Positions 1 to 64,000 of a stretch of 64,000 nucleotides of DNA are shown here, in pieces. The translations under genes were made by a program, and so were the position numbers. The stretch covers positions 1,523-65,522 of IMG/VR virus record IMGVR_UViG_3300018877_000005; one strand, written 5' to 3'. The notes beneath the pieces were generated by a model. That model did not search any database, was not told where the DNA came from, and saw only the letters and a list, made by a program, of their open reading frames with translations. Every line of letters begins with the position of its first letter. Positions within the stretch are counted from its first letter, which is position 1. Source of the stretch: a virus.

Positions 1-490
1 CGTAAATGCCGACGAAGGAATCCCTTAGCTTGTCGCGCCATTCCTCCAGAGAATAGGACTCCGATTGATAGATAGCTATGAACTCATCGGGCTCTAGGCC
101 GGAGTCCTCAACTTCATTCTCTAGGAACTCCACAAAGGCGGCAATGTCGTCCAGACTCGGGTGTTCGCCAAACGATGAAGGGAGTCCTTCGTAGTCGTGT
201 ATCGCCCATTCTTCGGCAGACGGATAGGAGTCGCCGTCCGGCTTCATATCCTGCCCGCAATGCTCGCAAACTGGAGTCTTGTTCTCGGCATAATCCGACA
301 ACGTGACAATGCGAGACTCGCCGCAATCGTCACAATCGAACTTCTGCCGTCGGACGTTCGGATATGGGGAATCCTTCAGAATGTCATTAATTGCCGTTTG
401 CATCTCGGCAACATCTGAGCTTGCATCGATCCAACGTCCATAGAGGACTCCATTGTTGTATGAGGCAAGGCAAGCAACGTATAGGCGCAT
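1..490 (-). CDS. ardA: ArdA-family antirestriction protein (DNA mimic), 3'-truncated by the window edge, with a CxxC..CxxC insertion
   Basis: Hand translation, not in the ORF track: MRLYVACLASYNNGVLYGRWIDA...SPYPNV...AEEWAIHDYEG; very acidic; GGAGTC RBS at 497-502. Confidence 0.85.
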   Translation of the reverse strand, partial: MRLYVACLASYNNGVLYGRWIDASSDVAEMQTAINDILKDSPYPNVRRQKFDCDDCGESRIVTLSDYAENKTPVCEHCGQDMKPDGDSYPSAEEWAIHDYEGLPSSFGEHPSLDDIAAFVEFLENEVEDSGLEPDEFIAIYQSESYSLEEWRDKLRDSFVGIY

Positions 491-502
491 TGGTCGGACT
501 CC

Positions 503-706
503 TTAGTTCTCAATCACAGATGCAAGGGAGTCCGTCACAGACTCCAGATAGGACATAGCGTCATCCATGTTTGAGATAGCCTCTTGCATGGACTCGCCAC
601 GTTCGCCGTCCTGAAGGGACTCGGGCATGTTGTCGAAGGACTCTTGTTCCTCGTCACGGATGGACTCAAGGTCGGACGCGATAGCCTCTAAACGGGCTTT
701 GTTCAT
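503..706 (-). CDS. Small acidic hypothetical phage protein
   Basis: 67 aa ORF, D/E-rich, GGAGTC RBS, directly after a promoter/operator. Confidence 0.75.
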   Translation of the reverse strand: MNKARLEAIASDLESIRDEEQESFDNMPESLQDGERGESMQEAISNMDDAMSYLESVTDSLASVIEN

Positions 707-736
707 TGGATCGACTCCAGTTGGATCAGATGAGTC

Positions 737-766
737 CTTATAGGACCATTAGTCCTATGCCGTCAA
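737..766 (-). promoter_or_regulatory. Sigma70-like promoter TTGACG-N18-TATAAG with palindromic operator ATAGGAC-N5-GTCCTAT (740-758) in the spacer
   Basis: Read directly; same architecture recurs at 2579, 3747 and 18867. Confidence 0.65.
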
Positions 767-792
767 CGTGGAAAAAGCGGCATAGAAGCCAC

Positions 793-1182
793 TTAATCGT
801 CGTCGCCGTATGCGGATGGAATCCGTTCGCCGCTATGGCAGCATAATAACTCGGAGTCCTCATAGTTAATTTCGCAACCTATAACTCTCCATCCTGAACG
901 GGTATCGTTGGATCGGATAGCGTCGGCAATCTGCCGAAACTCTTTACGGGCAGACTCGAAGCTCATAGCCTCTCCATCTGCCATTATGAGGAAAAGAGGA
1001 TAGAAGCCGGGCCAAGTCTTATCCCCTGCCCTAAGAGTTGCCTTCAGTTGCGCAACCGTATCGATCTTTCGGAAGTGATACCGATAGGCGGATCGGAGCG
1101 GCGGCAACGTACCCCATCCCTGGACTCGGGTATCGTATAGGTCGCCGTCATTAGCAATGAACATATGAGCGGGAAGCGGCAT
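793..1182 (-). CDS. Hypothetical protein (129 aa)
   Basis: Start reassigned to the ATG at 1182 behind a GGAGTC RBS. Confidence 0.7.
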   Translation of the reverse strand: MPLPAHMFIANDGDLYDTRVQGWGTLPPLRSAYRYHFRKIDTVAQLKATLRAGDKTWPGFYPLFLIMADGEAMSFESARKEFRQIADAIRSNDTRSGWRVIGCEINYEDSELLCCHSGERIPSAYGDDD

Positions 1183-1447
1183 AGCTGGACTCCAGATCGG
1201 ACAGGTTACGGGCTTAGAGCTTCGAGTTAAGAGAGGTCGCAATGTTGCTCCATGCTTCCTCTTCAGTGTCCCAATATTCCCTGCCGTCCCTGCCGGTTAT
1301 CGCGGCCTCATCCTCATTGGGTTCAATTATGTAAAAGCCGCAATCATGTCGCTTAACCTTAAAACCAAGGGCGACCATGGGCGCAATATCGGAATGGGTA
1401 TAGTGTGTCATAGCTGGACTCCAGATCGGACAGGTTGCGGGCTTAGA
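1180..1447. repeat. 39-bp direct repeat (1180-1218 and 1409-1447, one mismatch) forming two consecutive gene junctions (stop-spacer-RBS-ATG)
   Basis: catagctggactccagatcggacaggtt(a/g)cgggcttaga occurs twice. Confidence 0.9.
1214..1411 (-). CDS. Hypothetical protein (65 aa)
   Basis: ATG at 1411 with GGAGTC RBS; bounded by the 39-bp repeats. Confidence 0.65.
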   Translation of the reverse strand: MTHYTHSDIAPMVALGFKVKRHDCGFYIIEPNEDEAAITGRDGREYWDTEEEAWSNIATSLNSKL

Positions 1448-2309
1448 TGTTTGCGCCTTCGTTGAATGCGGCTTGAAGCTCTTTGGACGGATAGAAGCCG
1501 GGCAACCATTCCGACACATATTCGCCGCTCTTTAGCTTCTCCATCTCGCCTCGTGCCTCGCGGATGTCTTCGAGCATGGACTCCACCTTGGACCTGACCA
1601 AGCCGCAAAGAGTCCCGTATTTGCTTTGATCGTTGTTCAATGCCGACCTAGCAACTCGAAGCTCTTTGATTGCGGCAATGATGGAGCGGCGAGTCGTCTT
1701 CACCTCTTCGGACAATTGACCGTAACGATTGCCAGCTTGCCATGCGGCTTGGTAAGCCCGCTCTTGTTCACCTACCCGTTCGGCAATGGAGTCGGCACGT
1801 CTAGCGGCTTCTCGCGCTCCATCGTGATCTTTTGCGGAATCTGTCCAACTCCAATAACGATACTTCACATTCCATTCTGGCGCTTCACCCTCAAAGATGG
1901 TCCCGAAGTCTAGGCAAACAGGTCCATTAGAGTCCGCCTTGCCGTTGTTCCAATCCTCATACCCGGCAATGAAAAGCGGCTTGCGTCCACGTCCGGCAAT
2001 CTGGAAAACGACTCCTCTCACTACTTCATTTTGATCGTTGTCCACAAACCATCCTGTATGATCCATGCGGACAAGTTCATGGGCATAGCCAACAAAGCGG
2101 AGCCCGGCAGAACGTGGGTTCTCGATCCAGCGCATATGCTTTGAACCGTAAGCCTCAAACGGCTTACCGCTAGAATAACCCGTATAGATCAAGCTCGAAG
2201 GGTATTTGTCCCGATTGTTCGCAACGTCCAGGCGGGCGGCATGTAGCGCGAGAGTCGCAGGCGCTCCTAATAAACGATGATACTGAAAGCAGGTCTTAAG
2301 GTCGGACAT
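1443..2309 (-). CDS. Hypothetical protein (288 aa) with C-terminal coiled coil
   Basis: Long ORF, ATG at 2309 with GGAGTC RBS. Confidence 0.75.
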   Translation of the reverse strand: MSDLKTCFQYHRLLGAPATLALHAARLDVANNRDKYPSSLIYTGYSSGKPFEAYGSKHMRWIENPRSAGLRFVGYAHELVRMDHTGWFVDNDQNEVVRGVVFQIAGRGRKPLFIAGYEDWNNGKADSNGPVCLDFGTIFEGEAPEWNVKYRYWSWTDSAKDHDGAREAARRADSIAERVGEQERAYQAAWQAGNRYGQLSEEVKTTRRSIIAAIKELRVARSALNNDQSKYGTLCGLVRSKVESMLEDIREARGEMEKLKSGEYVSEWLPGFYPSKELQAAFNEGANI

Positions 2310-2354
2310 ATTCGAGACTCCTCTTTGGTGAATGTGCACGGGAATGGTGACGGC

Positions 2355-2555
2355 TTAGACAAGCCGAATTGAGTCGATTGCGTTCAGAGCTTCCTCAATC
2401 AAAGCCTCTTTCTCTCCATCGTCGGGAACAATGATGAAGGGTTTAGCGGCTTGTCGCCTATCGGGCTTGAACTCCACACGGGACGGCTTGCCTGCGTGGG
2501 TTAGATACTGCGCAACGGCATAGGCGAGACCATGGGAGGAATAACGCTGAATCAT
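2355..2555 (-). CDS. Hypothetical protein (66 aa)
   Basis: ATG at 2555 with GGAGTC RBS, downstream of an operator/promoter. Confidence 0.6.
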   Translation of the reverse strand: MIQRYSSHGLAYAVAQYLTHAGKPSRVEFKPDRRQAAKPFIIVPDDGEKEALIEEALNAIDSIRLV

Positions 2556-2575
2556 GTTGTGACTCCTTATGCGCC

Positions 2576-2605
2576 TATTTAGGTCCAATGGTCCTAGTTG
2601 GTCAA
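2576..2605 (-). promoter_or_regulatory. Promoter TTGACC-N18-TAAATA with operator variant TTAGGTC-CAATG-GTCCTAG (2579-2597)
   Basis: 19-mer identical to 17503-17521. Confidence 0.55.
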
Positions 2606-2811
2606 GCCGGTTTTCCACCGTTAGGCCGTTTTCCGAGATAGCCCGCAAACCTGCCGTAAACATGTGGGCGCTTCTCTATGAGTTTCCGCAACTCGTCATC
2701 CGTAATCGGGTTCTGACCATAGAGGGAGTCGAGCATTGCCCGGTTTAGTTCGCCGCTCTTACGGTCGGCAGAATAGAACATCTGAGCTTGTGACATCCGA
2801 GGCTTGGACAT
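2602..2811 (-). CDS. Hypothetical protein (69 aa)
   Basis: ATG overlaps the upstream TAA; GGAGTC RBS. Confidence 0.65.
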   Translation of the reverse strand: MSKPRMSQAQMFYSADRKSGELNRAMLDSLYGQNPITDDELRKLIEKRPHVYGRFAGYLGKRPNGGKPA

Positions 2812-3158
2812 TAGTGCGACTCCTCTTCGGACCAAGTGAATCGAAACCATGCATATGCGGACTCGCCGCTATCATCGTCCGCCGCTCTATCGAGTCCGCG
2901 CTCGAACGTGCCGAACGGATGAGCCCGTTTGAATAGATCGATGATTGCGGCTTTTACCTCATCGTCCGAGATGGACTCGGGCAGTTTATCGCCATAGTTG
3001 CGTGCTTCATCAATGAGGGAGTCCCTAACCTGATGGTTGCGGCTTGAACGATCCACGGCAACGCCTAGCAACATCTCGGAGTCACCGTTGCAATGGTCCT
3101 GAACGTAGCACGGCAGGCAAGTGTCAACGTGCGAGATGGAGAGTTCATACTTTGCCAT
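2811..3158 (-). CDS. Hypothetical protein (115 aa)
   Basis: ORF track; GGAGTC RBS. Confidence 0.7.
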   Translation of the reverse strand: MAKYELSISHVDTCLPCYVQDHCNGDSEMLLGVAVDRSSRNHQVRDSLIDEARNYGDKLPESISDDEVKAAIIDLFKRAHPFGTFERGLDRAADDDSGESAYAWFRFTWSEEESH

Positions 3159-3171
3159 AGCGGCGGACTCC

Positions 3172-3303
3172 TTATGGGGCGAACTTCAGAGTTAAGAGGA
3201 AAGCGGCGACACATGCGGCGGATGTCAAAGCCGGGTGATAATGAGCGGCATAGAACAAACCTGCCGCCGCATGTCCGAGAACGAAAAGAGCGGTCTCAAC
3301 CAT
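3172..3303 (-). CDS. Small hydrophobic membrane peptide (43 aa)
   Basis: MVETALFVLGHAAAGLFYAAHYHPALTSAACVAAFLLTLKFAP; GGAGTC RBS. Confidence 0.55.
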   Translation of the reverse strand: MVETALFVLGHAAAGLFYAAHYHPALTSAACVAAFLLTLKFAP

Positions 3304-3595
3304 TGCTGGACTCCTCGTCATCGTCCTCTTCGTCGTCGGGATAGTCGGGGTCCTCTTGCGCCTCCATCTCCGCCATTTGAGCGGCAAGCCCGGCAAAGTG
3401 GCTCATGTCCTCAACATCACATTCAAGCCGGGCGAGATGGAGTAAGTTTGTAATCAGGTCCTTAATCCGAGTCTGTTTGTCCTCAACATCCTCAGACGCA
3501 AAGCAGATAGAGGTGAAAGTGTCCAAAGCCTCATCTGCCATAGCGGCGCGGTCGGAATTGGTACGGACTCCACCGTCAAGAAGGAACAATGCCAT
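3296..3595 (-). CDS. Hypothetical acidic protein (99 aa)
   Basis: ORF track; poly-D/E tail; GGAGTC RBS. Confidence 0.7.
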   Translation of the reverse strand: MALFLLDGGVRTNSDRAAMADEALDTFTSICFASEDVEDKQTRIKDLITNLLHLARLECDVEDMSHFAGLAAQMAEMEAQEDPDYPDDEEDDDEESSNG

Positions 3596-3609
3596 TAGAT
3601 CGACTCCAG

Positions 3610-3717
3610 TTAGGCGATTAGACCAAGGGCGAGAATCCCGGCAGGGAACCCGACCATGAAAAGGGCGAAACCGGCCGCCTTAGCGGCAACGGATAATAAG
3701 AGCTTTGCAAGGGACAT
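3610..3717 (-). CDS. Small hydrophobic membrane peptide (35 aa), first gene of the early arm
   Basis: Hand translation MSLAKLLLSVAAKAAGFALFMVGFPAGILALGLIA; GGAGTC RBS at 3723-3728. Confidence 0.55.
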   Translation of the reverse strand: MSLAKLLLSVAAKAAGFALFMVGFPAGILALGLIA

Positions 3718-3743
3718 CGGACGACTCCGTTAGAGGTGAAAGG

Positions 3744-3771
3744 GACATAGGACCAAAGGTCCTATAGGCAA
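3744..3771 (-). promoter_or_regulatory. Early promoter TTGCCT-N16-TATGTC with operator ATAGGAC-CAAAG-GTCCTAT (3747-3765)
   Basis: Palindrome read directly; heads the leftward early arm. Confidence 0.6.
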
Positions 3772-3781
3772 CCAATACCGA

Positions 3782-4303
3782 GTCCCATGCCTCGCGTCAA
3801 CACTACGTTGACATATCACGGGAATGGGGCGAACGAAAGAGTCAACGATCCATTAAGCCCGCGACAGGTCGGCAAGCCCATGGTCGCTCGAAGCTCAATC
3901 CGTAGAGCCCGGCAAGGTCGGAGTCCTATGGGACAGGATTCACCTCCACCATGGGACGGGACTAGCGGCGGACAAGCCCGGCAGGTCGGCACGGTGGAGC
4001 GGCGGACGGTTGCTTGTGCCGCGTCTCGGCAGGTCGGCAAGGGCGCTAAACCCTCAATCGGAATCCGTGAATCCAATTCCCCTAATCCGTTCGGCAGGTC
4101 TGAAGGTCGGCAGGTCTACCCGTAATCATGGGACGGCATGGGACAAGCGGCGGATGGTCGGCAGGTCTGAAGGTAATGGGACAACATGGGACAATGGGCA
4201 GATGGATGGAGCGGCAACAGGTCGGCACGGGACAACATGGGACAGATTGAGACGACATCGGACCATCTGGAACGTGGTGAGACGGCTTGGCACGGCATGG
4301 GAC
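3782..4303. repeat. Array of ATGGGAC (8 forward, 1 inverted) and GGCAGGTC (5 copies) left of the candidate cos
   Basis: ATGGGAC at 3928, 3951, 4128, 4138, 4176, 4186, 4237, 4297, inverted at 3782; GGCAGGTC at 3980, 4028, 4093, 4109, 4160. Confidence 0.85.
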
Positions 4304-4346
4304 AGAAGGCGCTCCGGGTCCTTCCTGCGGCGGCGATCCACCGGGG

Positions 4347-4358
4347 GGCGCGCGGAGC
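4347..4358 (+). other. Candidate cohesive-end site cosN (GGCGCGCGGAGC)
   Basis: 10/12 identity to the phage Chi 12-nt end as I recall it (GGTGCGCAGAGC); lies in the 1.1-kb gene-free gap between two repeat arrays; TerL is lambda gpA-type. Confidence 0.55.
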
Positions 4359-4415
4359 GCCCTCTCCGACAGTTTTCAACTTTTTTTCCGAAATGGTTTA
4401 GGGGTGCCTCAGACA

Positions 4416-4688
4416 AACTTTCGTCAACGGGTGCTGCCACAAGTGCTGCCACAAGTGCTGCCACAAGTTCAGAAGCTAAGTGGTTAAAATATATATATAT
4501 ATTCTCTCTATACTAACTTTCGTCAGCACTTGTTACGGGGGGTGGCGCAGGGAGAATCTTACCCCCTCGTGGCTCCCTTCGTGGTCAGGTGTCACAAGTG
4601 CTGCCACAAGTTCGTGAAACCGTTGCTGCGTAAGGGTTTGAGGCGTCATCACTTGTGGCACTTGTGGCAGCACCCGTTGACGGAAGTT
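4416..4688. repeat. GTGCTGCCACAA x3 tandem (4431-4466), 4th copy at 4598, inverted copy at 4662; 31-bp inverted repeat (4416-4446 / 4658-4688) around a TA-dinucleotide run
   Basis: Read directly; IR arms differ at one position. Confidence 0.9.
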
Positions 4689-4841
4689 CACCTCGAAAGG
4701 GTGTCGGTACTGCCGACGCAATCGATGACCTCGTTAGTACCGAGGGCGTCATTTGAACGGACATCCTTTTGAGATGTTCGGTTTTTCCGAATAACTGCGC
4801 AGGACCCCGAGTCCTTGTCCCATGTTGTCTCACGCGCAGAT

Positions 4842-4875
4842 AAAGAAAAACCCCGCCGAAGCGGGGCTCTTTTTC
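4842..4875 (-). terminator. Rho-independent terminator after the primase (ccccgc-TTCG-gcgggg on the minus strand, U tract; possibly bidirectional)
   Basis: Hairpin 4851-4866 flanked by A and T tracts. Confidence 0.8.
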
Positions 4876-7183
4876 ATCGCTTAGTCGAGACATAGGCCGG
4901 TCGCTTCCGACCTCCCGTTCCGACCTCCACGAACTTGATCGCTCCGTCGCGCTTGAGCCGATTAATCACCTCATCCGTCTCGCGGGTGCTCATGCGCTTG
5001 AACGGACGGCAGCGACGGGAGATTTCTCGAATGGTGAGACCCTTCTCGCCGGCACGGTTGATAAGTTCGGCCACGGCGTCACACACGTCCTCCATGTCCG
5101 TCTTTCCAAGGTTCGCCGCAAAGTCCTCGATCATCTGCCCGTGATAATAGCTCACATAGTCCCACGCCCATTTGAGATGCTTCATGCGGATGGTGCGGGA
5201 GCCGCAGCTTACCGCCACGATGAGAGCGAGGCGCATCGCGATCTCGCGGGTACGGATATGGAGCGAGGCCATCCCGTTTTCCTTGTCCATCGCGTTCATC
5301 CGCTTAATCAGGAGCTTCTCATATTCCCGAAGCTCGCGAAGGCACTCCTCATCGAACGGCACGAGCACGGGTTCCGGCGCATGGTTGGAGTCGATGATAA
5401 TCTGGTCATCGTCCTCCTCCCCGCCACCGTGCGCGTTGGCGTGTTCCTTGATCCACTTAATCAGATCACGCGGAACCTCCTCCCTCGCCTCCTCCTCGCG
5501 GCTCAACTGGCGTCCGAGGTTGCTCCTGACGATGATGAAGCGGTTGAGGAAGCCCGAGGCCACTTCCTTACCGGACAGGGCCTCATGGAAGGTCTCAGGC
5601 GTCGTCATGCCGAGCATCGTCATGGCCGGGCGGACAACCTTGCGGTTCTTGAGGAACTCGATCTGTTCCTTCGTCATCTTCGCCATCGAATAGCCGGTCG
5701 GTCGCATGGTGCCGTGCAGACGCCCGAAGGCTTCCATGATGAACTTTTGCGTCTCACGCTTGAGGCTACTTGAGGAGTCCCGCGTCGTGGCGAGATAGAT
5801 TCCGAACTCGTCAACTATGTGGATGGAGATCGGCTCCTCGACAAGCGCGGACAGGATACCCGCGCCCGAGGTGAACTCGCTAGGTGCGATACGCTTTCCG
5901 AGACCGGAAGCCTCAAGGATTTCCTCGATCACCGTCTTGGAGTGCTCTTTGCCGGCTCCGGTTGGTGCCACGTTCAGGAAATACAGGGTTGCGAAGTTTC
6001 GCTTATTGGTTTTCCAGTTGCGCCCGAGTACGGTCGATCCGAGAGCGAGCGCGGCTTGCACGGCGAATTGCGGCTGCGGCTTCTCGGCTGTAGCGTTGTA
6101 GTAGTCAACGGCAAGCTGGAGCACGCCGGGAACGCGCAAAAGGTGATCCGGTACGTCGATCTTGGGTGGCTTGGGTGCCTCGCCCCCATCCTCATCCTCG
6201 AAATCGTCAGCGGTCGCCGTGATCTCGGGCTCGTCATCCTCGATCTCGTCCTCGAACTCGTCCTCGAACTCGTCCGCGTAGCCCTCATACTCACGCTGCC
6301 GGCGTGCTTCCCTCGCAGCCTTGAACACGGTCGCCATGCGAACCGGCTTGTCGGGGTTGCCCCTATCGAACGATTTCCACTGTTGCCACTGGATTGCGCG
6401 GTCGAATTTGGCGGATTGCTTGGAATAGTCGCACCAAACCTCGAATGCTTCCTTCTCACCGTCAAATTCATGGTGAAGCGCCATGCCGAGGCGAATCCAC
6501 CCCTCGCGATCATCGCACCAATAGTCGAAATCGAGGTCTTTGATGGCCGCTTCCGCCTCCTCATAGGTGCATCCGAGCTTCTCGGTTCCGTAACCCCCCT
6601 CCTCGGACGAAGGGTTGATGAGTTCCTCGATCAGACTGGCGTTGATATGCGGGAAGCCATCCACCGGATCGACGCCCTCGATCCACTTATAGGGGCGTTC
6701 CGTGACGGGATGGATCGACGGGGGGGCCACGACCTGCTTGCCGGTGCCGAAAATCTCGATCTCCCATGCGTAGGAGCCCGTACCCGGCATCTTGTCCTCG
6801 CTCTTGGCGATTTTCTTCCCTTGGAACGGCTTATCTGTCACGAAATAGAAGTGGCGAGAGGCTCCGCCCGATCCCGATTGCACGGATGGGAGAGCCCACA
6901 CGTCCACACCATCGAACAGACGCTCAAGCTCCTCGATAGCCTCGCCCTCGCGACCCTCATCGCGAATGTCCATATCGATTGCGTGGAGATACATGCCGTC
7001 GATCTCGGACCATTCACCGAGTCGAATGCCGAGGTTCATCCCATCGCGATACTTCGCTTTGAGTTGTTCAAAGGTGAGCCTGGGCTTTCTCGACCAATCG
7101 TCACCGATAGGTCGCTTTGATTTCTCGTGCAGGAGAATGACGGAAACGCCCATCCTGACGAGGTGTTTGACTTCTGCGAGCAC
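4874..7183 (-). CDS. Primase-helicase (N-terminal Prim-Pol/AEP, PriCT-2-like middle, C-terminal DUF3987-like P-loop helicase)
   Basis: HAIDMD primase motif, SGSGGASRHFYF, REGWIRLGMALH, Walker A APTGAGKE. Confidence 0.85.
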   Translation of the reverse strand: MLAEVKHLVRMGVSVILLHEKSKRPIGDDWSRKPRLTFEQLKAKYRDGMNLGIRLGEWSEIDGMYLHAIDMDIRDEGREGEAIEELERLFDGVDVWALPSVQSGSGGASRHFYFVTDKPFQGKKIAKSEDKMPGTGSYAWEIEIFGTGKQVVAPPSIHPVTERPYKWIEGVDPVDGFPHINASLIEELINPSSEEGGYGTEKLGCTYEEAEAAIKDLDFDYWCDDREGWIRLGMALHHEFDGEKEAFEVWCDYSKQSAKFDRAIQWQQWKSFDRGNPDKPVRMATVFKAAREARRQREYEGYADEFEDEFEDEIEDDEPEITATADDFEDEDGGEAPKPPKIDVPDHLLRVPGVLQLAVDYYNATAEKPQPQFAVQAALALGSTVLGRNWKTNKRNFATLYFLNVAPTGAGKEHSKTVIEEILEASGLGKRIAPSEFTSGAGILSALVEEPISIHIVDEFGIYLATTRDSSSSLKRETQKFIMEAFGRLHGTMRPTGYSMAKMTKEQIEFLKNRKVVRPAMTMLGMTTPETFHEALSGKEVASGFLNRFIIVRSNLGRQLSREEEAREEVPRDLIKWIKEHANAHGGGEEDDDQIIIDSNHAPEPVLVPFDEECLRELREYEKLLIKRMNAMDKENGMASLHIRTREIAMRLALIVAVSCGSRTIRMKHLKWAWDYVSYYHGQMIEDFAANLGKTDMEDVCDAVAELINRAGEKGLTIREISRRCRPFKRMSTRETDEVINRLKRDGAIKFVEVGTGGRKRPAYVSTKR

Positions 7184-7224
7184 GACGCGCCCCTACTGAT
7201 TAGAGTTCCCGAGACGCTGCGAAA

Positions 7225-7494
7225 TCAATCGGTTACGAACTGAATCAGATGGTTTGCTCTGAGGGTGGAGCCGTCGAGCGCGATAAGCTGTTTGACCCGC
7301 TTCGCCGGCAGTTCGCCGGAACCGAGCCACTTGTAGACGGCTTGGTGGGAGATGTTCAGTTCCCGTGCAATCTTGTAGCAATCTAACTGAGTCGGGAACC
7401 GCTCGCTCCGGTGATTGGGGAGACCCCGATAAAGGGCTCTGTAGAGGGGAGTGTCATGGATGGACGCCCCGCCGATGAGATCGTGATCGCTCAT
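7225..7494 (-). CDS. Cro-like HTH transcriptional regulator
   Basis: KIARELNISHQAVYKWL helix-turn-helix; sits between primase and the divergent replication operon. Confidence 0.75.
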   Translation of the reverse strand: MSDHDLIGGASIHDTPLYRALYRGLPNHRSERFPTQLDCYKIARELNISHQAVYKWLGSGELPAKRVKQLIALDGSTLRANHLIQFVTD

Positions 7495-7554
7495 TCTTGA
7501 AACCTTTTTCACGCTGCGGATTGGCGGCGACCATACCTATGCTGAAAAATAATT

Positions 7555-7588
7555 TCAACCCAATGTTGACATCTCACTAACCGCATGT
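7555..7588. promoter_or_regulatory. Paired TCA-N9-TGA sites (7555, 7574) in the divergent promoter region
   Basis: TCAACCCAATGTTGA, second copy 19 bp downstream; overlaps TTGACA. Confidence 0.6.
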
Positions 7589-7654
7589 TCTTTTCCGCGT
7601 CGTCAGCCGAACACGGCACGAGCCAAGCTCAGACGAATTGGAATGGAGAACAGC

Positions 7655-8161
7655 ATGTCACTTGAAGCCGCCCTCGCCGCGCACACTACGGCCCTCGAAG
7701 CCAACACCGCCGCGATCCTGCGTCACAACGAAATCCTCGAAGGTCTGAAGGCCGGCAAGCAGTCCGCAGTCCAGGCTCCGAAGTCGGACGAGAAGGCCGC
7801 TCCTGAGAAGGACGAAGAGGCCCCCAAGCGCACCCGCGCTGCGAAGGCTGACAAGGTCCCGAAGGAAAAGGCTCCGTCCGTGGCCGAGATGAAGGACGCC
7901 GCGACCAAGTACCTCGATGTCGCGGACGAGGACGAATACAATGAGCGCCGGGCCGTGGTCCGCGCCATCACCGATCACTTCAAGGCCGCGAAGTTCACCG
8001 AGATCGAGACCGGCGACCGCCTCATGGCCTCCAAGCTCCTCGAAATGGCCGCGTCCGGCGAGAACTTCGACAAGGACGACATCGACGGCATGATCGCGGA
8101 ACTCACTGGCACCGAAAAGCCCGAGAAGCCCGCTCGCAGCCGGCGCGACGACGACGTGTAA
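7655..8161 (+). CDS. Hypothetical protein of the replication module (Ala/Lys/Glu-rich)
   Basis: GGAGA RBS before the ATG at 7655; ends RRDDDV. Confidence 0.7.
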   Translation: MSLEAALAAHTTALEANTAAILRHNEILEGLKAGKQSAVQAPKSDEKAAPEKDEEAPKRTRAAKADKVPKEKAPSVAEMKDAATKYLDVADEDEYNERRAVVRAITDHFKAAKFTEIETGDRLMASKLLEMAASGENFDKDDIDGMIAELTGTEKPEKPARSRRDDDV

Positions 8162-8171
8162 TCCCGGCGAG

Positions 8172-8196
8172 CCCTGGCCTTCGGGCCGGGGTTCTC
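8172..8196 (+). terminator. Hairpin ccctggcc-TTCG-ggccgggg, terminator-like
   Basis: cUUCGg tetraloop stem right after the stop; weak U tract. Confidence 0.5.
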
Positions 8197-8410
8197 TGGC
8201 GAGAGGTGGTCTCACGTCCCCTGCGGTTAAGCCCAAAGACCGTAGACCGCAGATCACCTCTCACCCGAGAACCTCACATGGGTTTCTCAGAGGGTGAGAT
8301 GGGGCGCGGCGACACCGCCTTAATCACCAAGGGGGCAATGATAGCGGGTTCGTGCCGGCCTGCCTCATCTCACCCTCTGAGGGACTCCAAAATGACGCAA
8401 GCGAGGTGCG

Positions 8411-8608
8411 ATGTCTCCCGAGGACCGGGCAAAAGCCTATTGTGCAAGCATTGGTGCCGATCCCGATGAAATCGTGGTCGGCTTCCGGCGTTACAGGGAC
8501 GGCTTTCTTCACCGTGATCGCAAGCCGCGCTGGCAATGGTACGTCGGGGCAGAGCTTCCACGCCCGCGCACATGCCCTCGTCAGACCTTCATAAAGCTGG
8601 TGGATTGA
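8411..8608 (+). CDS. Hypothetical protein (65 aa)
   Basis: GAGGTG RBS; ORF track. Confidence 0.55.
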   Translation: MSPEDRAKAYCASIGADPDEIVVGFRRYRDGFLHRDRKPRWQWYVGAELPRPRTCPRQTFIKLVD

Positions 8609-8609
8609 C

Positions 8610-9845
8610 ATGGCTCTCCGTTGCGGTGATTGCAAATCGAAGCGGCAAGAGAAGATCGAGCAGACCGGGGACCGGGCACACGCCCGATTAGGGCCGTCCT
8701 CGGCAAGCCGTTGGTTGCGCTGCCCCGGCTCCGTCAATTTCCTTGAGGACACTGAAGCCGAGGACGGGGGTGGCGTTCCGGCTGCTGAAGGGACGATCCT
8801 CCACTCGTTCTGCGAGGATGCGCTCAACAAGAACCTCGACGCCTATTCCTTCGTGGGTGAGACCCGAGAGCACGACGGATTCAAGCTCGAACTCACGGAT
8901 GAGCTTGCTGACATGATGCAAGCCGGACTCGACGTGATCGACACCCTGCCCGGCAAGCTCTATGTCGAGTACCGCGTCAAGTTGGACCGTTGGATGCCGG
9001 GCCAGTTCGGCACTCTCGACGTGGGCCTCGCGGGCAAAAAGAGAATCCACATTTGGGATTGGAAATGGGGCTTCGGTCCCGTCGATCCCGTTGAGAACGA
9101 CCAACTGCGCATCTACGCCCTCGGCTTTTGGGACAACATCGCCCGGCACATTACCGATGCGACCGATTTCACGCTGCATATCTGGCAACCCCGCGCCCCT
9201 GGCGGCGGAGGATCGTGGAACACGACGCTCGATGAGCTTTTGGAGTTCGGCAAGCACGTCAAGAGACAGGCCGCCGCGACCTACGGGAAGGACGCCCCGC
9301 GCATCCCCGGCCCGAAGCAATGCCAGTGGTGCGACGGCGCGAAAACGCTGACCTGCCCCGAATATTCTGCCTACAACATGGCTCTCGTGGTGGCTGACTT
9401 TGACGACCTCGATGACCGCATGGAAATGGGCGTGCCGCCACGGATGCCGAAGTCCGAGGACCTCACGCCGGAACGTCGCAGCTACATCATCGAGCACAAG
9501 GCGATGTTCATCAAATTCCTCGAACGCCTGGAGCGCGACACGCTCGATGAGGCGCTCAAGGGACGCACCACGCCCGGTCTCAAGCCGGTCGCGGGGCGCA
9601 ACCCGCCCGCCAAGTGGAAGGACGAGGACCTCGCCCGCCCGATCCTCGAACGCGCCCTCGAAGAAGAGGCGTACCGCAGGAAGCTCATCACGCCCTCGCA
9701 AGCCTCGAAGCTCCTGCCGGGCAAGATTTTCGCCAAACTCTCGGACTTCATCGAGCGTGGCGATCCGAAGCCCATCCTCGTGTCGGAACACGACAGTCGC
9801 GAGCGTCTGAAGCCGCTTGAGGATGAGTTTGAAGATTTGGTTTGA
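8610..9845 (+). CDS. DUF2800-family Cas4-like PD-(D/E)xK exonuclease
   Basis: HARLGPSSASRWLRCPGS, FGTLDV..IWDWKWG, C-terminal CQWC..C cysteines. Confidence 0.85.
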   Translation: MALRCGDCKSKRQEKIEQTGDRAHARLGPSSASRWLRCPGSVNFLEDTEAEDGGGVPAAEGTILHSFCEDALNKNLDAYSFVGETREHDGFKLELTDELADMMQAGLDVIDTLPGKLYVEYRVKLDRWMPGQFGTLDVGLAGKKRIHIWDWKWGFGPVDPVENDQLRIYALGFWDNIARHITDATDFTLHIWQPRAPGGGGSWNTTLDELLEFGKHVKRQAAATYGKDAPRIPGPKQCQWCDGAKTLTCPEYSAYNMALVVADFDDLDDRMEMGVPPRMPKSEDLTPERRSYIIEHKAMFIKFLERLERDTLDEALKGRTTPGLKPVAGRNPPAKWKDEDLARPILERALEEEAYRRKLITPSQASKLLPGKIFAKLSDFIERGDPKPILVSEHDSRERLKPLEDEFEDLV

Positions 9846-9907
9846 ATGTCACCTTTAAAGTGACTTTTCATCCAAAAAGTGTCAGAACAAACCTCTAGGA
9901 GAAAGCA

Positions 9908-10786
9908 ATGTCTGACCCGTTAAAAATCCAACTGAAGAACGTTCGTATCGGCTACCCGGCCCTCTTCCGCCCGAAGGCTTTCGGCAAGGGTGCAGCCGCC
10001 AGCGACCCCGCCTATCAGGCGTCGTTCTACCTCGATAAAGAGGACAAGCTGCATAAGAAGTTCATCGAGCAGATCAAGGACGCGATTGATCTGGCGAAAG
10101 AGGGTAAGTGGGGCAACAAGATTCCGAAGATCGGCTCGGACAAGATTTGCCTCAAGGACGGCGATAAGCTGGAGGAGCCGGCCCCCGAGGAAGAGGGTCA
10201 CTACATCCTCTCCGCCCGCAACAAGAAGAAGCCGCTCGTGATCGATCTCGACAAGACAGAGCTTGTTGAGGCAGACGGTCGCCCCTACGGCGGCTGCTAC
10301 GTGGACGCCATCGTCCGCATTTGGGCGCAGGACAATGAGTTCGGCAAGCGCATCAACTGTTCGCTCGAAGCTGTTCGCTATCGCGACAAGGGTGAGGCGT
10401 TCGGTGCCGCTCCGGTGAGCGCCGACGAGTTCGATGACGAGGACGACCTTCCGCCTCGCCGCGAGCGCAGCCGTCGAGCCGAACCGGATGATGACGAGGA
10501 TCGCCCCTCGCGCAACAGCCGCAGCCGCCGTGACGCGGATGAGGACGAGGATGAGCGTCCGTCTCGCCGCCGCAACCGCGACGAGGATGACGAGGACGAG
10601 CGTCCGTCCCGCCGCCGCACCCGCGACGAGGATGACGAGGACGAGCGTCCGTCCCGCCGCCGCAGCCGGGATGAGGATGGCGATGACGAGGATCGCCCCT
10701 CGCGCAACAGCCGGTCGCGCAACCGGGACGAGGATGAGGACGAGCGGCCCGCCCGCCGCAGCCGCCGCGATCACGACGACGTGTAA
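9908..10786 (+). CDS. DUF2815-family ssDNA-binding protein with a long D/E-R block-repeat tail
   Basis: LKNVRIGYPALF, PYGGCYVDAIVRIWAQDNEFGKRINCSLEAV; tail of about six DEDDEDERPSRRR units. Confidence 0.85.
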   Translation: MSDPLKIQLKNVRIGYPALFRPKAFGKGAAASDPAYQASFYLDKEDKLHKKFIEQIKDAIDLAKEGKWGNKIPKIGSDKICLKDGDKLEEPAPEEEGHYILSARNKKKPLVIDLDKTELVEADGRPYGGCYVDAIVRIWAQDNEFGKRINCSLEAVRYRDKGEAFGAAPVSADEFDDEDDLPPRRERSRRAEPDDDEDRPSRNSRSRRDADEDEDERPSRRRNRDEDDEDERPSRRRTRDEDDEDERPSRRRSRDEDGDDEDRPSRNSRSRNRDEDEDERPARRSRRDHDDV

Positions 10787-10836
10787 TCCTCCAGTAAAGG
10801 GAACGGTGCCGATCACTCGGCACCGTTCATCTTCTT

Positions 10837-12684
10837 ATGCGCAAACTCGTATTCGACATCGAAATCTACAAAAACTTCTTCTGCGTGATCTTCCTCGACA
10901 TCGAAACCGGGGACGTTTTTTCATGGGAGATGGTTCCAGGCGAACGCCTTGACCGGGAGCGTCTGCGCCGGTTCGTCTCGAAGCATCTCATCATCGGCTT
11001 CAACAGCGCCAACTTCGACCTGCCGGTTCTGTTCGGTGCGATTGCCGGCCTGTCCGTCGAGACCCTCAAGCAGATCGCGGATGACATCATCGTCGGCGGC
11101 TTGAAGCCGTGGGATGTCGAGCGTCAGTACGGGTTCAAGATCGCCCGAGACATCAACCATATCGACCTCATCGAAGTCGCGCCGGGACAAGCCTCGCTCA
11201 AGATTTACTGCGGTCGCCTGCACGGTAAGCGGATGCAGGACCTCCCGATTGAGCCGGACGCGGTTCTCACGCCTCGGGAGATGGATGTCACCTACGACTA
11301 CTGCCTGAACGACCTCCAGGCGACCAAGCTCCTCTACACGTCCCTTCTGCCGCAGATCGAGCTTCGACGCTCGATGTCCAAAGAGTACGGGATCGACCTG
11401 CGCTCAAAATCGGATGCGCAGGTCGCAGAGGCCGTTATCAAGGCTCAGGTGGGGGAAATCCTTGGCGACCTGCCGAAACGCCCTGAGATCGCTCCTGGCA
11501 CGTCCTATTTCTACGATATTCCCCCTTTCATCCGCTATGAGGGTGCGGAGCTTAACGACATCCTCGACATCATCGAGAAAACCAAGTTCCGTGTCGGCCC
11601 TTCCGGCAACATCGTCATGCCGAAGGAACTCTCCGAAGCGGCCATTCGGATCGGCAATGGCGTCTATCGCATGGGGATCGGCGGACTCCATTCATCGGAG
11701 CAATGCGCGGCCCATGTATCGGATGACGAATACGTTCTCATCGACCGTGACGTGGCGTCCTATTATCCGGCGATCATTCTGAACCTGGGCCTCTTCCCGA
11801 AGCATCTCGGCAAGGTGTTCCTGAAGGTCTACCGGGCCATCGTGGAACGCCGCCTCGCGGCCAAGAAAGCCGGTGAAAAGGTTGTCGCAGACTCCCTCAA
11901 GATCACCATCAACGGATCGTTCGGCAAGCTCGGCTCGAAGTGGTCTGCGCTCTACTCGCCGCAGCTTCTCATCCAAGTCACCATCACCGGCCAGTTATCG
12001 CTTCTCATGTTCATCGAGCGCCTTGAGCTTGCCGGCATTCAAGTCGTCTCGGCCAACACCGACGGCATCGTCATCAAATGCAAGCGGTCGATGCTCGGCA
12101 AGCTCGATGAGATCGTCAAGGGATGGGAGCGTGACACGGGCTTTGAGACGGAGGCGACGGAGTACGCCGCCCTCTACTCCCGTGACGTGAACAATTACAT
12201 CGCCGTGAAGCCTGATGGCGCGGCCAAGCGCAAGGGCGCTTACGCCGAGACCGGGATGCAGAAGAATCCGACGAACGACATCTGCGTTGACGCGGTGGTC
12301 GAATACATCACCAAGGGCACGCCGATCTCGCGCACCATCCGCCAGTGCCGGGACATCAAAAAGTTCGTGACCGTCCGCACCGTGCAAGGCGGAGCCGTGA
12401 AGGACGGTGAGTATCTCGGTAAGGCTATCCGCTGGATTTATTCAACCGAGACCGACACGGCGATCCACTACCGCAAGGCTAACAAGACCGGCACGCACAA
12501 CAAGGTGCCGAAGTCCGACGGCGCTCGCCCGGTCATGGAGCTTCCTGACGAGTTCCCGTCTGACATCGATTATGGATGGTACATCCGCGAGGCCCGTTCG
12601 ATCCTGCAAGACATCGGTTATGAGGACGACCTTATCGGGAACGGCCCTGGCCGCAAGCGCAAGCCCGTCGAGGAGGCCGCGTGA
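10837..12684 (+). CDS. DNA polymerase, family B-like, with 3'-5' exonuclease
   Basis: ExoI FDIE, ExoII GFNSANFD, ExoIII YCLND; DVASYYP, KITINGSFGK, ANTDG. Confidence 0.88.
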   Translation: MRKLVFDIEIYKNFFCVIFLDIETGDVFSWEMVPGERLDRERLRRFVSKHLIIGFNSANFDLPVLFGAIAGLSVETLKQIADDIIVGGLKPWDVERQYGFKIARDINHIDLIEVAPGQASLKIYCGRLHGKRMQDLPIEPDAVLTPREMDVTYDYCLNDLQATKLLYTSLLPQIELRRSMSKEYGIDLRSKSDAQVAEAVIKAQVGEILGDLPKRPEIAPGTSYFYDIPPFIRYEGAELNDILDIIEKTKFRVGPSGNIVMPKELSEAAIRIGNGVYRMGIGGLHSSEQCAAHVSDDEYVLIDRDVASYYPAIILNLGLFPKHLGKVFLKVYRAIVERRLAAKKAGEKVVADSLKITINGSFGKLGSKWSALYSPQLLIQVTITGQLSLLMFIERLELAGIQVVSANTDGIVIKCKRSMLGKLDEIVKGWERDTGFETEATEYAALYSRDVNNYIAVKPDGAAKRKGAYAETGMQKNPTNDICVDAVVEYITKGTPISRTIRQCRDIKKFVTVRTVQGGAVKDGEYLGKAIRWIYSTETDTAIHYRKANKTGTHNKVPKSDGARPVMELPDEFPSDIDYGWYIREARSILQDIGYEDDLIGNGPGRKRKPVEEAA

Positions 12685-13010
12685 TGGCGAAGGCCCCGCT
12701 CGATCCCAAAGAAACGTACATCGAGAACAAGGTTGTCGATTACGCCAAAAAGACCGGCTGGAAACAGCGCAAGCTCTCTTGGGTTGGTCGGCACGGTGCG
12801 CCGGATCGCGTGTTCTTCAAGAGCGGCGTCCTCCTGTTTGTCGAGTTCAAGCAGCGCGGAAAGAAGCCGACACCCAATCAAGAGAAAGAGATCGGGGAAC
12901 TTCGCTCGGAAGGGATGCTCGTGTTCGTGATCGACAATATCGACGCGGGCAAGGCGCTCCTCGACTCCTATCGCTCCCGCAACTACCGCCCAACGGATGA
13001 CCTGATATGA
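12684..13010 (+). CDS. VRR-NUC domain nuclease
   Basis: GAPDRVF..LFVEFKQRGKKPTPNQ. Confidence 0.88.
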   Translation: MAKAPLDPKETYIENKVVDYAKKTGWKQRKLSWVGRHGAPDRVFFKSGVLLFVEFKQRGKKPTPNQEKEIGELRSEGMLVFVIDNIDAGKALLDSYRSRNYRPTDDLI

Positions 13011-14509
13011 GGAAGATCGTTCGTAAGCGGAAAGACCTCCGCAAGTACCAGATCGTCTTTACCAACAAGATCAAGAAACTTCCCTACCTCATCCTGGCGC
13101 TCCCCATGGGATCGGGGAAGACCACGACCACGCTCACCGCGATCCTCGATCTGTTGGACGACGGTGTTATCCGTAAGGTGCTCGTGGTCGCCCCGCTCCT
13201 CGTGGCAACCGCCACATGGCCGGACGAGATGGAGGAGTGGGAGCACCTCACCGATCTGACATGGACCCTCGTTCGCGCCGAGGACAAGGACGAGGACATC
13301 CTCGCGGCCAGAAAAGAAGCCTATGAGACGGCTCGAAAGCTCATCGGGCTCGACGCCAAAGAGGCCGCCAAGTTCGCCGGTCGCTTAGCCAACAAAGCAA
13401 AAGTCTGGAAACGGTCCAAACTCGCCCGCGAGAACACCGAAATCCATATCATCAACCGCGAGGCGCTCCCCTGGCTTTGGGAGTTCTTTGACAACGGTAA
13501 GTCCTGGCCCTATGACATGCTCGTTGTGGACGAAGCGTCCATGTTCAAGAACGGCAAAATGCGGACTGAGACCAAGGCTTTGACGCGGTTCGGTGTGATG
13601 GCTAAGGCTCGGAAATCCGCAGAGCGGGTTGTGCTGTTGACGGGCACCCCGGCACCGAAGGGCCTGCAAAACCTTTGGGGCTTGGCCTACATCGCGGACG
13701 GCGGCGAACGCCTCGGCACATCGAAGCACAAGTTCGAGCAGCGGTGGTTCGAGAAGGATCACATGGGCTGGAAGCTGACGCCTAAACCCTACGCCCAAAA
13801 GCAGATCATGGATGAACTCTCCGACATCATGTACTCCCTGTCGGAAGAGGATTGCGTCACCCTCCCTCCCCTCATCCCGGTCCAGGCGAAAGTCACCCTG
13901 CCCCGCAAGGTGATGGACGAGTATCTGCGCTTTGAGGAGACGCTTCTCTCACAACGGTACGATGTGGAGGCGGTCAACAGGGGCGTATTGCACAATAAGC
14001 TCCTGCAATTCGCCAACGGCAGCATGTATAATGAGGACCGCAAGGAAGTCTGGATTCACGATGAGAAGCTAGAGGCCCTTGAGCAGATCGTTGAAGATGC
14101 CAACGGGATGCCCGTTCTCGTCGCCTATTCCTTCAAGTTCGACCTCGCCCGCATCAAAAAAGCCTTTCCGAAAGCGGTTGTGTTCGGAGAAGGTGACGTC
14201 CGTCGCGTCAAAGAGCGTTGGAACAACGGTGAGATTGATATGCTCCTGGCGCACCCGGCATCGGTCGGCCACGGACAAAACATTCAATACGGCTCGAACA
14301 TCTCCGTGTGGTACGGGTTGACCGTCGATCTCGAACTCTACCAACAGCTTACCAAACGCCTCCACCGCTCGGGCCAGAAGGGGGACCGGGTTTGGATGCA
14401 CCATATCATCGCCAAGGGCACCTATGATGAAAAGGTTCTGCCTCTTCTTACCGACAAGAACTCCACACAGAGTCAAATCCTTGAGTCCATACGGTTTAAG
14501 CTGAAATAA
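13007..14509 (+). CDS. SNF2-like superfamily 2 helicase
   Basis: MGSGKT, VVDEAS, LLTGTP, GHGQNIQ, QLTKRLHRSGQ. Confidence 0.9.
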   Translation: MRKIVRKRKDLRKYQIVFTNKIKKLPYLILALPMGSGKTTTTLTAILDLLDDGVIRKVLVVAPLLVATATWPDEMEEWEHLTDLTWTLVRAEDKDEDILAARKEAYETARKLIGLDAKEAAKFAGRLANKAKVWKRSKLARENTEIHIINREALPWLWEFFDNGKSWPYDMLVVDEASMFKNGKMRTETKALTRFGVMAKARKSAERVVLLTGTPAPKGLQNLWGLAYIADGGERLGTSKHKFEQRWFEKDHMGWKLTPKPYAQKQIMDELSDIMYSLSEEDCVTLPPLIPVQAKVTLPRKVMDEYLRFEETLLSQRYDVEAVNRGVLHNKLLQFANGSMYNEDRKEVWIHDEKLEALEQIVEDANGMPVLVAYSFKFDLARIKKAFPKAVVFGEGDVRRVKERWNNGEIDMLLAHPASVGHGQNIQYGSNISVWYGLTVDLELYQQLTKRLHRSGQKGDRVWMHHIIAKGTYDEKVLPLLTDKNSTQSQILESIRFKLK

Positions 14510-14556
14510 GCCTTGCGAAACCTTCGCGTCCCAGGACTAACACCTTCGGATAGATG

Positions 14557-14572
14557 GTTAACGGGGTTTTAA
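14557..14572 (-). promoter_or_regulatory. Perfect CtrA box TTAA-N7-TTAAC upstream of the repressor gene
   Basis: gttaacggggttttaa = TTAA-AACCCCG-TTAAC on the minus strand. Confidence 0.6.
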
Positions 14573-14722
14573 TCCTTTGGGGCGACGGACAAATCCAACC
14601 AAAAAGTGAAAATCTTCTCGGGGGGCCGATTGACTCGGCTCCAACTTTATATATGTATGTCAACATCAGGTTGATACTGAGGCCAGAAGTCAACCCTCGG
14701 CAACGTATATAAGGGAGACAAC

Positions 14723-15439
14723 ATGCTAGAGGTTCAGGTGAGAAACCCAATAATAGCGGCAGACTTCGCAAAGAGATTGGACATCGCGTGTGACAACAGT
14801 GATGTCGTTCCAGAGTATAACCGTGGTCGTCAAAGCTGGATCGCCAATGAACTACTTCGGCGGTACGATGTCAGCGTCAGTAAAGAGACCGTGCGCAAGT
14901 GGTTCGCAGGTGAGGCCCGCCCCCGCCATGACAAGATGAAGGCACTCGCGGCCCTCCTCAAAGTTGACGAGGCGTGGCTCGCCCTCGGCATGAAGCCGGA
15001 CGCTCAGATCAGCGGCGACCGGCGCTTGCGGAGCATCATCACGGACGGGGCGATCCACCTCGTCATCGGAATGGTGACAATGAGCGGCGGAAGCTGCGCC
15101 TTCCCCGACGACAAGGACCCGCGCCGGGAGACGGTTCACTTCTACACGATCATCGGCGGTCGCACGCATCAGGTCTTCGTGTCGGTCGCGCAGGAATATA
15201 ATGACGGTTTCCGGTTCACCCTGACGCACGACTACACGCAGAGCCTCTGCATCGGTGTGGTTCAGAAGACGGCCACCTCGTTTGATCTGTTCGCCTTCCC
15301 GACGGAAACGATTGCCAAGCACGGGAAGAAGCGCGGCGGCTATATCGAGTTGCAGGCTTCCGTCGAAGGCCGCTCCCTCGTGATCGGAGACGAGAAGGTC
15401 GCCCGCGTCACCGATTTCAAGAGCCTTCGCCGCCAATGA
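14723..15439 (+). CDS. XRE-family HTH repressor (candidate immunity repressor), C-terminal domain unassigned
   Basis: VSKETVRKWFAGEARPRHDKMKALAALLKVDEAWLALG; no recognisable S24 autopeptidase. Confidence 0.75.
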   Translation: MLEVQVRNPIIAADFAKRLDIACDNSDVVPEYNRGRQSWIANELLRRYDVSVSKETVRKWFAGEARPRHDKMKALAALLKVDEAWLALGMKPDAQISGDRRLRSIITDGAIHLVIGMVTMSGGSCAFPDDKDPRRETVHFYTIIGGRTHQVFVSVAQEYNDGFRFTLTHDYTQSLCIGVVQKTATSFDLFAFPTETIAKHGKKRGGYIELQASVEGRSLVIGDEKVARVTDFKSLRRQ

Positions 15440-15542
15440 GCCGGGAGACCATTATCAAGCCCTTATTACGGGCACGAGAGAAACCGCCGCCGACACCTCG
15501 CCCGAACCCTTGGGCGAGGTTTTTGATTTCAGGAGAGCCCCC

Positions 15543-15788
15543 ATGAATGAGCTTGAACAGAAGATCGCGGACCTGCGCCTCGCGCCTGGAGGGCCGTCCG
15601 TTGGCGAGGTGTTGATCGCCGGCCTCAAGAGCCTCGGGCGCAAACCCGAAATCGGGCTCGCCAGGGCCTATATCTCTCGCATTGTGGAGATCGCTCAGGC
15701 GGAGCGCGATATTGCCGTGGGCGAGGCTCTCTCGTGGCCTAAAGACGGCAAGCCTCGGGATTGCTTCGGCAACACCCTATCGGACTAA
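15543..15788 (+). CDS. Hypothetical protein (81 aa)
   Basis: AGGAG RBS before the ATG at 15543. Confidence 0.55.
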   Translation: MNELEQKIADLRLAPGGPSVGEVLIAGLKSLGRKPEIGLARAYISRIVEIAQAERDIAVGEALSWPKDGKPRDCFGNTLSD

Positions 15789-15812
15789 AAGAAAAGGGGC
15801 CTCGTGGCCCCT
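15787..15812 (-). terminator. Terminator for the leftward par operon
   Basis: ggggcc-tcgt-ggcccc with an A tract on its left. Confidence 0.6.
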
Positions 15813-15849
15813 ATGAAGTCAATGAAGTCAATGAAGTCATTCACTTCAT
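15813..15849. repeat. Downstream parS-like array: ATGAAGTCA x3 plus one inverted copy
   Basis: Copies at 15813, 15822, 15831; inverted TCACTTCAT at 15841. Confidence 0.8.
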
Positions 15850-15866
15850 TGACAGGCGCGAATGGC

Positions 15867-16292
15867 TTACTTCGCCCGCTCCCGCTCCAGCATATCCATC
15901 AGCATATCGAATGCCTCCCGATAGCTCGGGATACGCTCATCGTGGCACCATTGCAGGAACGCATTGTGCGATCTGACGGAGATGCGTGCCGTGAACGATA
16001 TGGTCGGTTCATCGACCTGCTTGCGGCGGCGCATAGGCATGAACGGTTGCGGAGCCTCGACCTGCGCGACAGGTGATGCTTTGGAATTGGTGCGCGTAGC
16101 CTTCGGGGCCGGATCGGGCTTCTTAGGGGCGGCCTCGTGACCCCCCTCCCCTACTGGCCCATCCGTCTTATCCCAACCCGCCTTGCGTGAAAGCTCAGTC
16201 ACCGCCTTTTCCGCCTCGGGCGGGAGAGGGGGAAGTTCTACTTTCCGCACCCTCGGAATTTGCGGAGTCGGGCGTTCCAACTTCTCACTCAC
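15867..16292 (-). CDS. Type Ib partition centromere-binding protein (disordered N-terminus, C-terminal ribbon-helix-helix-like)
   Basis: GTGA overlap with parA; C-terminal TISFTARIS strand followed by two helices. Confidence 0.6.
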   Translation of the reverse strand: MSEKLERPTPQIPRVRKVELPPLPPEAEKAVTELSRKAGWDKTDGPVGEGGHEAAPKKPDPAPKATRTNSKASPVAQVEAPQPFMPMRRRKQVDEPTISFTARISVRSHNAFLQWCHDERIPSYREAFDMLMDMLERERAK

Positions 16293-16981
16293 GCTGCGTC
16301 CCTCCCCTCTCCTGTAATTTTGCCAAGTGCGATCTCAACCTCGTCAACCCATTTATCGGCGTTTGCGATGGCCTCCTCTACACCGTTCACTTCCTTGATC
16401 CCAAGCCTGATGAAGTCGTCCAGGGTTGCGGCGAAAGTGAACATGGATTCGTAGGCCACCCGAAGTTGAATGCGGGTCTCAAAAAGCGGGAGTTGGAGCT
16501 TCTCAATGTCGGCCCGAATGTTCCTCTCACCAATCGTAGGTCTCGCCCGACATTTGGTCATGAGCATGTGAAATGGGATTCTCTTCCCCAACACCTCTTC
16601 CTCGTCTTGCACGAGACCTGCGGACTTGAATGCCTCGTCCGCATCCAACTGAGTTGCGCCAAGCGGGACGATGACCATTGTCGCACGGGCGATGGCCCGT
16701 GAAGCGGTCATGTTGGTGGACCCCTCAAGATCGACAAGCACCATGTCAGACTCGCGGTACGCCCTGTCGATCTCTTTGATGACGTTCTCCGTCTTCACGT
16801 CGGAGATCACATCGAAAACCTTGTTCTTAGCGCGGCTGTGCCACCGGGAGATTGGTTGGTTCCGGTCGGCGTCCAGAATTGTTACTTTGTAGCCGCGTGC
16901 GGCGAGGCGCGTCCCGAGAATGGCGCAGGAGGTGGACTTACCCGCGCCCCCTTTGGCTGACGTGAATGGAACGATTGGCAT
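16289..16981 (-). CDS. parA: ParA partition ATPase, short type Ib (no N-terminal HTH)
   Basis: Deviant Walker A SAKGGAGKSTS, LDADRN, VLVDLEG, IVPLG; AGGAAGG RBS supports a start at 16981. Confidence 0.9.
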   Translation of the reverse strand: MPIVPFTSAKGGAGKSTSCAILGTRLAARGYKVTILDADRNQPISRWHSRAKNKVFDVISDVKTENVIKEIDRAYRESDMVLVDLEGSTNMTASRAIARATMVIVPLGATQLDADEAFKSAGLVQDEEEVLGKRIPFHMLMTKCRARPTIGERNIRADIEKLQLPLFETRIQLRVAYESMFTFAATLDDFIRLGIKEVNGVEEAIANADKWVDEVEIALGKITGEGRDAA

Positions 16982-17017
16982 GAATGGCTTCCTTCCTGTC
17001 ATTGGCATCACCGACAC

Positions 17018-17235
17018 CAATGACTTACCTGCTTTCAATGCGGTCACGTCACTCAATGCCATCCATGAATTAACGTCAGGTAAAGAAGTCAGTTAAATGA
17101 CTTCATTGAATTACATGACTTCATTGACTTCATTAAACGCGGTCAACGCATTGACCTATTCTAATGAAGTGATGGCATTGACGGCGGTTAACGCCTTGAC
17201 TGGCATTAATGAAATGACCGGGGTGACTTACTCCA
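17018..17235. repeat. Upstream parS/operator array: degenerate 9-bp periodic TGACTTCAT repeats
   Basis: Exact copies at 17098, 17116, 17125, with many in-phase variants; same 9-mer as at 15813. Confidence 0.75.
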
Positions 17236-17239
17236 GTGA

Positions 17240-17269
17240 GCGGGCTCCCGAGGTGACTCGGGAGCCCGC
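17240..17269. repeat. Perfect 13-bp-stem hairpin GCGGGCTCCCGAG-gtga-CTCGGGAGCCCGC
   Basis: Read directly. Confidence 0.85.
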
Positions 17270-17493
17270 CACCTTGGTTCTCAGGCGCGGCCTTGAAACC
17301 GGGTCCGTTCCCCTCTATCTTAGCCAAGGAACCGAGGGGATTTTTAGCCCCCCTCGGAACCTTCGGCGTTTTAAAGGGTCACGGAAAGGGTCAGTTTCCG
17401 TTTCCCCCACCGAAGCTCGATTGTGAACTTGATGCTCACTTTCTTGCCTCCGTGAAGTGTCAGGCACCGCGCCTGACCCATTCTTGATACAGC

Positions 17494-17530
17494 AAAGCCT
17501 CATTAGGTCCAATGGTCCTAGTGAGGCTTT
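17494..17530. promoter_or_regulatory. 37-bp near-palindrome (16/18 arm match) containing the TTAGGTC-N5-GTCCTAG operator
   Basis: AAAGCCTCATTAGGTCCA-A-TGGTCCTAGTGAGGCTTT. Confidence 0.7.
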
Positions 17531-17591
17531 CTGCATTTTTGGGGAGTTGTCCACAGGTGAGGTGGCCTTGACCGGGGACTCGTGGGGAATC

Positions 17592-17864
17592 ATGATTCCC
17601 CACATGGCTGCATGTGATCCCGCCTCGACCATCAAAAGCTCTGCGTTCCTGCGGAAAATCGACCCCGGTAAGAACTGCCACCGCTTTTATGCACTTCTCA
17701 TTGAGCGGGACCTTTTCGGGAATACGTGCCTCGTGCGCCACTATGGCCGGATCGGCACCCAAGGTCATGAAATGGTTGAGTCTTTCCCCTCGGAAGGGGA
17801 GGCGCAACGCGCCCTCGAAAGTCTCCTCCGCCGGAAACTGTCACGCGGATATATCACCCTCTAG
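17592..17864 (+). CDS. Stand-alone WGR-domain protein
   Basis: LRKIDPGKNCHRFYAL..DLFG..LVRHYGRIGTQG..KLSRGY. Confidence 0.85.
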   Translation: MIPHMAACDPASTIKSSAFLRKIDPGKNCHRFYALLIERDLFGNTCLVRHYGRIGTQGHEMVESFPSEGEAQRALESLLRRKLSRGYITL

Positions 17865-18112
17865 TTGATATTGAGCCTTGACGGCGGAGCGATTCCCACG
17901 CTTCCTACGCAATTATTGTTCTGAGAGGAGCGGACACGCTGCGATGAGCTAGAAAAGGAAAGGGCTCCGAGACGGCAATCTCGAAGCCCTTTAAATCCGG
18001 TGGGTTGGTCAACCCCTAAGCAAGAGCGACCTTCCCACAAAATTCGGAACTCGTCAACGGAGATCGATTCTCCGAACGGTCCCTTTTTGTGCAAAGCGCA
18101 GCCCGTAAGGGA

Positions 18113-18772
18113 ATGACGCAAACGAATACCTACGCGGCTATCGAGGCCGCGCTTCGTGCTGACTTGGCGGCACTGCCTCGGTGCCGGGTCCGTGAGGACG
18201 CGCTCAGGATCGGGCTCTTTATCGCCCGCACCCATGCCGCCTATGACCGGCTGTTCACGTTCCCCCGCGAAATCATGGCCGGACACAAGGCGCTCCTGGC
18301 CGCGTGCGGGGAGATGACCGCCTCGCGGGTACGCTCGTGCCTGAAAGCCCTTATCAAGCTCGGATGGATCGAGCAGACGAACGAGGATACGTTCTTCTAT
18401 CGGCGCTTTGGCGTGTGGAAGGACACCCCCAACCAATACCGCTCGGGCTCTAAGCTCTCAGCGTTTTTCCCCGAAACTGCCACGATAAGAGAATCCTCTG
18501 ACGAGATTCTAGAGATAGTGGCAGTTAAGGACCTGCCGCCGATCAAGCCCAAGGGGAAGTCTCGCCGGGCGATCAATCTGGCGCTCAAGCTCAAGCGCCT
18601 CGCGGCGGCCATAGCTCTGCGGAAGGCGGAAGCCGCCAAGCCTCGGGAGCGCCTCTCGCGGCCCGTGATGCCGCACTCGACCGAACAGAGCCCGGCGTTC
18701 AACTCGTGGCTCGACCGGCTGCAAGCGACCCTCGCGCCCAACGCTCTCGCGGCGAGTACCGGATCAGCGTAG
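18113..18772 (+). CDS. Candidate plasmid replication initiator (winged-helix-like), family unassigned
   Basis: TASRVRSCLKALIKLGWIEQ wHTH-like segment, basic C-terminus, position next to the par locus. Confidence 0.4.
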   Translation: MTQTNTYAAIEAALRADLAALPRCRVREDALRIGLFIARTHAAYDRLFTFPREIMAGHKALLAACGEMTASRVRSCLKALIKLGWIEQTNEDTFFYRRFGVWKDTPNQYRSGSKLSAFFPETATIRESSDEILEIVAVKDLPPIKPKGKSRRAINLALKLKRLAAAIALRKAEAAKPRERLSRPVMPHSTEQSPAFNSWLDRLQATLAPNALAASTGSA

Positions 18773-18859
18773 GGGAGGGGGGTTTCACTACGCTTGCTCG
18801 GGAAAAGTCGTGGCAACTCAAGGGCGATATTGGTTAATGAAAATTCATCATTTTTCCGC

Positions 18860-18888
18860 TTGACCTATAGGACTAACGGTCCTATGTA
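18860..18888 (+). promoter_or_regulatory. Promoter TTGACC-N17-TATGTA with operator ATAGGAC-TAACG-GTCCTAT (18867-18885)
   Basis: Read directly. Confidence 0.7.
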
Positions 18889-18913
18889 TAGTTCACCGCA
18901 ACGGAGAACACAC

Positions 18914-19114
18914 ATGACCGAGACAGCCGACGTTGAAGATCGCAAGACAGCCACGGGGAACAAGCTACGCGCCGCCATTGATGCTTTTAACAGCGCGGCC
19001 AGAGAAGCCGCAGATTTGGGTCTCCGTGTGGAGTTGGAGCATCTAGACCTCCGACGGACGGACCTCCCCTTTCCGGTCCCGGTTCTGTCGGTCGAGATTT
19101 ACGAACGGCGGTAA
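18914..19114 (+). CDS. Hypothetical protein (66 aa)
   Basis: GGAG RBS; first gene after the operator-controlled promoter. Confidence 0.65.
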   Translation: MTETADVEDRKTATGNKLRAAIDAFNSAAREAADLGLRVELEHLDLRRTDLPFPVPVLSVEIYERR

Positions 19115-19147
19115 CGCCCCTCCACCCCATCACAGTAGGAAACGATC

Positions 19148-19408
19148 ATGACCGACAAAGAATTCGCCGACGCCCTCAAGTCTGACGCGGGCGAACTCGT
19201 CAAGGTGCTCACCGCAGCCCTCCAGACGGCAGAGCGCCTCGTTATCACCTCGGAGATGCCGGCCCTTGCCACGCAGGACCTCGGCGTCCTTGAGGTGGAA
19301 CTGAGCACCGCTAACCGGCTCTGCAAAGACGCCCGCAAGCTGTTCACGGAAAAGGACGCCTCCGATCTTCTGGAGTCGGAGCCCGCGAGCGGAAGGAACG
19401 CGCTTTGA
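19148..19408 (+). CDS. Hypothetical protein
   Basis: ORF track; AGGA RBS. Confidence 0.6.
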   Translation: MTDKEFADALKSDAGELVKVLTAALQTAERLVITSEMPALATQDLGVLEVELSTANRLCKDARKLFTEKDASDLLESEPASGRNAL

Positions 19409-19617
19409 CACCCGCGCAACTTAGGGCAGGGGCGGCGGAGTCCCGCGCCGTCGCAACGAAGCTCAGTGAGACGGTAGACAAGATCAAGGGACACCCGCTC
19501 ACCGTGGATCAAGCCATAGCCTATCAAACCCTGTCTGCCTTGTTCGCCGGGACGGCTCGCGTCCTCACCGCCATGGCAGACGCCGCAGAACCTCAGAAGG
19601 GGCAAGGCGCAGCATGA
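19405..19617 (+). CDS. Hypothetical protein
   Basis: Overlapping start/stop with neighbours. Confidence 0.5.
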   Translation: MTPAQLRAGAAESRAVATKLSETVDKIKGHPLTVDQAIAYQTLSALFAGTARVLTAMADAAEPQKGQGAA

Positions 19618-19877
19618 CAAAAGAAAAACCAATGACGGCGGCGGAGTACCGTGAGGCGCTCCGCAAGCTCGATCTCTCGCAGGTCTCGGGGGCGACGGTC
19701 CTCGGGATCACCCCGCGATCCTCCAGGCGCTACGCCAGTGACCGCAGGGTGCCGACCAACATAGCGCGGACCCTGCGCTACCTCCTCAAGACCAAGACCG
19801 CGCCAGCGGACTACCTTGCAACTCTCGGGATCAAGGCCGAACTGACGCCCTACCATGAAACGGAGTACGACTCGTGA
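19614..19877 (+). CDS. XRE-like HTH protein (Cro/antirepressor-like)
   Basis: MTAAEYREALRKLDLSQVSGATVLGITPRSSRRYAS. Confidence 0.75.
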   Translation: MTKEKPMTAAEYREALRKLDLSQVSGATVLGITPRSSRRYASDRRVPTNIARTLRYLLKTKTAPADYLATLGIKAELTPYHETEYDS

Positions 19878-20803
19878 CTCTCCTGGCGCAAGAGATACTC
19901 GAACTCGATACCGTTGATCTGAGCGAAAGCTACCCGAATAGGCGGCGTGCAATCTCGATGCTCGCCTACATCCAGGAGCACTTGACCGGGGGGAAGATCA
20001 AGGGTCGCCCCATCCCACGGGCCGAACGCTTCGTGTTCGAGGAATCTCCCACCCGTGCCATGGAGAGATTGATCGAGGTCGGGCAAATCGAATACCCAAG
20101 CATTCTGCCAACACTCCGATACCCTTTCGAGAGCATGTGGTTTGAATGGCCGATTGAGCAGGACGGACTCAAAGGGCGTGAAGGGATACACGTTGATTCT
20201 CGCTTCGTCGGCTCGACAGGTGAGGGCGCATGGAAGGGCTTCAACTCGCTCCTACCTGTCCGAATGAGCCTAATCCGCCGCTTTGACGGCGCGGGTGTTC
20301 CGGTCAACGTGTTCCCCGTCGCCCACGGTCTTTATGCGCCCCTGCCTCGGGAGGAAGGTGAGGGGGATCAAGTGCGGAAGCATTTTTCTCTCCGAAAGGA
20401 GATGGGGGTTGATCTTGAGCATGACGATGACGAGTTCGCCTATCTGAGAACCGCCGTGGAGGTGGCGATCTTCCTCCTGATAACCCCTCGCGTGGCGCAG
20501 CAACATGAAGTCACTCATGGTCCGGCAATCCAGAAGAAGCGGGTCATGCGGGGGAAGCCACCCCTCGTTGACTATAAGAGGGTGACGCTCACGGTCGGCG
20601 TCCGCTCTCCGACATCACCACGGTCGGCGATCTCGTCAGGCAACGCCGCCGCGCAACGCAAGCTGCATCCGGTCATGGGCCACTTCCGCACCTATACTGA
20701 GGGGCGGGAGACTCCCAAAATCTCGTGGGTTCTGCCTCACTGGCGCGGCGATCCCGAACTCGGCGTCGTGCATAGAACCCGCAACGTGAAGGTGCCGAAA
20801 TGA
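19874..20803 (+). CDS. Conserved phage hypothetical protein
   Basis: C-terminal HPVMGHFR..WVLPHWRGD motif common in phage proteins. Confidence 0.65.
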   Translation: MTLLAQEILELDTVDLSESYPNRRRAISMLAYIQEHLTGGKIKGRPIPRAERFVFEESPTRAMERLIEVGQIEYPSILPTLRYPFESMWFEWPIEQDGLKGREGIHVDSRFVGSTGEGAWKGFNSLLPVRMSLIRRFDGAGVPVNVFPVAHGLYAPLPREEGEGDQVRKHFSLRKEMGVDLEHDDDEFAYLRTAVEVAIFLLITPRVAQQHEVTHGPAIQKKRVMRGKPPLVDYKRVTLTVGVRSPTSPRSAISSGNAAAQRKLHPVMGHFRTYTEGRETPKISWVLPHWRGDPELGVVHRTRNVKVPK

Positions 20804-21066
20804 TCGACCCCTTGAGATGGGAGCAGCAATCCGAGGGCTCATGGTACGGCTATAGCGGCAAGATGGTTGTCGCTATGGTGGTGCGACGTGCCGAGGGGGA
20901 GTGGGCGTGGGAAGTCTCGGGCGGTCGCGTGCCGCACGGATGGAAGAACTACGGTGGGACGCGGACGGAGAGGTTCGCCAAGCGTGCCGCAAGCGACTAC
21001 TGGCGGGAATGGCTCGATCACGTCGGGCTTATGCCCTACAGCCCAACGGAAGGGGGAGAGGAATGA
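20800..21066 (+). CDS. Hypothetical Trp-rich protein
   Basis: ATGA overlap with the previous gene. Confidence 0.6.
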   Translation: MIDPLRWEQQSEGSWYGYSGKMVVAMVVRRAEGEWAWEVSGGRVPHGWKNYGGTRTERFAKRAASDYWREWLDHVGLMPYSPTEGGEE

Positions 21067-21233
21067 GTATAGGTGGCGGGAAGAAGATCAAACAGACGCA
21101 GCAACCGCAGGTCGGGTGGTCGAAGGCCATGAAAGCGGTCGCGTCCCGATTCCAGACCATTGACGAGAGGGCGCAGGAACGGGCGCAGCGCATAAAGGAC
21201 CGTCTTGCGGCGCGGGACAAAGATCAAGGGTGA
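21063..21233 (+). CDS. Small basic hypothetical protein (56 aa)
   Basis: ATGA overlap, GAGG RBS. Confidence 0.45.
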   Translation: MSIGGGKKIKQTQQPQVGWSKAMKAVASRFQTIDERAQERAQRIKDRLAARDKDQG

Positions 21234-21251
21234 GGCGGGCGGCGTGTTCGT

Positions 21252-21293
21252 CTGACATGGAAAGGGGCGCTTCGGCGTCCCTTTCCATGTCAG
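21252..21293. terminator. 19-bp stem with UUCG loop, terminator-like
   Basis: ctgacatggaaaggggcgc-ttcg-gcgtccctttccatgtcag. Confidence 0.65.
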
Positions 21294-21388
21294 GGGATGC
21301 CATGTTGTCGCATGTCGTCCCAAAACCAGGCTTGAATGTCACCATTAAAGTGACTATACAACTGTCCATTGAGACAACATGGGACACC

Positions 21389-21619
21389 ATGACAACCATT
21401 GACACAAGAGACGAGGACCTGCGCCTCCTGCGGATCGATCAAGTCTTAGAGCTTGTTCCGTTCGCCCGCTCGTCCCTCTATCGCGCAATCAAGGCGGGGG
21501 AGTTCCCGGCCCCGATCAAGTTCGGCGGCGTGTCGCTTTGGAGCAATCAGGAAATCCGCGCCTGGAAAGGCCGCCTCATGGCGTCCCGGTTCGACCGCGA
21601 CAATGACGACTTAGTGTGA
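21389..21619 (+). CDS. alpA: AlpA/excisionase-like DNA-binding protein
   Basis: RLLRIDQVLELVPFARSSLYRAIKAGEFPAPIKFG..LW. Confidence 0.85.
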   Translation: MTTIDTRDEDLRLLRIDQVLELVPFARSSLYRAIKAGEFPAPIKFGGVSLWSNQEIRAWKGRLMASRFDRDNDDLV

Positions 21620-21623
21620 CGGT

Positions 21624-22247
21624 ATGGCTCGGAGAGATGATGATCTGATAGGCGGGGGTGAGCCCGTCGAACAAGTGTCCCTGCGGACGGCGGACGTTCA
21701 TAGCGTCCTCGGCGGCGTGTCGGTCCCGTGGCTCATGAAGGCGTTCCGCATGGGGCGCGGCACGGTCGAGAAGAAGTTGCGCGGATGCCAGCCCATCGGC
21801 CACGGCAAGCACAACACGCCCCTCTATGACCTGCCGGAAGCGGCGAGCTACCTCGTCAAGCCTCGCGTCAACATGGAGGAGTACCTTCGCAGCCTGAAGC
21901 CTGACAACCTGCCTGAGCGGCTGCGCGAGAGCTATTGGAGCGCCAAGCTCAAAGAGCAGCGGTGGCGCGAAAAGGCCGGCGATCTCTGGCGCACCTCGGA
22001 CGTGCTGACCGTGTTCGGTGAGGTGCTCCAAAACATGCGGACCCGGCTCCAACTCCTGCCGGACGCCATCGAACGCGCAGCCGGACTCGATGAGCGCCAG
22101 TTCGCAGCCGCCAGGGCGGCGGTCGATGAGGTTCAGGACGACATCTATCAGGAGCTTCAATCCCTCGCCAAGACCGGCAGGACCTTGAGCCAACTCGGGG
22201 AAGAGGAGGGTGGCGATACTCGGGACGATGAGGACGATCTGATATGA
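21624..22247 (+). CDS. terS: Terminase small subunit (Chi-like/DUF1441-like)
   Basis: Directly upstream of TerL; N-terminal wHTH-like region, helical C-terminus. Confidence 0.75.
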   Translation: MARRDDDLIGGGEPVEQVSLRTADVHSVLGGVSVPWLMKAFRMGRGTVEKKLRGCQPIGHGKHNTPLYDLPEAASYLVKPRVNMEEYLRSLKPDNLPERLRESYWSAKLKEQRWREKAGDLWRTSDVLTVFGEVLQNMRTRLQLLPDAIERAAGLDERQFAAARAAVDEVQDDIYQELQSLAKTGRTLSQLGEEEGGDTRDDEDDLI

Positions 22248-24322
22248 CCTATCACACCATGGAGGAGATGCTGCGCTCGACCGCCGAGGCGATCCGACCC
22301 CCCGAGCGGCTCACCGTGTCCGAGGCGGCAGAGAAGTACCGTCAACTGAACAACCCCGGCCACTATGTCGGCCCGTGGGACAACTCCATGGCCCCGTACC
22401 TCACGGAAATCATGGATGAGATGAACTCACTCGATTACACGGGCTTGATCTTCGCCGGCCCCGCCCGTTGTGGCAAGTCGGACATCTTTTTCAACTGGCT
22501 CACGCACATTTCGATCTGCGACCCGTCCGACACCATGCTCGTGCATATGACGCAGAGCACGGCCCGAGATTGGTCACAAGGCGACCTGCGCAAGTTCTTC
22601 CGCACGACCAAGGAAGTCGGTAAGCGCGTCACGCCGGGCCGTCAGAACATGAACGTGCATGACATCCGGTTCCTGAGCGGAATGCGGCTTCTCGTGAAGT
22701 GGCCGACCATCACCGAACTGTCGGGAAAGACCATCCGCAATCTGTGGTGCATGGACTATGATCGTATGCCGCAGGACGTGGACAAGGAAGGGACCCCCTT
22801 CGACCTCGCCCGCAAGCGTGCTCAGACCTTCAAGCGGTACGGCATGGCCGTCGCGGAAAGCTCGCCGGGCTACGAGATCACCAATCACCGTTGGGTGGCG
22901 CAGACGCCGCACGAGGCCCCTCCGACCGAAGGAATCCTCTCGCTCTACAACCGTGGCGACCGCCGTCGGTTCTACTGGCGTTGCGCCCAATGCAAGCGGG
23001 CGTTCGAGGGTGACTTCAAGTGCATCTCCTACCCCGACTCCAAGGATCATCTCGAAGCCGCCGAGATGGCGACCCTCGATTGCCCCTACCTCGATTGCGG
23101 CTACTCGCACACCCATGAGCCCGGCCCCGGCCAGCCCGGCAAGCATGAACTCAACTACTATGGGAAGTGGATCAAGGACGGGCAGAAGTGGGACGATGAC
23201 GGTTCCGTCGTGGGGGAGGCCGCCCGCTCGGACATCGCGAGCTTTTGGCTCAAGGGCGTGGCCGCTGCCTTCGTAGATTGGAAGTCGCTGGTATTCAAAT
23301 ACCTCAAAGCCATGGAGGAGTTCGAGCGCACCGGATCGGACTCGGCGCTCAAGACGACCGTCAACACGGACCAGGGCCTTCCGTACCTCCCGCCGTCCCT
23401 CGAAGGTGAGCGTCTACCGGAAGACCTGAAAAAGCGGGCGACCGATCTCGGGGAGCAGGTTGTCCCGGCAGGCGTCCGGTTCCTCGTGGCGTCCATCGAC
23501 GTGCAGAAACGACGCTTCGAGGTGCAGGTCCACGGTATCGGCGTTGGCGGCGACATCACGGTCATCGACCGCTTCAACATCAAAAAGTCGAACCGTAAGG
23601 ACGAGGACGGTGAGCGGCTTCCGCTGAGCCCGGCGAGCCACCTCGAAGATTGGCAGTTGCTTGTCGAGGCGGTGATCGAGAAAACCTACCCGCTCGGGGA
23701 CGGCTCGGGCCGACACATGAAGATCAAGGTGATTGGCTGCGACTCGGGCGGTCGCGCAGGCACCACGGCAAAGGCTTACGAGTTCTGGCGGTGGCTCAGG
23801 GACGAGCATCCCGGCCAACATCATCTGCGGTTCCAATTGCTGAAGGGTGAGCCGAACGCCGCCGCTCCTCGCGCCCGCATCTCCTATCCCGACTCGGATC
23901 GCAAGGACCGCAGGGCAGGGGCTCGCGGCGAGGTGCCGGTGCTCATGCTCAATTCCAACGCGATCAAGGATCAAGTTCACGCCATGCTCGGACGCACGGA
24001 GCCGTTCGGCGGCTGCGTCAACTTTCCCGATTGGCTCGAAATGTGGTTCTACATGGAACTCACGGCGGAGATCAGAACCCCGAAGGGGTGGGACAACCCG
24101 AAGAAGCAGCGCAACGAAGCCTGGGACCTGCTTTACTACTGCGTCGGAGTGTGCCTGTCCCGGCACGTCAAGGTTGAATCAATCGATTGGGATACCCCGC
24201 CCGCGTGGGCGAAGGAATGGGACGAAAACGATATGGTGTTCTCACCGGAGGAAGCGAAGCCGTTCGAGCAACAAGGCTCCAGAACGGTCGATCTGGCCGC
24301 TCTCGGGCGGACTCTTGCCTAG
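22244..24322 (+). CDS. terL: Terminase large subunit, lambda gpA family
   Basis: GPARCGKS, MDYDR, ESSPG, RRRFYWRCAQC, SIDVQ, NEAWDLLYY. Confidence 0.95.
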   Translation: MTYHTMEEMLRSTAEAIRPPERLTVSEAAEKYRQLNNPGHYVGPWDNSMAPYLTEIMDEMNSLDYTGLIFAGPARCGKSDIFFNWLTHISICDPSDTMLVHMTQSTARDWSQGDLRKFFRTTKEVGKRVTPGRQNMNVHDIRFLSGMRLLVKWPTITELSGKTIRNLWCMDYDRMPQDVDKEGTPFDLARKRAQTFKRYGMAVAESSPGYEITNHRWVAQTPHEAPPTEGILSLYNRGDRRRFYWRCAQCKRAFEGDFKCISYPDSKDHLEAAEMATLDCPYLDCGYSHTHEPGPGQPGKHELNYYGKWIKDGQKWDDDGSVVGEAARSDIASFWLKGVAAAFVDWKSLVFKYLKAMEEFERTGSDSALKTTVNTDQGLPYLPPSLEGERLPEDLKKRATDLGEQVVPAGVRFLVASIDVQKRRFEVQVHGIGVGGDITVIDRFNIKKSNRKDEDGERLPLSPASHLEDWQLLVEAVIEKTYPLGDGSGRHMKIKVIGCDSGGRAGTTAKAYEFWRWLRDEHPGQHHLRFQLLKGEPNAAAPRARISYPDSDRKDRRAGARGEVPVLMLNSNAIKDQVHAMLGRTEPFGGCVNFPDWLEMWFYMELTAEIRTPKGWDNPKKQRNEAWDLLYYCVGVCLSRHVKVESIDWDTPPAWAKEWDENDMVFSPEEAKPFEQQGSRTVDLAALGRTLA

Positions 24323-24388
24323 AAAGTCACTAAAAGGTTGAAGATACACCTATGACGTGGCACCCTGCAAGCCAAATGGAGGCCCTTT

Positions 24389-25537
24389 ATGGCTAAACGA
24401 AACAAGGATGATTTATCCTCCAAGCGGCCTTTGTCGCAGGACGATAACAAGATTACACGGGCGACCCGAAAGCAGGTGCTCGATGACCTGCGCAAGATGG
24501 CGACGGACAACCCCGACAAGGTGATCTCGCGCAACTTCTACCGGATCAACTCGCAGTACGCGGAATCGGCCTGGAACGCGCATTTCGGCACCTTCGCGGA
24601 GTTCAAGCGACATGCCGGCATCACGCTCTCGCGCCACGCCCACCGCATGGAAAAGGACATCGCGAAGCACGCCTCGAAGGACCTGCAACGGCAGATGACC
24701 GGCGAGAAGATGGGCTATGAGGGCAAGTATCTCCGCCCGTGCAACAAGCGGTTTCAGACCATCGTCAATGTGTCGGACCTGCACGACATCACTTGCGACC
24801 CGTTCTTGCGCCGTCTCTTCATTGAGGCGTGTCGGCGTATCAAGCCGGAAAAGATCGTGCTCAATGGCGATACCTTCGATCTGCCCGAGTTCGGCAAATA
24901 CACGCAGGACCCTCGCGCCTACAAGCTCATCGAGCGCGTCGAGTGGGTGCATACCCTCCTCAAAGAGCTTCGCGAGATTTGCCCCGAGGCGGAAATCGTC
25001 ATGGTGGAGGGCAATCACGAGTTTCGCTTGATCCGGCATCTGACGGAGGCCACGCCCGCCCTCGTGACGGTGCTCTCCGATCTGCACGGCTTTACCGTCG
25101 CCTCGCTCCTCGGCCTCGACAAGTTCGAGGTGAACTACGTCGCCAGGATGGACTTGGCCGCCTTCAATGAGCGCGACATCAAATCGGAACTCGCCAAGAA
25201 CTACTTCATCGCCTATGACGCGGTGCTGTTCCATCACTTCCCCGAAGGTGCGAAGATGGGCTATCCCGGCACCAACGGGCACCATCACAAGTACCAAGCC
25301 GCCTCGTACTATTCCCCGATCTTCGGCCCCTATCAGTGGGTGCAGACCGGCTCAGGGCATATGCGTTCGGCCTCGTACTGCGCGGCGGAGAAGTGGTCGA
25401 ACGGCTTCCTCGTGATCCACGTCGATACGCACACCCGGCATAGCGTGTTCGAGTACGTGGACATTCGAGACTTCGCGGTCCTGGGCGGCGAGTTCTACAC
25501 CCGCCAGGAGGGGGAGGGCGTCTATCCCTTGCGGTAG
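24389..25537 (+). CDS. Calcineurin-like metallophosphoesterase with an N-terminal homing-endonuclease-repeat-like domain
   Basis: SDLH, LNGDTFD, EGNHE, FHH, GHHH; N-terminal W..HFGTFAEF...AG. Confidence 0.8.
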   Translation: MAKRNKDDLSSKRPLSQDDNKITRATRKQVLDDLRKMATDNPDKVISRNFYRINSQYAESAWNAHFGTFAEFKRHAGITLSRHAHRMEKDIAKHASKDLQRQMTGEKMGYEGKYLRPCNKRFQTIVNVSDLHDITCDPFLRRLFIEACRRIKPEKIVLNGDTFDLPEFGKYTQDPRAYKLIERVEWVHTLLKELREICPEAEIVMVEGNHEFRLIRHLTEATPALVTVLSDLHGFTVASLLGLDKFEVNYVARMDLAAFNERDIKSELAKNYFIAYDAVLFHHFPEGAKMGYPGTNGHHHKYQAASYYSPIFGPYQWVQTGSGHMRSASYCAAEKWSNGFLVIHVDTHTRHSVFEYVDIRDFAVLGGEFYTRQEGEGVYPLR

Positions 25538-25613
25538 CTTTGGGTGGAATGTCACTATTAAGTTGAAATGGCAACTGTGCCGTGTTACAGCGGACAAATC
25601 AGACAGGTGGGGC

Positions 25614-25850
25614 ATGGTTTTAACGGCTGAACAGAGGGTAGTGCTGACCGCTCGGCTCGCGGAAGCCGAGAAGGCTTACCATGAGCTACAGACCGGCCAG
25701 CAGGCCCGCGTCCTCGTGGATCAGTCGGGTGAGCGCATTGAGTTCACGCCGGCCACCGCGTCTCGCCTCGCGGCCTACATCACGGACCTGAAGCGGCAAC
25801 TCGGGATGCTCGGCATCTCGTCCACGGGTCCTATGGGGTACTGGTTCTAA
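25614..25850 (+). CDS. Head completion protein gpW-like
   Basis: LAEAEKAYHELQTG..GERIEF..LAAYITDLKRQL; immediately before the portal. Confidence 0.85.
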   Translation: MVLTAEQRVVLTARLAEAEKAYHELQTGQQARVLVDQSGERIEFTPATASRLAAYITDLKRQLGMLGISSTGPMGYWF

Positions 25851-27571
25851 TGAGCTTCCTCGCGAACGATCCCGAAATGCAGGCGTTACTCTCCGTCCCT
25901 GGAGAGGCAACGGAGCCCGTGCGTGTCGAAGTTCTCCCGGCTCGCACGGGCAACGATTCCATGATCGCGGGCGGTGCCTATGACAGCGCGTCCAAGATCG
26001 ACCGGGAGCTTGCCCTGTGGCAACCCCCGATCAATTCGGCGGACGGCGACATCCTTCCCGTGAAGGAAACCCTCGACGCCCGCACTCGCGACCGCTTGCG
26101 TAACGATGCTTACGTGGCGGGCGGCTCGAACATCCACAAGGACTCCATCGTGGGGTCGATGTTCGTCCTCAACGCCAAGCCGGAATGGCGGGTCCTCGGA
26201 CTCGATCAGACTTGGGCGGAGGAGTTTCAGGTTGAGGTAGAGGCCAAGTTCACGCTTTGGGCCGAGAGCCTCAACGCTTGGCCGGATGCCGCCCGCCGCA
26301 ACACGCTCACCGAGATCGTCCGACTCGCCGTCGGCATCTATCTATCGTCCGGTGAGTTCCTCGCGTCCGTCGAATGGCTGCGGGAAGCGGATCGTCACTT
26401 CAACACCGCGATTCAGGTGATCGACCTCGACCGGCTCTCAACCCCGCCGACCAAGGTCGAGAACCGCCTCCTGCGCGGCGGCGTCGAGATGAACGCCCAC
26501 GGTGCGGCCACGGGCTATTACGTGCGCAAGTCGCACCCGAACGACTATGACGTGTTCAGCAAGCCCGAGGCGTATGAGTGGAAATACGTACCTGCCCGCA
26601 AGCCGTGGGGCCGGTTGCAGATGATCCATATCTTCGAGCAAATGCGGGCCGATCAGACACGCGGCATCTCGGAGATGGTTGCGGCCCTCAAAGAGATCAA
26701 GATGACGAAGAACTTCCGAAGCATCATGCTTCAGAACGCCGTCGTCAACGCGACCTATGCCGCCAGCATCGAGTCTGAGCTTCCGACCGAAGCCGTCTAT
26801 CAGGCTCTCGGCGGCGGCAACGTCAGCGCCGATCAGGTGGCGCAGACCATCGCGGCCTTCACGGGCGGTTATCTCGACTCGATCTCGGCCTACACGGGCG
26901 CTCGCGGCCACCGCATCGACGGGGTGAAGGTGCCGCACCTCTTCCCCGGCACCAAGCTCCAGCTTCGTCCAGCAGGGCAGGGCGGCCCACTCGGAACCGA
27001 GTTCGAGGCGTCCCTCCTGCGCTACCTCGCGGCCAATCTCGGCGTCTCCTATGAGGAGCTTGCCAAGGACTTTTCCAAGACGAACTACTCGTCGGCCAAG
27101 GCCGCCATGGCGCAGACCGAACGCTTCATGGCCTCGCGCAAAAAGATCGTCGCGGATCGTCTCGCCTCGATCATCTACATGCTGTGGCTCGAAGAGGCGA
27201 TCTCCAAGGGCGAGATCACCTCCATGTCGAAGAAGGCCCCGAACTTTTGGGAGGGTTTGAACCGCGAAGCCTACAGCGCGTGCGAGTGGATCGGTGCCTC
27301 GAAGGGGCAGATCGATGAACTCAAAGAAACGCAGGCCGCCGTGCTGCGTCTCAAGTACGGCCTCTCGACCCGCGAGTCTGAGCTTATGCGGCTCGGCAAG
27401 GATTGGCGCAGGGTCTTCGCGCAGTTGGAGCGCGAGAAGAAAGAGGCTGACCGCCTCGGCCTCGTGTTCACTGAGGACGACAACATGATGAACGCCGCAA
27501 CCGGCGCTCCTCGCGAAAAGGAAGCGAAGGGCGAGAAGGATGACGGCTCGGAGGACAACACCGATGCTTAA
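25850..27571 (+). CDS. Portal protein, lambda family
   Basis: HIFEQMRADQTRG, LGVSYEEL..DFSKTNYSSAKAA. Confidence 0.93.
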   Translation: MSFLANDPEMQALLSVPGEATEPVRVEVLPARTGNDSMIAGGAYDSASKIDRELALWQPPINSADGDILPVKETLDARTRDRLRNDAYVAGGSNIHKDSIVGSMFVLNAKPEWRVLGLDQTWAEEFQVEVEAKFTLWAESLNAWPDAARRNTLTEIVRLAVGIYLSSGEFLASVEWLREADRHFNTAIQVIDLDRLSTPPTKVENRLLRGGVEMNAHGAATGYYVRKSHPNDYDVFSKPEAYEWKYVPARKPWGRLQMIHIFEQMRADQTRGISEMVAALKEIKMTKNFRSIMLQNAVVNATYAASIESELPTEAVYQALGGGNVSADQVAQTIAAFTGGYLDSISAYTGARGHRIDGVKVPHLFPGTKLQLRPAGQGGPLGTEFEASLLRYLAANLGVSYEELAKDFSKTNYSSAKAAMAQTERFMASRKKIVADRLASIIYMLWLEEAISKGEITSMSKKAPNFWEGLNREAYSACEWIGASKGQIDELKETQAAVLRLKYGLSTRESELMRLGKDWRRVFAQLEREKKEADRLGLVFTEDDNMMNAATGAPREKEAKGEKDDGSEDNTDA

Positions 27572-28916
27572 CACGCTCCTGGCCCTGTTTACCTCGGCCC
27601 CGTGCCTCGTCGCCCCTGAGATGCAGATTCAGTTCGAGGCGTGCGTCAAGGGTATGGCCGCGCACGAGAAAACCGCCGAACTCATGAACGCCCCCATGAT
27701 GGCGGCGGGTGACAACTTCTGGCCCGATCAAAACGATTGGCGCTCGCAGCTTCGCCCGTACAACGTGAAGGACGGGGTTCTCTACATCCCCGTGCGCGGC
27801 GTGCTCATGCACGATTTCCCGTGGCAGTTCTATTCCTACGCGACCGGCTACGCCTACATCGAGAAGGCGATCCAACGCGGCCAAGAGGATAGCAACGTCA
27901 AGGGGATCGCGCTTGTGATCCACTCGCCGGGCGGCATGGTGTCCGGCTGCTTCGATCTCGTGGAGCGCATCGAGAAGATCGAGAACCGCAAGCCCATCCG
28001 CGCCTTCGCGCATGAGTACGCGGCGTCCGCAGCCTACGCGATTGCCGCCGTGGCCGATCATATCGCCATATCCCGCACGGGCATGGTGGGCTCCATCGGC
28101 GTCGTCACCTCGCACACGGACATCAGTGAGGCGATGGACAAGGCCGGTGTGAAGATCACGTTCGTCCATGCGGGCAAGTACAAGGTCGCGGGCAATCCTT
28201 ACGAGAAGCTCGACGCCGACACCAAGGCGCGGATGCAGGCCCGCGTCGACTCGCACTATGAGATTTTCGTGTCCTCCGTGGCACGGAATAGGGGGATGGA
28301 TGAGAAGGCCGTTCGGGAGACCGAAGCCCTCATCTTCACCGCCAAGGAAGCCGTAGCTAACGGACTGGCCGACTCCATCGGCCCGCTCGATGACGCGGTA
28401 GCGGCGTTCGCATCCGAACTATCTGCAAACGACACAGGAGATGAGCAGATGAAGACGTTTACTCAGGAACAGCTTGACGCCGCCGTCGCCTCGGCGCGGA
28501 CGGAAGGTCATGCCGCCGGCAAGGCCGACGGCGTGAAGGAGGGGGCCACGGGCGAGCGTGCTCGCATCAACGCCATCCTCGAATCCGACGAGGCCAAGGA
28601 TCGCCCCGCCGCCGCGATGGCTGCGGCCCTCTCGACCGACATGAGCGTTGAGGCCACCGCCTCGTTCCTCGCCAAGCTGCCGAAGGAAACGCCGGCTGCG
28701 ACGGTGCAGGGGTCCAAGCAGGACGACAAGGCCACCACGCAGGGCGACAACGGCAACCGCCAGAAGTTCGACTCCGCCATGGAACAGTCTGACAACCCGA
28801 ACCTCGGCGCGTCGGACGGTAGCCGACGCCAGGACGCGGACGAGGATTCCGCCGATAGCGTGCTCGCCCTCGCGGGTGGTGCGGCTCTACCCGGCCTTCG
28901 TCGCAAGAGCGCCTAA
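27564..28916 (+). CDS. S49-family prohead protease with C-terminal scaffold
   Basis: IHSPGGMVSG, AASAAYAIA, VGSIGV, HAGKYK; Ala-rich C-terminus. Confidence 0.9.
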   Translation: MLNTLLALFTSAPCLVAPEMQIQFEACVKGMAAHEKTAELMNAPMMAAGDNFWPDQNDWRSQLRPYNVKDGVLYIPVRGVLMHDFPWQFYSYATGYAYIEKAIQRGQEDSNVKGIALVIHSPGGMVSGCFDLVERIEKIENRKPIRAFAHEYAASAAYAIAAVADHIAISRTGMVGSIGVVTSHTDISEAMDKAGVKITFVHAGKYKVAGNPYEKLDADTKARMQARVDSHYEIFVSSVARNRGMDEKAVRETEALIFTAKEAVANGLADSIGPLDDAVAAFASELSANDTGDEQMKTFTQEQLDAAVASARTEGHAAGKADGVKEGATGERARINAILESDEAKDRPAAAMAAALSTDMSVEATASFLAKLPKETPAATVQGSKQDDKATTQGDNGNRQKFDSAMEQSDNPNLGASDGSRRQDADEDSADSVLALAGGAALPGLRRKSA

Positions 28917-28969
28917 CCGCGCTCTCCCCATCCCTCCCGCAACTAGCCAACATCAACGGAGTTTGAAAC

Positions 28970-29383
28970 ATGGCTACTTACGCTTCTCCCTACATGGACG
29001 TTGGCGTTGCCGCCTTCGAGGAACTCGACACCTACGTCCAGAGCTACCTCATCTCGGGGTCGCATCCGGTTCTCGCCGCCGCGATCTCGCAGAAGGTCAA
29101 GACCGGCGTCACCCTGAAGAAGTTTCAGGTGGTCGGCTACGATGAGAACAACCTCCTCGTGCCTGCCGTGAAGGGCACCGTCCAGGCGGCGGGCATCGTC
29201 ACCGAGGCCATCGTCGGCACGGGCGAGCCCGGCAACGAGACGAAGATTCCGACGTGGTATTCCGGCTGCTTCGAGCCGTCCGCGCTTGCGTGGGACGAGT
29301 CGTATGCGACGGACGAGGACAAGGCGACCGCCTTCGTCGGCGCTCCGACCCCGACCACGATTGCCATCCGCAAGCGTCTCTAA
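28970..29383 (+). CDS. Head decoration protein, gpD-like
   Basis: Position and size between protease and capsid genes. Confidence 0.75.
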   Translation: MATYASPYMDVGVAAFEELDTYVQSYLISGSHPVLAAAISQKVKTGVTLKKFQVVGYDENNLLVPAVKGTVQAAGIVTEAIVGTGEPGNETKIPTWYSGCFEPSALAWDESYATDEDKATAFVGAPTPTTIAIRKRL

Positions 29384-29445
29384 ACACCCCTCTCGCAGCA
29401 ACAGCTATCGGCACCGCCAGAAGCTAAATTCAGGGAAAGACGAAA

Positions 29446-30537
29446 ATGTCTCAGCCTTACAATGTGTGGAACACCCGCAAGTCGCTCGGCGTCATGCGGG
29501 ACGTGGAGCCCGCCTTCACGTATTGGTCGCAGATCGGGTTCTCCCGTTCGATGACCTCGACGGACGAATGGATCGACTTCGAGAAGCTGCCGCGTGTCGG
29601 TCGTGCCCTCGCTCCGTTCGTGCGCCCGCTCGCGCCCGGTAAGGCGGTCTACACGGACAGCGCGACCGGCTTCCGCTTCAAGCCCGCCTATATCAAGCTC
29701 AAGGACGTGATCGACCCGCTCATGCCGCTCGTGAAGCGGGCCGGCATCGACCGCTCGATGATCGCGGAGTCTGAGCTTTCCGCCGAACAGCGCCGTGATC
29801 TCATCCGTGTCGCCATGACCGTCGCCCACGTCAACGCCATCGAGCGCCGTTGGGAATGGATGGCCTCGAAGGCGATCATCGACGCCAAGTACGTCGTGAA
29901 GGGTGAGGACTATCCCGAAGTGCTCGTGGACTTCCGCCGCGATCCGAACCATACCGTCGTGCTCACCTCGGGCAACCGTTGGGGCGACTCGGGCGTGTCC
30001 ATCTTCGACTTCATTCAGCACTCGTGCGACACGATGTTCAACTCGCCGTTCGGCGGCTTCCCGACCCGCATGACCATCGGTTCCGACGTGTGGAAGGTCA
30101 TGCGAAAAGACAAGGAAGTCATGGAACACATGGATACCAACATCCGCAACCCGCGTGCGACCGTCGAGCGCGGCCTCATCTCCGCCGACAAGGTGGTCAA
30201 GGTGGGCGAGCTTTCGGTCGGCGGACAGTCGGGCGCGGTCATTGAGGTGTTCCTCTACCGTGATACCTTCCTTGACGATGAGACCGGCGTCGAGAAGCCG
30301 TTCTTGGAGGCGAGTGATATGGTCCTGACGTGCTCGGATGAGCGCATCATGGGCTACCGCTGCTTCGGGGCGATCATCGATCCCTATGCGAAGTATCAGG
30401 CGCTCGAAATCTTCCCGCGCAACTGGATGGAACAGGGCGACCCGGCGAACGAGTACCTCCTCCACCAATCGGCCCCGCTCTACGTGCCGATCAATCCGAA
30501 CGCCACCTTCAAGGCAACGGTGGTCGCGCCCAACTGA
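29446..30537 (+). CDS. Major capsid protein, lambda gpE family
   Basis: RALAPFVRPLAPG, FKPAYIKLKD, LHQSAPLYVP. Confidence 0.9.
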   Translation: MSQPYNVWNTRKSLGVMRDVEPAFTYWSQIGFSRSMTSTDEWIDFEKLPRVGRALAPFVRPLAPGKAVYTDSATGFRFKPAYIKLKDVIDPLMPLVKRAGIDRSMIAESELSAEQRRDLIRVAMTVAHVNAIERRWEWMASKAIIDAKYVVKGEDYPEVLVDFRRDPNHTVVLTSGNRWGDSGVSIFDFIQHSCDTMFNSPFGGFPTRMTIGSDVWKVMRKDKEVMEHMDTNIRNPRATVERGLISADKVVKVGELSVGGQSGAVIEVFLYRDTFLDDETGVEKPFLEASDMVLTCSDERIMGYRCFGAIIDPYAKYQALEIFPRNWMEQGDPANEYLLHQSAPLYVPINPNATFKATVVAPN

Positions 30538-30550
30538 GGCGAATGATACC

Positions 30551-30576
30551 GACGGCGGAGCTTTGGCCCCGCCGTC
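30551..30576 (+). terminator. Hairpin after the capsid gene
   Basis: gacggcggag...cccgccgtc followed by catttt. Confidence 0.5.
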
Positions 30577-30612
30577 ACCATTTTCGTGACATCAACATGA
30601 AAGGTTGAAACG

Positions 30613-30933
30613 ATGTCGAAACTTCTGGCCGCTCTCTCCTCCATCCTCTACGTCGCGCTCCATGTGGTTCACTACACGGACGATGCCGGCAAGCGCAGGG
30701 TCGCAAAGCCCGGTGACGCCTTCTATCCGCCCGAGTCCGAGGTGGCCTTCCTGAATCGGGCCGGTGCCGTCCGCAAGGCGACCGAGGCCGAGATCGCGCT
30801 CTATGAGAAACAGAACGGCGGTAAGGCCAAGGCCGCAGGCTCGCGCTCGAAGAAGGGCTCCGGTGCCGAGGGCGGAGGCGGCGAAAGCGGCGATGCCTCT
30901 GGCGGCGACGGCTCGAACGAGAGTCTCGTCTGA
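30613..30933 (+). CDS. Hypothetical head-associated/packaging accessory protein
   Basis: Position after the capsid gene. Confidence 0.6.
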   Translation: MSKLLAALSSILYVALHVVHYTDDAGKRRVAKPGDAFYPPESEVAFLNRAGAVRKATEAEIALYEKQNGGKAKAAGSRSKKGSGAEGGGGESGDASGGDGSNESLV

Positions 30934-30935
30934 CC

Positions 30936-31337
30936 ATGGGCGGCAAGTTCCACGAGCAATTGAACCGTGGACGCCGGGTGTTGCATGACTACATGCAGCG
31001 CCCGGCGCTTTGCTTCGACCATCCACGTCAGGACGATGACGCCGGAAAGCGCATCTCGGTTCGTGTCCACGATCACTACTTGCGCTTGGGCGATCTGAAG
31101 GGGACCAACTTCAACTATGCGGAGGTGGAGGAGGACGTGCCGACGATCATCTTCATGCGCGACGAACTGGCGGCGAAGGGGATCACGTTGAAGCGCAACA
31201 TGATCGTGAGCGTGGAGCCGGGCCTCGCGTACCGGATCGCCACTATCAAGCCGCCGAACGGCATCACCATTACATCGACCGTCGCTCGCCTCGATGAGAC
31301 TGACGCGGCGGGTCTGCCGGTGCCCGCGAATGTCTAG
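30936..31337 (+). CDS. Head-tail joining protein (FII-like position)
   Basis: Synteny; beta-rich. Confidence 0.6.
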   Translation: MGGKFHEQLNRGRRVLHDYMQRPALCFDHPRQDDDAGKRISVRVHDHYLRLGDLKGTNFNYAEVEEDVPTIIFMRDELAAKGITLKRNMIVSVEPGLAYRIATIKPPNGITITSTVARLDETDAAGLPVPANV

Positions 31338-31941
31338 CGTCTACGTCTTTGCCATCGAAGGGCTTGGGGACCTCGGCAATCTGGAGGACCTCAAGCCCGA
31401 AATCGTGAGAGCCGCGTACCGGGCGATCAACGCCGCATCGGATCGCGCCCGCGTGCTTTCGTCCAAGGAAATTCGCAAGCAGGTCAATTTCCCCGCCGCG
31501 TATTTGCAGGGGGAAAAGAGCCGCTTGAAGGTGACGCAGCGTGCCTCGGCCAACCGCCTAGAGGGCATCATCACCGGACGCCAGCGCCCAACCTCGCTTG
31601 CCCGCTTCGCCTCGGGGAATCTGAAGGGCGGAGAGCGCGGCAACATCCGCGTGCAAGTCAAGCCCGGTAAATCGGAAAACCTCGCTCGCGCCTTCATGAT
31701 GAAGCTGAAGGCCGGCACAGGTGCCATCGACACCGCGCACAACCTCGGCCTCGCCATCCGCGTCCCCAAAGGGACCAAGCCTGACAAAGCCTACAAGCCA
31801 ATGAAGGTCGCGGACGGCATCTATCTCCTCTACGGCCCGTCGGTCGATCAGGTGTTCAAGAAAGTGCGCGAGGACGTGACGCCGGAAGTCAGCGACTACC
31901 TCGCGAAAGAGTTCAACCGCCTATTGGAAGTGAAGCTATGA
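31330..31941 (+). CDS. Tail completion / minor tail protein Z-like
   Basis: Basic, RAINAASDRAR, LYGPSVDQVF; synteny. Confidence 0.65.
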   Translation: MSSVYVFAIEGLGDLGNLEDLKPEIVRAAYRAINAASDRARVLSSKEIRKQVNFPAAYLQGEKSRLKVTQRASANRLEGIITGRQRPTSLARFASGNLKGGERGNIRVQVKPGKSENLARAFMMKLKAGTGAIDTAHNLGLAIRVPKGTKPDKAYKPMKVADGIYLLYGPSVDQVFKKVREDVTPEVSDYLAKEFNRLLEVKL

Positions 31942-32453
31942 CGAAACTGAGTGACCTCGATCCCGACCGGATTCCGTTCCGGCTGCGCGTCCTGCGCAAT
32001 CTGACGGACGCCCTTGAGACGATCACCCCGGCCAACGGCTACACCTTCGATCTGACCGGGCGTGTGCATCGCGGAATCCTTGTGTTCGGAGAGGACACGA
32101 AACCGCCCATGGTGACGATCCTCGAAGCTCCGATCCCGGCAGACGTGTTGCAGAGCGGCGGGCCGAACCCGAACTCGACCGGGCCTTGGGAGGTTCTCGT
32201 GCAGGGTTTCGTCAAGGACGATCCCGATCACCCGTCCGACATGGCGCACATTCTCATGGCAGAGGTGAAGGCGGCCCTCGTCAAAGAGAAGCGCCGGGAG
32301 CGCGGGCGCGACATCCTCGGTATGAGGGGGCGCGTGACGGAGATGTATCTCGGCCAGGGCTCGGTTCGGCCCGAGGACGGCACCTCGACCACGTTCTTTT
32401 GGCTCACGCTGACGCTGCGCCTCGTAGAGAACCTTGAGGACCCGTATTTCTAG
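31938..32453 (+). CDS. Tail terminator protein (gpU-like position)
   Basis: LETITPANGYTFDL; synteny. Confidence 0.65.
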   Translation: MTKLSDLDPDRIPFRLRVLRNLTDALETITPANGYTFDLTGRVHRGILVFGEDTKPPMVTILEAPIPADVLQSGGPNPNSTGPWEVLVQGFVKDDPDHPSDMAHILMAEVKAALVKEKRRERGRDILGMRGRVTEMYLGQGSVRPEDGTSTTFFWLTLTLRLVENLEDPYF

Positions 32454-32533
32454 CACTGGAAATCGTGTCAACCCCGTGTTAGATGGTCACTATAGAGTTG
32501 ACACTTCACTCTAAAGCCAACAGGAGAAAACCC

Positions 32534-33346
32534 ATGGCGGAACCGCAGAACTACACCCTTGGTCGTGGCGAATTACACTTCGCCCGCTTCAAGCCGGGCA
32601 CCAGGATTCCCGGTGGTGAGCGTTACATCGGCAACTCGCCCGAGTTCAATGCCACCATCGAGACCGAGTCGCTCGATCACTACAACTCGGATCGCGGCAT
32701 CCGCGAGAAGGACGAGTCGATCACGCTCCAGGCCAACCGGACGGGCTCGTTCATCACCGACAACGTGAACCCGGCCAACATCGCTCTGTTCTTCCTCGGC
32801 TCCTCCTCGATCATCACCGCGACCGCACAGGAGGTGACGGACGAACAGATCGCGGACATCGAGCCGGGTCTGACCTACCAGCTTGGACTCACGGCCACCA
32901 ATCCGGTCGGCGTGCGCGGTCTCGAACCCCACACCACAGGGGCAACCCCGGCGAACATCATCGTCAAGAACGCCTCGGGCGACACCTTCACCGAGGGGCT
33001 CGACGGGGACTACCTCATCGACATGGAGCTTGGTCGCCTGACGATCAATCCCGAGGGCGACATCCCGGCGGGCTCCGCGATCCTCGTGAGCTACAAGGTG
33101 GGTGCCGGCAGCTTCGAGCGCGTGATCTCGGGCAATCAGCCGGTCGAGGGTGCTCTGCGCTACATCTCCTACAACCCGGCAGGTAAGCAGTTCGATTGGT
33201 ACATGCCGTGGGTGAAGCTCGCCCCGAACGGCGACTATGCCCTGAAGGGTGACGAGTGGCAGCAAATCCCCTTCACCGTCGAAATCCTGAAGCTCGCGGG
33301 CAAGGAAGCGATCTACATCGACGGTCGCCCCATGGCCGCCGCCTAA
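32534..33346 (+). CDS. Major tail tube protein
   Basis: NYTLGRGELHF..RYIGNSPEF; synteny. Confidence 0.8.
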   Translation: MAEPQNYTLGRGELHFARFKPGTRIPGGERYIGNSPEFNATIETESLDHYNSDRGIREKDESITLQANRTGSFITDNVNPANIALFFLGSSSIITATAQEVTDEQIADIEPGLTYQLGLTATNPVGVRGLEPHTTGATPANIIVKNASGDTFTEGLDGDYLIDMELGRLTINPEGDIPAGSAILVSYKVGAGSFERVISGNQPVEGALRYISYNPAGKQFDWYMPWVKLAPNGDYALKGDEWQQIPFTVEILKLAGKEAIYIDGRPMAAA

Positions 33347-33377
33347 GCGATCAACAGCCATTAGCAGGAGAACCTAA

Positions 33378-33845
33378 GTGGCATTGAAAGACTACCGGAT
33401 TCCCGAAAGGGTAATCGAACTCTCGGACGGCGTGACCTTCGCCGTCCGAGGGCTTTCGCTCCCGCAGGTCACGCATATCCTCACCAAGTACGGTGAGCAG
33501 GTGCGCAATCTGTTCGTCAAGTATCAGGCCAACGTCGAGGCGAGCAATCTCTCGCTCACGGACATGGAAGCCATCGGCAACACGGTCCTGCTAACCTCTC
33601 CCGATCTGGCGGCGGAGATCATCGCCGTCGCGGCGGGGGAAGAGGATGCCATCGACGTGATTAAGGCCCTCCCGTTCCCGGCTCAAATTGCGGCTCTCGA
33701 AGCCGTGGCGGACCTCACATTTGATTCGGCAGGTGGGCCAAAAAAGTTGTGGGAGACCGTCATTCGAGTGTTCACGGGGATCGGGAGCTTCATCGCGGAC
33801 CTGCGTCAATCGAAGAGTGGCTCGCTTCAATCCGGCGTCAGGTAA
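33378..33845 (+). CDS. Tail assembly chaperone G
   Basis: Between tube and tape measure; contains slippery site. Confidence 0.75.
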   Translation: MALKDYRIPERVIELSDGVTFAVRGLSLPQVTHILTKYGEQVRNLFVKYQANVEASNLSLTDMEAIGNTVLLTSPDLAAEIIAVAAGEEDAIDVIKALPFPAQIAALEAVADLTFDSAGGPKKLWETVIRVFTGIGSFIADLRQSKSGSLQSGVR

Positions 33846-34048
33846 GCCTTCTCCTGGCGCACGGGCATAAGGACGCCCAAAGCTATCCCGTCGGGATGGT
33901 GTATGCCGAGGCCGGGTGGGTGGCGCAGAACATCAACCAGCAAGAGGCAAGTCGGGCGGTCCTTCTGCAATTGGCGGTCTCGTCCATCCTCTCGAAGAAG
34001 GCCGGAAAAAACTTCGAGAAAACAATCAAGAACCTGACGGGCGGCTAG
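33740..34048 (+). CDS. Tail assembly chaperone GT extension via programmed -1 frameshift at A AAA AAG (33740-33746)
   Basis: In-frame slippery heptamer and an open -1 frame to 34048. Confidence 0.8.
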   Translation, partial: KKVVGDRHSSVHGDRELHRGPASIEEWLASIRRQVSLLLAHGHKDAQSYPVGMVYAEAGWVAQNINQQEASRAVLLQLAVSSILSKKAGKNFEKTIKNLTGG

Positions 34049-34111
34049 TCTGCCCGTCAACTTTATGGTAAGCCGTCACCTTAATGTTGAAATTCAAGGG
34101 ACGCGCTCTCA

Positions 34112-37100
34112 ATGGCTGACAAGGATGTCAAGCTCGTAATCCGAGCCCGTAACGAAGCCTCCAAGGCGATTGACTCGGTAGCCGAGGCGCTCAAAGACCT
34201 CACCAAAGCACAAAAGCAGACCGCCGACACGGCGGACAAAACCTCCGATCTCATCGGGGACTTAGGCTCCGCCTTCGACACTCTGAAGAAGGAAGCGCAG
34301 GGCCTCGAAGTGCTCAGTAAGGTGGCCGGCGCTATCGGTAAGATCGAGGCGGCGGTTTCGACCCTTGAGGACGACGTGAAGAAGTCCTCCGCCGCCCTCG
34401 AAGCGCACAAGCAGGAACTCGCAGAGGCGACCGCCGCGACGGCCAAATACGAAGCCGAGGCGAAGAAGGTCGCCGCCGCCCTCGACGCCGAGAAGGCCGC
34501 CACCAAGGCGTTGCGGACGGAGCGCACGACGGCCAATCGGGAACTGACAAAGGCGCAGGCCGCTTACGACAAGCTGAACGAGGCTCTGCAAAAGAAGCCT
34601 GCCGGTGCGGCGGGAAAATCGGCCCTCGCGTTCCTGGCGGGCGACGTGGACAATGCCAAGAGCAAACTCGCGGAAGTCGAGAAGGCGCTCGACTCGCAGG
34701 TCCGCAAGCAGAACAGCCTCAAGAAAACCCTCTCCAGCGTCAACGCCGAGGTGCGCTCCTCGCAGACCGCGCAAGCCAAGCTGGCCGACCAGATCGAGCG
34801 GGCCGGTGCGGCGGCGAAGAAGAGTGAGGCCAACCTCGCAGACGGGAGGAAGCACCTCACCGAGATCAAGGCCGCCGCCACGCAAGCGGCAACTGCCCTC
34901 GGAGGCGTCACGGTCTCGCAAGAGGCTCTTGAGGCGGCGTCCAAGCAGACGGCGGAAGCGATCAGCCGGGCGCAGGCCGAACTTGCGGCGATGCAGCGGT
35001 TCTCGGACGGGCAGGGGGGATTCACCGACCCCAAGACCGCCGCAGCCCTGCGTCAGCAGACCGCCGCCGTGACCGAGGCTCGCCAGAATTGGGAATTGCT
35101 GGAGGCCCGTGTCACGCTCTTGGCCGAGGCCATGCGCAAGGCTGCGGCTCCGACCGAACAGATGTCGCGGGAGCTTCAGCAAGCCAGGACCGCCGCAGCC
35201 GCCGCCCGCAAAGAGTTCGAGGCGCAGACCGCAGCCCTCAATAAGATGCCCGGCGCGGCACAGAACGCCGGTCGCGGAATGCGCGGCATCTTCTCGCCCA
35301 TCTACGGCGAGTCCCGCCAAGCCATGTCCATGCTTCAGCGTGTGCGCGGTGAAGTCCTGGCCCTCACCACGGCCTATCTCGGCCTCTATGGCACGATTGA
35401 GAGCTTCCGTGGCGTCCTCAAGACCTATCAGGCCATGGAGGCGGCGCAGAGCCGCTTGGGCGTCGTGTTCCAGCAGAACGGGACGCTCATCCGTGCTGAA
35501 ATCGATTGGATCGAGCGTCAGGCCTCCCGCCTCGGCATCACCTTCACCACGCTCTCGGATTCCTACGGCAAGTTCGCGGTCGCGGCGTCGAAGTCGAACT
35601 TCTCGGCTCAGGCGACCCGTGACGTGTTCCTCGCGGTGGCCGAGGCCGGGCGCGTCAACAAGCTCTCCATGGACGACATGCGCGGCGTCTTTGTGGCGCT
35701 TGAGCAAATGATCTCGAAGGGTAAGGTCAGCGCCGAAGAGTTGCGTCAGCAAATGGGTGAGCGTCTGCCGGGCGCATTCGCCCTCATGGCGCGAGCCCTC
35801 GGCAAGACGACCGCCGAACTCGATAAGATGCTGGAGCTTGGCGAGGTGTTCTCGAACGAGGCGACCATGCTCGCCTTCGCCCGCCAACTGAACAAAGAGT
35901 TCGGCTCGCAGCTTGCTAGGTCCCTCAGTTCGACCACGACCCTCATGGGCCGGTTCGGCTATGAGCTTGAGCAAGCGCAAATGCGCGTGGCGAACGGCGG
36001 TTTCATCGACGGGTTCAATGAACTCCTCGAAGAGATGAACAAGTGGTTCCAATCCAGGGAAGGACGAGACTTCTTCCTTGAGCTTGGGGCCGTGGCCGGC
36101 AATTTCGCGAAGGCCCTGGCGCTCATCCCGCCGAACATCGACGCAATCACCTTCGGCGTCAAAGCCTTCATCGCGGTCAAGCTCGCGCAGGTCCTCCAGG
36201 GCGTCATTGCGAACCTCGCCAAGACGCGGGTCGAAGCCTCCGCAACCGTCGCCCAATTCAACCAAGCGACCGGAGCCACGAACGCCCTCGGGGCGGCTCA
36301 GACGACTCTCGGCGCTCGCATCTCGGCGGCAAGTAGCTCCCTCGCAGCCCTGCGCTTCGCCCTCGTCAACACCGCCTCCACCATGACTCTCGCGCAAGCC
36401 CGCACCCTCGGCTTGAACGCGGGCCTCCTGGCCTTCCGTACCGCCGCGAATGCTGCCGCAACGGCAGCGCGGATGCTCTACATGGCTGTTGGCGGGTGGG
36501 CCGGCATTCTCCTCACGGCGGGCTCATTCCTGGCGACAAGCCTCCTCACGGATTGGGTTTCCGGCGTCGATGAAGCGACGACCGCCATGGATGAGCACAA
36601 GCGCATCATGGGCGAGGTGATCGGAGCCTACGAGCGCGTCGGCAAGCTCACGAAGGATTGGGCGAAGGAAATCAAGAACGTCACCGAGGTTGACGCCGCC
36701 CGCAACTTCGCCAAGCGATTTGAAACCTACGAAAAGTCCATGAAGGACTTGAAGAAGGCTATCATCGACGTGGCCGAGCCGATGGGTGAGCGGTGGACCT
36801 TCGGCCTTCTCCGCAGCGATGCGAAGAAGAAGATCGATGACCTGCTTGCTTCGTTCGACGGGGGCAAGCTCGAAGACTTCCGTAAGAAGCTCCTCGACCT
36901 CCACGGCGAGATCGAGGATTTCGAGGCGCAGAAGCTCATCCAGGCGCTTGACGAGGTGATCGTCAAGGCCATGCAGGAAGAACGCGCCTTGGGAGAGGCG
37001 GCCCTCGCGGCACAGGCCAAGGGCGTCAAGAACGAGTTGCTCGCCAAGGTCCTGAAGCTGACCGGCGCGACCATGGAGTCCGTCTCGCAGGCGGCAGAGG

Positions 37101-38980
37101 GGAACAAGGAAGCTCTCGACGCCGCCGCGAAGGCGGTAGACGCCTACAAGAACGCCCTCGACAAAGTGAAGGGGATGATCCCCGAGCTTGCGAACGAGAT
37201 GAAGAAGCTGGAGGAGCTTCGCAAACTCGATGCGGAACTCGACGCCATCGGGCCGGGTCCTCTGTCGCCCGAGATGCAGCAATACGCCAACCGGGCTCGC
37301 CAAGCCATCGAGGCAGCGTACATCGACACGACGCCCCTGCAAAACAGCCTCGACACCAACTCGGCGGAACTGAAGAAGTTCTACGAGGAGATCAAGGGCC
37401 GGGCGAACCTCATGTCGAGCGATCCGAGCCGGTGGGGCAACCCGCGTGATCGCTCGTGGCAGACGAATTTCCTCACGAGCATTGAGACGCAATCGGGCCA
37501 GAAGGCGCTTGTTCACAAGTCGGCCGCCGCCGCATTCCAAGGCTTCATCAATGAGCTTGAGCAAGCCATCGGCTACGAGATCAAGAGCCTCGGCGGCTGG
37601 AAAATTCGCCCCAACACGAGCGATCCGAGCCGCCTCTCGGAGCACGCCTGGGGTAACGCCATCGACATCAACCCCGAGCAAAACCCGTACCTGAAGAAGC
37701 TCGTTACGGACATGCCCGATCTCGTCGGCATGATCGCGGCAAAGTACGGCCTCTCGTGGGGTGGCGATTGGAAGTCCGTCAAGGACCCGATGCACTTTGA
37801 ATGGACCGGCCAGCAAGCGCCGGGGGCTGTTCGCGCCACCAAGGACGAACTCGACATCCAGAAGCAGAAGACTCAGGAGCTTATCAAGCAGAATGAGGAA
37901 CTTCTGAAGGGCCACGAGCACACGCAGAAGGCCCTTGAGGACCTCGGGTTCGAGATCACGCAACAAGACCTCAAGATCGCCGGCAAGGACAAAGAGGCGT
38001 TTATCGAGGAGAAGATTCGCGGGCTCAAAGAGGGCAACAAGAACATCACAGACGAGCAGATCGCGAAGGCGAAGGAACTTCTCGGCACGCTCTACGATCA
38101 AGAACACCGCCTCGACGGCGTGAAGAAGGCCGAGGAAGAAGTCAACCGGCTCATGCAACTCCGCAAAGAGTTGATGGAGCAGATCGAGTTCTTCGAGAAC
38201 CAGGGCGAGCACGCCAAGGCCGAGCAACTCAAGACGCAGCTTGAGCAGGTCAACGAACAGCTTATGCGGGCGGCGGACAACGCCATCGCCATGTGGCGGG
38301 CTATCGGCGGACCCGATGCGGAACTTGCGATTGCCAAGCTCCAGACCACGAAGCTGCAAGTTCAGGACCTCGGCAACAAGTCGCAGATCACCGGCAAGCA
38401 GATTAACGACATGCTGGCCGACGGGCTCACCAACGCCTTCGACTCGTTCGCTCAGGCTATCGCCAGGGGCGAGAACGCGGTTGACGCGCTCTGGCGTGCC
38501 TTCCTGCAATTCGCCTCGGACTTCCTGATTCAGATCGGCAAGATGATCTTGAAACAGGCCCTCCTCAACGCTCTGCAAGCCGGTGGCGGGGCAGGGGGCG
38601 GCGTCGGAGGATTCCTCGCGGCGGCCATCGGCGCAGCCTTCCACTCGGGCGGCGTCGTCGGCTCAGGGGGAACACCGCGCCTCGTGTCGCCGGGATGGTA
38701 CGCCAACGCCGTGAAGTACCACCAGGGCGGCATCGTCGGTCTCAAGCCTGGGGAGATGCCCGCCGTTCTCAAAGAGGGTGAGGTGGTTGATCCTGGCGAC
38801 GGCTCCGTCTTCAACAAGGTCTTTGGCGGGGCTCAGGCGCAGCCGCCCGTCGTCAAGATCGTGAACGCCATCGACTCGGCGGATGTCGTCTCGCAGGGCA
38901 TCAACAGCGCGGTCGGAGAACAAGCGGTCCTCAACTTCATCCGCGCCAACCGGGGCGCGGTCAAGGAAATCCTCGGGTAA
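34112..38980 (+). CDS. Tape measure protein with an embedded M15-type peptidoglycan peptidase domain
   Basis: 1622 aa, Ala-rich, EELRQQMGERLPGA; SEHAWGNAIDIN..WGGDW..DPMHFEW at about 37500-37803. Confidence 0.92.
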   Translation: MADKDVKLVIRARNEASKAIDSVAEALKDLTKAQKQTADTADKTSDLIGDLGSAFDTLKKEAQGLEVLSKVAGAIGKIEAAVSTLEDDVKKSSAALEAHKQELAEATAATAKYEAEAKKVAAALDAEKAATKALRTERTTANRELTKAQAAYDKLNEALQKKPAGAAGKSALAFLAGDVDNAKSKLAEVEKALDSQVRKQNSLKKTLSSVNAEVRSSQTAQAKLADQIERAGAAAKKSEANLADGRKHLTEIKAAATQAATALGGVTVSQEALEAASKQTAEAISRAQAELAAMQRFSDGQGGFTDPKTAAALRQQTAAVTEARQNWELLEARVTLLAEAMRKAAAPTEQMSRELQQARTAAAAARKEFEAQTAALNKMPGAAQNAGRGMRGIFSPIYGESRQAMSMLQRVRGEVLALTTAYLGLYGTIESFRGVLKTYQAMEAAQSRLGVVFQQNGTLIRAEIDWIERQASRLGITFTTLSDSYGKFAVAASKSNFSAQATRDVFLAVAEAGRVNKLSMDDMRGVFVALEQMISKGKVSAEELRQQMGERLPGAFALMARALGKTTAELDKMLELGEVFSNEATMLAFARQLNKEFGSQLARSLSSTTTLMGRFGYELEQAQMRVANGGFIDGFNELLEEMNKWFQSREGRDFFLELGAVAGNFAKALALIPPNIDAITFGVKAFIAVKLAQVLQGVIANLAKTRVEASATVAQFNQATGATNALGAAQTTLGARISAASSSLAALRFALVNTASTMTLAQARTLGLNAGLLAFRTAANAAATAARMLYMAVGGWAGILLTAGSFLATSLLTDWVSGVDEATTAMDEHKRIMGEVIGAYERVGKLTKDWAKEIKNVTEVDAARNFAKRFETYEKSMKDLKKAIIDVAEPMGERWTFGLLRSDAKKKIDDLLASFDGGKLEDFRKKLLDLHGEIEDFEAQKLIQALDEVIVKAMQEERALGEAALAAQAKGVKNELLAKVLKLTGATMESVSQAAEGNKEALDAAAKAVDAYKNALDKVKGMIPELANEMKKLEELRKLDAELDAIGPGPLSPEMQQYANRARQAIEAAYIDTTPLQNSLDTNSAELKKFYEEIKGRANLMSSDPSRWGNPRDRSWQTNFLTSIETQSGQKALVHKSAAAAFQGFINELEQAIGYEIKSLGGWKIRPNTSDPSRLSEHAWGNAIDINPEQNPYLKKLVTDMPDLVGMIAAKYGLSWGGDWKSVKDPMHFEWTGQQAPGAVRATKDELDIQKQKTQELIKQNEELLKGHEHTQKALEDLGFEITQQDLKIAGKDKEAFIEEKIRGLKEGNKNITDEQIAKAKELLGTLYDQEHRLDGVKKAEEEVNRLMQLRKELMEQIEFFENQGEHAKAEQLKTQLEQVNEQLMRAADNAIAMWRAIGGPDAELAIAKLQTTKLQVQDLGNKSQITGKQINDMLADGLTNAFDSFAQAIARGENAVDALWRAFLQFASDFLIQIGKMILKQALLNALQAGGGAGGGVGGFLAAAIGAAFHSGGVVGSGGTPRLVSPGWYANAVKYHQGGIVGLKPGEMPAVLKEGEVVDPGDGSVFNKVFGGAQAQPPVVKIVNAIDSADVVSQGINSAVGEQAVLNFIRANRGAVKEILG

Positions 38981-38984
38981 AGTC

Positions 38985-40241
38985 ATGGCGATCATATCCA
39001 CCCTTCGCCCGTGGGATGTGCCGAATCTGCGCATCCTGCCGGCCCGCCCCAACTGGCGCGATTCCTACCGCGTCACGCTGGAGTTCAAGACAGACATCAT
39101 CACCTCGGGAGACGGACGCACGCAGCGGCGGGCGACCCGCGCCAACCCGCGCAAAACAGTCGAGTTCTCGTGCGACTATTCCAGAACCGCGAAGCGCATG
39201 ATCGACATGCACCTCTCGACCGCCCAAACCGTCCCCTGCCTCATGCCGGATTGGGTGCGATATGTGACATTATCATCACCGATCGACCCCCCTGACGAGG
39301 AGACGCCGGGCTACGTGCAGACCCTCCGCTTCCCTGCGAGCGGCACCGGCAGGGCTCCCGATTGGATGCAGCCGGGCAAGACGGTCATCCTCGTCAACGG
39401 TTGGCACATGGAGACGCGGGAGATCGCGGGGGCCTCTGACGGTTCCGCAACCGTCAAGGAATACAGCTTCTCGGAGTTCCCCGTCGGGACGAGAATCTAT
39501 CCGGCGCTCAAGGGTTATCCTCAGTTGGAGCCCACGGGCCGCCGCCACACCAACACCGTCACGACCATGGGCTTCACGTTCAAGGTCGATCCCGGATTCG
39601 AGCAATACCCCGACACCTCGGCTCCCGTGCGCGTCGGGGTGCTGGAATTTTGGGGCAAGCGTCCGAATTGGGCGAACCCGGTCGAGGTGACGTTCAACAC
39701 GACCCGCGAGGAGATCGATTACGGCATTGGTGTCGTCGGCAGCTTCGTCCCGTATGACTTCCCCTCGCGGATGACGCGCCTGTCCTATGTCGGGCGCAAC
39801 GCGGACGAGGTGCAGGCCCTCATCGAGTTCTTCGTTCGGATGCGCGGTCAACAAGGCGAGTTCATCACCCTCACATGGGAGGACGACGTGCCGTTCAACG
39901 CCATCGCGGGCGGCGGCAATGCCATCCTCATGACGGGAACCGCCTTCGGGCACGCCTACAAGGACAATCCGGTCTTTCGCCGCGTCACCATCCGCAAGGC
40001 CGACGGGACCTACATCCATCGCCTTGTCGATAGCATCGAGCCTCTGCCCGACACGGACTCATCCGTCGTGTGGCTGAAAGAGCCGCTCCCGTTCGAGGCG
40101 TTCACGCCGCAGACCGTCAACGGCATCTCGTGGGCGATCACGTCGCGCCTCGCCTCGGACGTGCTCACCATCGATTACCTCACTGACAGCGTGGCGCAAT
40201 TCACTCTCACCTACCAATCCCTTGAGGACTTCGAGCTATGA
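38985..40241 (+). CDS. Distal tail protein
   Basis: RPNW..V.LEFKTDII, follows the tape measure. Confidence 0.65.
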   Translation: MAIISTLRPWDVPNLRILPARPNWRDSYRVTLEFKTDIITSGDGRTQRRATRANPRKTVEFSCDYSRTAKRMIDMHLSTAQTVPCLMPDWVRYVTLSSPIDPPDEETPGYVQTLRFPASGTGRAPDWMQPGKTVILVNGWHMETREIAGASDGSATVKEYSFSEFPVGTRIYPALKGYPQLEPTGRRHTNTVTTMGFTFKVDPGFEQYPDTSAPVRVGVLEFWGKRPNWANPVEVTFNTTREEIDYGIGVVGSFVPYDFPSRMTRLSYVGRNADEVQALIEFFVRMRGQQGEFITLTWEDDVPFNAIAGGGNAILMTGTAFGHAYKDNPVFRRVTIRKADGTYIHRLVDSIEPLPDTDSSVVWLKEPLPFEAFTPQTVNGISWAITSRLASDVLTIDYLTDSVAQFTLTYQSLEDFEL

Positions 40242-41071
40242 GCTTTGATTCAATCGAGAGATCGACGGCGACGGGCCGCCCGGTCGAACTGTATGAGTTC
40301 CGGTACGGTAGCGCCAAGGACGCGGTTTACCGTTACACCAATGCCGATAAGGACATCACGGATGGCGGCGTCGTCTACAAGGCGATTCCGATCCGGCGCG
40401 AGACCTACAAGTCATCGGGCAAAACCGACAAGACCACGATGTCGATCAAGGTCCCCGAGAACGCCGACATCTCGCAACTGTTCACCGCCTACCCGCCCAC
40501 GCAGCCGGTCACGGTCATCATGCGGGCGGGACATTTGAGCGACGGCCAAAAGCAGTATCTCGCGGTGTGGAGCGGTCGCGTTCTCTCGACGGCCAAGAAC
40601 GGCAACGAAACCGAACTGACCTGCGAGAACACGCTCGTCTCCCTCAAGCGGCCAGGGCTTCGCGCCAACTGGCAATACGGGTGTCGGCATGTCCTTTACG
40701 GCGACGGCTGCAAGGCCGACCAGATCAAGGCGACCCGCAACACGACGGTTGCCGAAATCACGACGGACGGCACCATCGTTCTGCCGCACAATTGGAATGC
40801 CGGGACGGATTTTTCCTACTTCAACGGCGGTATGCTGCGCTGGAGCGCGCCGAACGGCACCGAGTACCGCACCATCCGCAAATGCACGGAAACCGGCCTC
40901 GCGTTCAACGGCCCTCTGCGCGGTCTCGAAGTCGGCATGGACATCGCGGTTATCCTCGGCTGCAACCACAAGACCGATCAGTGCCTCGCGGTTCACGACA
41001 ACATTCTGAACTACGGCGGTCAGCCGTGGATTCCGCTCAAGAACCCCGCAAAACATCATCCCTTCTGGTGA
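40238..41071 (+). CDS. Tail hub protein, DUF2163/BR0599-like (gpL-like)
   Basis: GRPVELYEF, CRHVLYGDGC, LGCNHKTDQC..NYGGQPWIP. Confidence 0.8.
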   Translation: MSFDSIERSTATGRPVELYEFRYGSAKDAVYRYTNADKDITDGGVVYKAIPIRRETYKSSGKTDKTTMSIKVPENADISQLFTAYPPTQPVTVIMRAGHLSDGQKQYLAVWSGRVLSTAKNGNETELTCENTLVSLKRPGLRANWQYGCRHVLYGDGCKADQIKATRNTTVAEITTDGTIVLPHNWNAGTDFSYFNGGMLRWSAPNGTEYRTIRKCTETGLAFNGPLRGLEVGMDIAVILGCNHKTDQCLAVHDNILNYGGQPWIPLKNPAKHHPFW

Positions 41072-41080
41072 GGACACGTC

Positions 41081-41317
41081 ATGTTCTGGAACATCATCAT
41101 CGGCCTCACCCTCATGATCCTCGGCTACCTCTTGCAGCCGAAGCCGAAGCCGCAAAAGCCGTCCGAGGTGACGGAAATGGAGGGGCCGACCGCCGAGGCG
41201 GGTAAGCCGATCCCGGTCATCTTCGGAGACATTTGGGTGAAGTCGCCGAACTTCCTGTGGTGGGGCGACAAGACCTATGTGACGCGCAGCGCCAGGGCGA
41301 AGAAGAAAGACAAATGA
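41081..41317 (+). CDS. Small tail tip assembly protein (gpI-like)
   Basis: GPTAEAGKPIPVIFG. Confidence 0.7.
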   Translation: MFWNIIIGLTLMILGYLLQPKPKPQKPSEVTEMEGPTAEAGKPIPVIFGDIWVKSPNFLWWGDKTYVTRSARAKKKDK

Positions 41318-41511
41318 GCGACGACATCGTGACCATCGCAGACGTGCGCAAGGCCGGTTACTGCGTGAGGGGGAGTCGTGAAGCCGCGAGGCTGCGTGGC
41401 ATCGACTTCAAGGATTTTCTGAAGAACGGCATCCCGGTCAAAAAGATCGAGCACATGAACGATGCCATGGTTCAACACATTCTGCGCGTGAAGAGGGGCG
41501 AGAAGCGATGA
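41314..41511 (+). CDS. Small tail-module protein
   Basis: VTIADVRKAGYCVRG; synteny. Confidence 0.65.
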   Translation: MSDDIVTIADVRKAGYCVRGSREAARLRGIDFKDFLKNGIPVKKIEHMNDAMVQHILRVKRGEKR

Positions 41512-43811
41512 GTAAGAAGAAGCCGAAAAAGTATTGGGTAGACTACCTCCTATCGTTCCATCTCGGCTTCTGCCATGGGCCGGTGGACGAGCTTGTCGCC
41601 GTTAAGATGAAGGAGCGCGACATCCTCGACAACCCGATGAGCGGGAACGGTGCCGTCGTGATCGACAAGCCCGATCTGTTCGGCGGTAATGAGCGCGAGG
41701 GCGGAGCCATGGGACTCCTGACCTTCATGAACGGCAACGAGGATCAGGTTGCTCCGCAGGCCCTCGCAAGCCGCGTCGGTAAGACGCCCTCGACCATGCC
41801 GGGCTTCCGCCAGATCGCGAGCCTCCTCTTCACGGGCACCGGCAACGAAGGCTTTACGGTCGCCTCGAACTACCCGAACGTGCCTGACGTGTGGGCTCGC
41901 TTCCGTCGCCGCTCGCGGGGCCTCAACGCGCCCGGCGCGATCATCGAGAACGACAAGGGCTATCGCGACAGCAATCCCGCTCACATGATTTGGGAGTGCA
42001 TCGTCAACACCGAATGGGGCATGGGCGCTCTCCCGCAGCAACTCGACTACCCCTCGTTCGTCGCCGCAGCCGAGACCCTCGCAGACGAGAAGTTCGGACT
42101 GTCGATGATCTGGACTCGTCAGATGACGATTGAGGCGTTCATTCAGGAAATCCTCAACCACATTAACGCGCTCCTCTTCTTCAATCCGCTCACGGGCCTC
42201 CTGCAAATCAAGCTCCTGCGCAACGATTACGACATCAACACGCTGCCGCAGGTTGGCCCCAATCATGCGTCTCTCGTGACCTTCCGGCGCAAGCTATGGG
42301 GCGAGACCATTAACGAGATCGTGGTCTCGTGGACGAACCCCGAGACGGAGGAGCAGGAAACGCTCACCTATCAGGACCTCGGCAATATTGCGATGCAGGG
42401 TTCCGTCGTGTCGGAGAACCGGAACTACTACGGTATCAGGTCGGCAACGCTCGCCTCGCAGGTCGGCGCTCGCGACATCGTGGCCGAGGCGAGCCCGCGT
42501 GCCACCGCCACCATCACGGCGAAGCGCAACCTGTGGAACTACCTACCCGGCGACGTGGTGCTGTTCACATGGCCGCGCTACGACATCGGACAGATCGTCA
42601 TGCGCGTCATGGAGGTGGATTACGGCACGCCGACGGACTCGAAGATCAAGATCAATCTTATCGAGGACGTATGGGGGCTCAACCACGCCGAGTATCTCGA
42701 TCCGCCCGAGACGGAATGGGAGGACCCGGCGCGTGATCCGAACCAACCGAACCTGAACCTTGGGGCGAAGTTCCTGGCCGTGCCATATTCGTGGATTCAG
42801 ATGAACGTCGGTGAGGAACATCTCTCGGACGATATGTATCCCGACATCATCATTGCGGCCCTCGTCTCGCCCACGAAGGACCAAAAGGACATCATGTCGT
42901 TCGTCCTCCACGGCGAGGAAGTGATGTTGAACGGCGAGACGGTTTGGTCCTCTGCCGGCGAGAAGAACACCGTCGGCAAGGCGACACTCAAGGACCCGCT
43001 GCGCCAGGAAGCGACGAGCGTGATCTACATCGAGGATGTCACGGGCGGTCCCGGTCCCGAGGTGGGCGAGTTCGCGATCATCGGTTCGGGCGAGGAGCAC
43101 GAGTCCGAGATCGTCCTCATTGACGCCAACTTGGGTGACGGCAATTGGCGCGTGTGGCGCGGCGTGCTCGATACGGTGCCGCACGATTGGTCCTCGGGTG
43201 ACACGATTTGGTTCATCGGCTCGACATTCAACGCCTATGACGGCAACGTCCGTCCGGCGAACACGCAGGTCAGCTACAAAATCCAGCCGCGCACCTCGAA
43301 GGGCTTGCGCGATCTGTCGCTCTGTCCCGAACTGACGACAGTCCGACCGGATCGCCCGTACCGTCCCTATCGTCCGGCGAACGTGAAGGTCAACCTCGTG
43401 CCGTTCTACCTGTCGGACGAGAGCGCGGACTACGGGCTTCGCCATTGGACGATGGATGTCTCGTGGTCGAACCGTCATCGCAAGATGGAGGACTCGATCA
43501 TTCGCCGTTGGGACGAGGGTGATGTTGCGCCCGAGGACGGGCAGACGACCGAAGTCATCCTCATGGATGCGAGTGAAAAGGAAGTCTATCGGTGGACCGG
43601 ACTGGAAGGCACGCGGACGACGCTGCAAATCCCGGTCGAGTTGAGCGGTCGCATCGAGAACTTCAAGATCAAGGTCGTGTCGCGGCGAGACGGTTTCGAG
43701 TCGCTCCAGGGTTTGACAATCGACCTGCGCCTCTATCGCAAGGGCTACGGTTCGGATTACGGTTATTTCTACGGCGGCTGGCCTGAAGAGACGGAGTTTG
43801 GCAATGCGTAA
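41508..43811 (+). CDS. Central tail tip protein (TipJ / phage-tail-3-like)
   Basis: GFCHGPVDEL, NPAHMIWECIVNTEWGMG, ETINEIVVSW. Confidence 0.82.
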   Translation: MSKKKPKKYWVDYLLSFHLGFCHGPVDELVAVKMKERDILDNPMSGNGAVVIDKPDLFGGNEREGGAMGLLTFMNGNEDQVAPQALASRVGKTPSTMPGFRQIASLLFTGTGNEGFTVASNYPNVPDVWARFRRRSRGLNAPGAIIENDKGYRDSNPAHMIWECIVNTEWGMGALPQQLDYPSFVAAAETLADEKFGLSMIWTRQMTIEAFIQEILNHINALLFFNPLTGLLQIKLLRNDYDINTLPQVGPNHASLVTFRRKLWGETINEIVVSWTNPETEEQETLTYQDLGNIAMQGSVVSENRNYYGIRSATLASQVGARDIVAEASPRATATITAKRNLWNYLPGDVVLFTWPRYDIGQIVMRVMEVDYGTPTDSKIKINLIEDVWGLNHAEYLDPPETEWEDPARDPNQPNLNLGAKFLAVPYSWIQMNVGEEHLSDDMYPDIIIAALVSPTKDQKDIMSFVLHGEEVMLNGETVWSSAGEKNTVGKATLKDPLRQEATSVIYIEDVTGGPGPEVGEFAIIGSGEEHESEIVLIDANLGDGNWRVWRGVLDTVPHDWSSGDTIWFIGSTFNAYDGNVRPANTQVSYKIQPRTSKGLRDLSLCPELTTVRPDRPYRPYRPANVKVNLVPFYLSDESADYGLRHWTMDVSWSNRHRKMEDSIIRRWDEGDVAPEDGQTTEVILMDASEKEVYRWTGLEGTRTTLQIPVELSGRIENFKIKVVSRRDGFESLQGLTIDLRLYRKGYGSDYGYFYGGWPEETEFGNA

Positions 43812-44499
43812 TATCGGCGGTTTCGGAAGTTTCCAAATCTTCCCGATTCGATCCCATACGTGGAAGGACGGGATGGACCTCAACATGCTCAAGGCTTCGA
43901 CCTTGCTGCATCCTTCGGTCAAGAGCCGCTCGACGCCCCTCCCGGCGTCGGGTGCCGATCTGGATTGCTACGTCGATCCGGCGTCGGGGAATCTCTGCGT
44001 CTGGTTCGACGGGGATTGGAACGCGATTGCGCCTCGGCGCGGCGTATGGGTGCATGTGGAGGACACCAACTCCTATGACACCTACGATCCGACCAACGGC
44101 GGGTGGGTGACGGTCATCGAACTCGGCAAGACCTATCCGGCGCTCCCGCGCACGATGGGCGTCTATGTGCCGGGCAAGATCAGGCCGAGTGCGACGGTGT
44201 TCGATTACGTGGCCGGGATGGAGTTCGTGCTGCCGGCAGGCGCTCCCGGCTCGACGGCCACCCTCGAAATCCCGCCGACGGCGCAGATCGCGTTCACCAT
44301 GCCGGGCGGACGCATCGTATTCGCAGCCGGGGCGACGACGGGAGCCTTCGAGGTGCCCGAGGATGTCTATGTGCAACCTACGCAGCAAGAGGGCATGTTC
44401 ACGAGGGCGCAGCGGTTCCGCATCACGTCGCCCGCTAACCTGCATGACGCCGAGGGGCTCGCGATCACGTTTTCGGGCATGATGAGGGGGATGAGCTAA
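43804..44499 (+). CDS. DUF2793-like tail protein
   Basis: W.DGMDLNM..VWFDGDW.AIAPRRG.WV. Confidence 0.6.
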   Translation: MRNIGGFGSFQIFPIRSHTWKDGMDLNMLKASTLLHPSVKSRSTPLPASGADLDCYVDPASGNLCVWFDGDWNAIAPRRGVWVHVEDTNSYDTYDPTNGGWVTVIELGKTYPALPRTMGVYVPGKIRPSATVFDYVAGMEFVLPAGAPGSTATLEIPPTAQIAFTMPGGRIVFAAGATTGAFEVPEDVYVQPTQQEGMFTRAQRFRITSPANLHDAEGLAITFSGMMRGMS

Positions 44500-45230
44500 T
44501 GGCGGACGAGGACAATCCTGAGCGCATGATCGAGCGGGGATACCCCGACATCGAGAGGCCGGATCACAGTCGCGAGCTTCGCAACAAGTTCCGCGCCTAT
44601 TGGGCGAAGGGCGAGCAGCTTTGGGACGTGGACCTGAACAACAATTTCCGGTTCATGAATTGGTGGAACGCCCTCGCGGTGGACTTCCGGCGCAAGCCCT
44701 ATGGCCCGTATCCCGACCGCCAGGGCGGTTATACCGCGATCATCGACTCGGGGGAGTGGAAGGATTGCATCGGCTTCCTCGGATCGGCAGAGCCCGAGTT
44801 CCTGCGTCCCTTCAAAGGCGCAATGGTCTACATCGTGGCCGACCGGATGTTCGTCGGCTATGACGGCTCGCAATGGCATCCCGTGGTCGAGAGTCCGTTC
44901 TTCTGGCGGCCCTCGGTTGAGGTGGCCCTGTTCGCCACGCAGCCGCACCCGAACGCGGTCTTCGTCAGCCACACCCTCGACAAGCCCGTGATGTTCAAGG
45001 CCGACGGGCGAGGATGTCGGACGCGCAGCATCAGTTCTTGGGTTCAGGTGGAGGTGCTCAAGAACGGCGATCCGGTCGGCACCCTGTCCACGAGCGCCGA
45101 CGGCTTGAGCCGTGTGCGGTTCAACGGGGACACGACGTTTGCAGCCGGCGACGTTTTGGCCCTAAAGTCACCATTGAAGTTACTCGGCACTAGAAACGTG
45201 TCGGTGAGTCTGTTGGGGAAACTGCTATGA
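44499..45230 (+). CDS. Second DUF2793-like tail protein (paralog)
   Basis: WDVDLNNNF..LRPFKGAMVYIV..YDGSQW. Confidence 0.6.
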   Translation: MADEDNPERMIERGYPDIERPDHSRELRNKFRAYWAKGEQLWDVDLNNNFRFMNWWNALAVDFRRKPYGPYPDRQGGYTAIIDSGEWKDCIGFLGSAEPEFLRPFKGAMVYIVADRMFVGYDGSQWHPVVESPFFWRPSVEVALFATQPHPNAVFVSHTLDKPVMFKADGRGCRTRSISSWVQVEVLKNGDPVGTLSTSADGLSRVRFNGDTTFAAGDVLALKSPLKLLGTRNVSVSLLGKLL

Positions 45231-48200
45231 GCTACTTTTCGGTGAAGCCTCTCGCCTCCTGGCCGTATGTGGAGGTGTCGGAGGTTGACGAGCGCACGGG
45301 CGCGGCAACGCCCATCGAGATCGAGCCGCCGTTGATCGTGGCTCCGACCGCGTTCCGCGTCTCGCCCGAGGCCGACCAAGCCGCCTTCGTCTACAGCATG
45401 CGCCAGGGGCAGACACCCGGTCTCGGCAACCCCAATGAGCCGCCTCCGCCCGAGGGGATCAAGGTGTTCTCCCACGATGACGCCTATCTCCTCTTCGGCG
45501 GCAACGCGGGCGACGGTCCCGCGCTCTATCGGCGCAGCGGCCCGACCTATATCCACCTCGAAGCTGACCCCCTACCGTTCTCGGGCGGCTACATCACGCT
45601 CGCGGCGTTCGCGCCTGGCACCCATAAGCTCGCCCTCGTGCGGTCGAGCGAGCCGGCCAAAGTGTATGTCTTAGATCGGGGGGAGAACAAATACCTCGCG
45701 GGAGCCTCGCTGACGGCCTCGGGCAACGTTTGGGATGTCTGGTACTCGGAGGGTGGGAAATTCCTGTGTGTGACGCTGGAATCCGCGTCCACGCTCTATC
45801 TCGCGGACAACCTCGCGCCCGTGAGTGGACTTCCTGCCGGGAAGGTGCTCGCAATCTCCCCCGACGAGCAGTACGCGGTTGTCGATGATCGTACCTTTGC
45901 GGGAACCCTCAAGGTGTATCGGTTCGACGGGAGCGCCTTCAGCCTCTATTCAGACGCACCGGGAACCGAAGGCTCGAACCGAAGGGCGAAGTTCTCACCG
46001 GATGGCGTGACTCTCCTCGCCTCGTGCGCCACGACGGAGAGCATCAAATCGCCCGTAATCCTGGCGCAGCACGAGGGCGCATTCAAGCTCGTCGCGTCAA
46101 AGTCCCGTGTGGGATCGGGGGGCTCGTTTGACGACATCGTGTTCAGCGCAGACTCGCAGCGCATGTTCCACTCTCTCAAAGAGACCGCCGCCTCGGAATC
46201 CGTCATTGAGGCATACATGCGGGGGGCTGTCGAGGTGGGCTCCCTTCAGGCGCTCGACTTTCCGGCAACGAAGCCGACCAGCGTCAACGGGCAATCCGTC
46301 GCCTTTTCGCCGGGGGGCGACTATCTCGCGGCGACGGGTGGGCTACTCTACATCTACAAGCGGGAGGGCTCCACCTTCACGCGACTTACACCCTCCAACA
46401 GCGCCACCGGGGCGATTTCCGCAGCCTTCTCGCCCGATGATGTCTATCTCGCCGTAGGCTATGCGGGTGCGAGCAGCGGCACGGGCGCGGTCTCACTGTT
46501 CAAGCGGGACGGAGATACCTTTACGCACGTCCACCGCTCTACCATTTCTCTCGACGGGGCGGCCAAACTGGCATGGTCGCCGGACGGAGTTCACCTCGCA
46601 CTCACGAACGGGCAGAACACCGGCTACCGCATGTTCAAGCGCAGCGGGGATAGTTTCGTCAGCCTCACCATCCCGACCGAAGCCACCGTCGGCACGATCA
46701 CCGTTTTGACGTTCTCTCCTGACGGTCAGAACTTCGCTATCGGGTGGAACGGAGGGGCGGCGTACCCCACGGGGGGCGGCCTTGTGATTTACAGCCGCAG
46801 CGGTGACACGTTCGCCCGGCAGACCGTACTCACCTCACTCTTGTCAGCCGTCGGCCCGACCTGCGCAGCCTATTCGCCGGACGCCTCACAATTCCTCGTG
46901 GGTGACGGCTCGGACATCGTTCAGTTCACACGCAGCGGGAATGACTACACAAAGCTCGACTCCGTTGCGGCGGAGGGAGTCCTAACAGCAATCGCCTTCG
47001 CGTCCAATGGATCGAGTGTGGCGGTCGCGCACAATGGGGGAACCTTCCTGTCGGTCTATGGGGTTTCGGGGGCGTCTCTGACGCTCAGGAACGACGCGGC
47101 CACGGCCCCATCAGGCGTTCCAAAGAGTGTCGCCATCACGCCCGACGGCGACTACATCGCAACGCTCCACAACGCATCGCCTTACTTGACGGTGTTCCAT
47201 GAGGAGGAGCCCTACACACTCACAACCTACCTCTTGGAAGCCTCAATCCCGACGGGTGCAGCCCTGCGCAAGATTTGGTGCCTGTCCCCCGAGGGTGATC
47301 TCCTCCACTTCGGATCGGGCGGAACCAACTGGCATATCAGGACCTCAAGCCCATTCGGGGACGTGCTCTACGTGCCGTTCGAGGGCGATTACGAGGCTCG
47401 CTTCGTCTCGGACGTGCTCTACAGCCCGACCGGGCGCACGGTGATTTGGACGAGCCCTGCCGGACTCCAGGCGGCCACCTCGGACTATGACAATCAATAC
47501 ACGAAGTTCTCCCGCCTGAACGGCGTGTTCGTGAGCGTCTACACCCGCAAGGATGACAGCTTGGTTGAGAAGGGCTTCGTCACCCATGCCGAGGGGAGCC
47601 GGATCAGCAACATCGTGTTCTCGAAGACACCCCTGAGCCTGAGCTACTTCGTGGCGCACGACCAGGGCTCGGCGGCGGTGCGCGGTCGCCATATCTTCGA
47701 CACCCACGGCAACGTGCTCGCGCTCAAGGGCGTCGAGTTCGAGGATGGGATGACGGCTTCGTTCCTGGCCTACTCGCCGTTCGAGGAGCATTTCGCCGTC
47801 ACCTACCAATACACGGGCAAACCAAGCGAGATCGTCCTTTATCGCTTCGACGCGCAACTGAACTACGTTGAGCTTGATCGTGAGCCCGTGCCGTTCGGCC
47901 CGGTCGCCTATTCCTCGTGTGAGGACATTGTGGTTGCACACGGCGGCACGGCGAAACCCTTCACGATTTACAAGCGTATCGAAACCGAGCTTGTGGAACA
48001 GCCTTACCCTGAGATGGATTGGCAGCACGAGGGGCTCATCCTCGACATCGCGTTCATGAACAACTGCGAGCAACTTGTCGTGGTGACGCCGGACAAGATT
48101 GTCGTGGTCGAGAAGGACGAGGACGGGGTTGAGGAGAGCGACTCGGATCAGACGGACGGCGGCGAGGGTGATCCTCAACTTGACGTGCGCCCCGATGGAA

Positions 48201-48337
48201 CGGTGGGCGTGACCTATCCGACACCGGGCGGGGGCGGCACCGGGGGCGGGGGTGAATGGCAGGTCGATCCTGGCGGCAACCTCGTCGCGGTCAAATACAT
48301 CCCCTACGCGACGGTTCATGTGACCTATCGACTCTAG
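45227..48337 (+). CDS. Large multi-beta-propeller virion protein, candidate receptor-binding protein
   Basis: Repeated FSPDG-type WD40-like blades over 1036 aa. Confidence 0.7.
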   Translation: MSYFSVKPLASWPYVEVSEVDERTGAATPIEIEPPLIVAPTAFRVSPEADQAAFVYSMRQGQTPGLGNPNEPPPPEGIKVFSHDDAYLLFGGNAGDGPALYRRSGPTYIHLEADPLPFSGGYITLAAFAPGTHKLALVRSSEPAKVYVLDRGENKYLAGASLTASGNVWDVWYSEGGKFLCVTLESASTLYLADNLAPVSGLPAGKVLAISPDEQYAVVDDRTFAGTLKVYRFDGSAFSLYSDAPGTEGSNRRAKFSPDGVTLLASCATTESIKSPVILAQHEGAFKLVASKSRVGSGGSFDDIVFSADSQRMFHSLKETAASESVIEAYMRGAVEVGSLQALDFPATKPTSVNGQSVAFSPGGDYLAATGGLLYIYKREGSTFTRLTPSNSATGAISAAFSPDDVYLAVGYAGASSGTGAVSLFKRDGDTFTHVHRSTISLDGAAKLAWSPDGVHLALTNGQNTGYRMFKRSGDSFVSLTIPTEATVGTITVLTFSPDGQNFAIGWNGGAAYPTGGGLVIYSRSGDTFARQTVLTSLLSAVGPTCAAYSPDASQFLVGDGSDIVQFTRSGNDYTKLDSVAAEGVLTAIAFASNGSSVAVAHNGGTFLSVYGVSGASLTLRNDAATAPSGVPKSVAITPDGDYIATLHNASPYLTVFHEEEPYTLTTYLLEASIPTGAALRKIWCLSPEGDLLHFGSGGTNWHIRTSSPFGDVLYVPFEGDYEARFVSDVLYSPTGRTVIWTSPAGLQAATSDYDNQYTKFSRLNGVFVSVYTRKDDSLVEKGFVTHAEGSRISNIVFSKTPLSLSYFVAHDQGSAAVRGRHIFDTHGNVLALKGVEFEDGMTASFLAYSPFEEHFAVTYQYTGKPSEIVLYRFDAQLNYVELDREPVPFGPVAYSSCEDIVVAHGGTAKPFTIYKRIETELVEQPYPEMDWQHEGLILDIAFMNNCEQLVVVTPDKIVVVEKDEDGVEESDSDQTDGGEGDPQLDVRPDGTVGVTYPTPGGGGTGGGGEWQVDPGGNLVAVKYIPYATVHVTYRL

Positions 48338-48405
48338 CTTTCTTGTGAAAGTCAACAAAAACGTGTAAGTCCAACTTTGAGGTTCTAAGCAAAGGAGTCA
48401 GAACC

Positions 48406-48834
48406 ATGGGTGTGAGATTATCCGCCGTTGCCGCCATTGCAGCGTGCAACGCCATCAATCGCCTCCTCGATATGTCGGACACGCCGGGCTCGCTCGTGGT
48501 CTATGACGGGGCTCGCCCGGCCAATGTCGATACGGCGATCTCGACGCAGAAGGCGCTTGTCACCTTCGTCTTGCCGAATCCGGCCTTCAACAATGCCGTG
48601 GATACCACGAACGGCGGCCACGCGACGGCAGGGGCGGTCACGCCCGTCAAGGCGGCTCAGACCGGCACCGCGACGTTCTTTCGCATCTTCGACGGTGATG
48701 GCGTGGCGGTGTTCGACGGTACGGTCACGGACACGACCGGCAACGGCGATCTCAAGCTCTCCTCGACCGCCGTCATCAAGGACATTGACGTAACCGTCGT
48801 CTCTCTGACGACCACGATGCCGAAGGGAGCCTAA
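48406..48834 (+). CDS. Conserved virion structural protein
   Basis: GSLVVYDGARPA, GTATFFRI.D, DLKLSST. Confidence 0.65.
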   Translation: MGVRLSAVAAIAACNAINRLLDMSDTPGSLVVYDGARPANVDTAISTQKALVTFVLPNPAFNNAVDTTNGGHATAGAVTPVKAAQTGTATFFRIFDGDGVAVFDGTVTDTTGNGDLKLSSTAVIKDIDVTVVSLTTTMPKGA

Positions 48835-48838
48835 CACC

Positions 48839-50326
48839 ATGGCACAGGGCAATCCCCTCCTCGCCGCCTGGGGTAGCGATACTCTCCGTCTCTTCGAGTT
48901 GAGCGAGGCGGGGTTTGTCCAGCGTGCCTCAACGGCATTCGCGCATAACGTAAATGCAGGTCCCGATTATCCCCCGCAGTTCTTTTTCCCTCGCGATAGT
49001 GGATTCGTCGGCGGGGTTCGGGCGAGCACCAACACTGTCCGAACGGCGACCACGTTTACGCAGACGCTCTCGCAAATATCAGCACAAAGCGTCTCGGGTG
49101 GGGGCGCGGTAGGGGCTCAGAACGGGTTCTTGACATTCAATCCGGTTGACAACCTCTACATCAGCATCGCGCAAGTTCACCCGTCGAGTACAAACGCGGT
49201 GGGCCTCGTGAACGCCGACGGGACCATCAGTGCGGTCGGCTCAACCACTCTCGCTTATGCCAACCTTCCGCTGCTTGGGGCAAAGCTGCGCATGGCGTCG
49301 ATGGCACCGGACGGGACCATTGTTGCCCGTGGTGCGGCGGTGGATGCCTCGACGTACAACGATATATTCGTTCGCCCTGTTGACGATACTACCAAGTACG
49401 GGTTCCTCGCAGCCACACGCAAGCCGTACCACAACCTCTATGCCTGGGACGTACACGGGTGGTCGGCAGACAGCCGGTTCTTCCTGGCCGGGACTAAGAG
49501 CCCGAACGGCTTTGTCGAGATCAACAAGAGGTACGCTTATGACACGCTGACGAAGGTCGGAGAAATCCGCCTCGCGGGGTTCTATCCGACCGCAATCGCG
49601 TTCTCTCCCAACACGCGATATGTCGCGATCACATGGACAGATGGTACGGCGGTCAAGACCGTCATCTATCGCCGCTACGGCAACACGTTCTCGCATGCGA
49701 TGGAAGTTCCGGTCTTCGGGGCGATCAACGGTTACGTGATCGGCTGGACGGCGGACGGCCAGTATCTCATCGACGCCGCCAACCGGAAGGCCATGAAATA
49801 CGAGGGGGGCGTATTCTCACCCGCCGACGAGATCATGGCGAACGTCCCGGCGGGCATCGTGTCGATGGCCGTGAGTACGCATGTCAAGCACGTCACCGGA
49901 CGCGGGATGCTCTATGACGGCGCGGTCTCCGATCTCGTCCGTGGGCGCGTCAACCTTGCATCGCTGAAGCTCGCACTCCTCAAGGACGGGGCCGGGTTCA
50001 TTCAATCGCAAACCTCCCTGGCCGCCGTCACGGCGAACGGCACACTTGAGGCGTGGGGCAACGGTTGGCCGCTCGGAGGCAAGCCGATCCCGAACGTTCG
50101 CATGGTCGAGACCTCACCCTCGACGTTCTCGTATCGCGGCGACTCGATCAAGCAGGTGATTGTCGATGGCAACCTCACGGCCCGCTACGGCGTGATCTAT
50201 GACGACGCGAACGCCAATAAGAAGCCGCTTCTCTTCATCGATTTCCAGAGGGAGTTGTTTGCCGAGAAGGATACGGAGGTGACGCTCACGTTCGACTCGC
50301 TCGGCTTCATCACCTACAGCGCATAA
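48839..50326 (+). CDS. Beta-propeller plus C-terminal tail-protein domain
   Basis: WSADSRF, FSPNTRY, WTADGQY blades; LKLALL..RYGVIYDD..PLLFIDF. Confidence 0.65.
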   Translation: MAQGNPLLAAWGSDTLRLFELSEAGFVQRASTAFAHNVNAGPDYPPQFFFPRDSGFVGGVRASTNTVRTATTFTQTLSQISAQSVSGGGAVGAQNGFLTFNPVDNLYISIAQVHPSSTNAVGLVNADGTISAVGSTTLAYANLPLLGAKLRMASMAPDGTIVARGAAVDASTYNDIFVRPVDDTTKYGFLAATRKPYHNLYAWDVHGWSADSRFFLAGTKSPNGFVEINKRYAYDTLTKVGEIRLAGFYPTAIAFSPNTRYVAITWTDGTAVKTVIYRRYGNTFSHAMEVPVFGAINGYVIGWTADGQYLIDAANRKAMKYEGGVFSPADEIMANVPAGIVSMAVSTHVKHVTGRGMLYDGAVSDLVRGRVNLASLKLALLKDGAGFIQSQTSLAAVTANGTLEAWGNGWPLGGKPIPNVRMVETSPSTFSYRGDSIKQVIVDGNLTARYGVIYDDANANKKPLLFIDFQRELFAEKDTEVTLTFDSLGFITYSA

Positions 50327-50335
50327 GGGGCGGTC

Positions 50336-51418
50336 ATGGCCGAGGATTTTACGTCTGACGAGGATATTGTCCAAACCCCTGCATACATCATCCTCCCTGA
50401 CGTAATCACGGTTGGGGCGAGGGGGGCGACGGGTGCCGCCCCCATCACTTCCGATAACGTCCCCATGAGCTTTGACCTGGGCGGGGCGGTCATCGACGTG
50501 AACGGTCTCGGCACAACTGACTCCTGGCGTCTGCCGGACTTCAACTATGGCTATGGGGACCTCGGGTTCCCGGCCTTCGGCGCGTCCGCTCGCCTCAAAT
50601 TCGAGTACACGGTCAGGTCCTCGTCGCGCTTCCCGGCCTTCGGCGCGTCCGGCCTCGCGACCTTCCCCCTCAAACTCTATGGCGGGGATGCCACCTTCCC
50701 GGCCTTCGAGGTGTCGGGCGTAGCCGAGCCGTCCGTCATCGACGTTCGCGGCGAGGTGCGATTCCCGGCCTTCGGAGTCGAGGGGCAGGTCGCCGTCCCG
50801 TTCGCCATGACGGGCGAGACGCGATTCCCGGCCTTCGGGGCGGCGGGGCGGGCTTCCTTCCCCATCGAGCTACGCGCTGCGGTGGGCTTCCCGCCATTCA
50901 TCCTGAGCGTCGAAGTCGATTACACGCGCCCGCCCGATGTCGATGTCACGGGCTCCCCGACCTTCCCGACCTTCGAGGCGGCGGGCGACCTCTACATGCC
51001 GACATGGGGGAGGGGCGTGTCCGCGTTCCCGACCTTCCGTGCGATGGGCGAGGCGACATCGCCGCTGTGGCTCAGGGCGGACGCCACGTTCCCGGCCATG
51101 GCCTCGGACGGTTTGGTCTTCATCCCGATCCGAGGCAACGGGCACGCCACGTTCCCGACGTTCACGGCGGAGGCGCGAGGCGGTCGCCCGGTCTCCCTCG
51201 ACGCCAACACGGTGTTTCCGAAGTTCGGCGTCACGGCGAGCGCCATGCAGGCTATCGAGATCGTCGGGGACGCCACGTTCCCCGGCTTCAGGACCCGCAT
51301 CATCGTCAACGGACTACCGGCAGAGGGTGGCGGCGGTACGCGCTTCGGATCGTTTGGCGGGGTCGCCATCGGAGGAAGCGTGATGTTCGGACACGGCAAC
51401 ACAATGAGGATTGGATAA
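50336..51418 (+). CDS. Repeat fibre-like protein with about 12 FPxF repeats of about 21 aa
   Basis: FPAF/FPTF units from about 50560 to 51300. Confidence 0.65.
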   Translation: MAEDFTSDEDIVQTPAYIILPDVITVGARGATGAAPITSDNVPMSFDLGGAVIDVNGLGTTDSWRLPDFNYGYGDLGFPAFGASARLKFEYTVRSSSRFPAFGASGLATFPLKLYGGDATFPAFEVSGVAEPSVIDVRGEVRFPAFGVEGQVAVPFAMTGETRFPAFGAAGRASFPIELRAAVGFPPFILSVEVDYTRPPDVDVTGSPTFPTFEAAGDLYMPTWGRGVSAFPTFRAMGEATSPLWLRADATFPAMASDGLVFIPIRGNGHATFPTFTAEARGGRPVSLDANTVFPKFGVTASAMQAIEIVGDATFPGFRTRIIVNGLPAEGGGGTRFGSFGGVAIGGSVMFGHGNTMRIG

Positions 51419-51694
51419 ATGGCAAGCACGCTCGCCCATGATGTCACACAAGACGAGTGGACCCTCGTCGCAGAGGGATCGAAGAACGTCGCGATCCAGC
51501 TTGCGGAGCAAGGGCAAATCCGCATCCACGTCGGGGAGGTGGAACCGTCGGTCGGCTCTGCCGGCATCCTTATCGGCGTGGGTACGCCGGGGCTCCCGTC
51601 GGAGTTCTCGTGCGCGGGTCTTCCCGACGGCGTTCGGGTCTGGAGTCGCGCCAACGATGACGACGTTGTGAGCATTGTCGTGATGCAATACTGA
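51419..51694 (+). CDS. Small hypothetical virion protein
   Basis: End of the tail operon. Confidence 0.55.
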   Translation: MASTLAHDVTQDEWTLVAEGSKNVAIQLAEQGQIRIHVGEVEPSVGSAGILIGVGTPGLPSEFSCAGLPDGVRVWSRANDDDVVSIVVMQY

Positions 51695-51772
51695 AAAAAT
51701 CCACGGCTGCGCTTTGCCCCGTGTCAACCCTATGGTAGAGATTCACCAGAAAGTTGACATGGGGCTTTTCTT

Positions 51773-52858
51773 ATGCAGATCACACGAGCGGAGCTTGCCG
51801 CCGTCGAGGCGAAGGCCAAGCAACACGGATGGGAGTTAGCTGCGCTCCTGTCCGTTATCAAGACCGAGAGTGACGGGGTATTCCTGACTCCGGTCAATGG
51901 GCGACCGGAGCCCGTCATTCGGTGGGAGGGGCATTACTTCGACCGGCTCCTCTCCGGTGCCAAGCGGGAGAAGGCCCGCAAGCAGAAGCTCGCAAGTCCC
52001 AAGGCGGGCGCGATCAAGAACCCGAAATCCCAAGCCGACCGCTACGCGCTCCTCGAACGCGCCAAGCTCATTGACGAGGACGCGGCCCTGATGTCGTGCT
52101 CCTGGGGCGGCGGGCAGGTCATGGGCTCCCATTGGGAGGACCTCGGCTACCCAAGCGTTCAAGCGTTCGTCGCAAAGGCCCGCTCGGGCTTCGCCGGGCA
52201 GCTTGAAATCATGTGCCAGTTCATCGTCAAGAACGGCCTCGGGGACGAGATCGAGCGCCTCGACTTCGCAGGGTTCGCCCGTGGATACAACGGCCCGAAC
52301 TTCCGCGCCCTCGGGTACGATAAGAAGCTCAAGGCGAACTACGAGTTCTTCGCCGGTAAGCCGGTCGCCACCTCCCCGGCCTCGGGTATGCTGCGCATGG
52401 GCGCGAAGGGTGCCGCCGTGCGCGAGCTTCAAACCCTCCTCGGACGTGCCGGCCTCGTGGTGAAGGTGGATGGGGACTTCGGCCCGGCGACCCGCGATGC
52501 CGTGAAGGTGTTCCAAGAGCTTTCGGGCCTCACCGTGGACGGCGTTGCCGGTCCCGCCACCATGAAGCTCCTCCTGGCCCGCAAGGCGAGCCCTGACGAG
52601 GTTCCCGGCAAGATCGCCCTCGCGGACCTGCCGGAAGCCAAGACGGCCCTCGGCGGCGTTCTGAGCGGCCTTACCTCGGCCACGGCGGCGGGTGAGATCA
52701 ACACCCTTGCCGACAAGCTCAATTCGACCGGCTTGCAGTTCTTCGAGTACGCCGCGAGCGGCCTCTACCTCGTGGCGGGCGTCCTTGTGGTCGGGGGTCT
52801 CGCTTACGGCCTCTATGGTCGCCTCAAGTCGAACCGGACCTTCGAGGGGACGACCTGA
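51773..52858 (+). CDS. Endolysin: DUF3380-type N-acetylmuramidase, peptidoglycan-binding domain and hydrophobic C-terminus
   Basis: KTESDG, IRWEGHYF, SWGGGQVMG, FARGYNG; VDGDFGPAT..FQ..GL.VDGVAGPAT. Confidence 0.88.
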   Translation: MQITRAELAAVEAKAKQHGWELAALLSVIKTESDGVFLTPVNGRPEPVIRWEGHYFDRLLSGAKREKARKQKLASPKAGAIKNPKSQADRYALLERAKLIDEDAALMSCSWGGGQVMGSHWEDLGYPSVQAFVAKARSGFAGQLEIMCQFIVKNGLGDEIERLDFAGFARGYNGPNFRALGYDKKLKANYEFFAGKPVATSPASGMLRMGAKGAAVRELQTLLGRAGLVVKVDGDFGPATRDAVKVFQELSGLTVDGVAGPATMKLLLARKASPDEVPGKIALADLPEAKTALGGVLSGLTSATAAGEINTLADKLNSTGLQFFEYAASGLYLVAGVLVVGGLAYGLYGRLKSNRTFEGTT

Positions 52859-53196
52859 TGTTCGACGCCCTCAAAGAGTTCGTCACCTACACCGTGCCGT
52901 GGTGGACGTGGATCGTCCCCGCTGGCGCGGCAGGGGTGGCTATCTTCGTCAGCGTCAGCCGTGTGGTCGGCTGGCGCAACGCCCTCATCATCACCCTCGG
53001 TTACGTCATGGCCGTCATCACCGCCCTCGCACAATCCCGTGGCCGGCAGCAGGGGTGGAAGGATCGCATCAAACAGGAGAACAGAGATGCAGAGACGCTT
53101 GTTTCTCGGGCGAATGCTGCGCGTGAGCGCACTCGTCGCGACAATGGCACTCGTGAGCGGCTGTATCACGACGACGGGTTCAAGCGGGGCAGCTAA
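52858..53196 (+). CDS. Inner-membrane spanin (Rz-like)
   Basis: N-terminal hydrophobic segments, helical C-terminus overlapping a lipoprotein gene. Confidence 0.6.
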   Translation: MFDALKEFVTYTVPWWTWIVPAGAAGVAIFVSVSRVVGWRNALIITLGYVMAVITALAQSRGRQQGWKDRIKQENRDAETLVSRANAARERTRRDNGTRERLYHDDGFKRGS

Positions 53197-53323
53197 GGCC
53201 CTCTGCGAGACCTTCCGACCGACAACGTGGTCTGATGGGGACACCCCCGAGACCGTGGCACAGATCAAGGAACACAACGCCGTCTGGAAAGACCTCTGCG
53301 GCAGGAACCGGGGACCGACATGA
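53087..53323 (+). CDS. Outer-membrane spanin lipoprotein (Rz1-like)
   Basis: Signal peptide with lipobox LVSG-C; overlaps the i-spanin 3' end; CAGGAG RBS. Confidence 0.7.
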   Translation: MQRRLFLGRMLRVSALVATMALVSGCITTTGSSGAAKALCETFRPTTWSDGDTPETVAQIKEHNAVWKDLCGRNRGPT

Positions 53324-53595
53324 GTGAGGATACACTAACCGCAATCAAGGTCGCCCTTGGCAAGATCGAGGTGACGACAGAGGCAACGAGCCGCCGCATG
53401 GAGGTTATCGAGACAAAGTTGAGTGGTGTCATGGTTGACAAGGACCTTGATCCCATGCGTGAGCAAATCAAGTCGATCTCGATCCGTTTGAAATCCCTTG
53501 AGAGCTTTCAAACATGGCTCCAGCGGGGAATCCTGGCCCTCGTGTTCGCGGCCCTCTTCGGGCTCCTCGTGACGACGAAGAAAGCCGGAATGTGA
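53320..53595 (+). CDS. Coiled-coil protein with a C-terminal TM segment, possible holin-type lysis protein
   Basis: WLQRGILALVFAALFGLLV; last gene of the lysis cassette. Confidence 0.45.
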   Translation: MSEDTLTAIKVALGKIEVTTEATSRRMEVIETKLSGVMVDKDLDPMREQIKSISIRLKSLESFQTWLQRGILALVFAALFGLLVTTKKAGM

Positions 53596-53611
53596 TCCGC
53601 CGCCACGGCTG

Positions 53612-53654
53612 AAAAGAAGAAGCCCGCGATGACGATCATCGCGGGCTTTCTTTA
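53612..53654. terminator. Bidirectional terminator between the late operon and the right arm
   Basis: AAGCCCGCGATGA-cga-TCATCGCGGGCTT flanked by A and T tracts. Confidence 0.85.
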
Positions 53655-53659
53655 AAGGA

Positions 53660-53887
53660 TCAGTTTGTCGGGATCGCGCCCGCTTGGACGGCATCGAGCA
53701 CATAAATGGACTGGCTCCATTTGATGTAGCTCTCAGGCAGTCCAGCGTTGATAGCGGGCCTACTGTCGAGAATGGTTTGAAGACGCTCAACCTCGGCCCG
53801 TAATTGCTCGTTCTCATTCTCCAACTTCGCAACACGCTTGGACGTGGACCGCTGACCTCGGCGGTAGGCTGCTTGAAATTCACTCAT
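53660..53887 (-). CDS. Hypothetical protein
   Basis: ATG at 53887 overlapping the upstream stop. Confidence 0.55.
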   Translation of the reverse strand: MSEFQAAYRRGQRSTSKRVAKLENENEQLRAEVERLQTILDSRPAINAGLPESYIKWSQSIYVLDAVQAGAIPTN

Positions 53888-54186
53888 GGTGCTTCCTCGA
53901 CTTTGCATCGCATCCAGCGGGTTTTGAGGGCGCGATAAGAGCGGGCGTCTAAGGCCACGGTCTCAATGATGTCGCCGTTGTCATCCAAGACATCGGCAAG
54001 GTGGTCTTCGATCTTCCCCCCCACCTCAACGCGGCCAGATATTGCAGCTCGTCGCAGAACCGTATCGACCGCCGTAGCACCTTCAGCAAACCGGACAGCC
54101 TCGCACGCGATCAAGCGCCCGCTCCGATCAATCCTGAATAGCTTTATTCCGACCGCATCTTGGGGGACTGATAGGTCCATATTCAC
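53884..54186 (-). CDS. Hypothetical protein
   Basis: ORF track. Confidence 0.55.
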   Translation of the reverse strand: MNMDLSVPQDAVGIKLFRIDRSGRLIACEAVRFAEGATAVDTVLRRAAISGRVEVGGKIEDHLADVLDDNGDIIETVALDARSYRALKTRWMRCKVEEAP

Positions 54187-54237
54187 ATTCCTATTGAGGA
54201 AAATCGTTCGTGGGAGTACCTACAAACGAGCAGAAGG

Positions 54238-54531
54238 TCACGAGTCCATGAGCACGAAGCCAAGCCCGTCGAGAAAGGCGGTCGCGGTCGCCCCCAACAC
54301 GCCGTTGTCGTCGGGCTTGATTGCCAGGACGATCTTACGCAGGATCATAGGCTCCTCGTGCTGGCGGATGAAGCTCCGCACCTCGCCTAAGAGTTCCCGC
54401 CCTCGGATCAAATCGGCCTCGTTATTCCCACTGTCCTTCACGTCCCAATAGTTGAGCGTGTCGTTCGCGCCGACGCTGACGCAAGAAAGGGACGAGTGCC
54501 GTTCAATCTTCGTGATCTGCCCCAACATCAT
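54238..54531 (-). CDS. Hypothetical protein
   Basis: ORF track, start reassigned. Confidence 0.5.
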   Translation of the reverse strand: MMLGQITKIERHSSLSCVSVGANDTLNYWDVKDSGNNEADLIRGRELLGEVRSFIRQHEEPMILRKIVLAIKPDDNGVLGATATAFLDGLGFVLMDS

Positions 54532-54842
54532 TCTTCTACCTACCTTTTGGATTTCAACATCAGGTTGACACTTCGCCACAAGACTTTTCGCCCGCTTTAC
54601 TTGCGCAGGTCAAATAGATGTTGTTTGCTGCCCTGTTAATGTGAGTTGTCGAGGTGTGGCGGGTTCGATGTCCAGAGGGTTTCAGCCGCGCCACCTCGAT
54701 AGGTTTGGATTTAGCGGAGACATTTACTTAGGTAAAGCGGAATTTCACCATTCATCTCACTTTTATGTTGGAATCTGACTCCATTATGGTGACAGATTTT
54801 CACAGATTGCACCGTGGATTCTGTGGGTTAATACCTAGGCTG

Positions 54843-55847
54843 TCACGCGACAAGTGACCGCAGGATGGCCGCGTAACCGCCTTCCGCCTCCTCGTGGTCA
54901 AGGTCAAATCTACGTTTGATGTCAGCAATGTAGTCGGTTTCGCGCTCGACCAAGATTGCATTCCTCCCTTCATCCAGCGCGGCTTGTCCTGTCGTACCCG
55001 ATCCTGAGAACGGATCGAGAACAAAACCATACTTGGGAGTCACCAGTCTGACAAGATGTCGCAGAAGTGCGACGGGCTTAACGGTTGCGTGATCGGAGCC
55101 GGCGCGGTCCTCTTTCGTGGCCTTGCCGTGGTGGAAGATATTGGCCTCCAAGGGAAAGCTCGCGAAATACTCCAGGGGCACCCGTGCTCCGACCTCGGGC
55201 GAACCATCTGTGAGTAAGTTCGACGGCCAGCGGTCGCCGGGACCGCGACAGGCATCGACGTTCATCGCCCCTGCGCCATGCTTCAGGACGTTCGCGATCC
55301 CGGTCTTTTCCGAGAACGGCTTCTGAGCGACGTAGATCGGCTCCAGGGCCGGTTTCAGGGTTTGGGTGGAATGATACCATCCCTCCCACTCTTCCGTGCC
55401 GACCGGGCTCTTTCCCGGCTTGTGGATCGCGTGCGCCTTCGGGAAGCCGGTATGATAGGTCCAGGCGATGAACGGGTGCATCTTGAAGCCCGCCGCTTCC
55501 ATGGCGACGGCTTGGTGATGCCCGGTCGAGGCGTGCGAGAAGGCGAGGCAGTAGCCGCCCGGCAGGAGCAGGTCATAGACCCGCCGCCAGAACGTCGGAT
55601 CATGCGCAATCTTGTAACCGTTGTCGCCGCCGTCCCATGTGCGCTCCATGAAGCCTCGGGATTGCCGGGCGAACCGTCCGTCGGAGCCCGCCTTCGCGGC
55701 CTTCGAGCCCTCTTTGCCGAACCGCTTGACGATGGATTCGAGGTAGTAGGGCGGGTCTGTGACGCACGAATGAACCTGCACGCCCTCGGCGGCAAGCTCC
55801 ACGAGGACATCGTTCGCGTCCCCCTCACATAAACGGACGGTCGCCAT
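54843..55847 (-). CDS. DNA methyltransferase, N6-adenine/N4-cytosine beta class
   Basis: Motif IV VTDPPY before motif I VLDPFSGSGTT; HATVKP. Confidence 0.9.
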   Translation of the reverse strand: MATVRLCEGDANDVLVELAAEGVQVHSCVTDPPYYLESIVKRFGKEGSKAAKAGSDGRFARQSRGFMERTWDGGDNGYKIAHDPTFWRRVYDLLLPGGYCLAFSHASTGHHQAVAMEAAGFKMHPFIAWTYHTGFPKAHAIHKPGKSPVGTEEWEGWYHSTQTLKPALEPIYVAQKPFSEKTGIANVLKHGAGAMNVDACRGPGDRWPSNLLTDGSPEVGARVPLEYFASFPLEANIFHHGKATKEDRAGSDHATVKPVALLRHLVRLVTPKYGFVLDPFSGSGTTGQAALDEGRNAILVERETDYIADIKRRFDLDHEEAEGGYAAILRSLVA

Positions 55848-56080
55848 TAGATCAGGTCCTCGTTCTGGCGCTTTTTGATGGGGTTGTCGCGCTTCTGTTC
55901 GTCCCGATGGCAGAGCGCGTTGTAGAGGGCGTCCACAGGGTCGGCCTGTATCTCGACCTTGTAGGCACCGGAGTCGTCCATGCGGGCGCTCACTTGGAAT
56001 CCGTCCATGACGGGCACGAGCATGATTGTTCTAATGGAGCCGTCCGCGAACGCTCGCCGGATCATCTCTTCGAGGGACAT
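55847..56080 (-). CDS. Hypothetical protein, paralog of 56080-56328
   Basis: MSLEEMIRRA...NEDLI. Confidence 0.6.
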   Translation of the reverse strand: MSLEEMIRRAFADGSIRTIMLVPVMDGFQVSARMDDSGAYKVEIQADPVDALYNALCHRDEQKRDNPIKKRQNEDLI

Positions 56081-56328
56081 CAGATCAAATCCTCAGAACG
56101 GCCCCGTAGAGGCGCGGCAGGAGGGGTTGTGGGGGTTCGGGAGGGCTTGACGTTCATCGCGCCTAGAATGGCCGCTACAACGTCCTTATCGCGGTGCCTG
56201 ACGTTGGCCTTGGCCTTCACGTCCACGTAGGCGACATCCCATCCCTTGCCGTCAGAGGAGGGAGCGATGCTCAGGTAGTTGAGACGCCCGCTCTCGGCGG
56301 CTTTGCGGAGGGTATCTTCGAGGCTCAT
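56080..56328 (-). CDS. Hypothetical protein, paralog of 55847-56080
   Basis: MSLEDTLRKA...SEDLI. Confidence 0.6.
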   Translation of the reverse strand: MSLEDTLRKAAESGRLNYLSIAPSSDGKGWDVAYVDVKAKANVRHRDKDVVAAILGAMNVKPSRTPTTPPAAPLRGRSEDLI

Positions 56329-56426
56329 CGGATGGCCCCGAGGGTGATCGCCACGGGGAGTCCGAACGCTGCAACGAAGATGAGGGCGAGGACGACTCTA
56401 GCGCCGATCTTCTCAACCTTACGCAT
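56325..56426 (-). CDS. Small membrane peptide (33 aa)
   Basis: MRKVEKIGARVVLALIFVAAFGLPVAITLGAIR. Confidence 0.4.
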   Translation of the reverse strand: MRKVEKIGARVVLALIFVAAFGLPVAITLGAIR

Positions 56427-56427
56427 C

Positions 56428-56718
56428 TCAGCCTGCCATCCCGAGGGCCTGCATGTAGAGTTCGAGGATTGCCTCTTCCTCCTGGCGCTCGGCGTAGTCG
56501 CGTTTGCGCAGGGCGATGATGCGACGGATGACCTTCGTGTCGAAGCCGTTGCCCTTGGCCTCGGCATACACCTCGCGGATGTCGCCCGAGATGCCGGCCT
56601 TCTCTTCTTCGAGGCGCTCGATCCTCTCGACAAACGCCTTCAGTTGATCGCCCGCAACCGACTCCGTGTTGAACGCACGGTCGGAGTTGTGGCCGATCAA
56701 ATCGTCATTGCGTGACAT
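56428..56718 (-). CDS. gapR: GapR (DUF2312/UPF0335) nucleoid-associated protein
   Basis: [54 protein letters not shown]. Confidence 0.93.
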
Positions 56719-56754
56719 GCTGTTCTCCTAGTCACTATTTGGTTGAAATTCAGG

Positions 56755-57186
56755 TCAAGCCATTTGGATCGGTTGTCCCGCGACCTCGGCCTCTGCGAAG
56801 GTGATGTAGCGGTCCAGGGCGTCCATAAAGCGGATGCGGGCAGGGACGGGACGGCGACCGGCCATATACCAACCCTCCAGGGCGTAGAACACCACGTCCT
56901 CGCCAGCCGGGATTTTGTTCGCCTCGACGTACTCGTTCATGGTGATGCGGCGATGCACGAAGCCCTGCGGCGGGTAGATGAACTCGCAATCAAGCTCGAT
57001 CCGAAGTTCTGCGACGTGCCGGGCTTTGTATAAGTCCTGCAAGCCGCCCTTGTCCCGCCAGCGGGTGAGGTACTTGAGGATCGTGTGACAGAACGAGTCC
57101 AGTTGGTTGTAGCCGCTGAACATGAACGGCTGGATGCCTCGGTTCTTGTAATGGTCGCCGCCGACCTGCGTAGCAATGGCACTCAT
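56755..57186 (-). CDS. DUF3310-like protein
   Basis: QVGGDHYK..IQP..LKYLTRWRDKGGLQDLYKA. Confidence 0.8.
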   Translation of the reverse strand: MSAIATQVGGDHYKNRGIQPFMFSGYNQLDSFCHTILKYLTRWRDKGGLQDLYKARHVAELRIELDCEFIYPPQGFVHRRITMNEYVEANKIPAGEDVVFYALEGWYMAGRRPVPARIRFMDALDRYITFAEAEVAGQPIQMA

Positions 57187-57250
57187 GATTTGCCCCTTGT
57201 TCGGTAAGGCTTGGCTCACCGTAGTTGATTTGTCAATGTTAGGTTGAGAT

Positions 57251-57997
57251 TTACCACAAATCTTCGGAGAAAAGAATGGTCGGATTACCATGCTTTTTGA
57301 TAATCTGCCCTGCCTTCGTGGCGATCTCCAGGGCTTCTTTGCGACCCACGAAGCGACCTCGCGTCGTCACGAAACCTTGCTCGCCCGTGATCGGCGTCTT
57401 GTGGCCGTTATCGGCCATGGCGCGAATGATGTCGTGGTGTCGGGCAGGGCGGGGGAGGCAGACCGGGCGTCCCTCGGAATCCTTGATCGCGGCTACGAAG
57501 ATTTCCTCGTGATCGGCGCGAATATAGTGACCCGCCTCGGTCTGCCTTAACCATACGCGAGGCTCGCTCATATGCTCCGCACAGACGACCTGACCGAACT
57601 CTTGCTGACAAACGCAATCCTCGCGGCAGAACTTCGGCTTATCGAGGCTGCGGTCATGCTCAATCGGCACGTCGCCGGCAACCTTCCGGTACACCCGTTG
57701 GTCGAGGACGACTTGCTTCGCGTCCATGGCGTCATTGAGTTGCTCACAGGTATGGCCGGCGCGATACATGGAGTCGAGCACGAGGAACATGAGGTCCGCA
57801 AACTCCATGATGTCTCTCGGAGCCTCGGCGGCTTCGAGGGCTTCCTTCGAGAGATGCTTCAGGGGGCCGACAGGGCCGCGCTCATCGCGGTCCCCGAAGT
57901 TCCTTACCGACCACTCGCGATGTCTTGCGACGGTCTCGGCCCGCAGGACAAAACCGTACTGCGGGGATGCGTCTCGTGTTGCAATGTTCGTTGTCAT
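57251..57997 (-). CDS. DUF550-like dATP/dGTP pyrophosphohydrolase fused to a phage hypothetical domain
   Basis: GPVGPLKHLSKEALEA..EFADLMFLVLD..RAG; C-terminal PARHHDII..QGFVT..GRFVGR.EA..IA. Confidence 0.75.
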   Translation of the reverse strand: MTTNIATRDASPQYGFVLRAETVARHREWSVRNFGDRDERGPVGPLKHLSKEALEAAEAPRDIMEFADLMFLVLDSMYRAGHTCEQLNDAMDAKQVVLDQRVYRKVAGDVPIEHDRSLDKPKFCREDCVCQQEFGQVVCAEHMSEPRVWLRQTEAGHYIRADHEEIFVAAIKDSEGRPVCLPRPARHHDIIRAMADNGHKTPITGEQGFVTTRGRFVGRKEALEIATKAGQIIKKHGNPTILFSEDLW

Positions 57998-58009
57998 GAT
58001 CGTTCGTCC

Positions 58010-58792
58010 TTAAACGGCAACTTTGCCTTTGATGGATGGGTGAGCTTGATAATCGAGGACGAGGAAATCCTCGAACTTGTAATCGAAGATGGAGTCCGGC
58101 TTGCGGGCGAACTTCAGCGTCGGAAGAGGGTAGGGCTTCCGCGTCATTTGGAGCGCCAGTTGCGGGACATGGTTCTTGTAGATATGCACGTCACCGCCGC
58201 TCCAAATAAGCTCGCCAGGATGCAGGTCGCATTGCTGCGCAAGCATGTGGAGGAGGGACGCATAGAACGCGATGTTGAAGGGTACGCCGATGAACACGTC
58301 TGCGGACCTCTGTTGCACCATGAGATTGAGCTTGCCGTTAATCACCATGACCTGAAAAGCCATGTGGCACGGGTGTAGCGCCATGTCGTCAAGTTCACCC
58401 ACGTTCCACGCTGAAACGACCATGCGGCGGGAGTCGGGGTTCGTCTTGATCTCATGCACGAGCCACGAGATTTGATCGATGCGATCATCCCACTTGCGCC
58501 ATTGCGCACCATACACCGGCCCGAGATTGCCGTACTCGTCCGCCCATTTATCCCAAATGCTGACGCCGTTCTCTTGCAGGTAGCGGACGTTCGTGTCACC
58601 GCTCAACATCCACAGAAGCTCATGGATGATCGATTTGAGGTGGAGCTTCTTCGTGGTGAGGAGTGGAAACCCGTCACGCATGTCAAAGCGCATCATGTGA
58701 CCCGAGAGCCGGATCGTGCCGGTTCCCGTGCGGTCCTCGGACTCTTCACCTTCGTTGAGGATGCGCTCGACCAGATCGAGATATTGCTTCAT
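58010..58792 (-). CDS. thyA: Thymidylate synthase
   Basis: [49 protein letters not shown]. Confidence 0.97.
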
Positions 58793-58925
58793 TGGACAAC
58801 CCTATTGTCACCATTAGGTTGACGTTATGAGCGCGGTTTTATCGTTTTGCAAGGGGAAGATCGCAAAGACAGCCTCACACAAGCATCTCGGGCTTAGGTG
58901 CCGACTGAGATCATAGGGGGTTCGG

Positions 58926-60422
58926 ATGAGTCTTTACGGCGTTCTGCGTAGCGGCGTCTCTGGCATGAATGCGCAATCGAATAAGCTAGGGACCGTGGCC
59001 GATAACATTCAGAACTCAAGCACGAACGGCTACAAGCGTGCCTCGACGGAGTTCTCATCCCTCATCCTGCCGTCGGGCGAGGGGAGCTATAACTCGGGCT
59101 CCGTGACGAGTCGGGTCCGCTATACAATATCCGACCAAGGGCCGATTGCTTACACGACATCCTCGTCAGACTTGGCGATCTCGGGCAACGGCTTCTTTGT
59201 GGTCACTGACGCAAGCGGCTCACCCTACCTGACCCGCGCCGGAAACTTCGTCAAAGACGGGCGGACGGGCGACCTTGTCAATGCTGCCGGCTTTACCCTG
59301 ATGGGCTACAAGTTAGGGGAGGGGGCCGTGAACCCCGCTCTGAACAGCCTCGACGGTGCCGTGCCGGTCAACATGGCGTCTTTCGCTATGCAGGCGACCG
59401 CCTCGACGCAGGGGACGTTCACGGGCAATCTGCCGTATGGTGCCCCTATCGCGGTGGCGGTAGGGGTGGGCACCCCCGCCGATCCGGCAGCAACCCCACC
59501 TGTGTCTGGAAGCGTGCTTTTCCCGCCACCCGCTATGCAGAGCGGGGAGAAGGTCAAGTTCTCGGTTGGAGGTGGACCGGAGCAAACGTTTGTCATCACG
59601 ACACAAAAGACCGTTGCCGATCTCGCAGACGACATTAACGCCGCCGTAGCTGCCGGCACTCTCACCGGAGTCAGTGCATCGACAACAGCCGATGGTGAAT
59701 TGGTACTGACCTCGACCGACCCCCTCAACAATACGGACGTAACGGGGACCTACACGTCCGTAACCAAAGCCTCGTCGCTTCAGGTTTACGATAAGGTTGG
59801 CAACCCGATCAAGATCGATATTGCCCTGTCCAAGATCAGCGCGACACAATGGAGTATCACCGTTCTCAACGGCTCCGATCCCACGTCGTCGCTGACCGGC
59901 ACGACAACAATGATGTTGAACTTCGATGCCGACGGACAGCTTACCGGCCCATCGACGCTGACGTTTGACATCCCTGGCGGCGAACCGTTCACGCTCGATA
60001 TGGGCGGTACTACGCACCTCGCGGGCGACTACAGCGTCACCGGCACGTCGAACGGCAATGCCCCCTCGGCGGTGAAGGATGTCGAGTTCGGAGCCGACGG
60101 GACGGTCTACGCGGTCTATGAGGATGGCACCCGAGTCGGCGCTTATCGGATTCCGCTTGCGAACGTCGCGAGCCCTGACAACCTCAACCCTCGTGCCGGG
60201 AATGTCTATGAGCCGACCGCAAGCTCAGGCGGCTACCAAGTCGGCTTTCCCGAGGAGTCGGGCTTCGGCTCTATCGCCTCGGGAGCCCTGGAAGGATCGA
60301 ACGTCGATATTGGTACGGAGCTAACGGCCATGATCGAAGCTCAGACCAGCTACACGGCCAACTCGAAGGTGTTCCAGACGGGTTCCGAGTTGCTCGATGT
60401 CCTTATGAACCTGAAGCGTTAA
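58926..60422 (+). CDS. flgE: Flagellar hook protein FlgE, rhizobial type, with an internal extra domain
   Basis: GVSGMNAQSNKLGTVADNIQNSSTNGYK, DLAISGNGFFVV, YLTRAGNF, LEGSNVDIGTELTAMIEAQTSYTANSKVFQT; AGGGGG RBS. Confidence 0.95.
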   Translation: MSLYGVLRSGVSGMNAQSNKLGTVADNIQNSSTNGYKRASTEFSSLILPSGEGSYNSGSVTSRVRYTISDQGPIAYTTSSSDLAISGNGFFVVTDASGSPYLTRAGNFVKDGRTGDLVNAAGFTLMGYKLGEGAVNPALNSLDGAVPVNMASFAMQATASTQGTFTGNLPYGAPIAVAVGVGTPADPAATPPVSGSVLFPPPAMQSGEKVKFSVGGGPEQTFVITTQKTVADLADDINAAVAAGTLTGVSASTTADGELVLTSTDPLNNTDVTGTYTSVTKASSLQVYDKVGNPIKIDIALSKISATQWSITVLNGSDPTSSLTGTTTMMLNFDADGQLTGPSTLTFDIPGGEPFTLDMGGTTHLAGDYSVTGTSNGNAPSAVKDVEFGADGTVYAVYEDGTRVGAYRIPLANVASPDNLNPRAGNVYEPTASSGGYQVGFPEESGFGSIASGALEGSNVDIGTELTAMIEAQTSYTANSKVFQTGSELLDVLMNLKR

Positions 60423-61138
60423 TCTCCTACCTTTGAGGAAGCGGCTTCGGCCGCTTCAGCACGTCGGATTGCTTGTTCCAGAGATTCACGGTTCTCACGC
60501 CGTAGCTGACGATATGCCTTGTTCTCCTCCTCCAGTTCCTTGTTCTTCTGGTGGAGGGTGAGGAGTTCGGAATACTCTGAACGATCCCCGAGGATGCCGA
60601 GGTATTCACGAAATAGCTTTTCAGGGAGAACCCTGGTCGCCCATGCGTAGATGCGTGTCAGCAAGTCTTTCCGGCGTTTGTCGCTCTGCTGGAGGGTGAG
60701 GAGGGCTTGGAGAACCATCGTCACGGCATGCCCGGCAGATGCAGGCTGTTCACGTTCAGGGATCAGCCCCTCCAGTTTATCGAGCGCAGAGGACAGGCCG
60801 TCCCAATACTCCTGCGGAACCTCTGGAGGGTTTGCGTTTGCCGTGTTGTCGCAAAGGTTCCATGCTGCCCGAACGACTTCACGGGTGGCCTCCACCAGCC
60901 CCGCATAGTCCGTCCCGGTGGGGAGGGGGGAGGCGAGAACCGCAATGAGCTTAAGAGCATCCTCAGCCGTGCTGCGGTACTCTGCTTTGTGCGGCTCATC
61001 TTCCCATTCAATATGGTGTTCGGGCGCGAAGCGGTGCCAGAGCAGTTTAGCAAGTTCTTCGCTTGCCTCACTCCCGGTAGTCTCAGGAAGTGAGGGAGTT
61101 GCGCTATTGACCCGTTCCTGTCTGTCATTGAGTTCCAT
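60419..61138 (-). CDS. Hypothetical protein with C-terminal coiled coil
   Basis: GGAGG RBS, upstream TATAAT on the minus strand; shares the TTAA stop overlap with flgE. Confidence 0.6.
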   Translation of the reverse strand: MELNDRQERVNSATPSLPETTGSEASEELAKLLWHRFAPEHHIEWEDEPHKAEYRSTAEDALKLIAVLASPLPTGTDYAGLVEATREVVRAAWNLCDNTANANPPEVPQEYWDGLSSALDKLEGLIPEREQPASAGHAVTMVLQALLTLQQSDKRRKDLLTRIYAWATRVLPEKLFREYLGILGDRSEYSELLTLHQKNKELEEENKAYRQLRRENRESLEQAIRRAEAAEAASSKVGD

Positions 61139-61213
61139 TGACCACCTCCAATTCCTTAATCATTTCAAGGACTTAGGTTCCATAATCTTCATTATACGAA
61201 TCCGCGATCGATC

Positions 61214-61396
61214 TTAAATCGTCGGGTAGTTGTCCCGCACAATCTCCAGAAGGACGCGCTTCAAATCCTCGACCGTCTGCGCACCTTCGATCTCTTGCAC
61301 TAGCTCCTCCCCCCGAACGATCTTCGCGGCGGTTTGGACGCTAATGCCGTGCGCATCTCGAAGCTCCCTTACACGATCCCCGTCCATCTCACGCAC
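61214..61396 (-). CDS. Small hypothetical protein, possibly HTH-like
   Basis: ORF track. Confidence 0.5.
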   Translation of the reverse strand: MREMDGDRVRELRDAHGISVQTAAKIVRGEELVQEIEGAQTVEDLKRVLLEIVRDNYPTI

Positions 61397-61913
61397 CCTC
61401 CGGTAGCTCGTACCAAGCGTCGAATTGGTTGAGCCATTGATTGAGCGTCATCTCCGGTGGGTAGTTATCGGACCCGAACGCTTCGACGTTCCCATTCCAT
61501 TCCCGCTTGAACCTCTCCACGATCCTGCGCATGTGAAGGACGAACGTGTCAACGCAGACGGGATCAATCTCTGAAATGTTCCCCACATCCGAGGCACCGA
61601 CGTTCATAGCCCCGCGCAACTGTGCAAAGATCGCGTCAATCTCAGCGTTCACGCGGTTGAGCGGCTGCTTCAGGATTTCCTCACACCGGGCGTCGTTCTC
61701 GAAACCGAGTACGAGGGCATTTTGAAAGGCCCGCTCGATCCTCAGTTTCGCATTGCCGCTCAGAACGTCTCGGATCACCATACGCAGCCGGGCGTTCTCG
61801 TTCTCGGACGCCACAAGGGCCTTTGCAAGACCCTCCCGCAGAGACTCCGTGTGACAATGTGCTTGGTGAAGCTGCTTGTAGTCCTCGTCCGTGTAGTGTT
61901 GCTTGCTCATCAT
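61389..61913 (-). CDS. Hypothetical protein
   Basis: ATGA overlap, GGAGG RBS. Confidence 0.55.
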   Translation of the reverse strand: MMSKQHYTDEDYKQLHQAHCHTESLREGLAKALVASENENARLRMVIRDVLSGNAKLRIERAFQNALVLGFENDARCEEILKQPLNRVNAEIDAIFAQLRGAMNVGASDVGNISEIDPVCVDTFVLHMRRIVERFKREWNGNVEAFGSDNYPPEMTLNQWLNQFDAWYELPEGA

Positions 61914-62308
61914 ACACCTCCCATCTTCACGCCGGCCAGGACGAGCCCGCGCTCGAAGGCTTCGAGAACCTCGTCCGTGAACGTCTCGAAGTGCATGTGT
62001 TCGATCTCGCGCTTGATCTTCCACATGCGGTCCCGGCGCTTGGTTCGCTCGATCTGCACCGAAATCTCTGCGTCCGCCGTCTCGTCCCAAATTATGAGTG
62101 ATGGGCGATTGTAGCTATACTCTCCCGCTTGGTACGCCGTGCGACCGTCAGGCCAGGGACTCCATTGCTTGCGTGTCTTGTCGCCTGTGAGGATGAAGCG
62201 CCCGGTCTTATAGACCTTCTCAACAAAAGCCTCTTTGTATCTGGCGTCACCATGGCGACCGTAACGGAGTGCAACGCGGGCACCCTCCACGAACTTTGAT
62301 TCAGCCAC
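61910..62308 (-). CDS. Hypothetical protein
   Basis: ORF track. Confidence 0.6.
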   Translation of the reverse strand: MAESKFVEGARVALRYGRHGDARYKEAFVEKVYKTGRFILTGDKTRKQWSPWPDGRTAYQAGEYSYNRPSLIIWDETADAEISVQIERTKRRDRMWKIKREIEHMHFETFTDEVLEAFERGLVLAGVKMGGV

Positions 62309-62603
62309 GGTTCTTCTCCGCTCTGCGCTGCATCTGGCGGAGACGGCGAGACGCCTCCCTCCCCTGCTTTCCGCGCCACGTTGCCAGATCGACCGCCGTC
62401 GTCACCCTCTCTCGCGTAGTTGGTCGCGGTGTCGGGCGCTCGGGCGGAGGAGGATGCTTGTAGATGTCCCCGTGCATCATATGAGCCTCGTCTACGATGA
62501 TGACTTCCACACCCTCAAGGTCTTTGGGGATTGCCGCACCCAAAGCACCGAGTCCGCCGCACGCAGCGATGAGGTGCATGTGCTTTCCGATACCGACAAC
62601 CAT
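62301..62603 (-). CDS. Hypothetical protein
   Basis: TGATG overlap with the HD gene. Confidence 0.55.
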   Translation of the reverse strand: MVVGIGKHMHLIAACGGLGALGAAIPKDLEGVEVIIVDEAHMMHGDIYKHPPPPERPTPRPTTRERVTTAVDLATWRGKQGREASRRLRQMQRRAEKNRG

Positions 62604-63367
62604 CACAAGTCCTTCCACAGATCGGCAGCGAAGCCGTAGAGCCGATTAAACGCCCGTCCAGCGGCCAAACGCACCGGCCCGGCCAGGAACCACGGGTGAA
62701 GCTCGAAAGGCACCTCATCGCCCGCCTCTATGGCTTTATGCAGCGTCAGGAAGGCGTGCTTCGCCTGCTTCGGACTCCAGAATTGGAGCGTGATGCCGAG
62801 TCCCTCCCCTTCAATTGCCCAATCGGCAGGGGGATCGGCCATGTTTTGATCGCGCTCGTCTAACAGCGCCCGGCGATCCATGTCCTTCACGATGAACGGG
62901 ATACTCTCAGGGAGATTGAAGGCGTATGCGATCACGCCGTAGAGATCGTCCTCGATCTCCTCGTAGCCTTTAAGCTCGGGCTTAATCGGCTTGGCGACAT
63001 CGGTGAGGTACGCTTCGGGATCGTCATGATGGAGCGCGACCTTGCGCAGATGACGCGGAGCCATGAGCGCGATTAGGACGCAATGCTCGGCCACGCTATA
63101 GAAGCGGATGCAATGACCCGTGTAGCGGCATTGCATGGAGAGTGCGTGCGCGACATCGAGAATGTCGATCTCGTCGGGACGCGCATCGAGCGGCCAGAAC
63201 TGGCGACCTGTGTAGGTCTGAATCCACGAGCCTTTGCGGGGTAGGTACTTCGTTAATCCCGGCGTCCCCTGAGCTAGTGCGTTCATGCTTATCTCGTGGT
63301 TTGGTGAGTACGTGTCGAGTTTCGCAAATCGACGGAGAGTTTTGAGATGGTCGGGGTGGGGGGTCAT
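62603..63367 (-). CDS. HD-domain phosphohydrolase (YfbR / 5'-deoxynucleotidase-like)
   Basis: IQTYTG, DVAHALS..CRYTGH..YSVAEHCV, ALHHDDPEAYLTD; true start may be later (about 63283). Confidence 0.82.
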   Translation of the reverse strand: MTPHPDHLKTLRRFAKLDTYSPNHEISMNALAQGTPGLTKYLPRKGSWIQTYTGRQFWPLDARPDEIDILDVAHALSMQCRYTGHCIRFYSVAEHCVLIALMAPRHLRKVALHHDDPEAYLTDVAKPIKPELKGYEEIEDDLYGVIAYAFNLPESIPFIVKDMDRRALLDERDQNMADPPADWAIEGEGLGITLQFWSPKQAKHAFLTLHKAIEAGDEVPFELHPWFLAGPVRLAAGRAFNRLYGFAADLWKDL

Positions 63368-63795
63368 ACGCCGAACACTCGCTTGTATGGATCGTTCACG
63401 ACGCGAAGTCGCTCGCCCTGCATGAGAGGATGACTTTTGAGGGCCTCCCTCACCTCCTCGCTAACGCCGACCTCGATACGGCAGACGGTGACGTTCGCCG
63501 GGTGCTTCGGATCATCGAGCTTGCGCAGTTCCTCGCGAGCCTCGCGAATGGTGTCCTGGCGTCCCTGCTTGCGGGCAGCGGTGACGAGGGCGATGATCTG
63601 ATCTGCGGTGCATGTGAACACCTCGGCATCATCGTCCGTGATCTCGAAGCCGTAGTGCATCGCAGCTTCGATCATGAAGCATTGCGCTTCGGTACGCTCG
63701 ACAACGGTCTTTGCGGGCAGGCCGGGATCATCACTCTTGACAATCCCGTTTTCAATCATGAAGCGGCTGAAGCCGACGCCTAAATCGGTGCTCAT
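63364..63795 (-). CDS. Hypothetical protein
   Basis: ATG at 63795. Confidence 0.55.
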   Translation of the reverse strand: MSTDLGVGFSRFMIENGIVKSDDPGLPAKTVVERTEAQCFMIEAAMHYGFEITDDDAEVFTCTADQIIALVTAARKQGRQDTIREAREELRKLDDPKHPANVTVCRIEVGVSEEVREALKSHPLMQGERLRVVNDPYKRVFGV

Positions 63796-63797
63796 TC

Positions 63798-64000
63798 TCA
63801 CTGTCCTTCCTTGATCCTGAGACGGCCCTTGCCGGTTTTGCCGCCGTAAAATTCGATCTTCCCGAGAGCCTGGAGCTTGTTCCAAGTGGAGCGCATGAAC
63901 GGGGCGCTCTCCCCTGCCGCCAGAACGACTCCGTTCTTGTCGAACATCCCGTCGCCGTTGCGTCTGCGCAGCCATTCGAGTGCGTGTTCCGTCGCCCTCG
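63798..64000 (-). CDS. Hypothetical protein, 5'-truncated by the window edge
   Basis: Hand translation ...EHALEWLRRRNGDGMFDKNGVVLAAGESAPFMRSTWNKL... Confidence 0.6.
   Translation of the reverse strand, partial: RATEHALEWLRRRNGDGMFDKNGVVLAAGESAPFMRSTWNKLQALGKIEFYGGKTGKGRLRIKEGQ

Follow-up and report, generated by a model that had tools for sequence, protein, structure and literature searches.

An operon-wide array of GAGTC/GACTC sites in the early genes of a soil phage, a candidate methylation-site island

Why should the early operon of a soil phage be written so that one five-letter word, GAGTC or its complement GACTC (together GASTC), occurs around six times too often? The word was studied in a window of 64,000 nucleotides, the whole stretch of DNA analysed, whose first letter is base 1523 of a phage contig of 67,072 bp; the ends of this contig overlap via a repeat. 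The initial annotation had counted by hand about 48 sites between positions 57 and 3925, about 27 in one orientation and 21 in the other, and this count is exact, with 27 GACTC and 21 GAGTC found alongside six GAATC and no GATTC; the four sites counted in 8-12 kb also agree with its figure of 4-5. The island extends left beyond the edge of the window to the start of the contig (genome base ~100), and genome positions 1-5600 contain 67 GASTC sites (12 per kb) where composition predicts 11.5, an observed to expected ratio (O/E) of 5.8. It is limited to 8% of the genome, the other 61.5 kb having 107 sites (O/E 0.8) and the window outside the island about 1.7 per kb. When all 5-mers, collapsed by strand, are compared without prior choice in 4-kb windows across the whole genome, none deviates locally nearly as much as GACTC/GAGTC (51 vs 7.9 expected, log10P -23.9). 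The remaining GANTC words, GAATC and GATTC (GAWTC), have an O/E of 1.2 by composition in the island. No published description of such an island was found.

It is apparent that the island matches a leftward set of around 12 small genes, here called the arm, which includes an ArdA antirestriction gene, and that the boundaries of the island are those of the operon, with some sites falling in the promoter region and past the last clear gene. The features within the window are:

57 to 3925, no strand assigned: GA(G/C)TC island, 48 sites in the window
1 to 490, minus strand: window part of the ArdA antirestriction gene (genome 1344-2012; Pfam ArdA 1.1e-31, phrog_2059)
503 to 706, minus strand: gene for a 67-aa acidic protein (phrog_4068)
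793 to 1182, minus strand: 129-aa arm gene with a GGAGTC ribosome-binding site (RBS) (phrog_18452)
1214 to 1411, minus strand: 65-aa arm gene
1443 to 2309, minus strand: gene for a 288-aa protein (phrog_8188)
2355 to 3717, minus strand: six small arm genes (2355-2555, 2602-2811, 2811-3158, 3172-3303, 3296-3595, 3610-3717)

The ArdA gene, of which the N-terminal 163 codons lie within the window, has 11 sites as well as a GGAGTC RBS, and the gene of the acidic protein has six in 204 nt, all at Glu/Asp-Ser codon pairs. The 65-aa gene has a 23-nt leader with a GGAGTC RBS that is identical to the leader of the 129-aa gene, and in the six small genes GGAGTC lies 5-7 nt ahead of each ATG. It had been claimed that every RBS of the arm is GGAGTC, which holds for all 11 arm genes in the window and fails for the twelfth, to the left of it (11 of 12 overall); in the rest of the genome GAGTC lies just upstream in one of 81 gene calls, these calls being crude. 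The 288-aa gene is the only arm gene common to all relatives, and its product has homologues in the terminal repeat of phiCbK.

The arm further contains three promoter-like elements, and a TAGGAC-N5-GTCCTA operator accompanies each of them:

741 to 757, no strand assigned: operator TAGGACCATTAGTCCTA, within the promoter-like element TTGACG-18-TATAAG on the minus strand
2580 to 2596, no strand assigned: operator TAGGTCCAATGGTCCTA, after a TTGACC -35-like hexamer on the minus strand
3748 to 3800, minus strand: main promoter-like region of the arm, predicted from the sequence
3795 to 3800, minus strand: its -35, TTGACG, followed by a GASTC site (3780-3784) in the 17-nt spacer and the -10-like TATTGG (3772-3777)
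3748 to 3764: operator TAGGACCAAAGGTCCTA, within the main promoter-like region

A consensus promoter scanner made no call in the main region at 3748-3800. At the element around 741-757 the -10 is closely followed by a GASTC. With the spacer site of the main region, this makes two of the three elements with a site in or beside the core promoter, which is near chance at one site per 80 bp, and sites inside the promoters are therefore not significant.

Many of the sites had been placed inside coding sequence, and the 12 arm genes do contain 47 of them. Amino-acid-preserving synonymous shuffles (n = 3000), which the initial annotation had put forward as the test that might refute the enrichment, give 20.1 +/- 3.2 sites and at most 31 (z 8.4), and shuffles of codon order give 13.0; the enrichment survives and does not depend on the protein sequence. 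A relative, L006, gives the same result (z 11.0) with G+C unchanged in its arm. The replication and structural genes are neutral for GASTC in such shuffles, with the rest of the genome having at most a weak excess (70 vs 59, z 1.8). GAWTC, described earlier as not clearly enriched, is in fact below its synonymous expectation in the arm (9 vs 16.2, z -2.3), as it is in L006. The cost of the word is visible in the proteins as well, Asp/Glu-Ser dipeptides being over-used 1.7-fold in the arm, with 30 of 34 such pairs written GA(C/G)-TCN.

On the sense strand the island has 35 GAGTC and 29 GACTC, and within the coding sequence of the arm the two are at 24 and 23. The flanks are symmetric, with G preferred at -1 and C at +1 (GGAGTCC, 19 sites, and GGAGTCG, 11, are the commonest extended forms), and the spacing is more regular than random, with three gaps below 20 bp where 13.9 are expected and a low coefficient of variation (CV) in two phages. 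As both orientations are equal and the spacing is more even than chance, selection acts on double-stranded DNA and on the density of sites. Together these results support a non-random array running through coding sequence, over an early-type, operator-controlled operon that includes ArdA. The view of the initial annotation that this is the DNA which enters first is an assumption.

A check in related phages had also been suggested, and islands are indeed found in the same arm of divergent relatives (L006, L012/G001, L059, L060 and L081), which include an ENA contig, an IMG provirus and a prophage of Manganibacter manganicus JH-7 (L081); milder islands occur in G003, G004, an Amorphus prophage and RHph_X2_30, the last with a GcrA-like gene annotated in the same arm. 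The arms of several relatives show only an absence of avoidance, with an O/E of 1.0-1.7 compared to 0.3 in the remaining genome. Orthologues of the ArdA gene and of the 288-aa gene, 33-49% identical, have 7-11 sites each and share only one or two positions, at which G and C swap. The density in ArdA is 16, 10 and 3 per kb in three phages, and thus varies with phage lineage and not with gene family. That distant relatives are dense at different positions argues that it is the density of the word that is selected. The RBS word recurs in nine of 11 genes in the L006 island, and the Amorphus relative has another conserved leader without GAGTC.

The island is best explained as a selected DNA-level GA(G/C)TC array, which most likely would act in cis as an island of GANTC-family adenine-methylation sites, with a proposed reader; this proposal is given a probability of roughly 0.35. 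Such an array would combine maximal site density with minimal coding cost over a single repressor-controlled early operon, composed of ArdA and around 11 small, fast-changing genes. Its approximately 130 methylatable adenines could make the methylation state of 5.6 kb readable, with the DNA of the virion or resting prophage presumably fully methylated, and hemi- or unmethylated following replication initiated in the neighbouring iteron region. This state might then be read by a factor of the host or the phage, which would govern how far the early genes are expressed or accessible. What we infer from the pattern of sites is that they are methylated, that a writer and a reader are present and that expression is affected.

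The initial annotation had called the word a CcrM-type GANTC site, which fits some of these phages better than others. CcrM does not discriminate at the central base of GANTC, and a set of CcrM targets should thus include all four words, yet selection in this phage and L006 is restricted to the words with a G:C centre (here GASTC O/E 5.8, GAWTC 1.2), with GAWTC below its synonymous expectation. In L012, L059 and L060 all four words are enriched, GAWTC included, so a link to the GANTC family stays plausible, and CcrM-family enzymes do vary in central-base specificity (PMC8919816). Full-length CcrM homologues (~600 bits) are present in the candidate hosts Microvirga and Amorphus, the latter also having GcrA. 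GcrA prefers YGAKTCK, with GGAGTCT ranked 30th of 32 in Caulobacter (PMC4647560); the G(-1)/C(+1) flanks of the island rank near the bottom for GcrA of Caulobacter and only about 11 of the 67 sites fit YGAGTCK, although this ranking may not be that of the real host. Furthermore a survey of alphaproteobacterial phages saw no positional clustering of GcrA, SciP or DnaA motifs (Mascolo 2022, PMC9437464). A reading of the island by CcrM and GcrA is therefore only partly supported.

The phage has a single DNA methylase:

54843 to 55847, minus strand: beta-class DNA methyltransferase (PF01555, DPPY), the only one in the phage

It had been likened to CcrM by class, and the beta class stands; the likeness goes no further than the SAM-binding end, to which the match with PDB 6PBD is limited, with the CcrM equivalog profile NF050803 scoring 45 bits over residues 245-315 against a cut-off of 830, and gives no pointer to GANTC. 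Neither comparison found a CcrM-like recognition region, and no PF01555 methylase was found in the provirus G001, which has a strong island and a record that is 75% complete; both count against the methylation-island proposal. As to restriction, GAGTC, the site of PleI/MlyI/BstNBI-type enzymes, is enriched by the phage rather than avoided, and RE_AlwI (PF09491) has no match in 41 genomes of the genus Microvirga, with the control genomes equally silent.

A methylation switch would need only one to four promoter sites, and an even, operon-wide array fits coating or titration at least as well. A tentative alternative is that the sites of the island bind a specialised protein, of phage or host and unrelated to CcrM and GcrA, that reads GA(G/C)TC, with one protein per ~80 bp serving to coat or protect the operon, to stop a defence or silencing complex in its translocation, or to decoy a defence sensor. 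The strict G:C centre with depleted GAWTC agrees with this, as do the symmetric flanks, which suit a dimeric reader, the few short gaps and low spacing CV, which are expected of independent non-overlapping sites, the dependence of density on phage lineage, and the anti-defence context given by ArdA. On the other hand, the arm offers no candidate reader, no DNA-binding domain being detected among Pfam/PHROG-type matches of its proteins and no arm gene being found to track island strength across relatives; a tight coat on a transcribed operon would impede its own expression, and the relatives that enrich all GANTC words point back to methylation.

It is improbable that the island is instead a sponge acting in trans, in which the sites of replicated phage or plasmid-prophage DNA titrate the CcrM of the host, or some other factor that binds GANTC, and so disturb chromosome methylation and the cell cycle. 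CcrM is present in the candidate hosts, even spacing would maximise independent binding, and GASTC is under-represented in a host sample (0.73 per kb), so that around 100 phage copies would rival all host sites; however, a single-copy island adds less than 2% to them, confinement to one operon would be unnecessary (the rest of the genome shows only its weak excess) and the central-base restriction is left unexplained.

Equally little weight can be given to a signal in RNA, with a GGAGUC Shine-Dalgarno (SD) and internal GASUC read by an endoribonuclease or RNA-binding factor, or with SD/anti-SD pairing of GGAGUC with GACUCC. The RBS word is almost confined to the islands, the island ends where the operon ends, and 17% of 150-nt arm windows fold at z below -2 compared to 4% in a control. 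An RNA reader does not predict equal enrichment of the reverse-complement word on the sense strand or palindromic flanks, nor sites that lie in the promoter region or past the last clear gene, and the folding z-scores average -0.53, not clearly apart from -0.23 and -0.40 in controls; the GAGTC-free leader of the Amorphus relative also counts against it. That the island is a functionless by-product of lower G+C, of acidic Asp/Glu-Ser-rich proteins, of duplicated RBS cassettes or of DNA recently gained from a source without GANTC avoidance is very improbable, for although arm G+C is 53% against 60% in the genome with different codon usage, two leaders are duplicated and several relatives' arms only lack avoidance, such causes predict 11.5 (composition), 13 (codon order) or 20 (synonymous) sites against 67 in the island and 47 in coding sequence, L006 repeats the result at unchanged G+C, and sites turn over while density holds, with non-random spacing.

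Methylation-site clusters have been described as small switches in non-coding DNA, and a word of this type here spans 5.6 kb of genes, at the expense of codon choice and even amino-acid choice, in an operon with an anti-restriction gene. Density kept by turnover at 33-49% protein identity suggests a strong selective agent on early phage DNA in Hyphomicrobiales. A wider suggestion, made with some doubt, is that operon-wide GA(G/C)TC islands may be an unrecognised cis-acting device of temperate alphaproteobacterial phages, read by a SeqA-like (hemi)methylation protein or by a protein that recognises GASTC and protects or times the anti-defence operon. The reader, if found, could reveal how such phages time or protect their early genes, whether Alphaproteobacteria read clustered (hemi)methylated sites, and why enzymes of the CcrM family differ in their central-base specificity. 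As M. manganicus JH-7 is a cultured strain with an island-bearing prophage, the question is open to experiment.

Several known systems resemble the island in part. RegB of T4 cuts GGAG in early mRNAs, reading one RNA strand, and its targets are similar in that a special SD word is common to the early genes and missing from later ones; the sense-strand bias expected of such targets is absent here. The cyanobacterial HIP1, Chi and DNA uptake sequences are also short words that run through genes far above expectation, but genome-wide, and with biased orientation for Chi and uptake words, whereas the island is one orientation-neutral operon. The near-equal orientations, the neutral rest of the genome and the scarcity of the word in the host sample do not fit a Chi- or uptake-like word, nor do confinement to 8% of the genome and the strong island of G001 (75% complete) without PF01555 fit a HIP-like word tied to a methylase. 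In Dam GATC clusters (E. coli oriC/SeqA, phage P1 pac, IS10 and pap) the methylation state is read in cis, as a replication timer, which is the logic proposed for the island, although these clusters span 100-250 bp of non-coding DNA and not 5.6 kb of genes; we know of no SeqA-like reader of hemimethylation in Alphaproteobacteria. The CtrA-box clusters of alphaproteobacterial phages that bind flagella or pili (PMC9437464) likewise place a host-type short word in one early region, as in phiCbK, where TTAAC is found 33 times against 3.2 expected in 1-4 kb, but CtrA boxes are intergenic, of 16 bp and few, and the GASTC word is of 5 bp and mostly intragenic. Closest in the word itself are the GANTC promoters and clusters of CcrM/GcrA (ctrA P1, ftsZ, mipZ and Cori; PMC4647560, PMC3973325), which have the same GANTC-family pentamer, with sites in or beside core promoter elements as in the arm, and for which candidate hosts have CcrM, Amorphus has GcrA and GANTC is otherwise scarce in host DNA. 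Those elements consist of one to five sites in non-coding DNA, unlike the island, where G:C-centred words alone are selected, the flanks depart from YGAKTCK, methylation is putative and 67 sites are spread over 5.6 kb of coding sequence.

The initial annotation had counted by hand about 48 GACTC and GAGTC sites (27 and 21; together GASTC) at window 57-3925, and an exact recount is identical, with GAATC present 6 times and GATTC absent (together GAWTC). Each other 2-kb bin of the window has 0-6 GASTC, and the island runs on leftward beyond the window edge, up to the start of the contig (L001, 67,072 bp, whose numbering is used for genome coordinates and of which the window is bases 1523-65522). 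The leftward operon that carries it, here called the arm (genome 1 to ~5600), has 67 GASTC (12 per kb) against 107 in the other 61.5 kb, where base composition predicts 11.5 in the arm (observed/expected, O/E, 5.8) and 133 outside it (O/E 0.8); for GAWTC the O/E is 1.2 in the arm and 0.8 in the rest. When all strand-collapsed 5-mers were scanned in sliding 4-kb windows over the whole genome, GACTC/GAGTC was the top local anomaly, with 51 copies against 7.9 expected (log10P -23.9), and the next-ranked 5-mers are overlaps of GACTC/GAGTC themselves. A Mom-type S-A-S-N-Y motif was dropped as the enriched word, no other member of that motif set being enriched. The arm is also ~16 times denser in GASTC than candidate host DNA, as a 400-kb sample of one Microvirga genome has only 0.73 per kb, and no 4-kb stretch of it has more than 10.

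Every arm gene is carried on the minus strand, and apart from ArdA they are small, many of them acidic, and belong to PHROG families without known function. Three promoter-like elements in the arm have a -35 of TTGAC(G/C), each overlapping the palindrome TAGGAC-N5-GTCCTA, of which the genome has six good copies (at most one mismatch), three of them in the arm.

Features of the arm and the DNA around it
Arm, minus strand: ArdA (Pfam 1.1e-31)
Arm, minus strand: 288-aa protein (phrog_8188); phiCbK-like phages have homologues of it in their terminal repeat
Window 741-757, 2580-2596 and 3748-3764: candidate operator copies in the arm
Window 17504-17520 and 18868-18884, and genome 66580 (right of the window): further candidate operator copies
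Window 3990-4880 (genome ~5500-6400), between arm and Prim-Pol: iteron stretch with ATGGGACA-type repeats and four copies of TGCCACAAGTGC
Genome 5938-5968 and 6180-6210: 31-nt inverted arms within the iteron stretch

The six palindromes are probably the operator set of the repressor, and two copies are found near the plasmid-maintenance and immunity region. ArdA and the three operator-bearing promoter-like elements suggest that the arm is an operator-controlled, early-type anti-defence operon, with "early" taken from the layout. The GGAC of GGACTC was considered as an operator half-site and dropped, as half of the sites lack GGAC and it is GASTC that is enriched. An Atlas search gave no usable match for the 288-aa protein, and comparison of ArdA with plasmids gave a single, distant match in Legionella.

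Next to the arm is the iteron-rich non-coding stretch, probably a replication origin or control region, followed by the Prim-Pol gene. Elsewhere the genome has genes for a Cas4-like nuclease, a polymerase, an SNF2 helicase, ParA, a beta-class methylase (window 54843-55847) and FlgE. The FlgE flagellar hook protein is full-length (window 58926-60422), matches five flagellar Pfam domains and is also found in the Amorphus relative (L008:18652-20376). An 88-nt direct repeat is present at L001:2-89 and 220-307, 218 bp apart, and recurs over the final ~66 bases of the contig, so the apparent overlap of the contig ends is best read as this repeat and not as proof of circularity or terminal repeats. 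No result supports the description of the arm as first-entering DNA; the analysis covered assembled contigs and not reads, and the two ends of this contig overlap through this repeat family.

The enrichment, whose loss under amino-acid-preserving shuffles the initial annotation had named as fatal to its reading, stays: synonymous shuffles, with all proteins and the codon usage of the arm left unchanged (n=3000, maximum 31), give 20.1 +/- 3.2 GASTC, whereas the coding sequence has 47 (z 8.4), and codon-order shuffles give 13.0. Synonymous shuffles of this phage's replication and structural genes give a neutral result (z 0.1-0.6), and a second shuffle test outside the arm gives 70 against 59 (z 1.8). 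In-frame GAG/GAC followed by TCN accounts for 30 of the 47 coding sites, and 30 of the 34 Asp/Glu-Ser dipeptides in the arm are spelled in this way when codon usage predicts about half; these dipeptides are over-used 1.7-fold, Ser-Asp/Glu dipeptides are not. Therefore GASTC is written where it is cheapest, and the choice of amino acid is pushed by the word. The ribosome binding site is GGAGTC in 11 of 12 arm genes, the one exception lying left of the window, so that the statement that every one has this form is right for the arm genes within the window; among 81 crude gene calls outside the arm, just 1 has it. GAWTC, earlier described as not clearly enriched, lies under synonymous expectation in the arm (9 vs 16.2, z -2.3), and likewise in the relative L006, a G:C pair at the central base being specifically preferred. 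Selection acts on the DNA, not on the protein.

The two orientations, GAGTC and GACTC as seen in the sense strand, are equally common (24 and 23 in coding sequence, 35 and 29 overall), and flank preference is symmetric too, G preceding the site at -1 and C following it at +1. Spacing is more even than random (CV 0.73 vs 0.98 +/- 0.12, P 0.004), with three gaps below 20 bp against 13.9 expected; L006 tends the same way (P 0.02 and 0.05), and in the provirus L012 the effect is not significant. What counts in the array is the double-stranded word and its density.

A single-protein scan of viral contigs found no close relatives, those described here being found through profile searches and exact-protein look-ups, with further arms found by a profile of the 288-aa protein. 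The arm-adjacent Prim-Pol has homologues at 40-57% identity; four of these (L004, L005, L007, L009) were rejected as arm carriers, having no arm: they sit within other elements or at the end of a contig. The comparison with related phages that had been proposed finds the equivalent arms enriched, the strongest parallel being L006, a 69-kb ENA contig of the same synteny with 62 GASTC in a 6.9-kb arm (O/E 4.2, against 0.7 in the rest of the locus; synonymous-shuffle z 11.0) and GGAGTC as ribosome binding site in 9 of 11 genes. L012 (the same as L058) lies at one end of a bacterial contig of 616 kb; the O/E in its arm is 3.7 for GASTC and 2.7 for GAWTC, compared with 0.3 and 0.7 over the remaining locus. 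The Manganibacter manganicus JH-7 prophage (L081) has 30 GASTC in 4 kb and GACTC as top 5-mer, both S- and W-centred words are enriched ~3-fold in the arms L059 and L060, and milder islands of 3-6 sites per kb occur in the arms G003 and G004, the Amorphus orientalis prophage and Rhizobium phage RHph_X2_30. The GASTC maximum falls within this arm in each of the whole records examined. There is no GASTC island in Loktanella phage pCB2051-A (5-mer scan) or in phiCbK, including its terminal repeat. Word islands in distant loci were ruled out as tandem repeats; one such locus (L026:10040-10295) has ~40 copies of the 6-bp repeat ATGGCN inside a gene, which mimics a word island in k-mer scans.

The sites themselves turn over. 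In three phages ArdA has 11, 7 and 2 sites with 1-2 positions in common, the 288-aa gene 7, 10 and 2 with 0-1 in common, and at common positions G and C interchange. The gene content of the arm is mosaic across relatives, and among those compared no arm gene was found whose presence tracks island strength; density thus belongs to the phage lineage and to this operon rather than to particular proteins. Rhizosphere and soil contigs (runs X3, X4) match parts of window 600-6000 at ~85-97% identity; replaced segments break up these matches, which shows a mosaic arm even in close relatives. The listed runs that carry the sequence include no RNA run. In the Amorphus prophage (L008:13230-16525) the same leader, AAGTAACTTTCGGAG, stands ahead of at least six arm genes, and L006 has a different recurring leader, AGTTTCAACTG, thus each lineage has its own repeated pre-gene cassette.

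The proposed link to CcrM is partly supported, in that the word lies within GANTC and several relatives enrich all four words, but the strict G:C centre here departs from it. CcrM homologues with changed central-base specificity are on record (PMC8919816). Full-length CcrM homologues are found in Microvirga makkahensis (610 bits) and Amorphus orientalis (603 bits), and the latter also has GcrA. The phage methylase is beta-class, as had been stated, but resembles CcrM only in its SAM-binding end. No GcrA gene was found in this phage, G001 (the L012 provirus), G003 or G004; a GcrA-like cell-cycle regulator is annotated in the same arm of RHph_X2_30 (L080:7562-8206), a related Casjensviridae phage. 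For Caulobacter GcrA, flanks such as those in this arm rank among the poorest (PMC4647560), and in a survey of alphaproteobacterial phages GcrA motifs were without positional clustering whereas CtrA boxes were clustered (PMC9437464). The phiCbK terminal repeat (L010:1-4000) has 33 TTAAC/GTTAA, the CtrA half-site, against 3.2 expected, which fits those published clusters (PMC9437464). A search of 41 Microvirga-genus genomes for PleI/MlyI-family endonucleases gave no match, but was uninformative as control genomes were silent too. Microvirga is a tentative host, as the 76 genomes searched from this genus gave no homologue of the 288-aa family.

Enrichment of all GANTC words in some relatives, together with the host machinery, favours the preferred reading, in which the island is a cis-acting array of methylation sites, the state of which would be read so that the early operon is timed or licensed; a probability of roughly 0.35 is given to it. 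A close rival, only a little less probable, is a binding array on which a dedicated GASTC reader would serve as coat, shield or decoy, as favoured by the even spacing, operon-wide extent and central-base restriction; the two readings are not mutually exclusive. A trans-acting sponge for CcrM is improbable. A signal at the RNA level is equally improbable, the arm mRNA having no clear excess of structure over controls (mean z -0.53 vs -0.23 and -0.40), and a by-product without function is very improbable indeed. A literature search found no description of such an island. It is of the same general kind as known clusters of methylation sites or host-regulator sites, but is unusual in three ways: it spans a whole operon, it runs through coding sequence, and it discriminates at the central base.

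Follow-up and report, generated by a model that had tools for sequence, protein, structure and literature searches.

The locus described here lies between an SNF2-family helicase gene (13007-14509, plus strand; PF00176, 1.1e-14) and the small terminase gene terS, of the DUF1441 type (21624-22247, plus strand; phrog_141, 8.5e-40; PF07278, 6e-13), in a 64-kb window of a 67,072-bp virus contig (CheckV completeness 100%). The contig is a single one from a biocrust (soil-crust) metagenome. The helicase is the conserved left anchor of the slot, with 71% and 69% identity to its counterparts in two integrase-type relatives, G001 (IMGVR_UViG_3300031180_000001) and G002 (the provirus IMGVR_UViG_2740892185_000002). 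The right anchor is an AlpA-like HTH gene (21230-21619, plus strand; PF05930, 1.5e-9), of which probably only the last ~76 codons are coding. Every element that an earlier note had placed between helicase and terS is present, with some coordinates corrected. The repressor is a CI-like HTH candidate of 238 residues (14723-15439, plus strand) with a match to phrog_2967 (3.2e-20) and one to HTH_3 that lies below the Pfam cut-off (1.6e-4); the genes in the corresponding place in G001, G002, L031 and L042 share 36-41% identity with it. Upstream of its promoter lies a CtrA-box-like TTAA-N7-TTAA (14558-14572, plus strand), the only copy in the window, although 8 of 100 shuffles yield at least one. 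Both half-sites are retained in L019, an independent sister contig from a different sample, with 5 of the 7 spacer positions changed; the motif is missing from the same spacer in the integrase-type relatives. A 92-aa ORF follows the repressor (15510-15788, plus strand; 79% identical in L019) and has no Pfam or PHROG match.

The centre of the slot is a partition operon on the minus strand. Its ATPase (16289-16981, 230 aa; VirC1, 8.6e-20) is a type Ib, ParF-like ParA with an intact deviant Walker A motif, KGGAGKST; the longest ORF extends to 17062, and we took the 230-aa form as ParA. The best solved relative is TP228 ParF (4dzz, 7e-14), and the nearest named one is the ParA of Microvirga massiliensis, at 55% identity. 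The adjoining gene (15867-16292, minus strand) encodes a 141-aa candidate centromere-binding protein with a conserved N-terminal tail, a variable Pro/Lys-rich linker and a C-terminal ribbon-helix-helix (RHH). In an AF2 model its last 44 residues form a strand-helix-helix, with helices 106-118 and 124-140 at pLDDT >90. RHH proteins make up most of its fold matches, among them pCXC100 ParB and ParG, all with Z <=4.4; the atlas lead is 'stability/partitioning determinant', and pairwise homology extends to small ORFs that follow ParA on an Ochrobactrum plasmid and in Aurantimonas phage AmM-1.

Repeats flank the operon on both sides. The upstream array (16940-17235), a candidate centromere and par operator, consists of ~26 degenerate 9-bp units. 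Its autocorrelation is 0.47 at lag 9 and 0.47-0.50 across lags 9, 18 and 27; none of 5000 shuffles matches the lag-9 value, and no other stretch of the window is as strong. Downstream, a centromere-like cluster (15813-15853) holds three direct 9-bp units and one inverted copy. The word TGAAGTCA occurs 8 times versus 1.44 expected, with six copies flanking parAB. Both the array and the cluster are conserved in L019. The earlier claim of a parA gene with an RHH-like partner and flanking repeats is thus borne out, the repeats being beyond chance, and with its Walker A motif, RHH-type partner and two significant arrays the par system looks intact at the sequence level.

The WGR gene of the earlier note is divergent from parA and encodes a small stand-alone WGR-domain protein (17592-17864, plus strand; PF05406, 1.4e-19), with the start probably near 17592 rather than at 17457. 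The protein has 86 residues in the sister and 83 in the Microvirga contig described below, at an identical position relative to parA. Between the parA and WGR genes lies a structured non-coding region (17236-17600, plus strand) with five hairpins, a fold z-score of -6.46 and seven compensatory pairs relative to L019. It contains a promoter-like TTGAAA-17-TATCTT, a 17-bp operator (17504-17520) and, at 17547, the DnaA-box-like TTGTCCACA, where the sister has a perfect box; DnaA-like boxes are not enriched across the window, and the region matches no Rfam family. We regard it as a candidate prophage origin or regulatory RNA. The next gene (18089-18772, plus strand) encodes an orphan winged-helix DNA-binding protein of 219-227 residues from a very rare family, with only 5 matches among 1.84 billion representatives. 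The AF2 model shows a single winged-helix domain followed by helices, and its fold matches are generic wHTH proteins. Atlas leads are HTH_36, RepL and IncFII_repA, and in another phage-like contig ParA and a 75-aa ORF are immediately followed by a remote homologue. The winged-helix fold claimed for this gene therefore holds, whereas its description as Rep-like is unproven, given the one winged-helix domain and the lack of any Pfam, PHROG or Rep family match; as modelled, it is a candidate initiator or regulator.

A second operon claimed to be under operator control follows, and its architecture agrees with that claim. A promoter-like TTGACC-17-TATGTA (18860-18895, plus strand) contains a 17-bp palindrome (18868-18884) and stands ahead of the genes at 18914-21619. 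The palindrome family numbers five sites versus 0.07 expected; one member heads the leftward early operon (3748-3764), and others are found at 741-757 and 2580-2596. The accessory operon proper (18914-21066, plus strand) comprises small ORFs (18914-19114, 19148-19408, 19405-19617, 19614-19877 and 20800-21066) and a 309-aa AcrVA2-like candidate (19874-20803). It is mosaic between phage and sister, which has an HTH gene instead of the 309-aa gene.

The backbone is that of a Chi-like phage, related to Chi, which binds flagella. The replication and virion genes keep the gene order of relatives; TerL has 62% identity to its counterpart in the Loktanella phage pCB2051-A, also Chi-like, and over the integrase-type relatives and pCB2051-A together identities are 62-75% for TerL and 62-71% for the helicase. 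As the earlier note stated for Chi-like phages, helicase and terS lie close together in pCB2051-A and four IMG/VR relatives. A temperate cos siphovirus of the Casjensviridae (Chi-like) type is the best explanation of the phage's identity.

What occupies the slot differs among these relatives. Nine have a tyrosine integrase there (four full-slot contigs and five partial ones), and the four full-slot contigs share the order repressor-integrase-AlpA; the partial G002, classed as a provirus, begins at the integrase and finishes at the helicase and repressor. Five others, with neither integrase nor par, have only helicase-AlpA-terS. The par cassette is confined to our phage and L019, in which it is kept whole at 82.6% nucleotide identity with the same junctions on both sides. 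In the TerL tree, these two form one clade (support 100/100) that groups with two integrase-type relatives (90/91). Where G001, G002 and pCB2051-A have a 395-aa tyrosine integrase or nothing, the phage has a 5.8-kb par/WGR/wHTH block. Of the 16 other relatives with sequence on this flank of terS, 15 have the AlpA-like gene upstream of it; since integrase-less relatives carry that gene too, it is not evidence of excision. The proposal that a plasmid module was grafted into a virulent Chi-like phage consequently fails: the lineage was already temperate, and repressor and AlpA-like gene are ancestral there. By this comparison, par replaced only the integrase, and presumably attP with it, over ~5.8 kb (15440-21229).

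The same cassette recurs on an unrelated backbone. C24 (LN811373.1, also IMGVR_UViG_2634166464_000002) is a 73.6-kb contig of the Microvirga massiliensis isolate JC119, in which winged-helix and WGR genes are divergent from ParA and a 141-aa partner. ParA and partner are 55% and 50% identical to ours, the WGR gene is present and a winged-helix analogue occupies the matching position. C24 has an array like the upstream one; the 9-bp motif of the phage recurs on both flanks, with the CAATGAAGT-type units of the phage's downstream cluster again following the partner gene. Only the cassette is common to both: terminase, portal and capsid are of other types, and C24 has RecT and 7-deazaguanine-type genes. 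The ORFs scanned with PHROGs are of phage or phage-auxiliary types, and the contig has no integrase match. The contig ends split a TerL-portal/protease-capsid block, so that head genes wrap around them; there is no terminal overlap, and circularity is therefore inferred from gene order alone. C24 thus looks like an extrachromosomal phage contig of a cultured Microvirga, and the host of our phage is probably a Microvirga-like alphaproteobacterium.

The earlier note saw no integrase, recombinase or protelomerase and cautioned that an integrase could lie outside the window. A six-frame search of the whole 67-kb record gave no match to Phage_integrase, Resolvase, Recombinase, rve or ResT/TelK, and the proteins that were scanned yielded no recombinase domain, which largely removes that caveat. 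The record ends overlap by 67 bp. What is left of the caveat is that a short unassembled stretch between the ends is possible, because both ends lie within a repeat-rich zone and the end-zone unitig has ~1.7x the depth of its neighbour (as read from the assembled contigs of the sequencing runs). A lone metagenomic contig with such an end zone could also be a chimeric assembly or a decaying, non-working remnant. We consider this highly improbable: the independent contig from another sample shares the cassette junctions on both sides, all cassette ORFs are open with GC3 > GC2 as elsewhere in the genome, and the catalytic motif of ParA is intact. Moreover, another sample from the same study contains a variant ~99% identical across the end region compared, as well as 45% of the sampled words of the cassette.

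An intergenic 11-6-11 dif-like Xer site (61175-61202, minus strand), the only ATAA-N6-TTAT in 67 kb, is a candidate dimer-resolution site. Its arms match 20 of 21 positions of the M. massiliensis dif-like site, the single one found on the non-phage contigs, and the C24 copy is identical to the phage site at 21 of 24 arm positions; the site was not found in G001 and G002, the Chi-like relatives covered by this comparison. The match to the host arms, together with the lack of a recognisable integrase of its own, would fit a phage that integrates via host XerCD at chromosomal dif, like IMEX elements such as CTX-phi, with par serving only a transient circular form or something else. However, the central 6 bp are TGAAGA in the phage and GATATA in the host site. 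Differing central regions of Xer sites disfavour productive exchange with dif, but not between identical phage copies. An intact par operon and two centromere arrays, conserved in three elements, would be needless in an integrated prophage, and in JC119 the element bearing this site forms a contig of its own, phage-like across the ORFs scanned. Xer-mediated integration thus seems very unlikely.

Because the par cassette sits at the integrase position of its relatives, the phage is most likely kept as a free circular plasmid, and with the same cassette in the Microvirga contig the earlier suggestion of a circular-plasmid lysogen is the best-supported reading. We put the probability that this is a phage-plasmid, arisen through integrase-to-partition replacement, at roughly three in four on genomic grounds. 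No plasmid replication initiator or toxin-antitoxin pair was recognised, and lysogeny genes are missing altogether from some Chi-like relatives, both of which would suit an effectively lytic or pseudolysogenic phage whose ParA and RHH protein act during infection, positioning replicating phage DNA or disturbing host or plasmid segregation, or support an unstable carrier state. Yet the cassette, with a conserved CI-like repressor next to it, takes up the precise position of the integrase in relatives, the five-site operator family marks early promoters, a dif-like site would be of use only to a circle that replicates stably, and the cassette recurs in a phage contig of a cultured isolate. This alternative is unlikely, if somewhat less so than Xer-mediated integration.

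For the phage-plasmid, we envisage an ancestor with the usual repressor-integrase-AlpA lysogeny block between helicase and terS, whose integrase would have been swapped for a portable plasmid-maintenance cassette. The genome would circularise through its cos ends and the HTH repressor would silence early promoters, with the 17-bp palindromes as candidate operators. The circle would then replicate at low copy number, with initiation either in the structured non-coding region, together with the winged-helix protein encoded next to it, or at the phage's own primase-helicase origin. The 141-aa RHH protein may bind both 9-bp arrays flanking parAB and recruit the ParF-like ATPase, so that copies are segregated at cell division, while host XerCD could resolve dimers at the dif-like site of the phage.

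The integrase-type Chi-like relatives and pCB2051-A share the virion, packaging and replication modules with the phage, and the temperate ones also the repressor and AlpA flanks. P1, prototype of the circular phage-plasmids, is likewise a temperate tailed phage kept as a low-copy circle, with ParA-type partition, a centromere and a dedicated dimer-resolution site (PMC7157519). In P1, however, the partition proteins are a type Ia ParA/ParB, RepA binds iterons and Cre/lox is the phage's own, whereas in our phage a type Ib ParA is paired with an RHH protein, no Rep was recognised and dimer resolution apparently depends on host Xer.

At the level of the partition machinery, a close parallel is ParF-ParG-parH of TP228 (4dzz, 5u1g, 1p94), in which a small partner likewise combines a flexible N-terminal tail with a C-terminal RHH and short repeats adjoining the operon form the centromere. 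The phage ParA aligns with ParF over only ~177 residues at low identity, the partner has no sequence match to ParG, which appears only among its fold matches, and the carrier is a phage instead of a resistance plasmid. The phage operon is also flanked by two arrays of 9-bp units, left and right, a two-sided arrangement that resembles parC1 and parC2 of pB171 par2 more than parH.

In cluster A mycobacteriophages, including RedRock, Alma and Miko, parABS stands in for the integrase, and parS-L and parS-R, clusters of short direct repeats, flank parAB (PMC7157519). The prophage is extrachromosomal and low-copy, its plasmid maintenance is proven experimentally, and its origin, RepA-type (an HTH protein) or RNA-based, adjoins the cassette (PMC7157519). 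There, the host is an actinobacterium, the backbone is unrelated and the partner is annotated as ParB-like; in our phage, maintenance is predicted from the genes, a type Ib ParF-like ATPase is paired with the 141-aa RHH protein, and the cassette adds WGR and orphan winged-helix genes. Common to both are the two repeat clusters around parAB and, within one lineage, the presence of either an integrase or parAB at the same genomic position.

On comparative genomics, a phage-plasmid is probably the best explanation for this genome, and we put the chance that this reading is right at about three in four. The earlier note had arrived at the same view, which is now backed by the presence of a par cassette in the slot between the SNF2 helicase and terS genes that holds an integrase in relatives, by the same cassette on a phage contig of the isolate Microvirga massiliensis JC119, and by the lack of any integrase match.

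The source DNA is a biocrust metagenome, of which the assembled contigs of the runs were examined. The window covers bases 1523-65522 of a 67,072-bp IMG/VR record with a completeness of 100% (CheckV), and the last 67 bases of the record are identical to bases 2-68. This 67-bp end overlap is what a circular or terminally redundant assembly would show, and answers in part the question of circularity that the earlier note had raised. However, both contig ends fall within non-coding DNA that is rich in repeats, and an 80-nt unitig at the right contig end has a depth of 24.7x versus 14.7x in its neighbour (approximately 1.7 times), so that a short unassembled stretch may be hidden there. In a second sample of the source study, 45% of the sampled words of the cassette are present, together with an end-region variant that is approximately 99% identical over the end region compared. 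Six-frame profile searches of the whole record for tyrosine integrases, resolvases, large serine recombinases, rve transposases, and protelomerases (PF00589, PF00239, PF07508, PF00665, and PF16684; controls positive) returned no matches, and Pfam and PHROG scans of most non-structural proteins gave no recombinase domains. The absence of an integrase, recombinase, or protelomerase from the window thus extends to the segment outside it, where an integrase had been thought conceivable, apart from the short stretch that the ends may still lack.

The assignment to the Chi-like phages (Casjensviridae), judged by shared modules, TerL identity, and gene order, appears sound, because TerL is 62% identical to that of Loktanella phage pCB2051-A (Casjensviridae, Broinstvirus) and 54-59% identical to those of other Chi-like phages, and because the replication block and virion genes are syntenic with those of Chi-like relatives. 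The replication block runs in the order P4-type primase-helicase, exonuclease, Gp2.5-like SSB, DNA polymerase, VRR-NUC, and SNF2 helicase, followed by terS and terL. The genes for TerS, TerL, portal, protease, capsid, tail, and tape measure are all on the record in the order of the relatives, making up a full tailed-phage set.

All the elements that had been listed between helicase and terS, i.e., a repressor-like gene, parA, a partner gene, repeats, a WGR gene, a winged-helix gene, and a further operon, are present. Starting from the SNF2 helicase gene (13007-14509), which forms the left boundary, the slot contains an HTH_3/phrog_2967 regulator (14723-15439), a conserved 92-aa ORF, and then an operon on the minus strand that encodes ParA (16289-16981) and its 141-aa partner (15867-16292). 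Approximately 600 bp of non-coding DNA separate parA from the WGR gene (probably 17592-17864; PF05406, 1.4e-19), after which come the gene for a 227-aa protein without a family match (18089-18772), a run of small genes with a 309-aa AcrVA2-like candidate (19874-20803, plus strand), an AlpA-like gene, and terS (21624-22247), the right boundary. An ORF of 109 aa at 17097-17426 was rejected as a gene, since its GC3 barely exceeds GC2, it overlaps the repeat array, and it is uncalled in the sister contig, a par-type relative from another sample. By language model and by structure, the neighbours of the 309-aa protein are phage clusters with the AcrVA2-like annotation on 13-15% of their members; its gene, a candidate anti-defence gene, is absent from the sister. 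Comparison of the repressor with PDB sequences yielded nothing useful, and an Rfam scan of 14400-21700 gave one miRNA match at chance level.

The slot also shares candidate regulatory sites with the early region. Palindromes of 17 bp (TAGGNCCAANGGTCCTA type) occur five times against 0.07 expected, at 741-757, 2580-2596, 3748-3764, 17504-17520, and 18868-18884, at promoters of the early region and of the cassette; the one at 3748 stands at the head of the leftward early operon. Since the last copy sits inside a promoter-like element at 18860-18895, the second operator-controlled operon proposed earlier is supported. The window has a sole TTAA-N7-TTAA motif, the form of a CtrA box, upstream of the repressor promoter (14558-14572). 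Both half-sites are retained in the sister with a spacer that differs at 5/7 positions, and the motif is not present at the matching spot in the integrase-type relatives.

What normally occupies the slot became clear from a survey of 17 IMG/VR loci, the sister contig, and pCB2051-A, which revealed three states. Five relatives have only helicase-AlpA-terS; nine have a tyrosine integrase, in the arrangement repressor-integrase-AlpA in the four contigs that span the full slot, the other five being partial; and the par cassette is found only in the studied phage and the sister, which share 82.6% nucleotide identity over 13000-18917. Two integrase-type relatives, G001 (IMGVR_UViG_3300031180_000001) and G002 (IMGVR_UViG_2740892185_000002), have helicases 69-71% identical to that of the studied phage and are both without ParA, and 15440-21229 has no counterpart in either. 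The G001 slot holds a repressor (36% identical), a 395-aa tyrosine integrase with arm-binding, SAM-like, and catalytic domains, AlpA, and terS. G002, classed as a provirus, has its integrase at the start and helicase and repressor at the end, as expected if attP lies between repressor and integrase. In a TerL tree, the 2 par-type genomes form one clade (100/100) that groups with 2 integrase-type relatives (90/91). The earlier note had supposed that a plasmid module was grafted into a virulent phage; the three slot states and the tree argue instead that the par module replaced an integrase in a lineage that was already temperate. AlpA was rejected as a sign of excision, as it precedes terS in integrase-less relatives too.

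Several accessory genes lie outside the slot. A 382-aa calcineurin-like metallophosphoesterase is encoded between TerL and a gpW-like gene (24389-25537, plus strand); it is kept in the sister and has no homologue in G001 or G002. Early-arm genes at 54843-63367 (minus strand) and at record positions 1344-2012 (minus strand) encode a DNA methyltransferase, a nucleotide kinase, a dATP/dGTP pyrophosphohydrolase-like protein, a thymidylate synthase, a dNMP phosphatase, a GapR-like DNA-binding protein (56428-56718), and an ArdA antirestriction protein, suggesting possible functions in nucleotide or DNA modification and anti-defence. Amid the minus-strand early genes, the plus strand at 58926-60422 encodes a full-length, 498-aa flagellar hook FlgE-like protein with Flg_bb_rod, FlgE D1 and D2, Flagellin_IN, and Flg_bbr_C domains, in a phage from the flagellotropic Chi group; G001 and G002 have no homologue.

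The partition genes are those of a plasmid: a ParF-like ParA, a partner of probable ribbon-helix-helix (RHH) type, and repeat arrays. ParA has 230 residues, no N-terminal HTH, and an intact deviant Walker A motif (KGGAGKST), and its best solved relative is TP228 ParF (7e-14, with the alignment starting at residue 1); by sequence, it is of the small type Ib (ParF-like) kind. The partner gene lies directly downstream and overlaps the parA stop codon. Its product consists of an N-terminal tail that is conserved across 50%-identical homologues, as would suit a tail that touches and stimulates ParA, a variable Pro/Lys-rich linker, and 44 C-terminal residues that model as strand-helix-helix with pLDDT > 90 in a monomer model. 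Almost every structural neighbour is an RHH protein, among them ParG, Arc, and many RHH antitoxins (Z ≤ 4.4), and the monomer model superposes on the centromere-binding ParB of pCXC100 with an rmsd of 1.9 over 43 residues, again with Z no higher than 4.4. The dominance of RHH folds among the matches would fit the RHH-like partner that had been proposed, as far as a monomer model and such Z scores allow. Homologues of the C-terminus are also seen in the small ORFs located after ParA in an Ochrobactrum plasmid and in Aurantimonas phage AmM-1. A word-based search with the partner found itself and the sister and nothing else.

The flanking repeats noticed earlier are real. The motif TGAAGTCA occurs 8 times against 1.44 expected, with 6 copies flanking the par operon, and upstream of parA approximately 26 degenerate 9-bp units give a lag-9/18/27 autocorrelation of 0.47-0.50, which none of 5000 shuffles equals and which makes this the strongest such stretch in the window. 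The two arrays of 9-bp units, one on each side of parAB, are conserved in two other elements, and form a candidate centromere of short repeats. A single-protein ParA scan of IMG/VR found no relative, and scans of viral and genome contigs with a partner alignment recovered only the JC119 contig; given these near-empty results, the cassette is either rare or too divergent for such scans.

For replication, the earlier note had pointed to a wHTH Rep-like gene. The winged-helix part of this claim stands, since an AF2 model of the 227-aa protein has a single winged-helix domain (residues ~6-116) plus helices, but there is no match to any Rep family. Pfam and PHROG searches were empty, an exhaustive search among 1.84 billion representatives found 5 relatives (4 by a word-based search), and Foldseek searches of PDB and AFDB gave generic wHTH regulators alone, with E values of 0.03 or worse. 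On these grounds the protein was not classed as a Rep, and it does not fit the iteron-type initiators (RepA/RepE/Pi-like), having one WH domain rather than two in tandem and no Rep family match. Its language-model neighbours, among them clusters of HTH_36, RepL, and IncFII_repA, serve only as leads. A 365-bp non-coding region precedes the WGR gene and has a folding z of -6.46 versus shuffles; its hairpins are kept in the sister via seven compensatory changes. Within this region are a promoter-like element, an operator palindrome, and a nonamer resembling a DnaA box, which in the sister matches the consensus perfectly; such boxes show no enrichment overall (3 versus 5.4 expected). In cluster A mycobacteriophages, the prophage origin adjoining parABS is RepA-based or RNA-based (PMC7157519), and by analogy the studied phage could have an origin of either type. 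A third option is the primase-proximal region 3770-4500, a large non-coding zone beside the primase gene with three 12-bp direct repeats (GTGCTGCCACAA), an AT-rich tract, and many short repeats of the GGCAGGTC and ATGGGACA types, of which similar motifs occur at the contig ends. This zone is also a candidate for the lytic origin and/or the cos region.

The nearest named ParA (55% identical) is encoded on a 73.6-kb contig of M. massiliensis JC119 (LN811373.1; IMGVR_UViG_2634166464_000002). The cassette layout is the same in mirror image, with a WGR gene divergent from the genes for ParA and for a partner of 141 aa (50% identical), CAATGAAGT-type 9-bp units on both flanks, and a 259-aa protein that is weakly similar to the 227-aa winged-helix protein (pairwise E of 0.005). 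Outside the cassette, the contig is an unrelated phage, and the ORFs scanned by PHROGs are of phage or phage-auxiliary types; the whole contig is entered as a virus in IMG/VR. TerL and portal are at its left end and protease and capsid at its right end, so that only closure of the contig into a circle would make the head module contiguous. None of the 33 integrase matches in the genome is on this contig. This amounts to circumstantial evidence that the cassette may keep a phage genome extrachromosomal in a cultured bacterium. On another phage-like contig, a remote winged-helix homologue directly follows ParA and a 75-aa ORF. The JC119 contig also encodes a radical-SAM protein, a queuine tRNA-ribosyltransferase-like protein, RecT, and a ParB_N protein (e.g., loci L054:9311-10378 and L055:6672-7598), which hints at a 7-deazaguanine DNA modification pathway in this probable phage-plasmid.

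A dif-like site provides a further link to Microvirga. The motif ATAA-N6-TTAT is present once in the record, in an intergenic gap (61175-61202) and with the 11-6-11 layout of Xer sites. Its arms match the sole dif-like site on the non-phage contigs of M. massiliensis at 20/21 positions, while the central 6 bp differ. We infer that the M. massiliensis site is the true dif and that the M. massiliensis genome is that of the host. The JC119 phage contig has a dif-like copy as well, with 21/24 arm positions identical and no other shared DNA in that region, and neither G001 nor G002 has such a site. By a rough calculation, the chance of so good a match in 147 kb is approximately 3e-5. Resolution sites of plasmids combine conserved arms with a private central region. 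The phage site is therefore a candidate dimer-resolution site, which would fit a circular low-copy prophage, and it points to a probable Microvirga-like host. Another match in M. massiliensis, ATAAT-N5-ATTATG, was discarded because the site is not dif-looking. Two Microvirga sites with Xer-type arms TTCGCAGAA ... TTATGGAA and a 7-bp centre (G003:C12:316178-316201 and G003:C13:74095-74118, both in the JC119 genome) may act in the resolution of other replicons or elements.

It is conceivable, if rather doubtful, that the conserved unit is an undescribed portable replicon-plus-partition cassette with a new initiation system that converts integrative phages to phage-plasmids. As a tentative membership, it would comprise the two 9-bp arrays, the ParF-like ParA, the RHH partner, the structured non-coding region, the WGR protein, and the orphan winged-helix protein. 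Initiation might, somewhat improbably, depend on the WGR and single-domain winged-helix proteins or on an RNA from the hairpin region, and the scope, equally speculative, would be integrative phages of soil Alphaproteobacteria with a single replacement of the integrase. Within one Chi-like lineage, a single slot naturally holds an integrase, a partition cassette, or no lysogeny genes at all. These three states, together with the occurrence of the cassette in an unrelated phage from the same host genus, make the switch from integrative to plasmid prophage directly comparable, and the integrase-to-par switch is testable with a fragment of 3-6 kb. For genetic work on Microvirga, the case would also offer a candidate cassette for replication and stability.

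The searchable literature yielded no account of a Chi-like phage-plasmid. An integrase-like gene has led to some Chi-like Salmonella phages being described as temperate (PMC6631126). The 56-kb circular record phiTHAF39, deposited as a 'plasmid' of Marinobacter sp. THAF39 (NZ_CP045368.1), is a Chi-like phage genome; its TerL is 47% identical, and it encodes an HTH regulator along with a site-specific integrase. This temperate relative was recovered as a free circle in an isolate assembly, and was rejected as a phage-plasmid of the par type because the integrase is present and there is no ParA in the 50 kb examined. Phage-plasmids are increasingly viewed as a bridge between phages and plasmids. 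To our knowledge, only a few groups have been studied well, most of them enterobacterial or actinobacterial, and the present case would add the Chi-like group and soil Hyphomicrobiales to the range of phage-plasmids. In other respects, both the type of element and its par mechanism are orthodox.

Follow-up and report, generated by a model that had tools for sequence, protein, structure and literature searches.

Flagellin-remodelling prophages of Enterobacter, the FRphi or fliC_P-TldR loci, are among the closest precedents for the phage described here (bioRxiv 10.1101/2023.11.30.569447; Nat Microbiol 2026, PMC13418256). FRphi is reported to be temperate and to encode an axial flagellar protein isoform, in which a host-matched polymerisation core (D0/D1) is combined with a differing exposed outer domain, and a change of flagellar composition was proposed or shown. 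Our phage is likewise temperate and encodes an axial protein, but this is the hook protein FlgE instead of flagellin, the hosts are soil Hyphomicrobiales, and both expression and incorporation of the protein are predicted. Our phage has no counterpart of TldR, the TnpB-derived protein by which the host copy is repressed in the FRphi loci.

That CtrA controls alphaproteobacterial phages ('lytic deferment') is already known from Mascolo et al. 2022 (PMC9437464). As in the phages treated there, our phage has a box for host CtrA in an intergenic regulatory region; those phages have their boxes in clusters, within terminal repeats or gap regions, whereas here a single predicted box is found at the promoter of the putative lysogeny repressor. 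A repressor-based temperate lifestyle, as in our phage, has been described for Ruegeria DSS3phi1-like Casjensviridae (PMC9437464). These temperate phages, as well as Chi, Siskin and Loktanella phage pCB2051-A, have head, tail-tube, tape-measure and tail-tip genes homologous to those of our phage, and the Enc34-type replication module of the family is homologous as well. Compared with Casjensviridae, our phage is without a Chi tail-fibre homolog, has a par cassette in place of the integrase and carries additional flgE, thyA and methylase genes.

In 2016, Dedrick et al. are said to have described extrachromosomal prophages in cluster A mycobacteriophages, which have parABS instead of an integration cassette. 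As in this cluster and in the phage-plasmids P1 and N15, the integrase slot of our phage is filled by a partition system and operator-like sites of one orientation are scattered through the genome; the ParA of cluster A is distantly similar to ours. Our phage differs from these examples in its unrelated virion lineage and in a cassette of type-Ib-like build (small ParA, small partner, two repeat arrays), and its maintenance as a plasmid is predicted. Type Ib par loci, such as pB171 par2 and TP228 parFGH, encode a small ParA of the Walker type together with a small RHH-like protein, and their operon is flanked by centromere repeats on both sides. Our cassette has the same layout, but profile matches were confined to ParA, and it is language-model similarity which suggests the RHH fold of the partner.

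The window, i.e. the whole stretch of 64,000 nt analysed, covers 64 of 67 kb (95%) of a phage genome which is complete and apparently circular and comes from a biocrust metagenome assembly. The assembled sequence has 67,072 bp, a CheckV completeness of 100% and a 67-nt overlap between its ends. It represents a temperate Casjensviridae-like siphophage of soil crust, for which Microvirga (Hyphomicrobiales) is the most likely host. The following features were assigned outside of the lysogeny region and flgE, the primase/helicase being the candidate initiator of replication in the lytic as well as the plasmid state:

4874-7183, minus strand: primase/helicase (Pfam Prim-Pol, PriCT_2, DUF3987; PHROG 3022, E 2.5e-123)
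8610-14509, plus strand: replication module with DUF2800 exonuclease, Enc34-type SSB, DNA polymerase, VRR-NUC and SNF2 helicase
21624-43811, plus strand: Casjensviridae-like packaging, head, tail-tube, tape-measure and tail-tip genes
45227-51418, plus strand: distal tail proteins unlike those of Chi (1036-aa WD40/beta-propeller protein, 142/495/360-aa cassette)
51773-53595, plus strand: lysis genes, endolysin and holin
54843-58792, minus strand: early/accessory arm with N6/N4 DNA methylase, DUF3310 protein, dATP/dGTP pyrophosphohydrolase and thymidylate synthase

The virion block includes TerS/TerL, portal, protease, decoration protein, MCP, tail terminator, major tail protein, TMP and tail tip. 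Its MCP shares 64% identity with that of Loktanella phage pCB2051-A and about 35% with those of Chivirus phages. Homology to Chivirus Siskin does not extend beyond the N-terminal portion of the tail-tip protein, and none of the window proteins matched the Chi fibre genes gp31-36. The 142/495/360-aa cassette (48406-51418) resembles genes 105/107/108 of Agrobacterium phage 7-7-1 and Milano gp1. The initial annotation had described Chi-like virion genes with candidate fibres, which is correct for head, tail tube and tail tip, but not for the distal fibre genes; the proposed entry via the flagellum is unsupported, as a Chi fibre homolog is absent from the window proteins.

Four features were assigned to the regulatory switch:

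7225-7512, minus strand: Cro-like small HTH protein (Pfam P22_Cro/YdaS matches below the gathering cut-off)
14558-14572, no strand assigned: perfect CtrA box TTAACGGGGTTTTAA
14630-14674, plus strand: repressor promoter TTGACT-N16-TATGTA, directly followed by the palindromic operator TCAACATCAGGTTGA (14660-14674)
14723-15439, plus strand: XRE-type, cI-like regulator (PHROG 2967, E 3e-20; HTH_3)

We infer that the XRE-type regulator is the lysogeny repressor; its orthologs in relatives adjoin integrases. The promoter/operator region differs in one base from that of the sister phage L022, and a palindromic operator TCAAC-N5-GTTGA is also located immediately upstream of the Cro-like gene (7555-7569). 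Through such an operator, the repressor would be autoregulated. The phage regulatory motif was hit 17 times (0.45 expected), with sites at the repressor promoter, at the Cro promoter, before late genes and upstream of flgE.

Exactly one perfect TTAA-N7-TTAA occurs in the window, upstream of the repressor, which confirms the CtrA box claimed before; 8 of 100 shuffles of the window contained at least one. Its half-sites are conserved in L022 with a diverged spacer, and the distant relative G011 has an independent, analogous box at its own repressor promoter. Clade-wide, perfect boxes are not enriched (3 records have one; the control pattern, in reverse, gave 12 hits). The distance to the -35 element of the repressor promoter is about 60 bp upstream, an atypical activator position for a CtrA box. 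Since the box is located in the repressor promoter region, a CtrA input is plausible, by which the motility and cell-cycle regulator of the host would probably feed into repressor expression via predicted CtrA binding.

Between the repressor and the virion genes, the following features were found:

15795-15859, minus strand: terminator and downstream centromere-like array of 9-bp ATGAAGTCA repeats
15867-16292, minus strand: 141-aa ParA partner, assigned by language-model look-alikes
16289-17062, minus strand: ParA-family partition ATPase (Pfam VirC1/CbiA/ParA; PHROG 164; NCBIfam ParA_partition)
17088-17152, no strand assigned: upstream array, at the par promoter, in which the 9-bp ATGAAGTCA repeats are inverted
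18089-18772, plus strand: orphan winged-helix DNA-binding protein
21230-21619, plus strand: AlpA/Xis-like HTH protein upstream of terS (Pfam)

ParA, its partner, the terminator and the repeats on both sides of the operon form one unit, and in L022 ParA is conserved to 91% and the partner to 79%. The look-alikes of the partner belong to 'stability/partitioning determinant' and RHH families (score 0.93), so that a ParG/ParB-like RHH centromere-binding protein is probable. Six-frame searches of the whole 67-kb genome found no tyrosine integrase, serine recombinase/resolvase or protelomerase, and the AlpA/Xis-like gene is retained although the genome is without an integrase; in a Mesorhizobium relative, integrase fragments directly adjoin the ortholog of this gene. 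Integrases are present in 10 of 11 complete IMG/VR relatives and ParA in none of 26 relatives; the complete relative G015 has neither. An integrated relative resides in the Mesorhizobium sediminum chromosome, and in three further relatives (L023, L024, L118) the same genes for primase, Cro and repressor stand next to repABC. The slot between repressor and terS would be the lysogeny module of the clade, with a tyrosine integrase in most members and a self-contained type-Ib-like partition cassette in our phage and its sister. Since this cassette takes the slot of the integrase, the prophage would most likely be a low-copy circular plasmid, replicated by the phage primase-helicase. The suggested stable non-integrated carriage is thus supported by the cassette, the missing recombinase, the integrases of complete relatives and repABC at the same place in others. 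From the 'Par/Rep module' claimed with it, ParA, the small partner and the flanking arrays were retained, but the 'Rep' (18089-18772) was dropped, as this protein is an orphan (5 hits in a set of 1.8 billion representatives) whose structure model shows a generic winged-helix fold.

At the end of the accessory arm, two features were assigned:

58808-58822, plus strand: phage regulatory motif TCACCATTAGGTTGA in the thyA-flgE gap, overlapping a -35-like TTGACG, identical in the sister phage L005
58926-60422, plus strand: full-length flagellar hook gene flgE, 498 aa (Pfam, NCBIfam, homologs, dN/dS, tree)

The strand of flgE is opposite to that of its neighbours, and its product contains all hook domains plus a Flagellin_IN motif (Pfam). 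The gene is intact and under purifying selection, with a dN/dS of 0.08 compared to L005 (16 non-synonymous, 62 synonymous differences). Synonymous divergence between the two sister phages is lower for flgE (0.18) than for thyA (0.44) and the pyrophosphohydrolase gene (0.55). Contigs from three studies (biocrust, soil, rhizosphere) span the thyA-flgE junction. The region upstream of flgE has a mean column identity of 94% in a two-sequence alignment, and a sigma-70 consensus promoter was not found there. The gene is probably host-derived and would form its own transcription unit, preceded by the copy of the phage motif; this operator-like site over the -35 could shut flgE off in lysogens and restrict it to lytic growth. 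Chromosomal Microvirga-like FlgEs, encoded in canonical fliI-flgE-flgK clusters, share the 498-aa build of the phage protein, to which they are 83-85% identical. An insert as phage modification was therefore rejected, and the 'modified FlgE' of the initial annotation is unsupported for this phage; the gene itself is genuine.

A second phage flgE was found in G016, a circular contig from the assembly of Amorphus orientalis, with an integrase beside it, no par and no CtrA box. Its FlgE is sister to the chromosomal FlgE of Amorphus orientalis, whereas that of the window nests within Microvirga, and a single phage FlgE clade was rejected by the AU test (p = 3e-52). Because of these separate host-sister placements, flgE was captured twice, each copy matched to its own host, in the same arm and antisense orientation of phages of different host genera. 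Compared with the host copy, the end segments of the G016 protein are 92% identical and the central region has 164 extra residues. Owing to its host-like D0/D1 ends, phage FlgE would use flagellar type III export, polymerise into the host hook and bring in extra or replacement subunits whose outer domain differs, the putative benefit being a changed hook surface or mechanics. Such hook remodelling is a hypothesis with some support from the Amorphus case, in which the core is close to that of the host copy and the outer domain differs.

Taken jointly, a temperate plasmid-type phage with a par cassette for the integrase, a CtrA input at the repressor and a host-derived flgE joining the host hook appears somewhat probable. 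The phage could instead be effectively virulent or pseudolysogenic, and its ParA might e.g. position replicating genomes; ParA ATPases can have roles beyond plasmid partition. The word depth of a sister phage contig in a rhizosphere metagenome (about 128) could reflect lytic blooms. This is quite unlikely, given that the clade is overwhelmingly integrase-bearing and often called provirus, that the repressor with its autoregulatory operator is retained, that the par locus has full centromere anatomy and that relatives have repABC. As for flgE, a mere passenger gained by illegitimate recombination, without phage role and apparently constrained through recent transfer or recombination with host alleles, would agree with its closeness to host-genus alleles and its low synonymous divergence, compatible with recent exchange. 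This is rendered very unlikely by the two captures, which were independent and took place in one and the same arm and orientation in phages of different host genera, by the intact frames, the dN/dS and the conserved upstream region with the phage motif, and by the occurrence in phage variants of three studies. A lytic-cycle weapon, repressed in lysogens via the operator-like site and, upon infection or induction, flooding the export gate or forming aberrant hooks, would block the assembly of filaments; neither superinfecting phages nor released progeny would then be lost to the flagella of the dying cell. The motif over the -35-like TTGACG, also found before late genes and at the repressor and Cro promoters, fits this idea, as do the host-like D0/D1 ends required for entry to the export and assembly pathway. 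We nevertheless judge it unlikely: the motif might be bound by an activator as well as by a repressor, a poison needs no complete host-like outer domain under purifying selection, and the published flagellin case is reported to work in lysogens (PMC13418256).

Compared with the favoured joint reading, the initial annotation went further and proposed one co-adapted unit, in which a flagellotropic phage reads CtrA for lysogeny, is maintained in plasmid form and re-coats the hook against competitors while its host remains motile. Prophage flagellin remodelling is a published precedent (PMC13418256), and the conserved core and different outer domain of the G016 FlgE are in line with it. All four parts are indeed seen in the sequence and occur together in the window lineage, the sister contigs L022 and L005 being alike, but two of the four were mis-described. 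The hook is not known to be a receptor for phages, which counts against this unit, as does the missing Chi fibre homolog among the window proteins. The published flagellin-remodelling phage is reported to enter by FhuA, not the flagellum (PMC13418256). Within the four-part interpretation, non-integrated carriage is supported; flagellar entry, a modified FlgE and co-occurrence are not. The co-adapted unit is highly improbable, since the parts separate in independent relatives: flgE was found in 1 of 26 (G016), G011 has a CtrA box and an integrase but no flgE, and par is restricted to the window's own lineage, including L022. The four parts are separable modules which assort independently.

The window corresponds to bases 1523-65522 of a single virus record, which comprises 67,072 bp with a CheckV completeness of 100%. 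Its last 67 bases repeat bases 2-68, and the genome would therefore be circular or terminally redundant, this 67-nt overlap being the sole hint of circularity. The complete phage was found in one run only, the biocrust metagenome from which it had been assembled; related variants occurred in a second crust sample, one soil and one rhizosphere metagenome. No close nucleotide relatives were detected by megablast among GenBank phages or PLSDB plasmids. The genes are arranged in the following blocks:

Early arm, leftward: Prim-Pol/DUF3987 primase-helicase and a Cro-like gene
Replication operon, rightward: DUF2800 exonuclease, Enc34-type SSB, polymerase, VRR-NUC protein and SNF2 helicase
Region after the replication operon: XRE-type regulator (238 aa), par cassette and a few orphans, including a WGR protein and a 227-aa protein
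Start of packaging and head: AlpA-like gene, then TerS/TerL, portal, protease, decoration protein, MCP and connectors
Tail and lysis block: major tail protein, 1622-aa tape measure, tail-tip proteins, distal tail proteins and lysis genes
Accessory arm, leftward: N6/N4 methylase, DUF3310 protein, dATP/dGTP pyrophosphohydrolase and thymidylate synthase, with flgE inside on the opposite strand

The flgE gene is one intact frame of 498 aa with a rod N-terminus, D1, D2, a Flagellin_IN motif and the FlgEFG C-terminus. The matches to PF00460, PF22692, PF07559 and PF06429 were all above the cut-offs and the subfamily model TIGR03506 gave 268.9 (cut-off 70), whereas the equivalog NF004243 was not reached (535 bits vs a cut-off of 801), the match being split by a central insert. 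In Pfam and PHROG scans of the window ORFs, flgE was the only flagellar gene and no flagellar gene cluster was seen; the phage protein matched no PHROG family. Matches to FlgE among 50,697 GenBank phage records were distant (~30% identity) and confined to unannotated fragment or metagenome-derived records.

The nearest relatives of this protein are FlgEs of Microvirga. Two chromosomal 498-aa FlgEs, 83% and 85% identical and one of them on a 397-kb contig, are encoded in fliI-flgE-flgK-flgL-flaF clusters and have the same build, and M. lupini, M. vignae and M. solisilvae possess forms of 480-490 aa. The insert is therefore host-native and not a phage modification; the term "modified FlgE" of the initial annotation was dropped, as chromosomal Microvirga-like proteins carry the same insert. 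On the core tree, Microvirga FlgEs of ~400 aa and of 480-498 aa interleave, hence the outer insert was repeatedly gained, lost or recombined among host strains.

A sister-phage contig has a flgE copy 97% identical to that of the window in the same thyA/pyrophosphohydrolase context. The two phage copies differ by 16 non-synonymous and 62 synonymous substitutions (dN/dS 0.08). The thyA-flgE junction is spanned by contigs from three studies and is thus not an assembly chimera. A 239-aa ORF without family matches (60419-61138, minus strand), which converges on flgE, is an indel: in sister-phage contigs from three runs, 60424-61177 is missing and 31 other bases are present instead. An orphan 498-aa flgE on L003/L004 (10001-11497), 81% identical to the window gene, has no flagellar neighbours and adjoins a 1840-aa RTX-like protein and an rve fragment; it was rejected as a phage-linked copy because of its otherwise complete dissimilarity to the phage.

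Among the 26 related IMG/VR records, flgE is present in one, G016, and is the sole match in a FlgE-protein search of that record. G016 is a 64,173-bp contig of an Amorphus orientalis assembly, its ends overlap by 19 nt, and it is syntenic with the window. It has an integrase between repressor and terS; ParA and the CtrA box are absent. Its flgE (574 aa) is placed as in the window, namely on the plus strand within the leftward arm, in the methylase-primase interval. In a tree computed from conserved columns, the G016 protein is sister to the chromosomal FlgE of A. orientalis (support 100) and the window protein is nested in Microvirga (support 96). A constraint uniting the phage FlgEs lowers the log-likelihood by 302 units (AU p = 3e-52), for a grouping chosen post hoc from the tree. 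According to this phylogeny, flgE was acquired independently by two related phages, each from its own host genus, and has been kept intact.

Over its first 170 and its last 134 residues, the G016 FlgE shares 92% identity with the host copy, and its central region has 164 extra residues resembling a duplicated D2. In the A. orientalis assembly, the chromosomal allele of 410 aa is accompanied by the phage allele of 574 aa; one sequenced culture therefore possesses a short chromosomal and a long phage allele with a common polymerisation core. When IMG/VR was scanned with a single FlgE protein, no match was obtained, and a scan with a FlgE alignment recovered G016 and the provirus record L120 (IMGVR_UViG_2693429793_000001). 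The latter terminates within flgE (56-58% identical over residues 1-170), next to 6 kb without relation to these phages, so that this gene could either mark a provirus edge or be a third flgE carried by a phage.

Regulation of flgE was considered by means of a motif recurring in the phage, TCAMY-N5-GTTGA, with 17 matches vs 0.45 expected. The copies listed for the window are:

TCAMY-N5-GTTGA: 3797, 7555, 14660, 17854, 24327, 25552, 32487, 34076, 51743, 54554, 56732, 57233 and 58808

Palindromic copies mark divergent early promoters, among them the repressor and Cro promoters. The asymmetric copies are all on the plus strand, mostly in short gaps preceding late genes. In this arrangement the motif, which recurs in the sister contigs L022 and L005, resembles the mycobacteriophage L5 "stoperators". 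It is conserved in the sister contigs L022 and L005, in the more distant metagenomic contig L023 and in the related record G011. The copy at 58808-58822, identical in the sister phage, overlaps a -35-like TTGACG 104 bp upstream of flgE, which consequently appears to be wired into the phage's own circuit; by its sequence, the site is compatible both with repression in lysogens and with activation. Upstream of flgE no σ70 consensus promoter was found and no σ54 GG-N10-GC element was seen by eye. For G016, a repressor operator was not identified and none was found upstream of its flgE.

Non-integrated carriage had been proposed on the basis of a Par/Rep module, of which the par part is borne out by these features:

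16289-17062, minus strand: ParA, a Walker-type ATPase by profile matches, in an operon with a 141-aa partner, followed by a terminator
15813-15859, and inverted at 17088-17152: arrays of the 9-bp repeat ATGAAGTCA, flanking the par operon

The 141-aa partner has no Pfam or NCBIfam match; language-model comparison places it next to "stability/partitioning determinant" and RHH clusters (0.93). The Walker-type ParA and the short-repeat arrays on both sides of the operon are as in type Ib partition, for which the 141-aa protein would be a candidate RHH centromere-binding partner. Six-frame searches of the complete genome yielded no tyrosine integrase (PF00589), serine recombinase (PF00239) or protelomerase (PF16684). 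A complete virion module and plasmid-maintenance genes are thus combined on one replicon lacking these enzymes, as in phage-plasmids.

The "Rep" part was not supported. The 227-aa protein so named (18089-18772) is an orphan without Pfam, PHROG or NCBIfam match and with five homologs in 1.8 billion representatives. Its structural model (pLDDT 62) gave generic winged-helix matches of MarR/ArsR type only, with E above 0.05, and neither a known Rep family nor a Rep-specific fold was recognized. The Prim-Pol/D5-type primase-helicase could instead serve as plasmid replicase.

Relatives of the phage differ at this locus. An integrase is present in 10 of the 11 complete IMG/VR relatives, many of the relatives are classed as proviruses, and ParA occurs in 0 of 26. 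The sister contig L022 retains the entire order of repressor, ParA, WGR and 227-aa protein, with ParA 91% identical. An integrated relative in the Mesorhizobium sediminum chromosome (TerL 76% identical) has a split integrase adjoining the AlpA-like gene and terS. Three metagenomic contigs of 63-67 kb (L023, L024 and L118) encode primase, Cro, repressor and WGR proteins ~50% identical to those of the window and, in the place of its ParA, a complete repABC cassette and a resolvase. From this alternation of integrase, ParA and repABC it follows that the integrase slot is a swap site. We would thus be dealing with one phage lineage, to which the repABC contigs are linked by their primase, Cro, repressor and WGR genes, and whose lysogeny slot contains either an integrase, a ParA cassette or repABC; the clade would be a clean natural example of integrating phages becoming phage-plasmids. 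A non-plasmid lifestyle of the window phage is quite improbable. Its gene content is best interpreted as that of a plasmid prophage, an interpretation we consider fairly secure.

The M. sediminum prophage (L008/L017-L021; strain KCTC 42205, contig 1, ~2.14-2.18 Mb) has the whole block from AlpA and terS to the methylase in common with the window at 30-76% identity. Its integrase is in two fragments, and its early and lysogeny genes are unlike those of the window.

The CtrA box assigned to the repressor in the initial annotation was confirmed as a predicted site. TTAACGGGGTTTTAA at 14558-14572 is the sole perfect TTAA-N7-TTAA in the window; at least one such site occurred in 8 of 100 shuffled windows. 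The repressor promoter TTGACT-N16-TATGTA begins 58 bp downstream of this box, and the palindrome TCAACATCAGGTTGA follows directly 3' of the promoter. In L022 (repressor 79% identical), the half-sites ATGGTTAA and TTAATCCTT are retained and 4 of the 7 spacer bases are changed, within intergenic DNA of weak conservation around the box. Two records among the 26 relatives have a perfect box, one of them being G011, whose repressor is 33% identical and which possesses an integrase; there, the box is 5 nt upstream of the -35 element of a repressor promoter which also has a TCAAC-N5-GTTGA operator. The other 11 relatives having this repressor have no perfect box, nor do five host flagellar loci. Across the clade records the reversed control pattern is commoner (12 matches), hence there is no clade-wide enrichment of the box. 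The box would probably give some members of the clade a genuine input from CtrA. CtrA control of alphaproteobacterial phages has been published before, temperate Ruegeria phages related to Chi among them (PMC9437464).

A Chi-like virion with fibres and entry via the flagellum had also been proposed. The Casjensviridae head and tail core is present, and the MCP is 64% identical to that of Loktanella phage pCB2051-A, 47% to that of Rhodobacter phage RcCWillis and ~35% to those of Chivirus phages. Homology to the Chivirus Siskin extends from the MCP into the tail-tip protein as far as residue 600 and is absent beyond; its fibre-region genes gp31-36 have no counterpart among the window proteins. 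The virion core was accordingly retained and the Chi fibres were not, and with no Chi-type tail fibre homolog among the window proteins, flagellar entry is unsupported. For a cassette of 142-, 495- and 360-aa proteins (48406-51418), partial matches of 27-38% identity run collinear to the Agrobacterium phage 7-7-1 genes 105/107/108 and to Milano gp1. Both phages are flagellotropic and share this distal likeness with the window phage. In the 7-7-1 paper, tail fibres in general are said to bind cell-surface molecules, lipopolysaccharide is named as the secondary receptor and long curly capsid fibres are emphasised (PMC12796354). The likeness is therefore uninformative on flagellum use, and the cassette was rejected as evidence for flagellotropism. 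Further along the tail genes, the tape-measure protein (34112-38980) has a lysozyme/endolysin-like domain at residues 1096-1349, and a 1036-aa distal tail protein (45227-48337) without PHROG family consists of WD40/beta-propeller repeats.

The combination of Chi-like virion genes with candidate fibres, CtrA box, Par/Rep and FlgE into a single flagellum-remodelling system was compared with the relatives, co-occurrence there being the check suggested in the initial annotation, and the parts separate in independent lineages. G016 combines flgE with an integrase, G011 has the CtrA box and an integrase without flgE, and par is restricted to the window lineage. All parts together are seen again only in the close sister phage, which does not count as an independent case. 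We are dealing with a mosaic temperate phage whose four parts are separable modules, and a co-adapted system is not demonstrated.

For the window phage, the prophage would most likely be maintained as a partitioned episome, with a repressor that would be autoregulated and probably modulated by CtrA. With its host-like D0/D1 ends, the phage FlgE would probably be exported by the flagellar type III system and co-polymerise into the hook, the outer layer of which would be altered. The nearest precedent is a flagellin-remodelling prophage of Enterobacter (FRphi), which encodes a FliC isoform with conserved core and divergent D2-D3 that improves motility and immune evasion (PMC13418256). Entry of that phage is via FhuA, not the flagellum (PMC13418256). 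As with the FliC isoform of FRphi, the FlgE of G016 has a host-like core and a divergent outer domain relative to its host; for the window FlgE, both 400-aa and 498-aa forms occur in Microvirga. Unlike in FRphi, the TnpB-derived TldR repressor of the host copy is absent, with no PF07282 match in the virus record of the window or in G016.

That flgE is a neutral passenger appears very unlikely: two independent host-matched captures kept intact argue for a real benefit. An interfering role in the lytic phase is somewhat less improbable, though still unlikely; repression in lysogens by the motif upstream of flgE would agree with it. A more far-reaching reading, given well below even chances, is that in soil and saline Hyphomicrobiales temperate phages take up their own host's hook gene again and again and express it from the prophage, giving hooks with a different outer domain; such hook-level lysogenic conversion would alter hook mechanics or hide the flagellum base from other phages. 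The link to defence is unproven. If this hook conversion is true, flagellar remodelling by prophages, so far shown for Enterobacter flagellin only, extends from filament to hook without an RNA-guided repressor. Precedents exist for phage-plasmids, for phages responding to CtrA and for flagellin swaps by prophages; in literature searches, no description was found of a phage-borne hook gene or of double capture from the respective hosts. A. orientalis with both FlgE alleles offers a directly testable system.

Two further observations concern the genome ends and the density of a short sequence. GACTC/GAGTC is ~7-fold denser in genome positions 1-8000 (window 1-6500), with 70 sites vs ~7 per 4 kb elsewhere; no such enrichment is seen for GAATC/GATTC in these first 8 kb, and the phage N6/N4 methylase (54843-55847) matches the CcrM model weakly. 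The genome end overlap is flanked by two 106-bp direct repeats (97% identical, 218 bp apart), and a perfect 25-bp tandem repeat (2.1 copies) lies ~350 bp before the genome end. These repeats span window positions 63900-64000 and the ends beyond the window, and could represent an origin or a packaging site.
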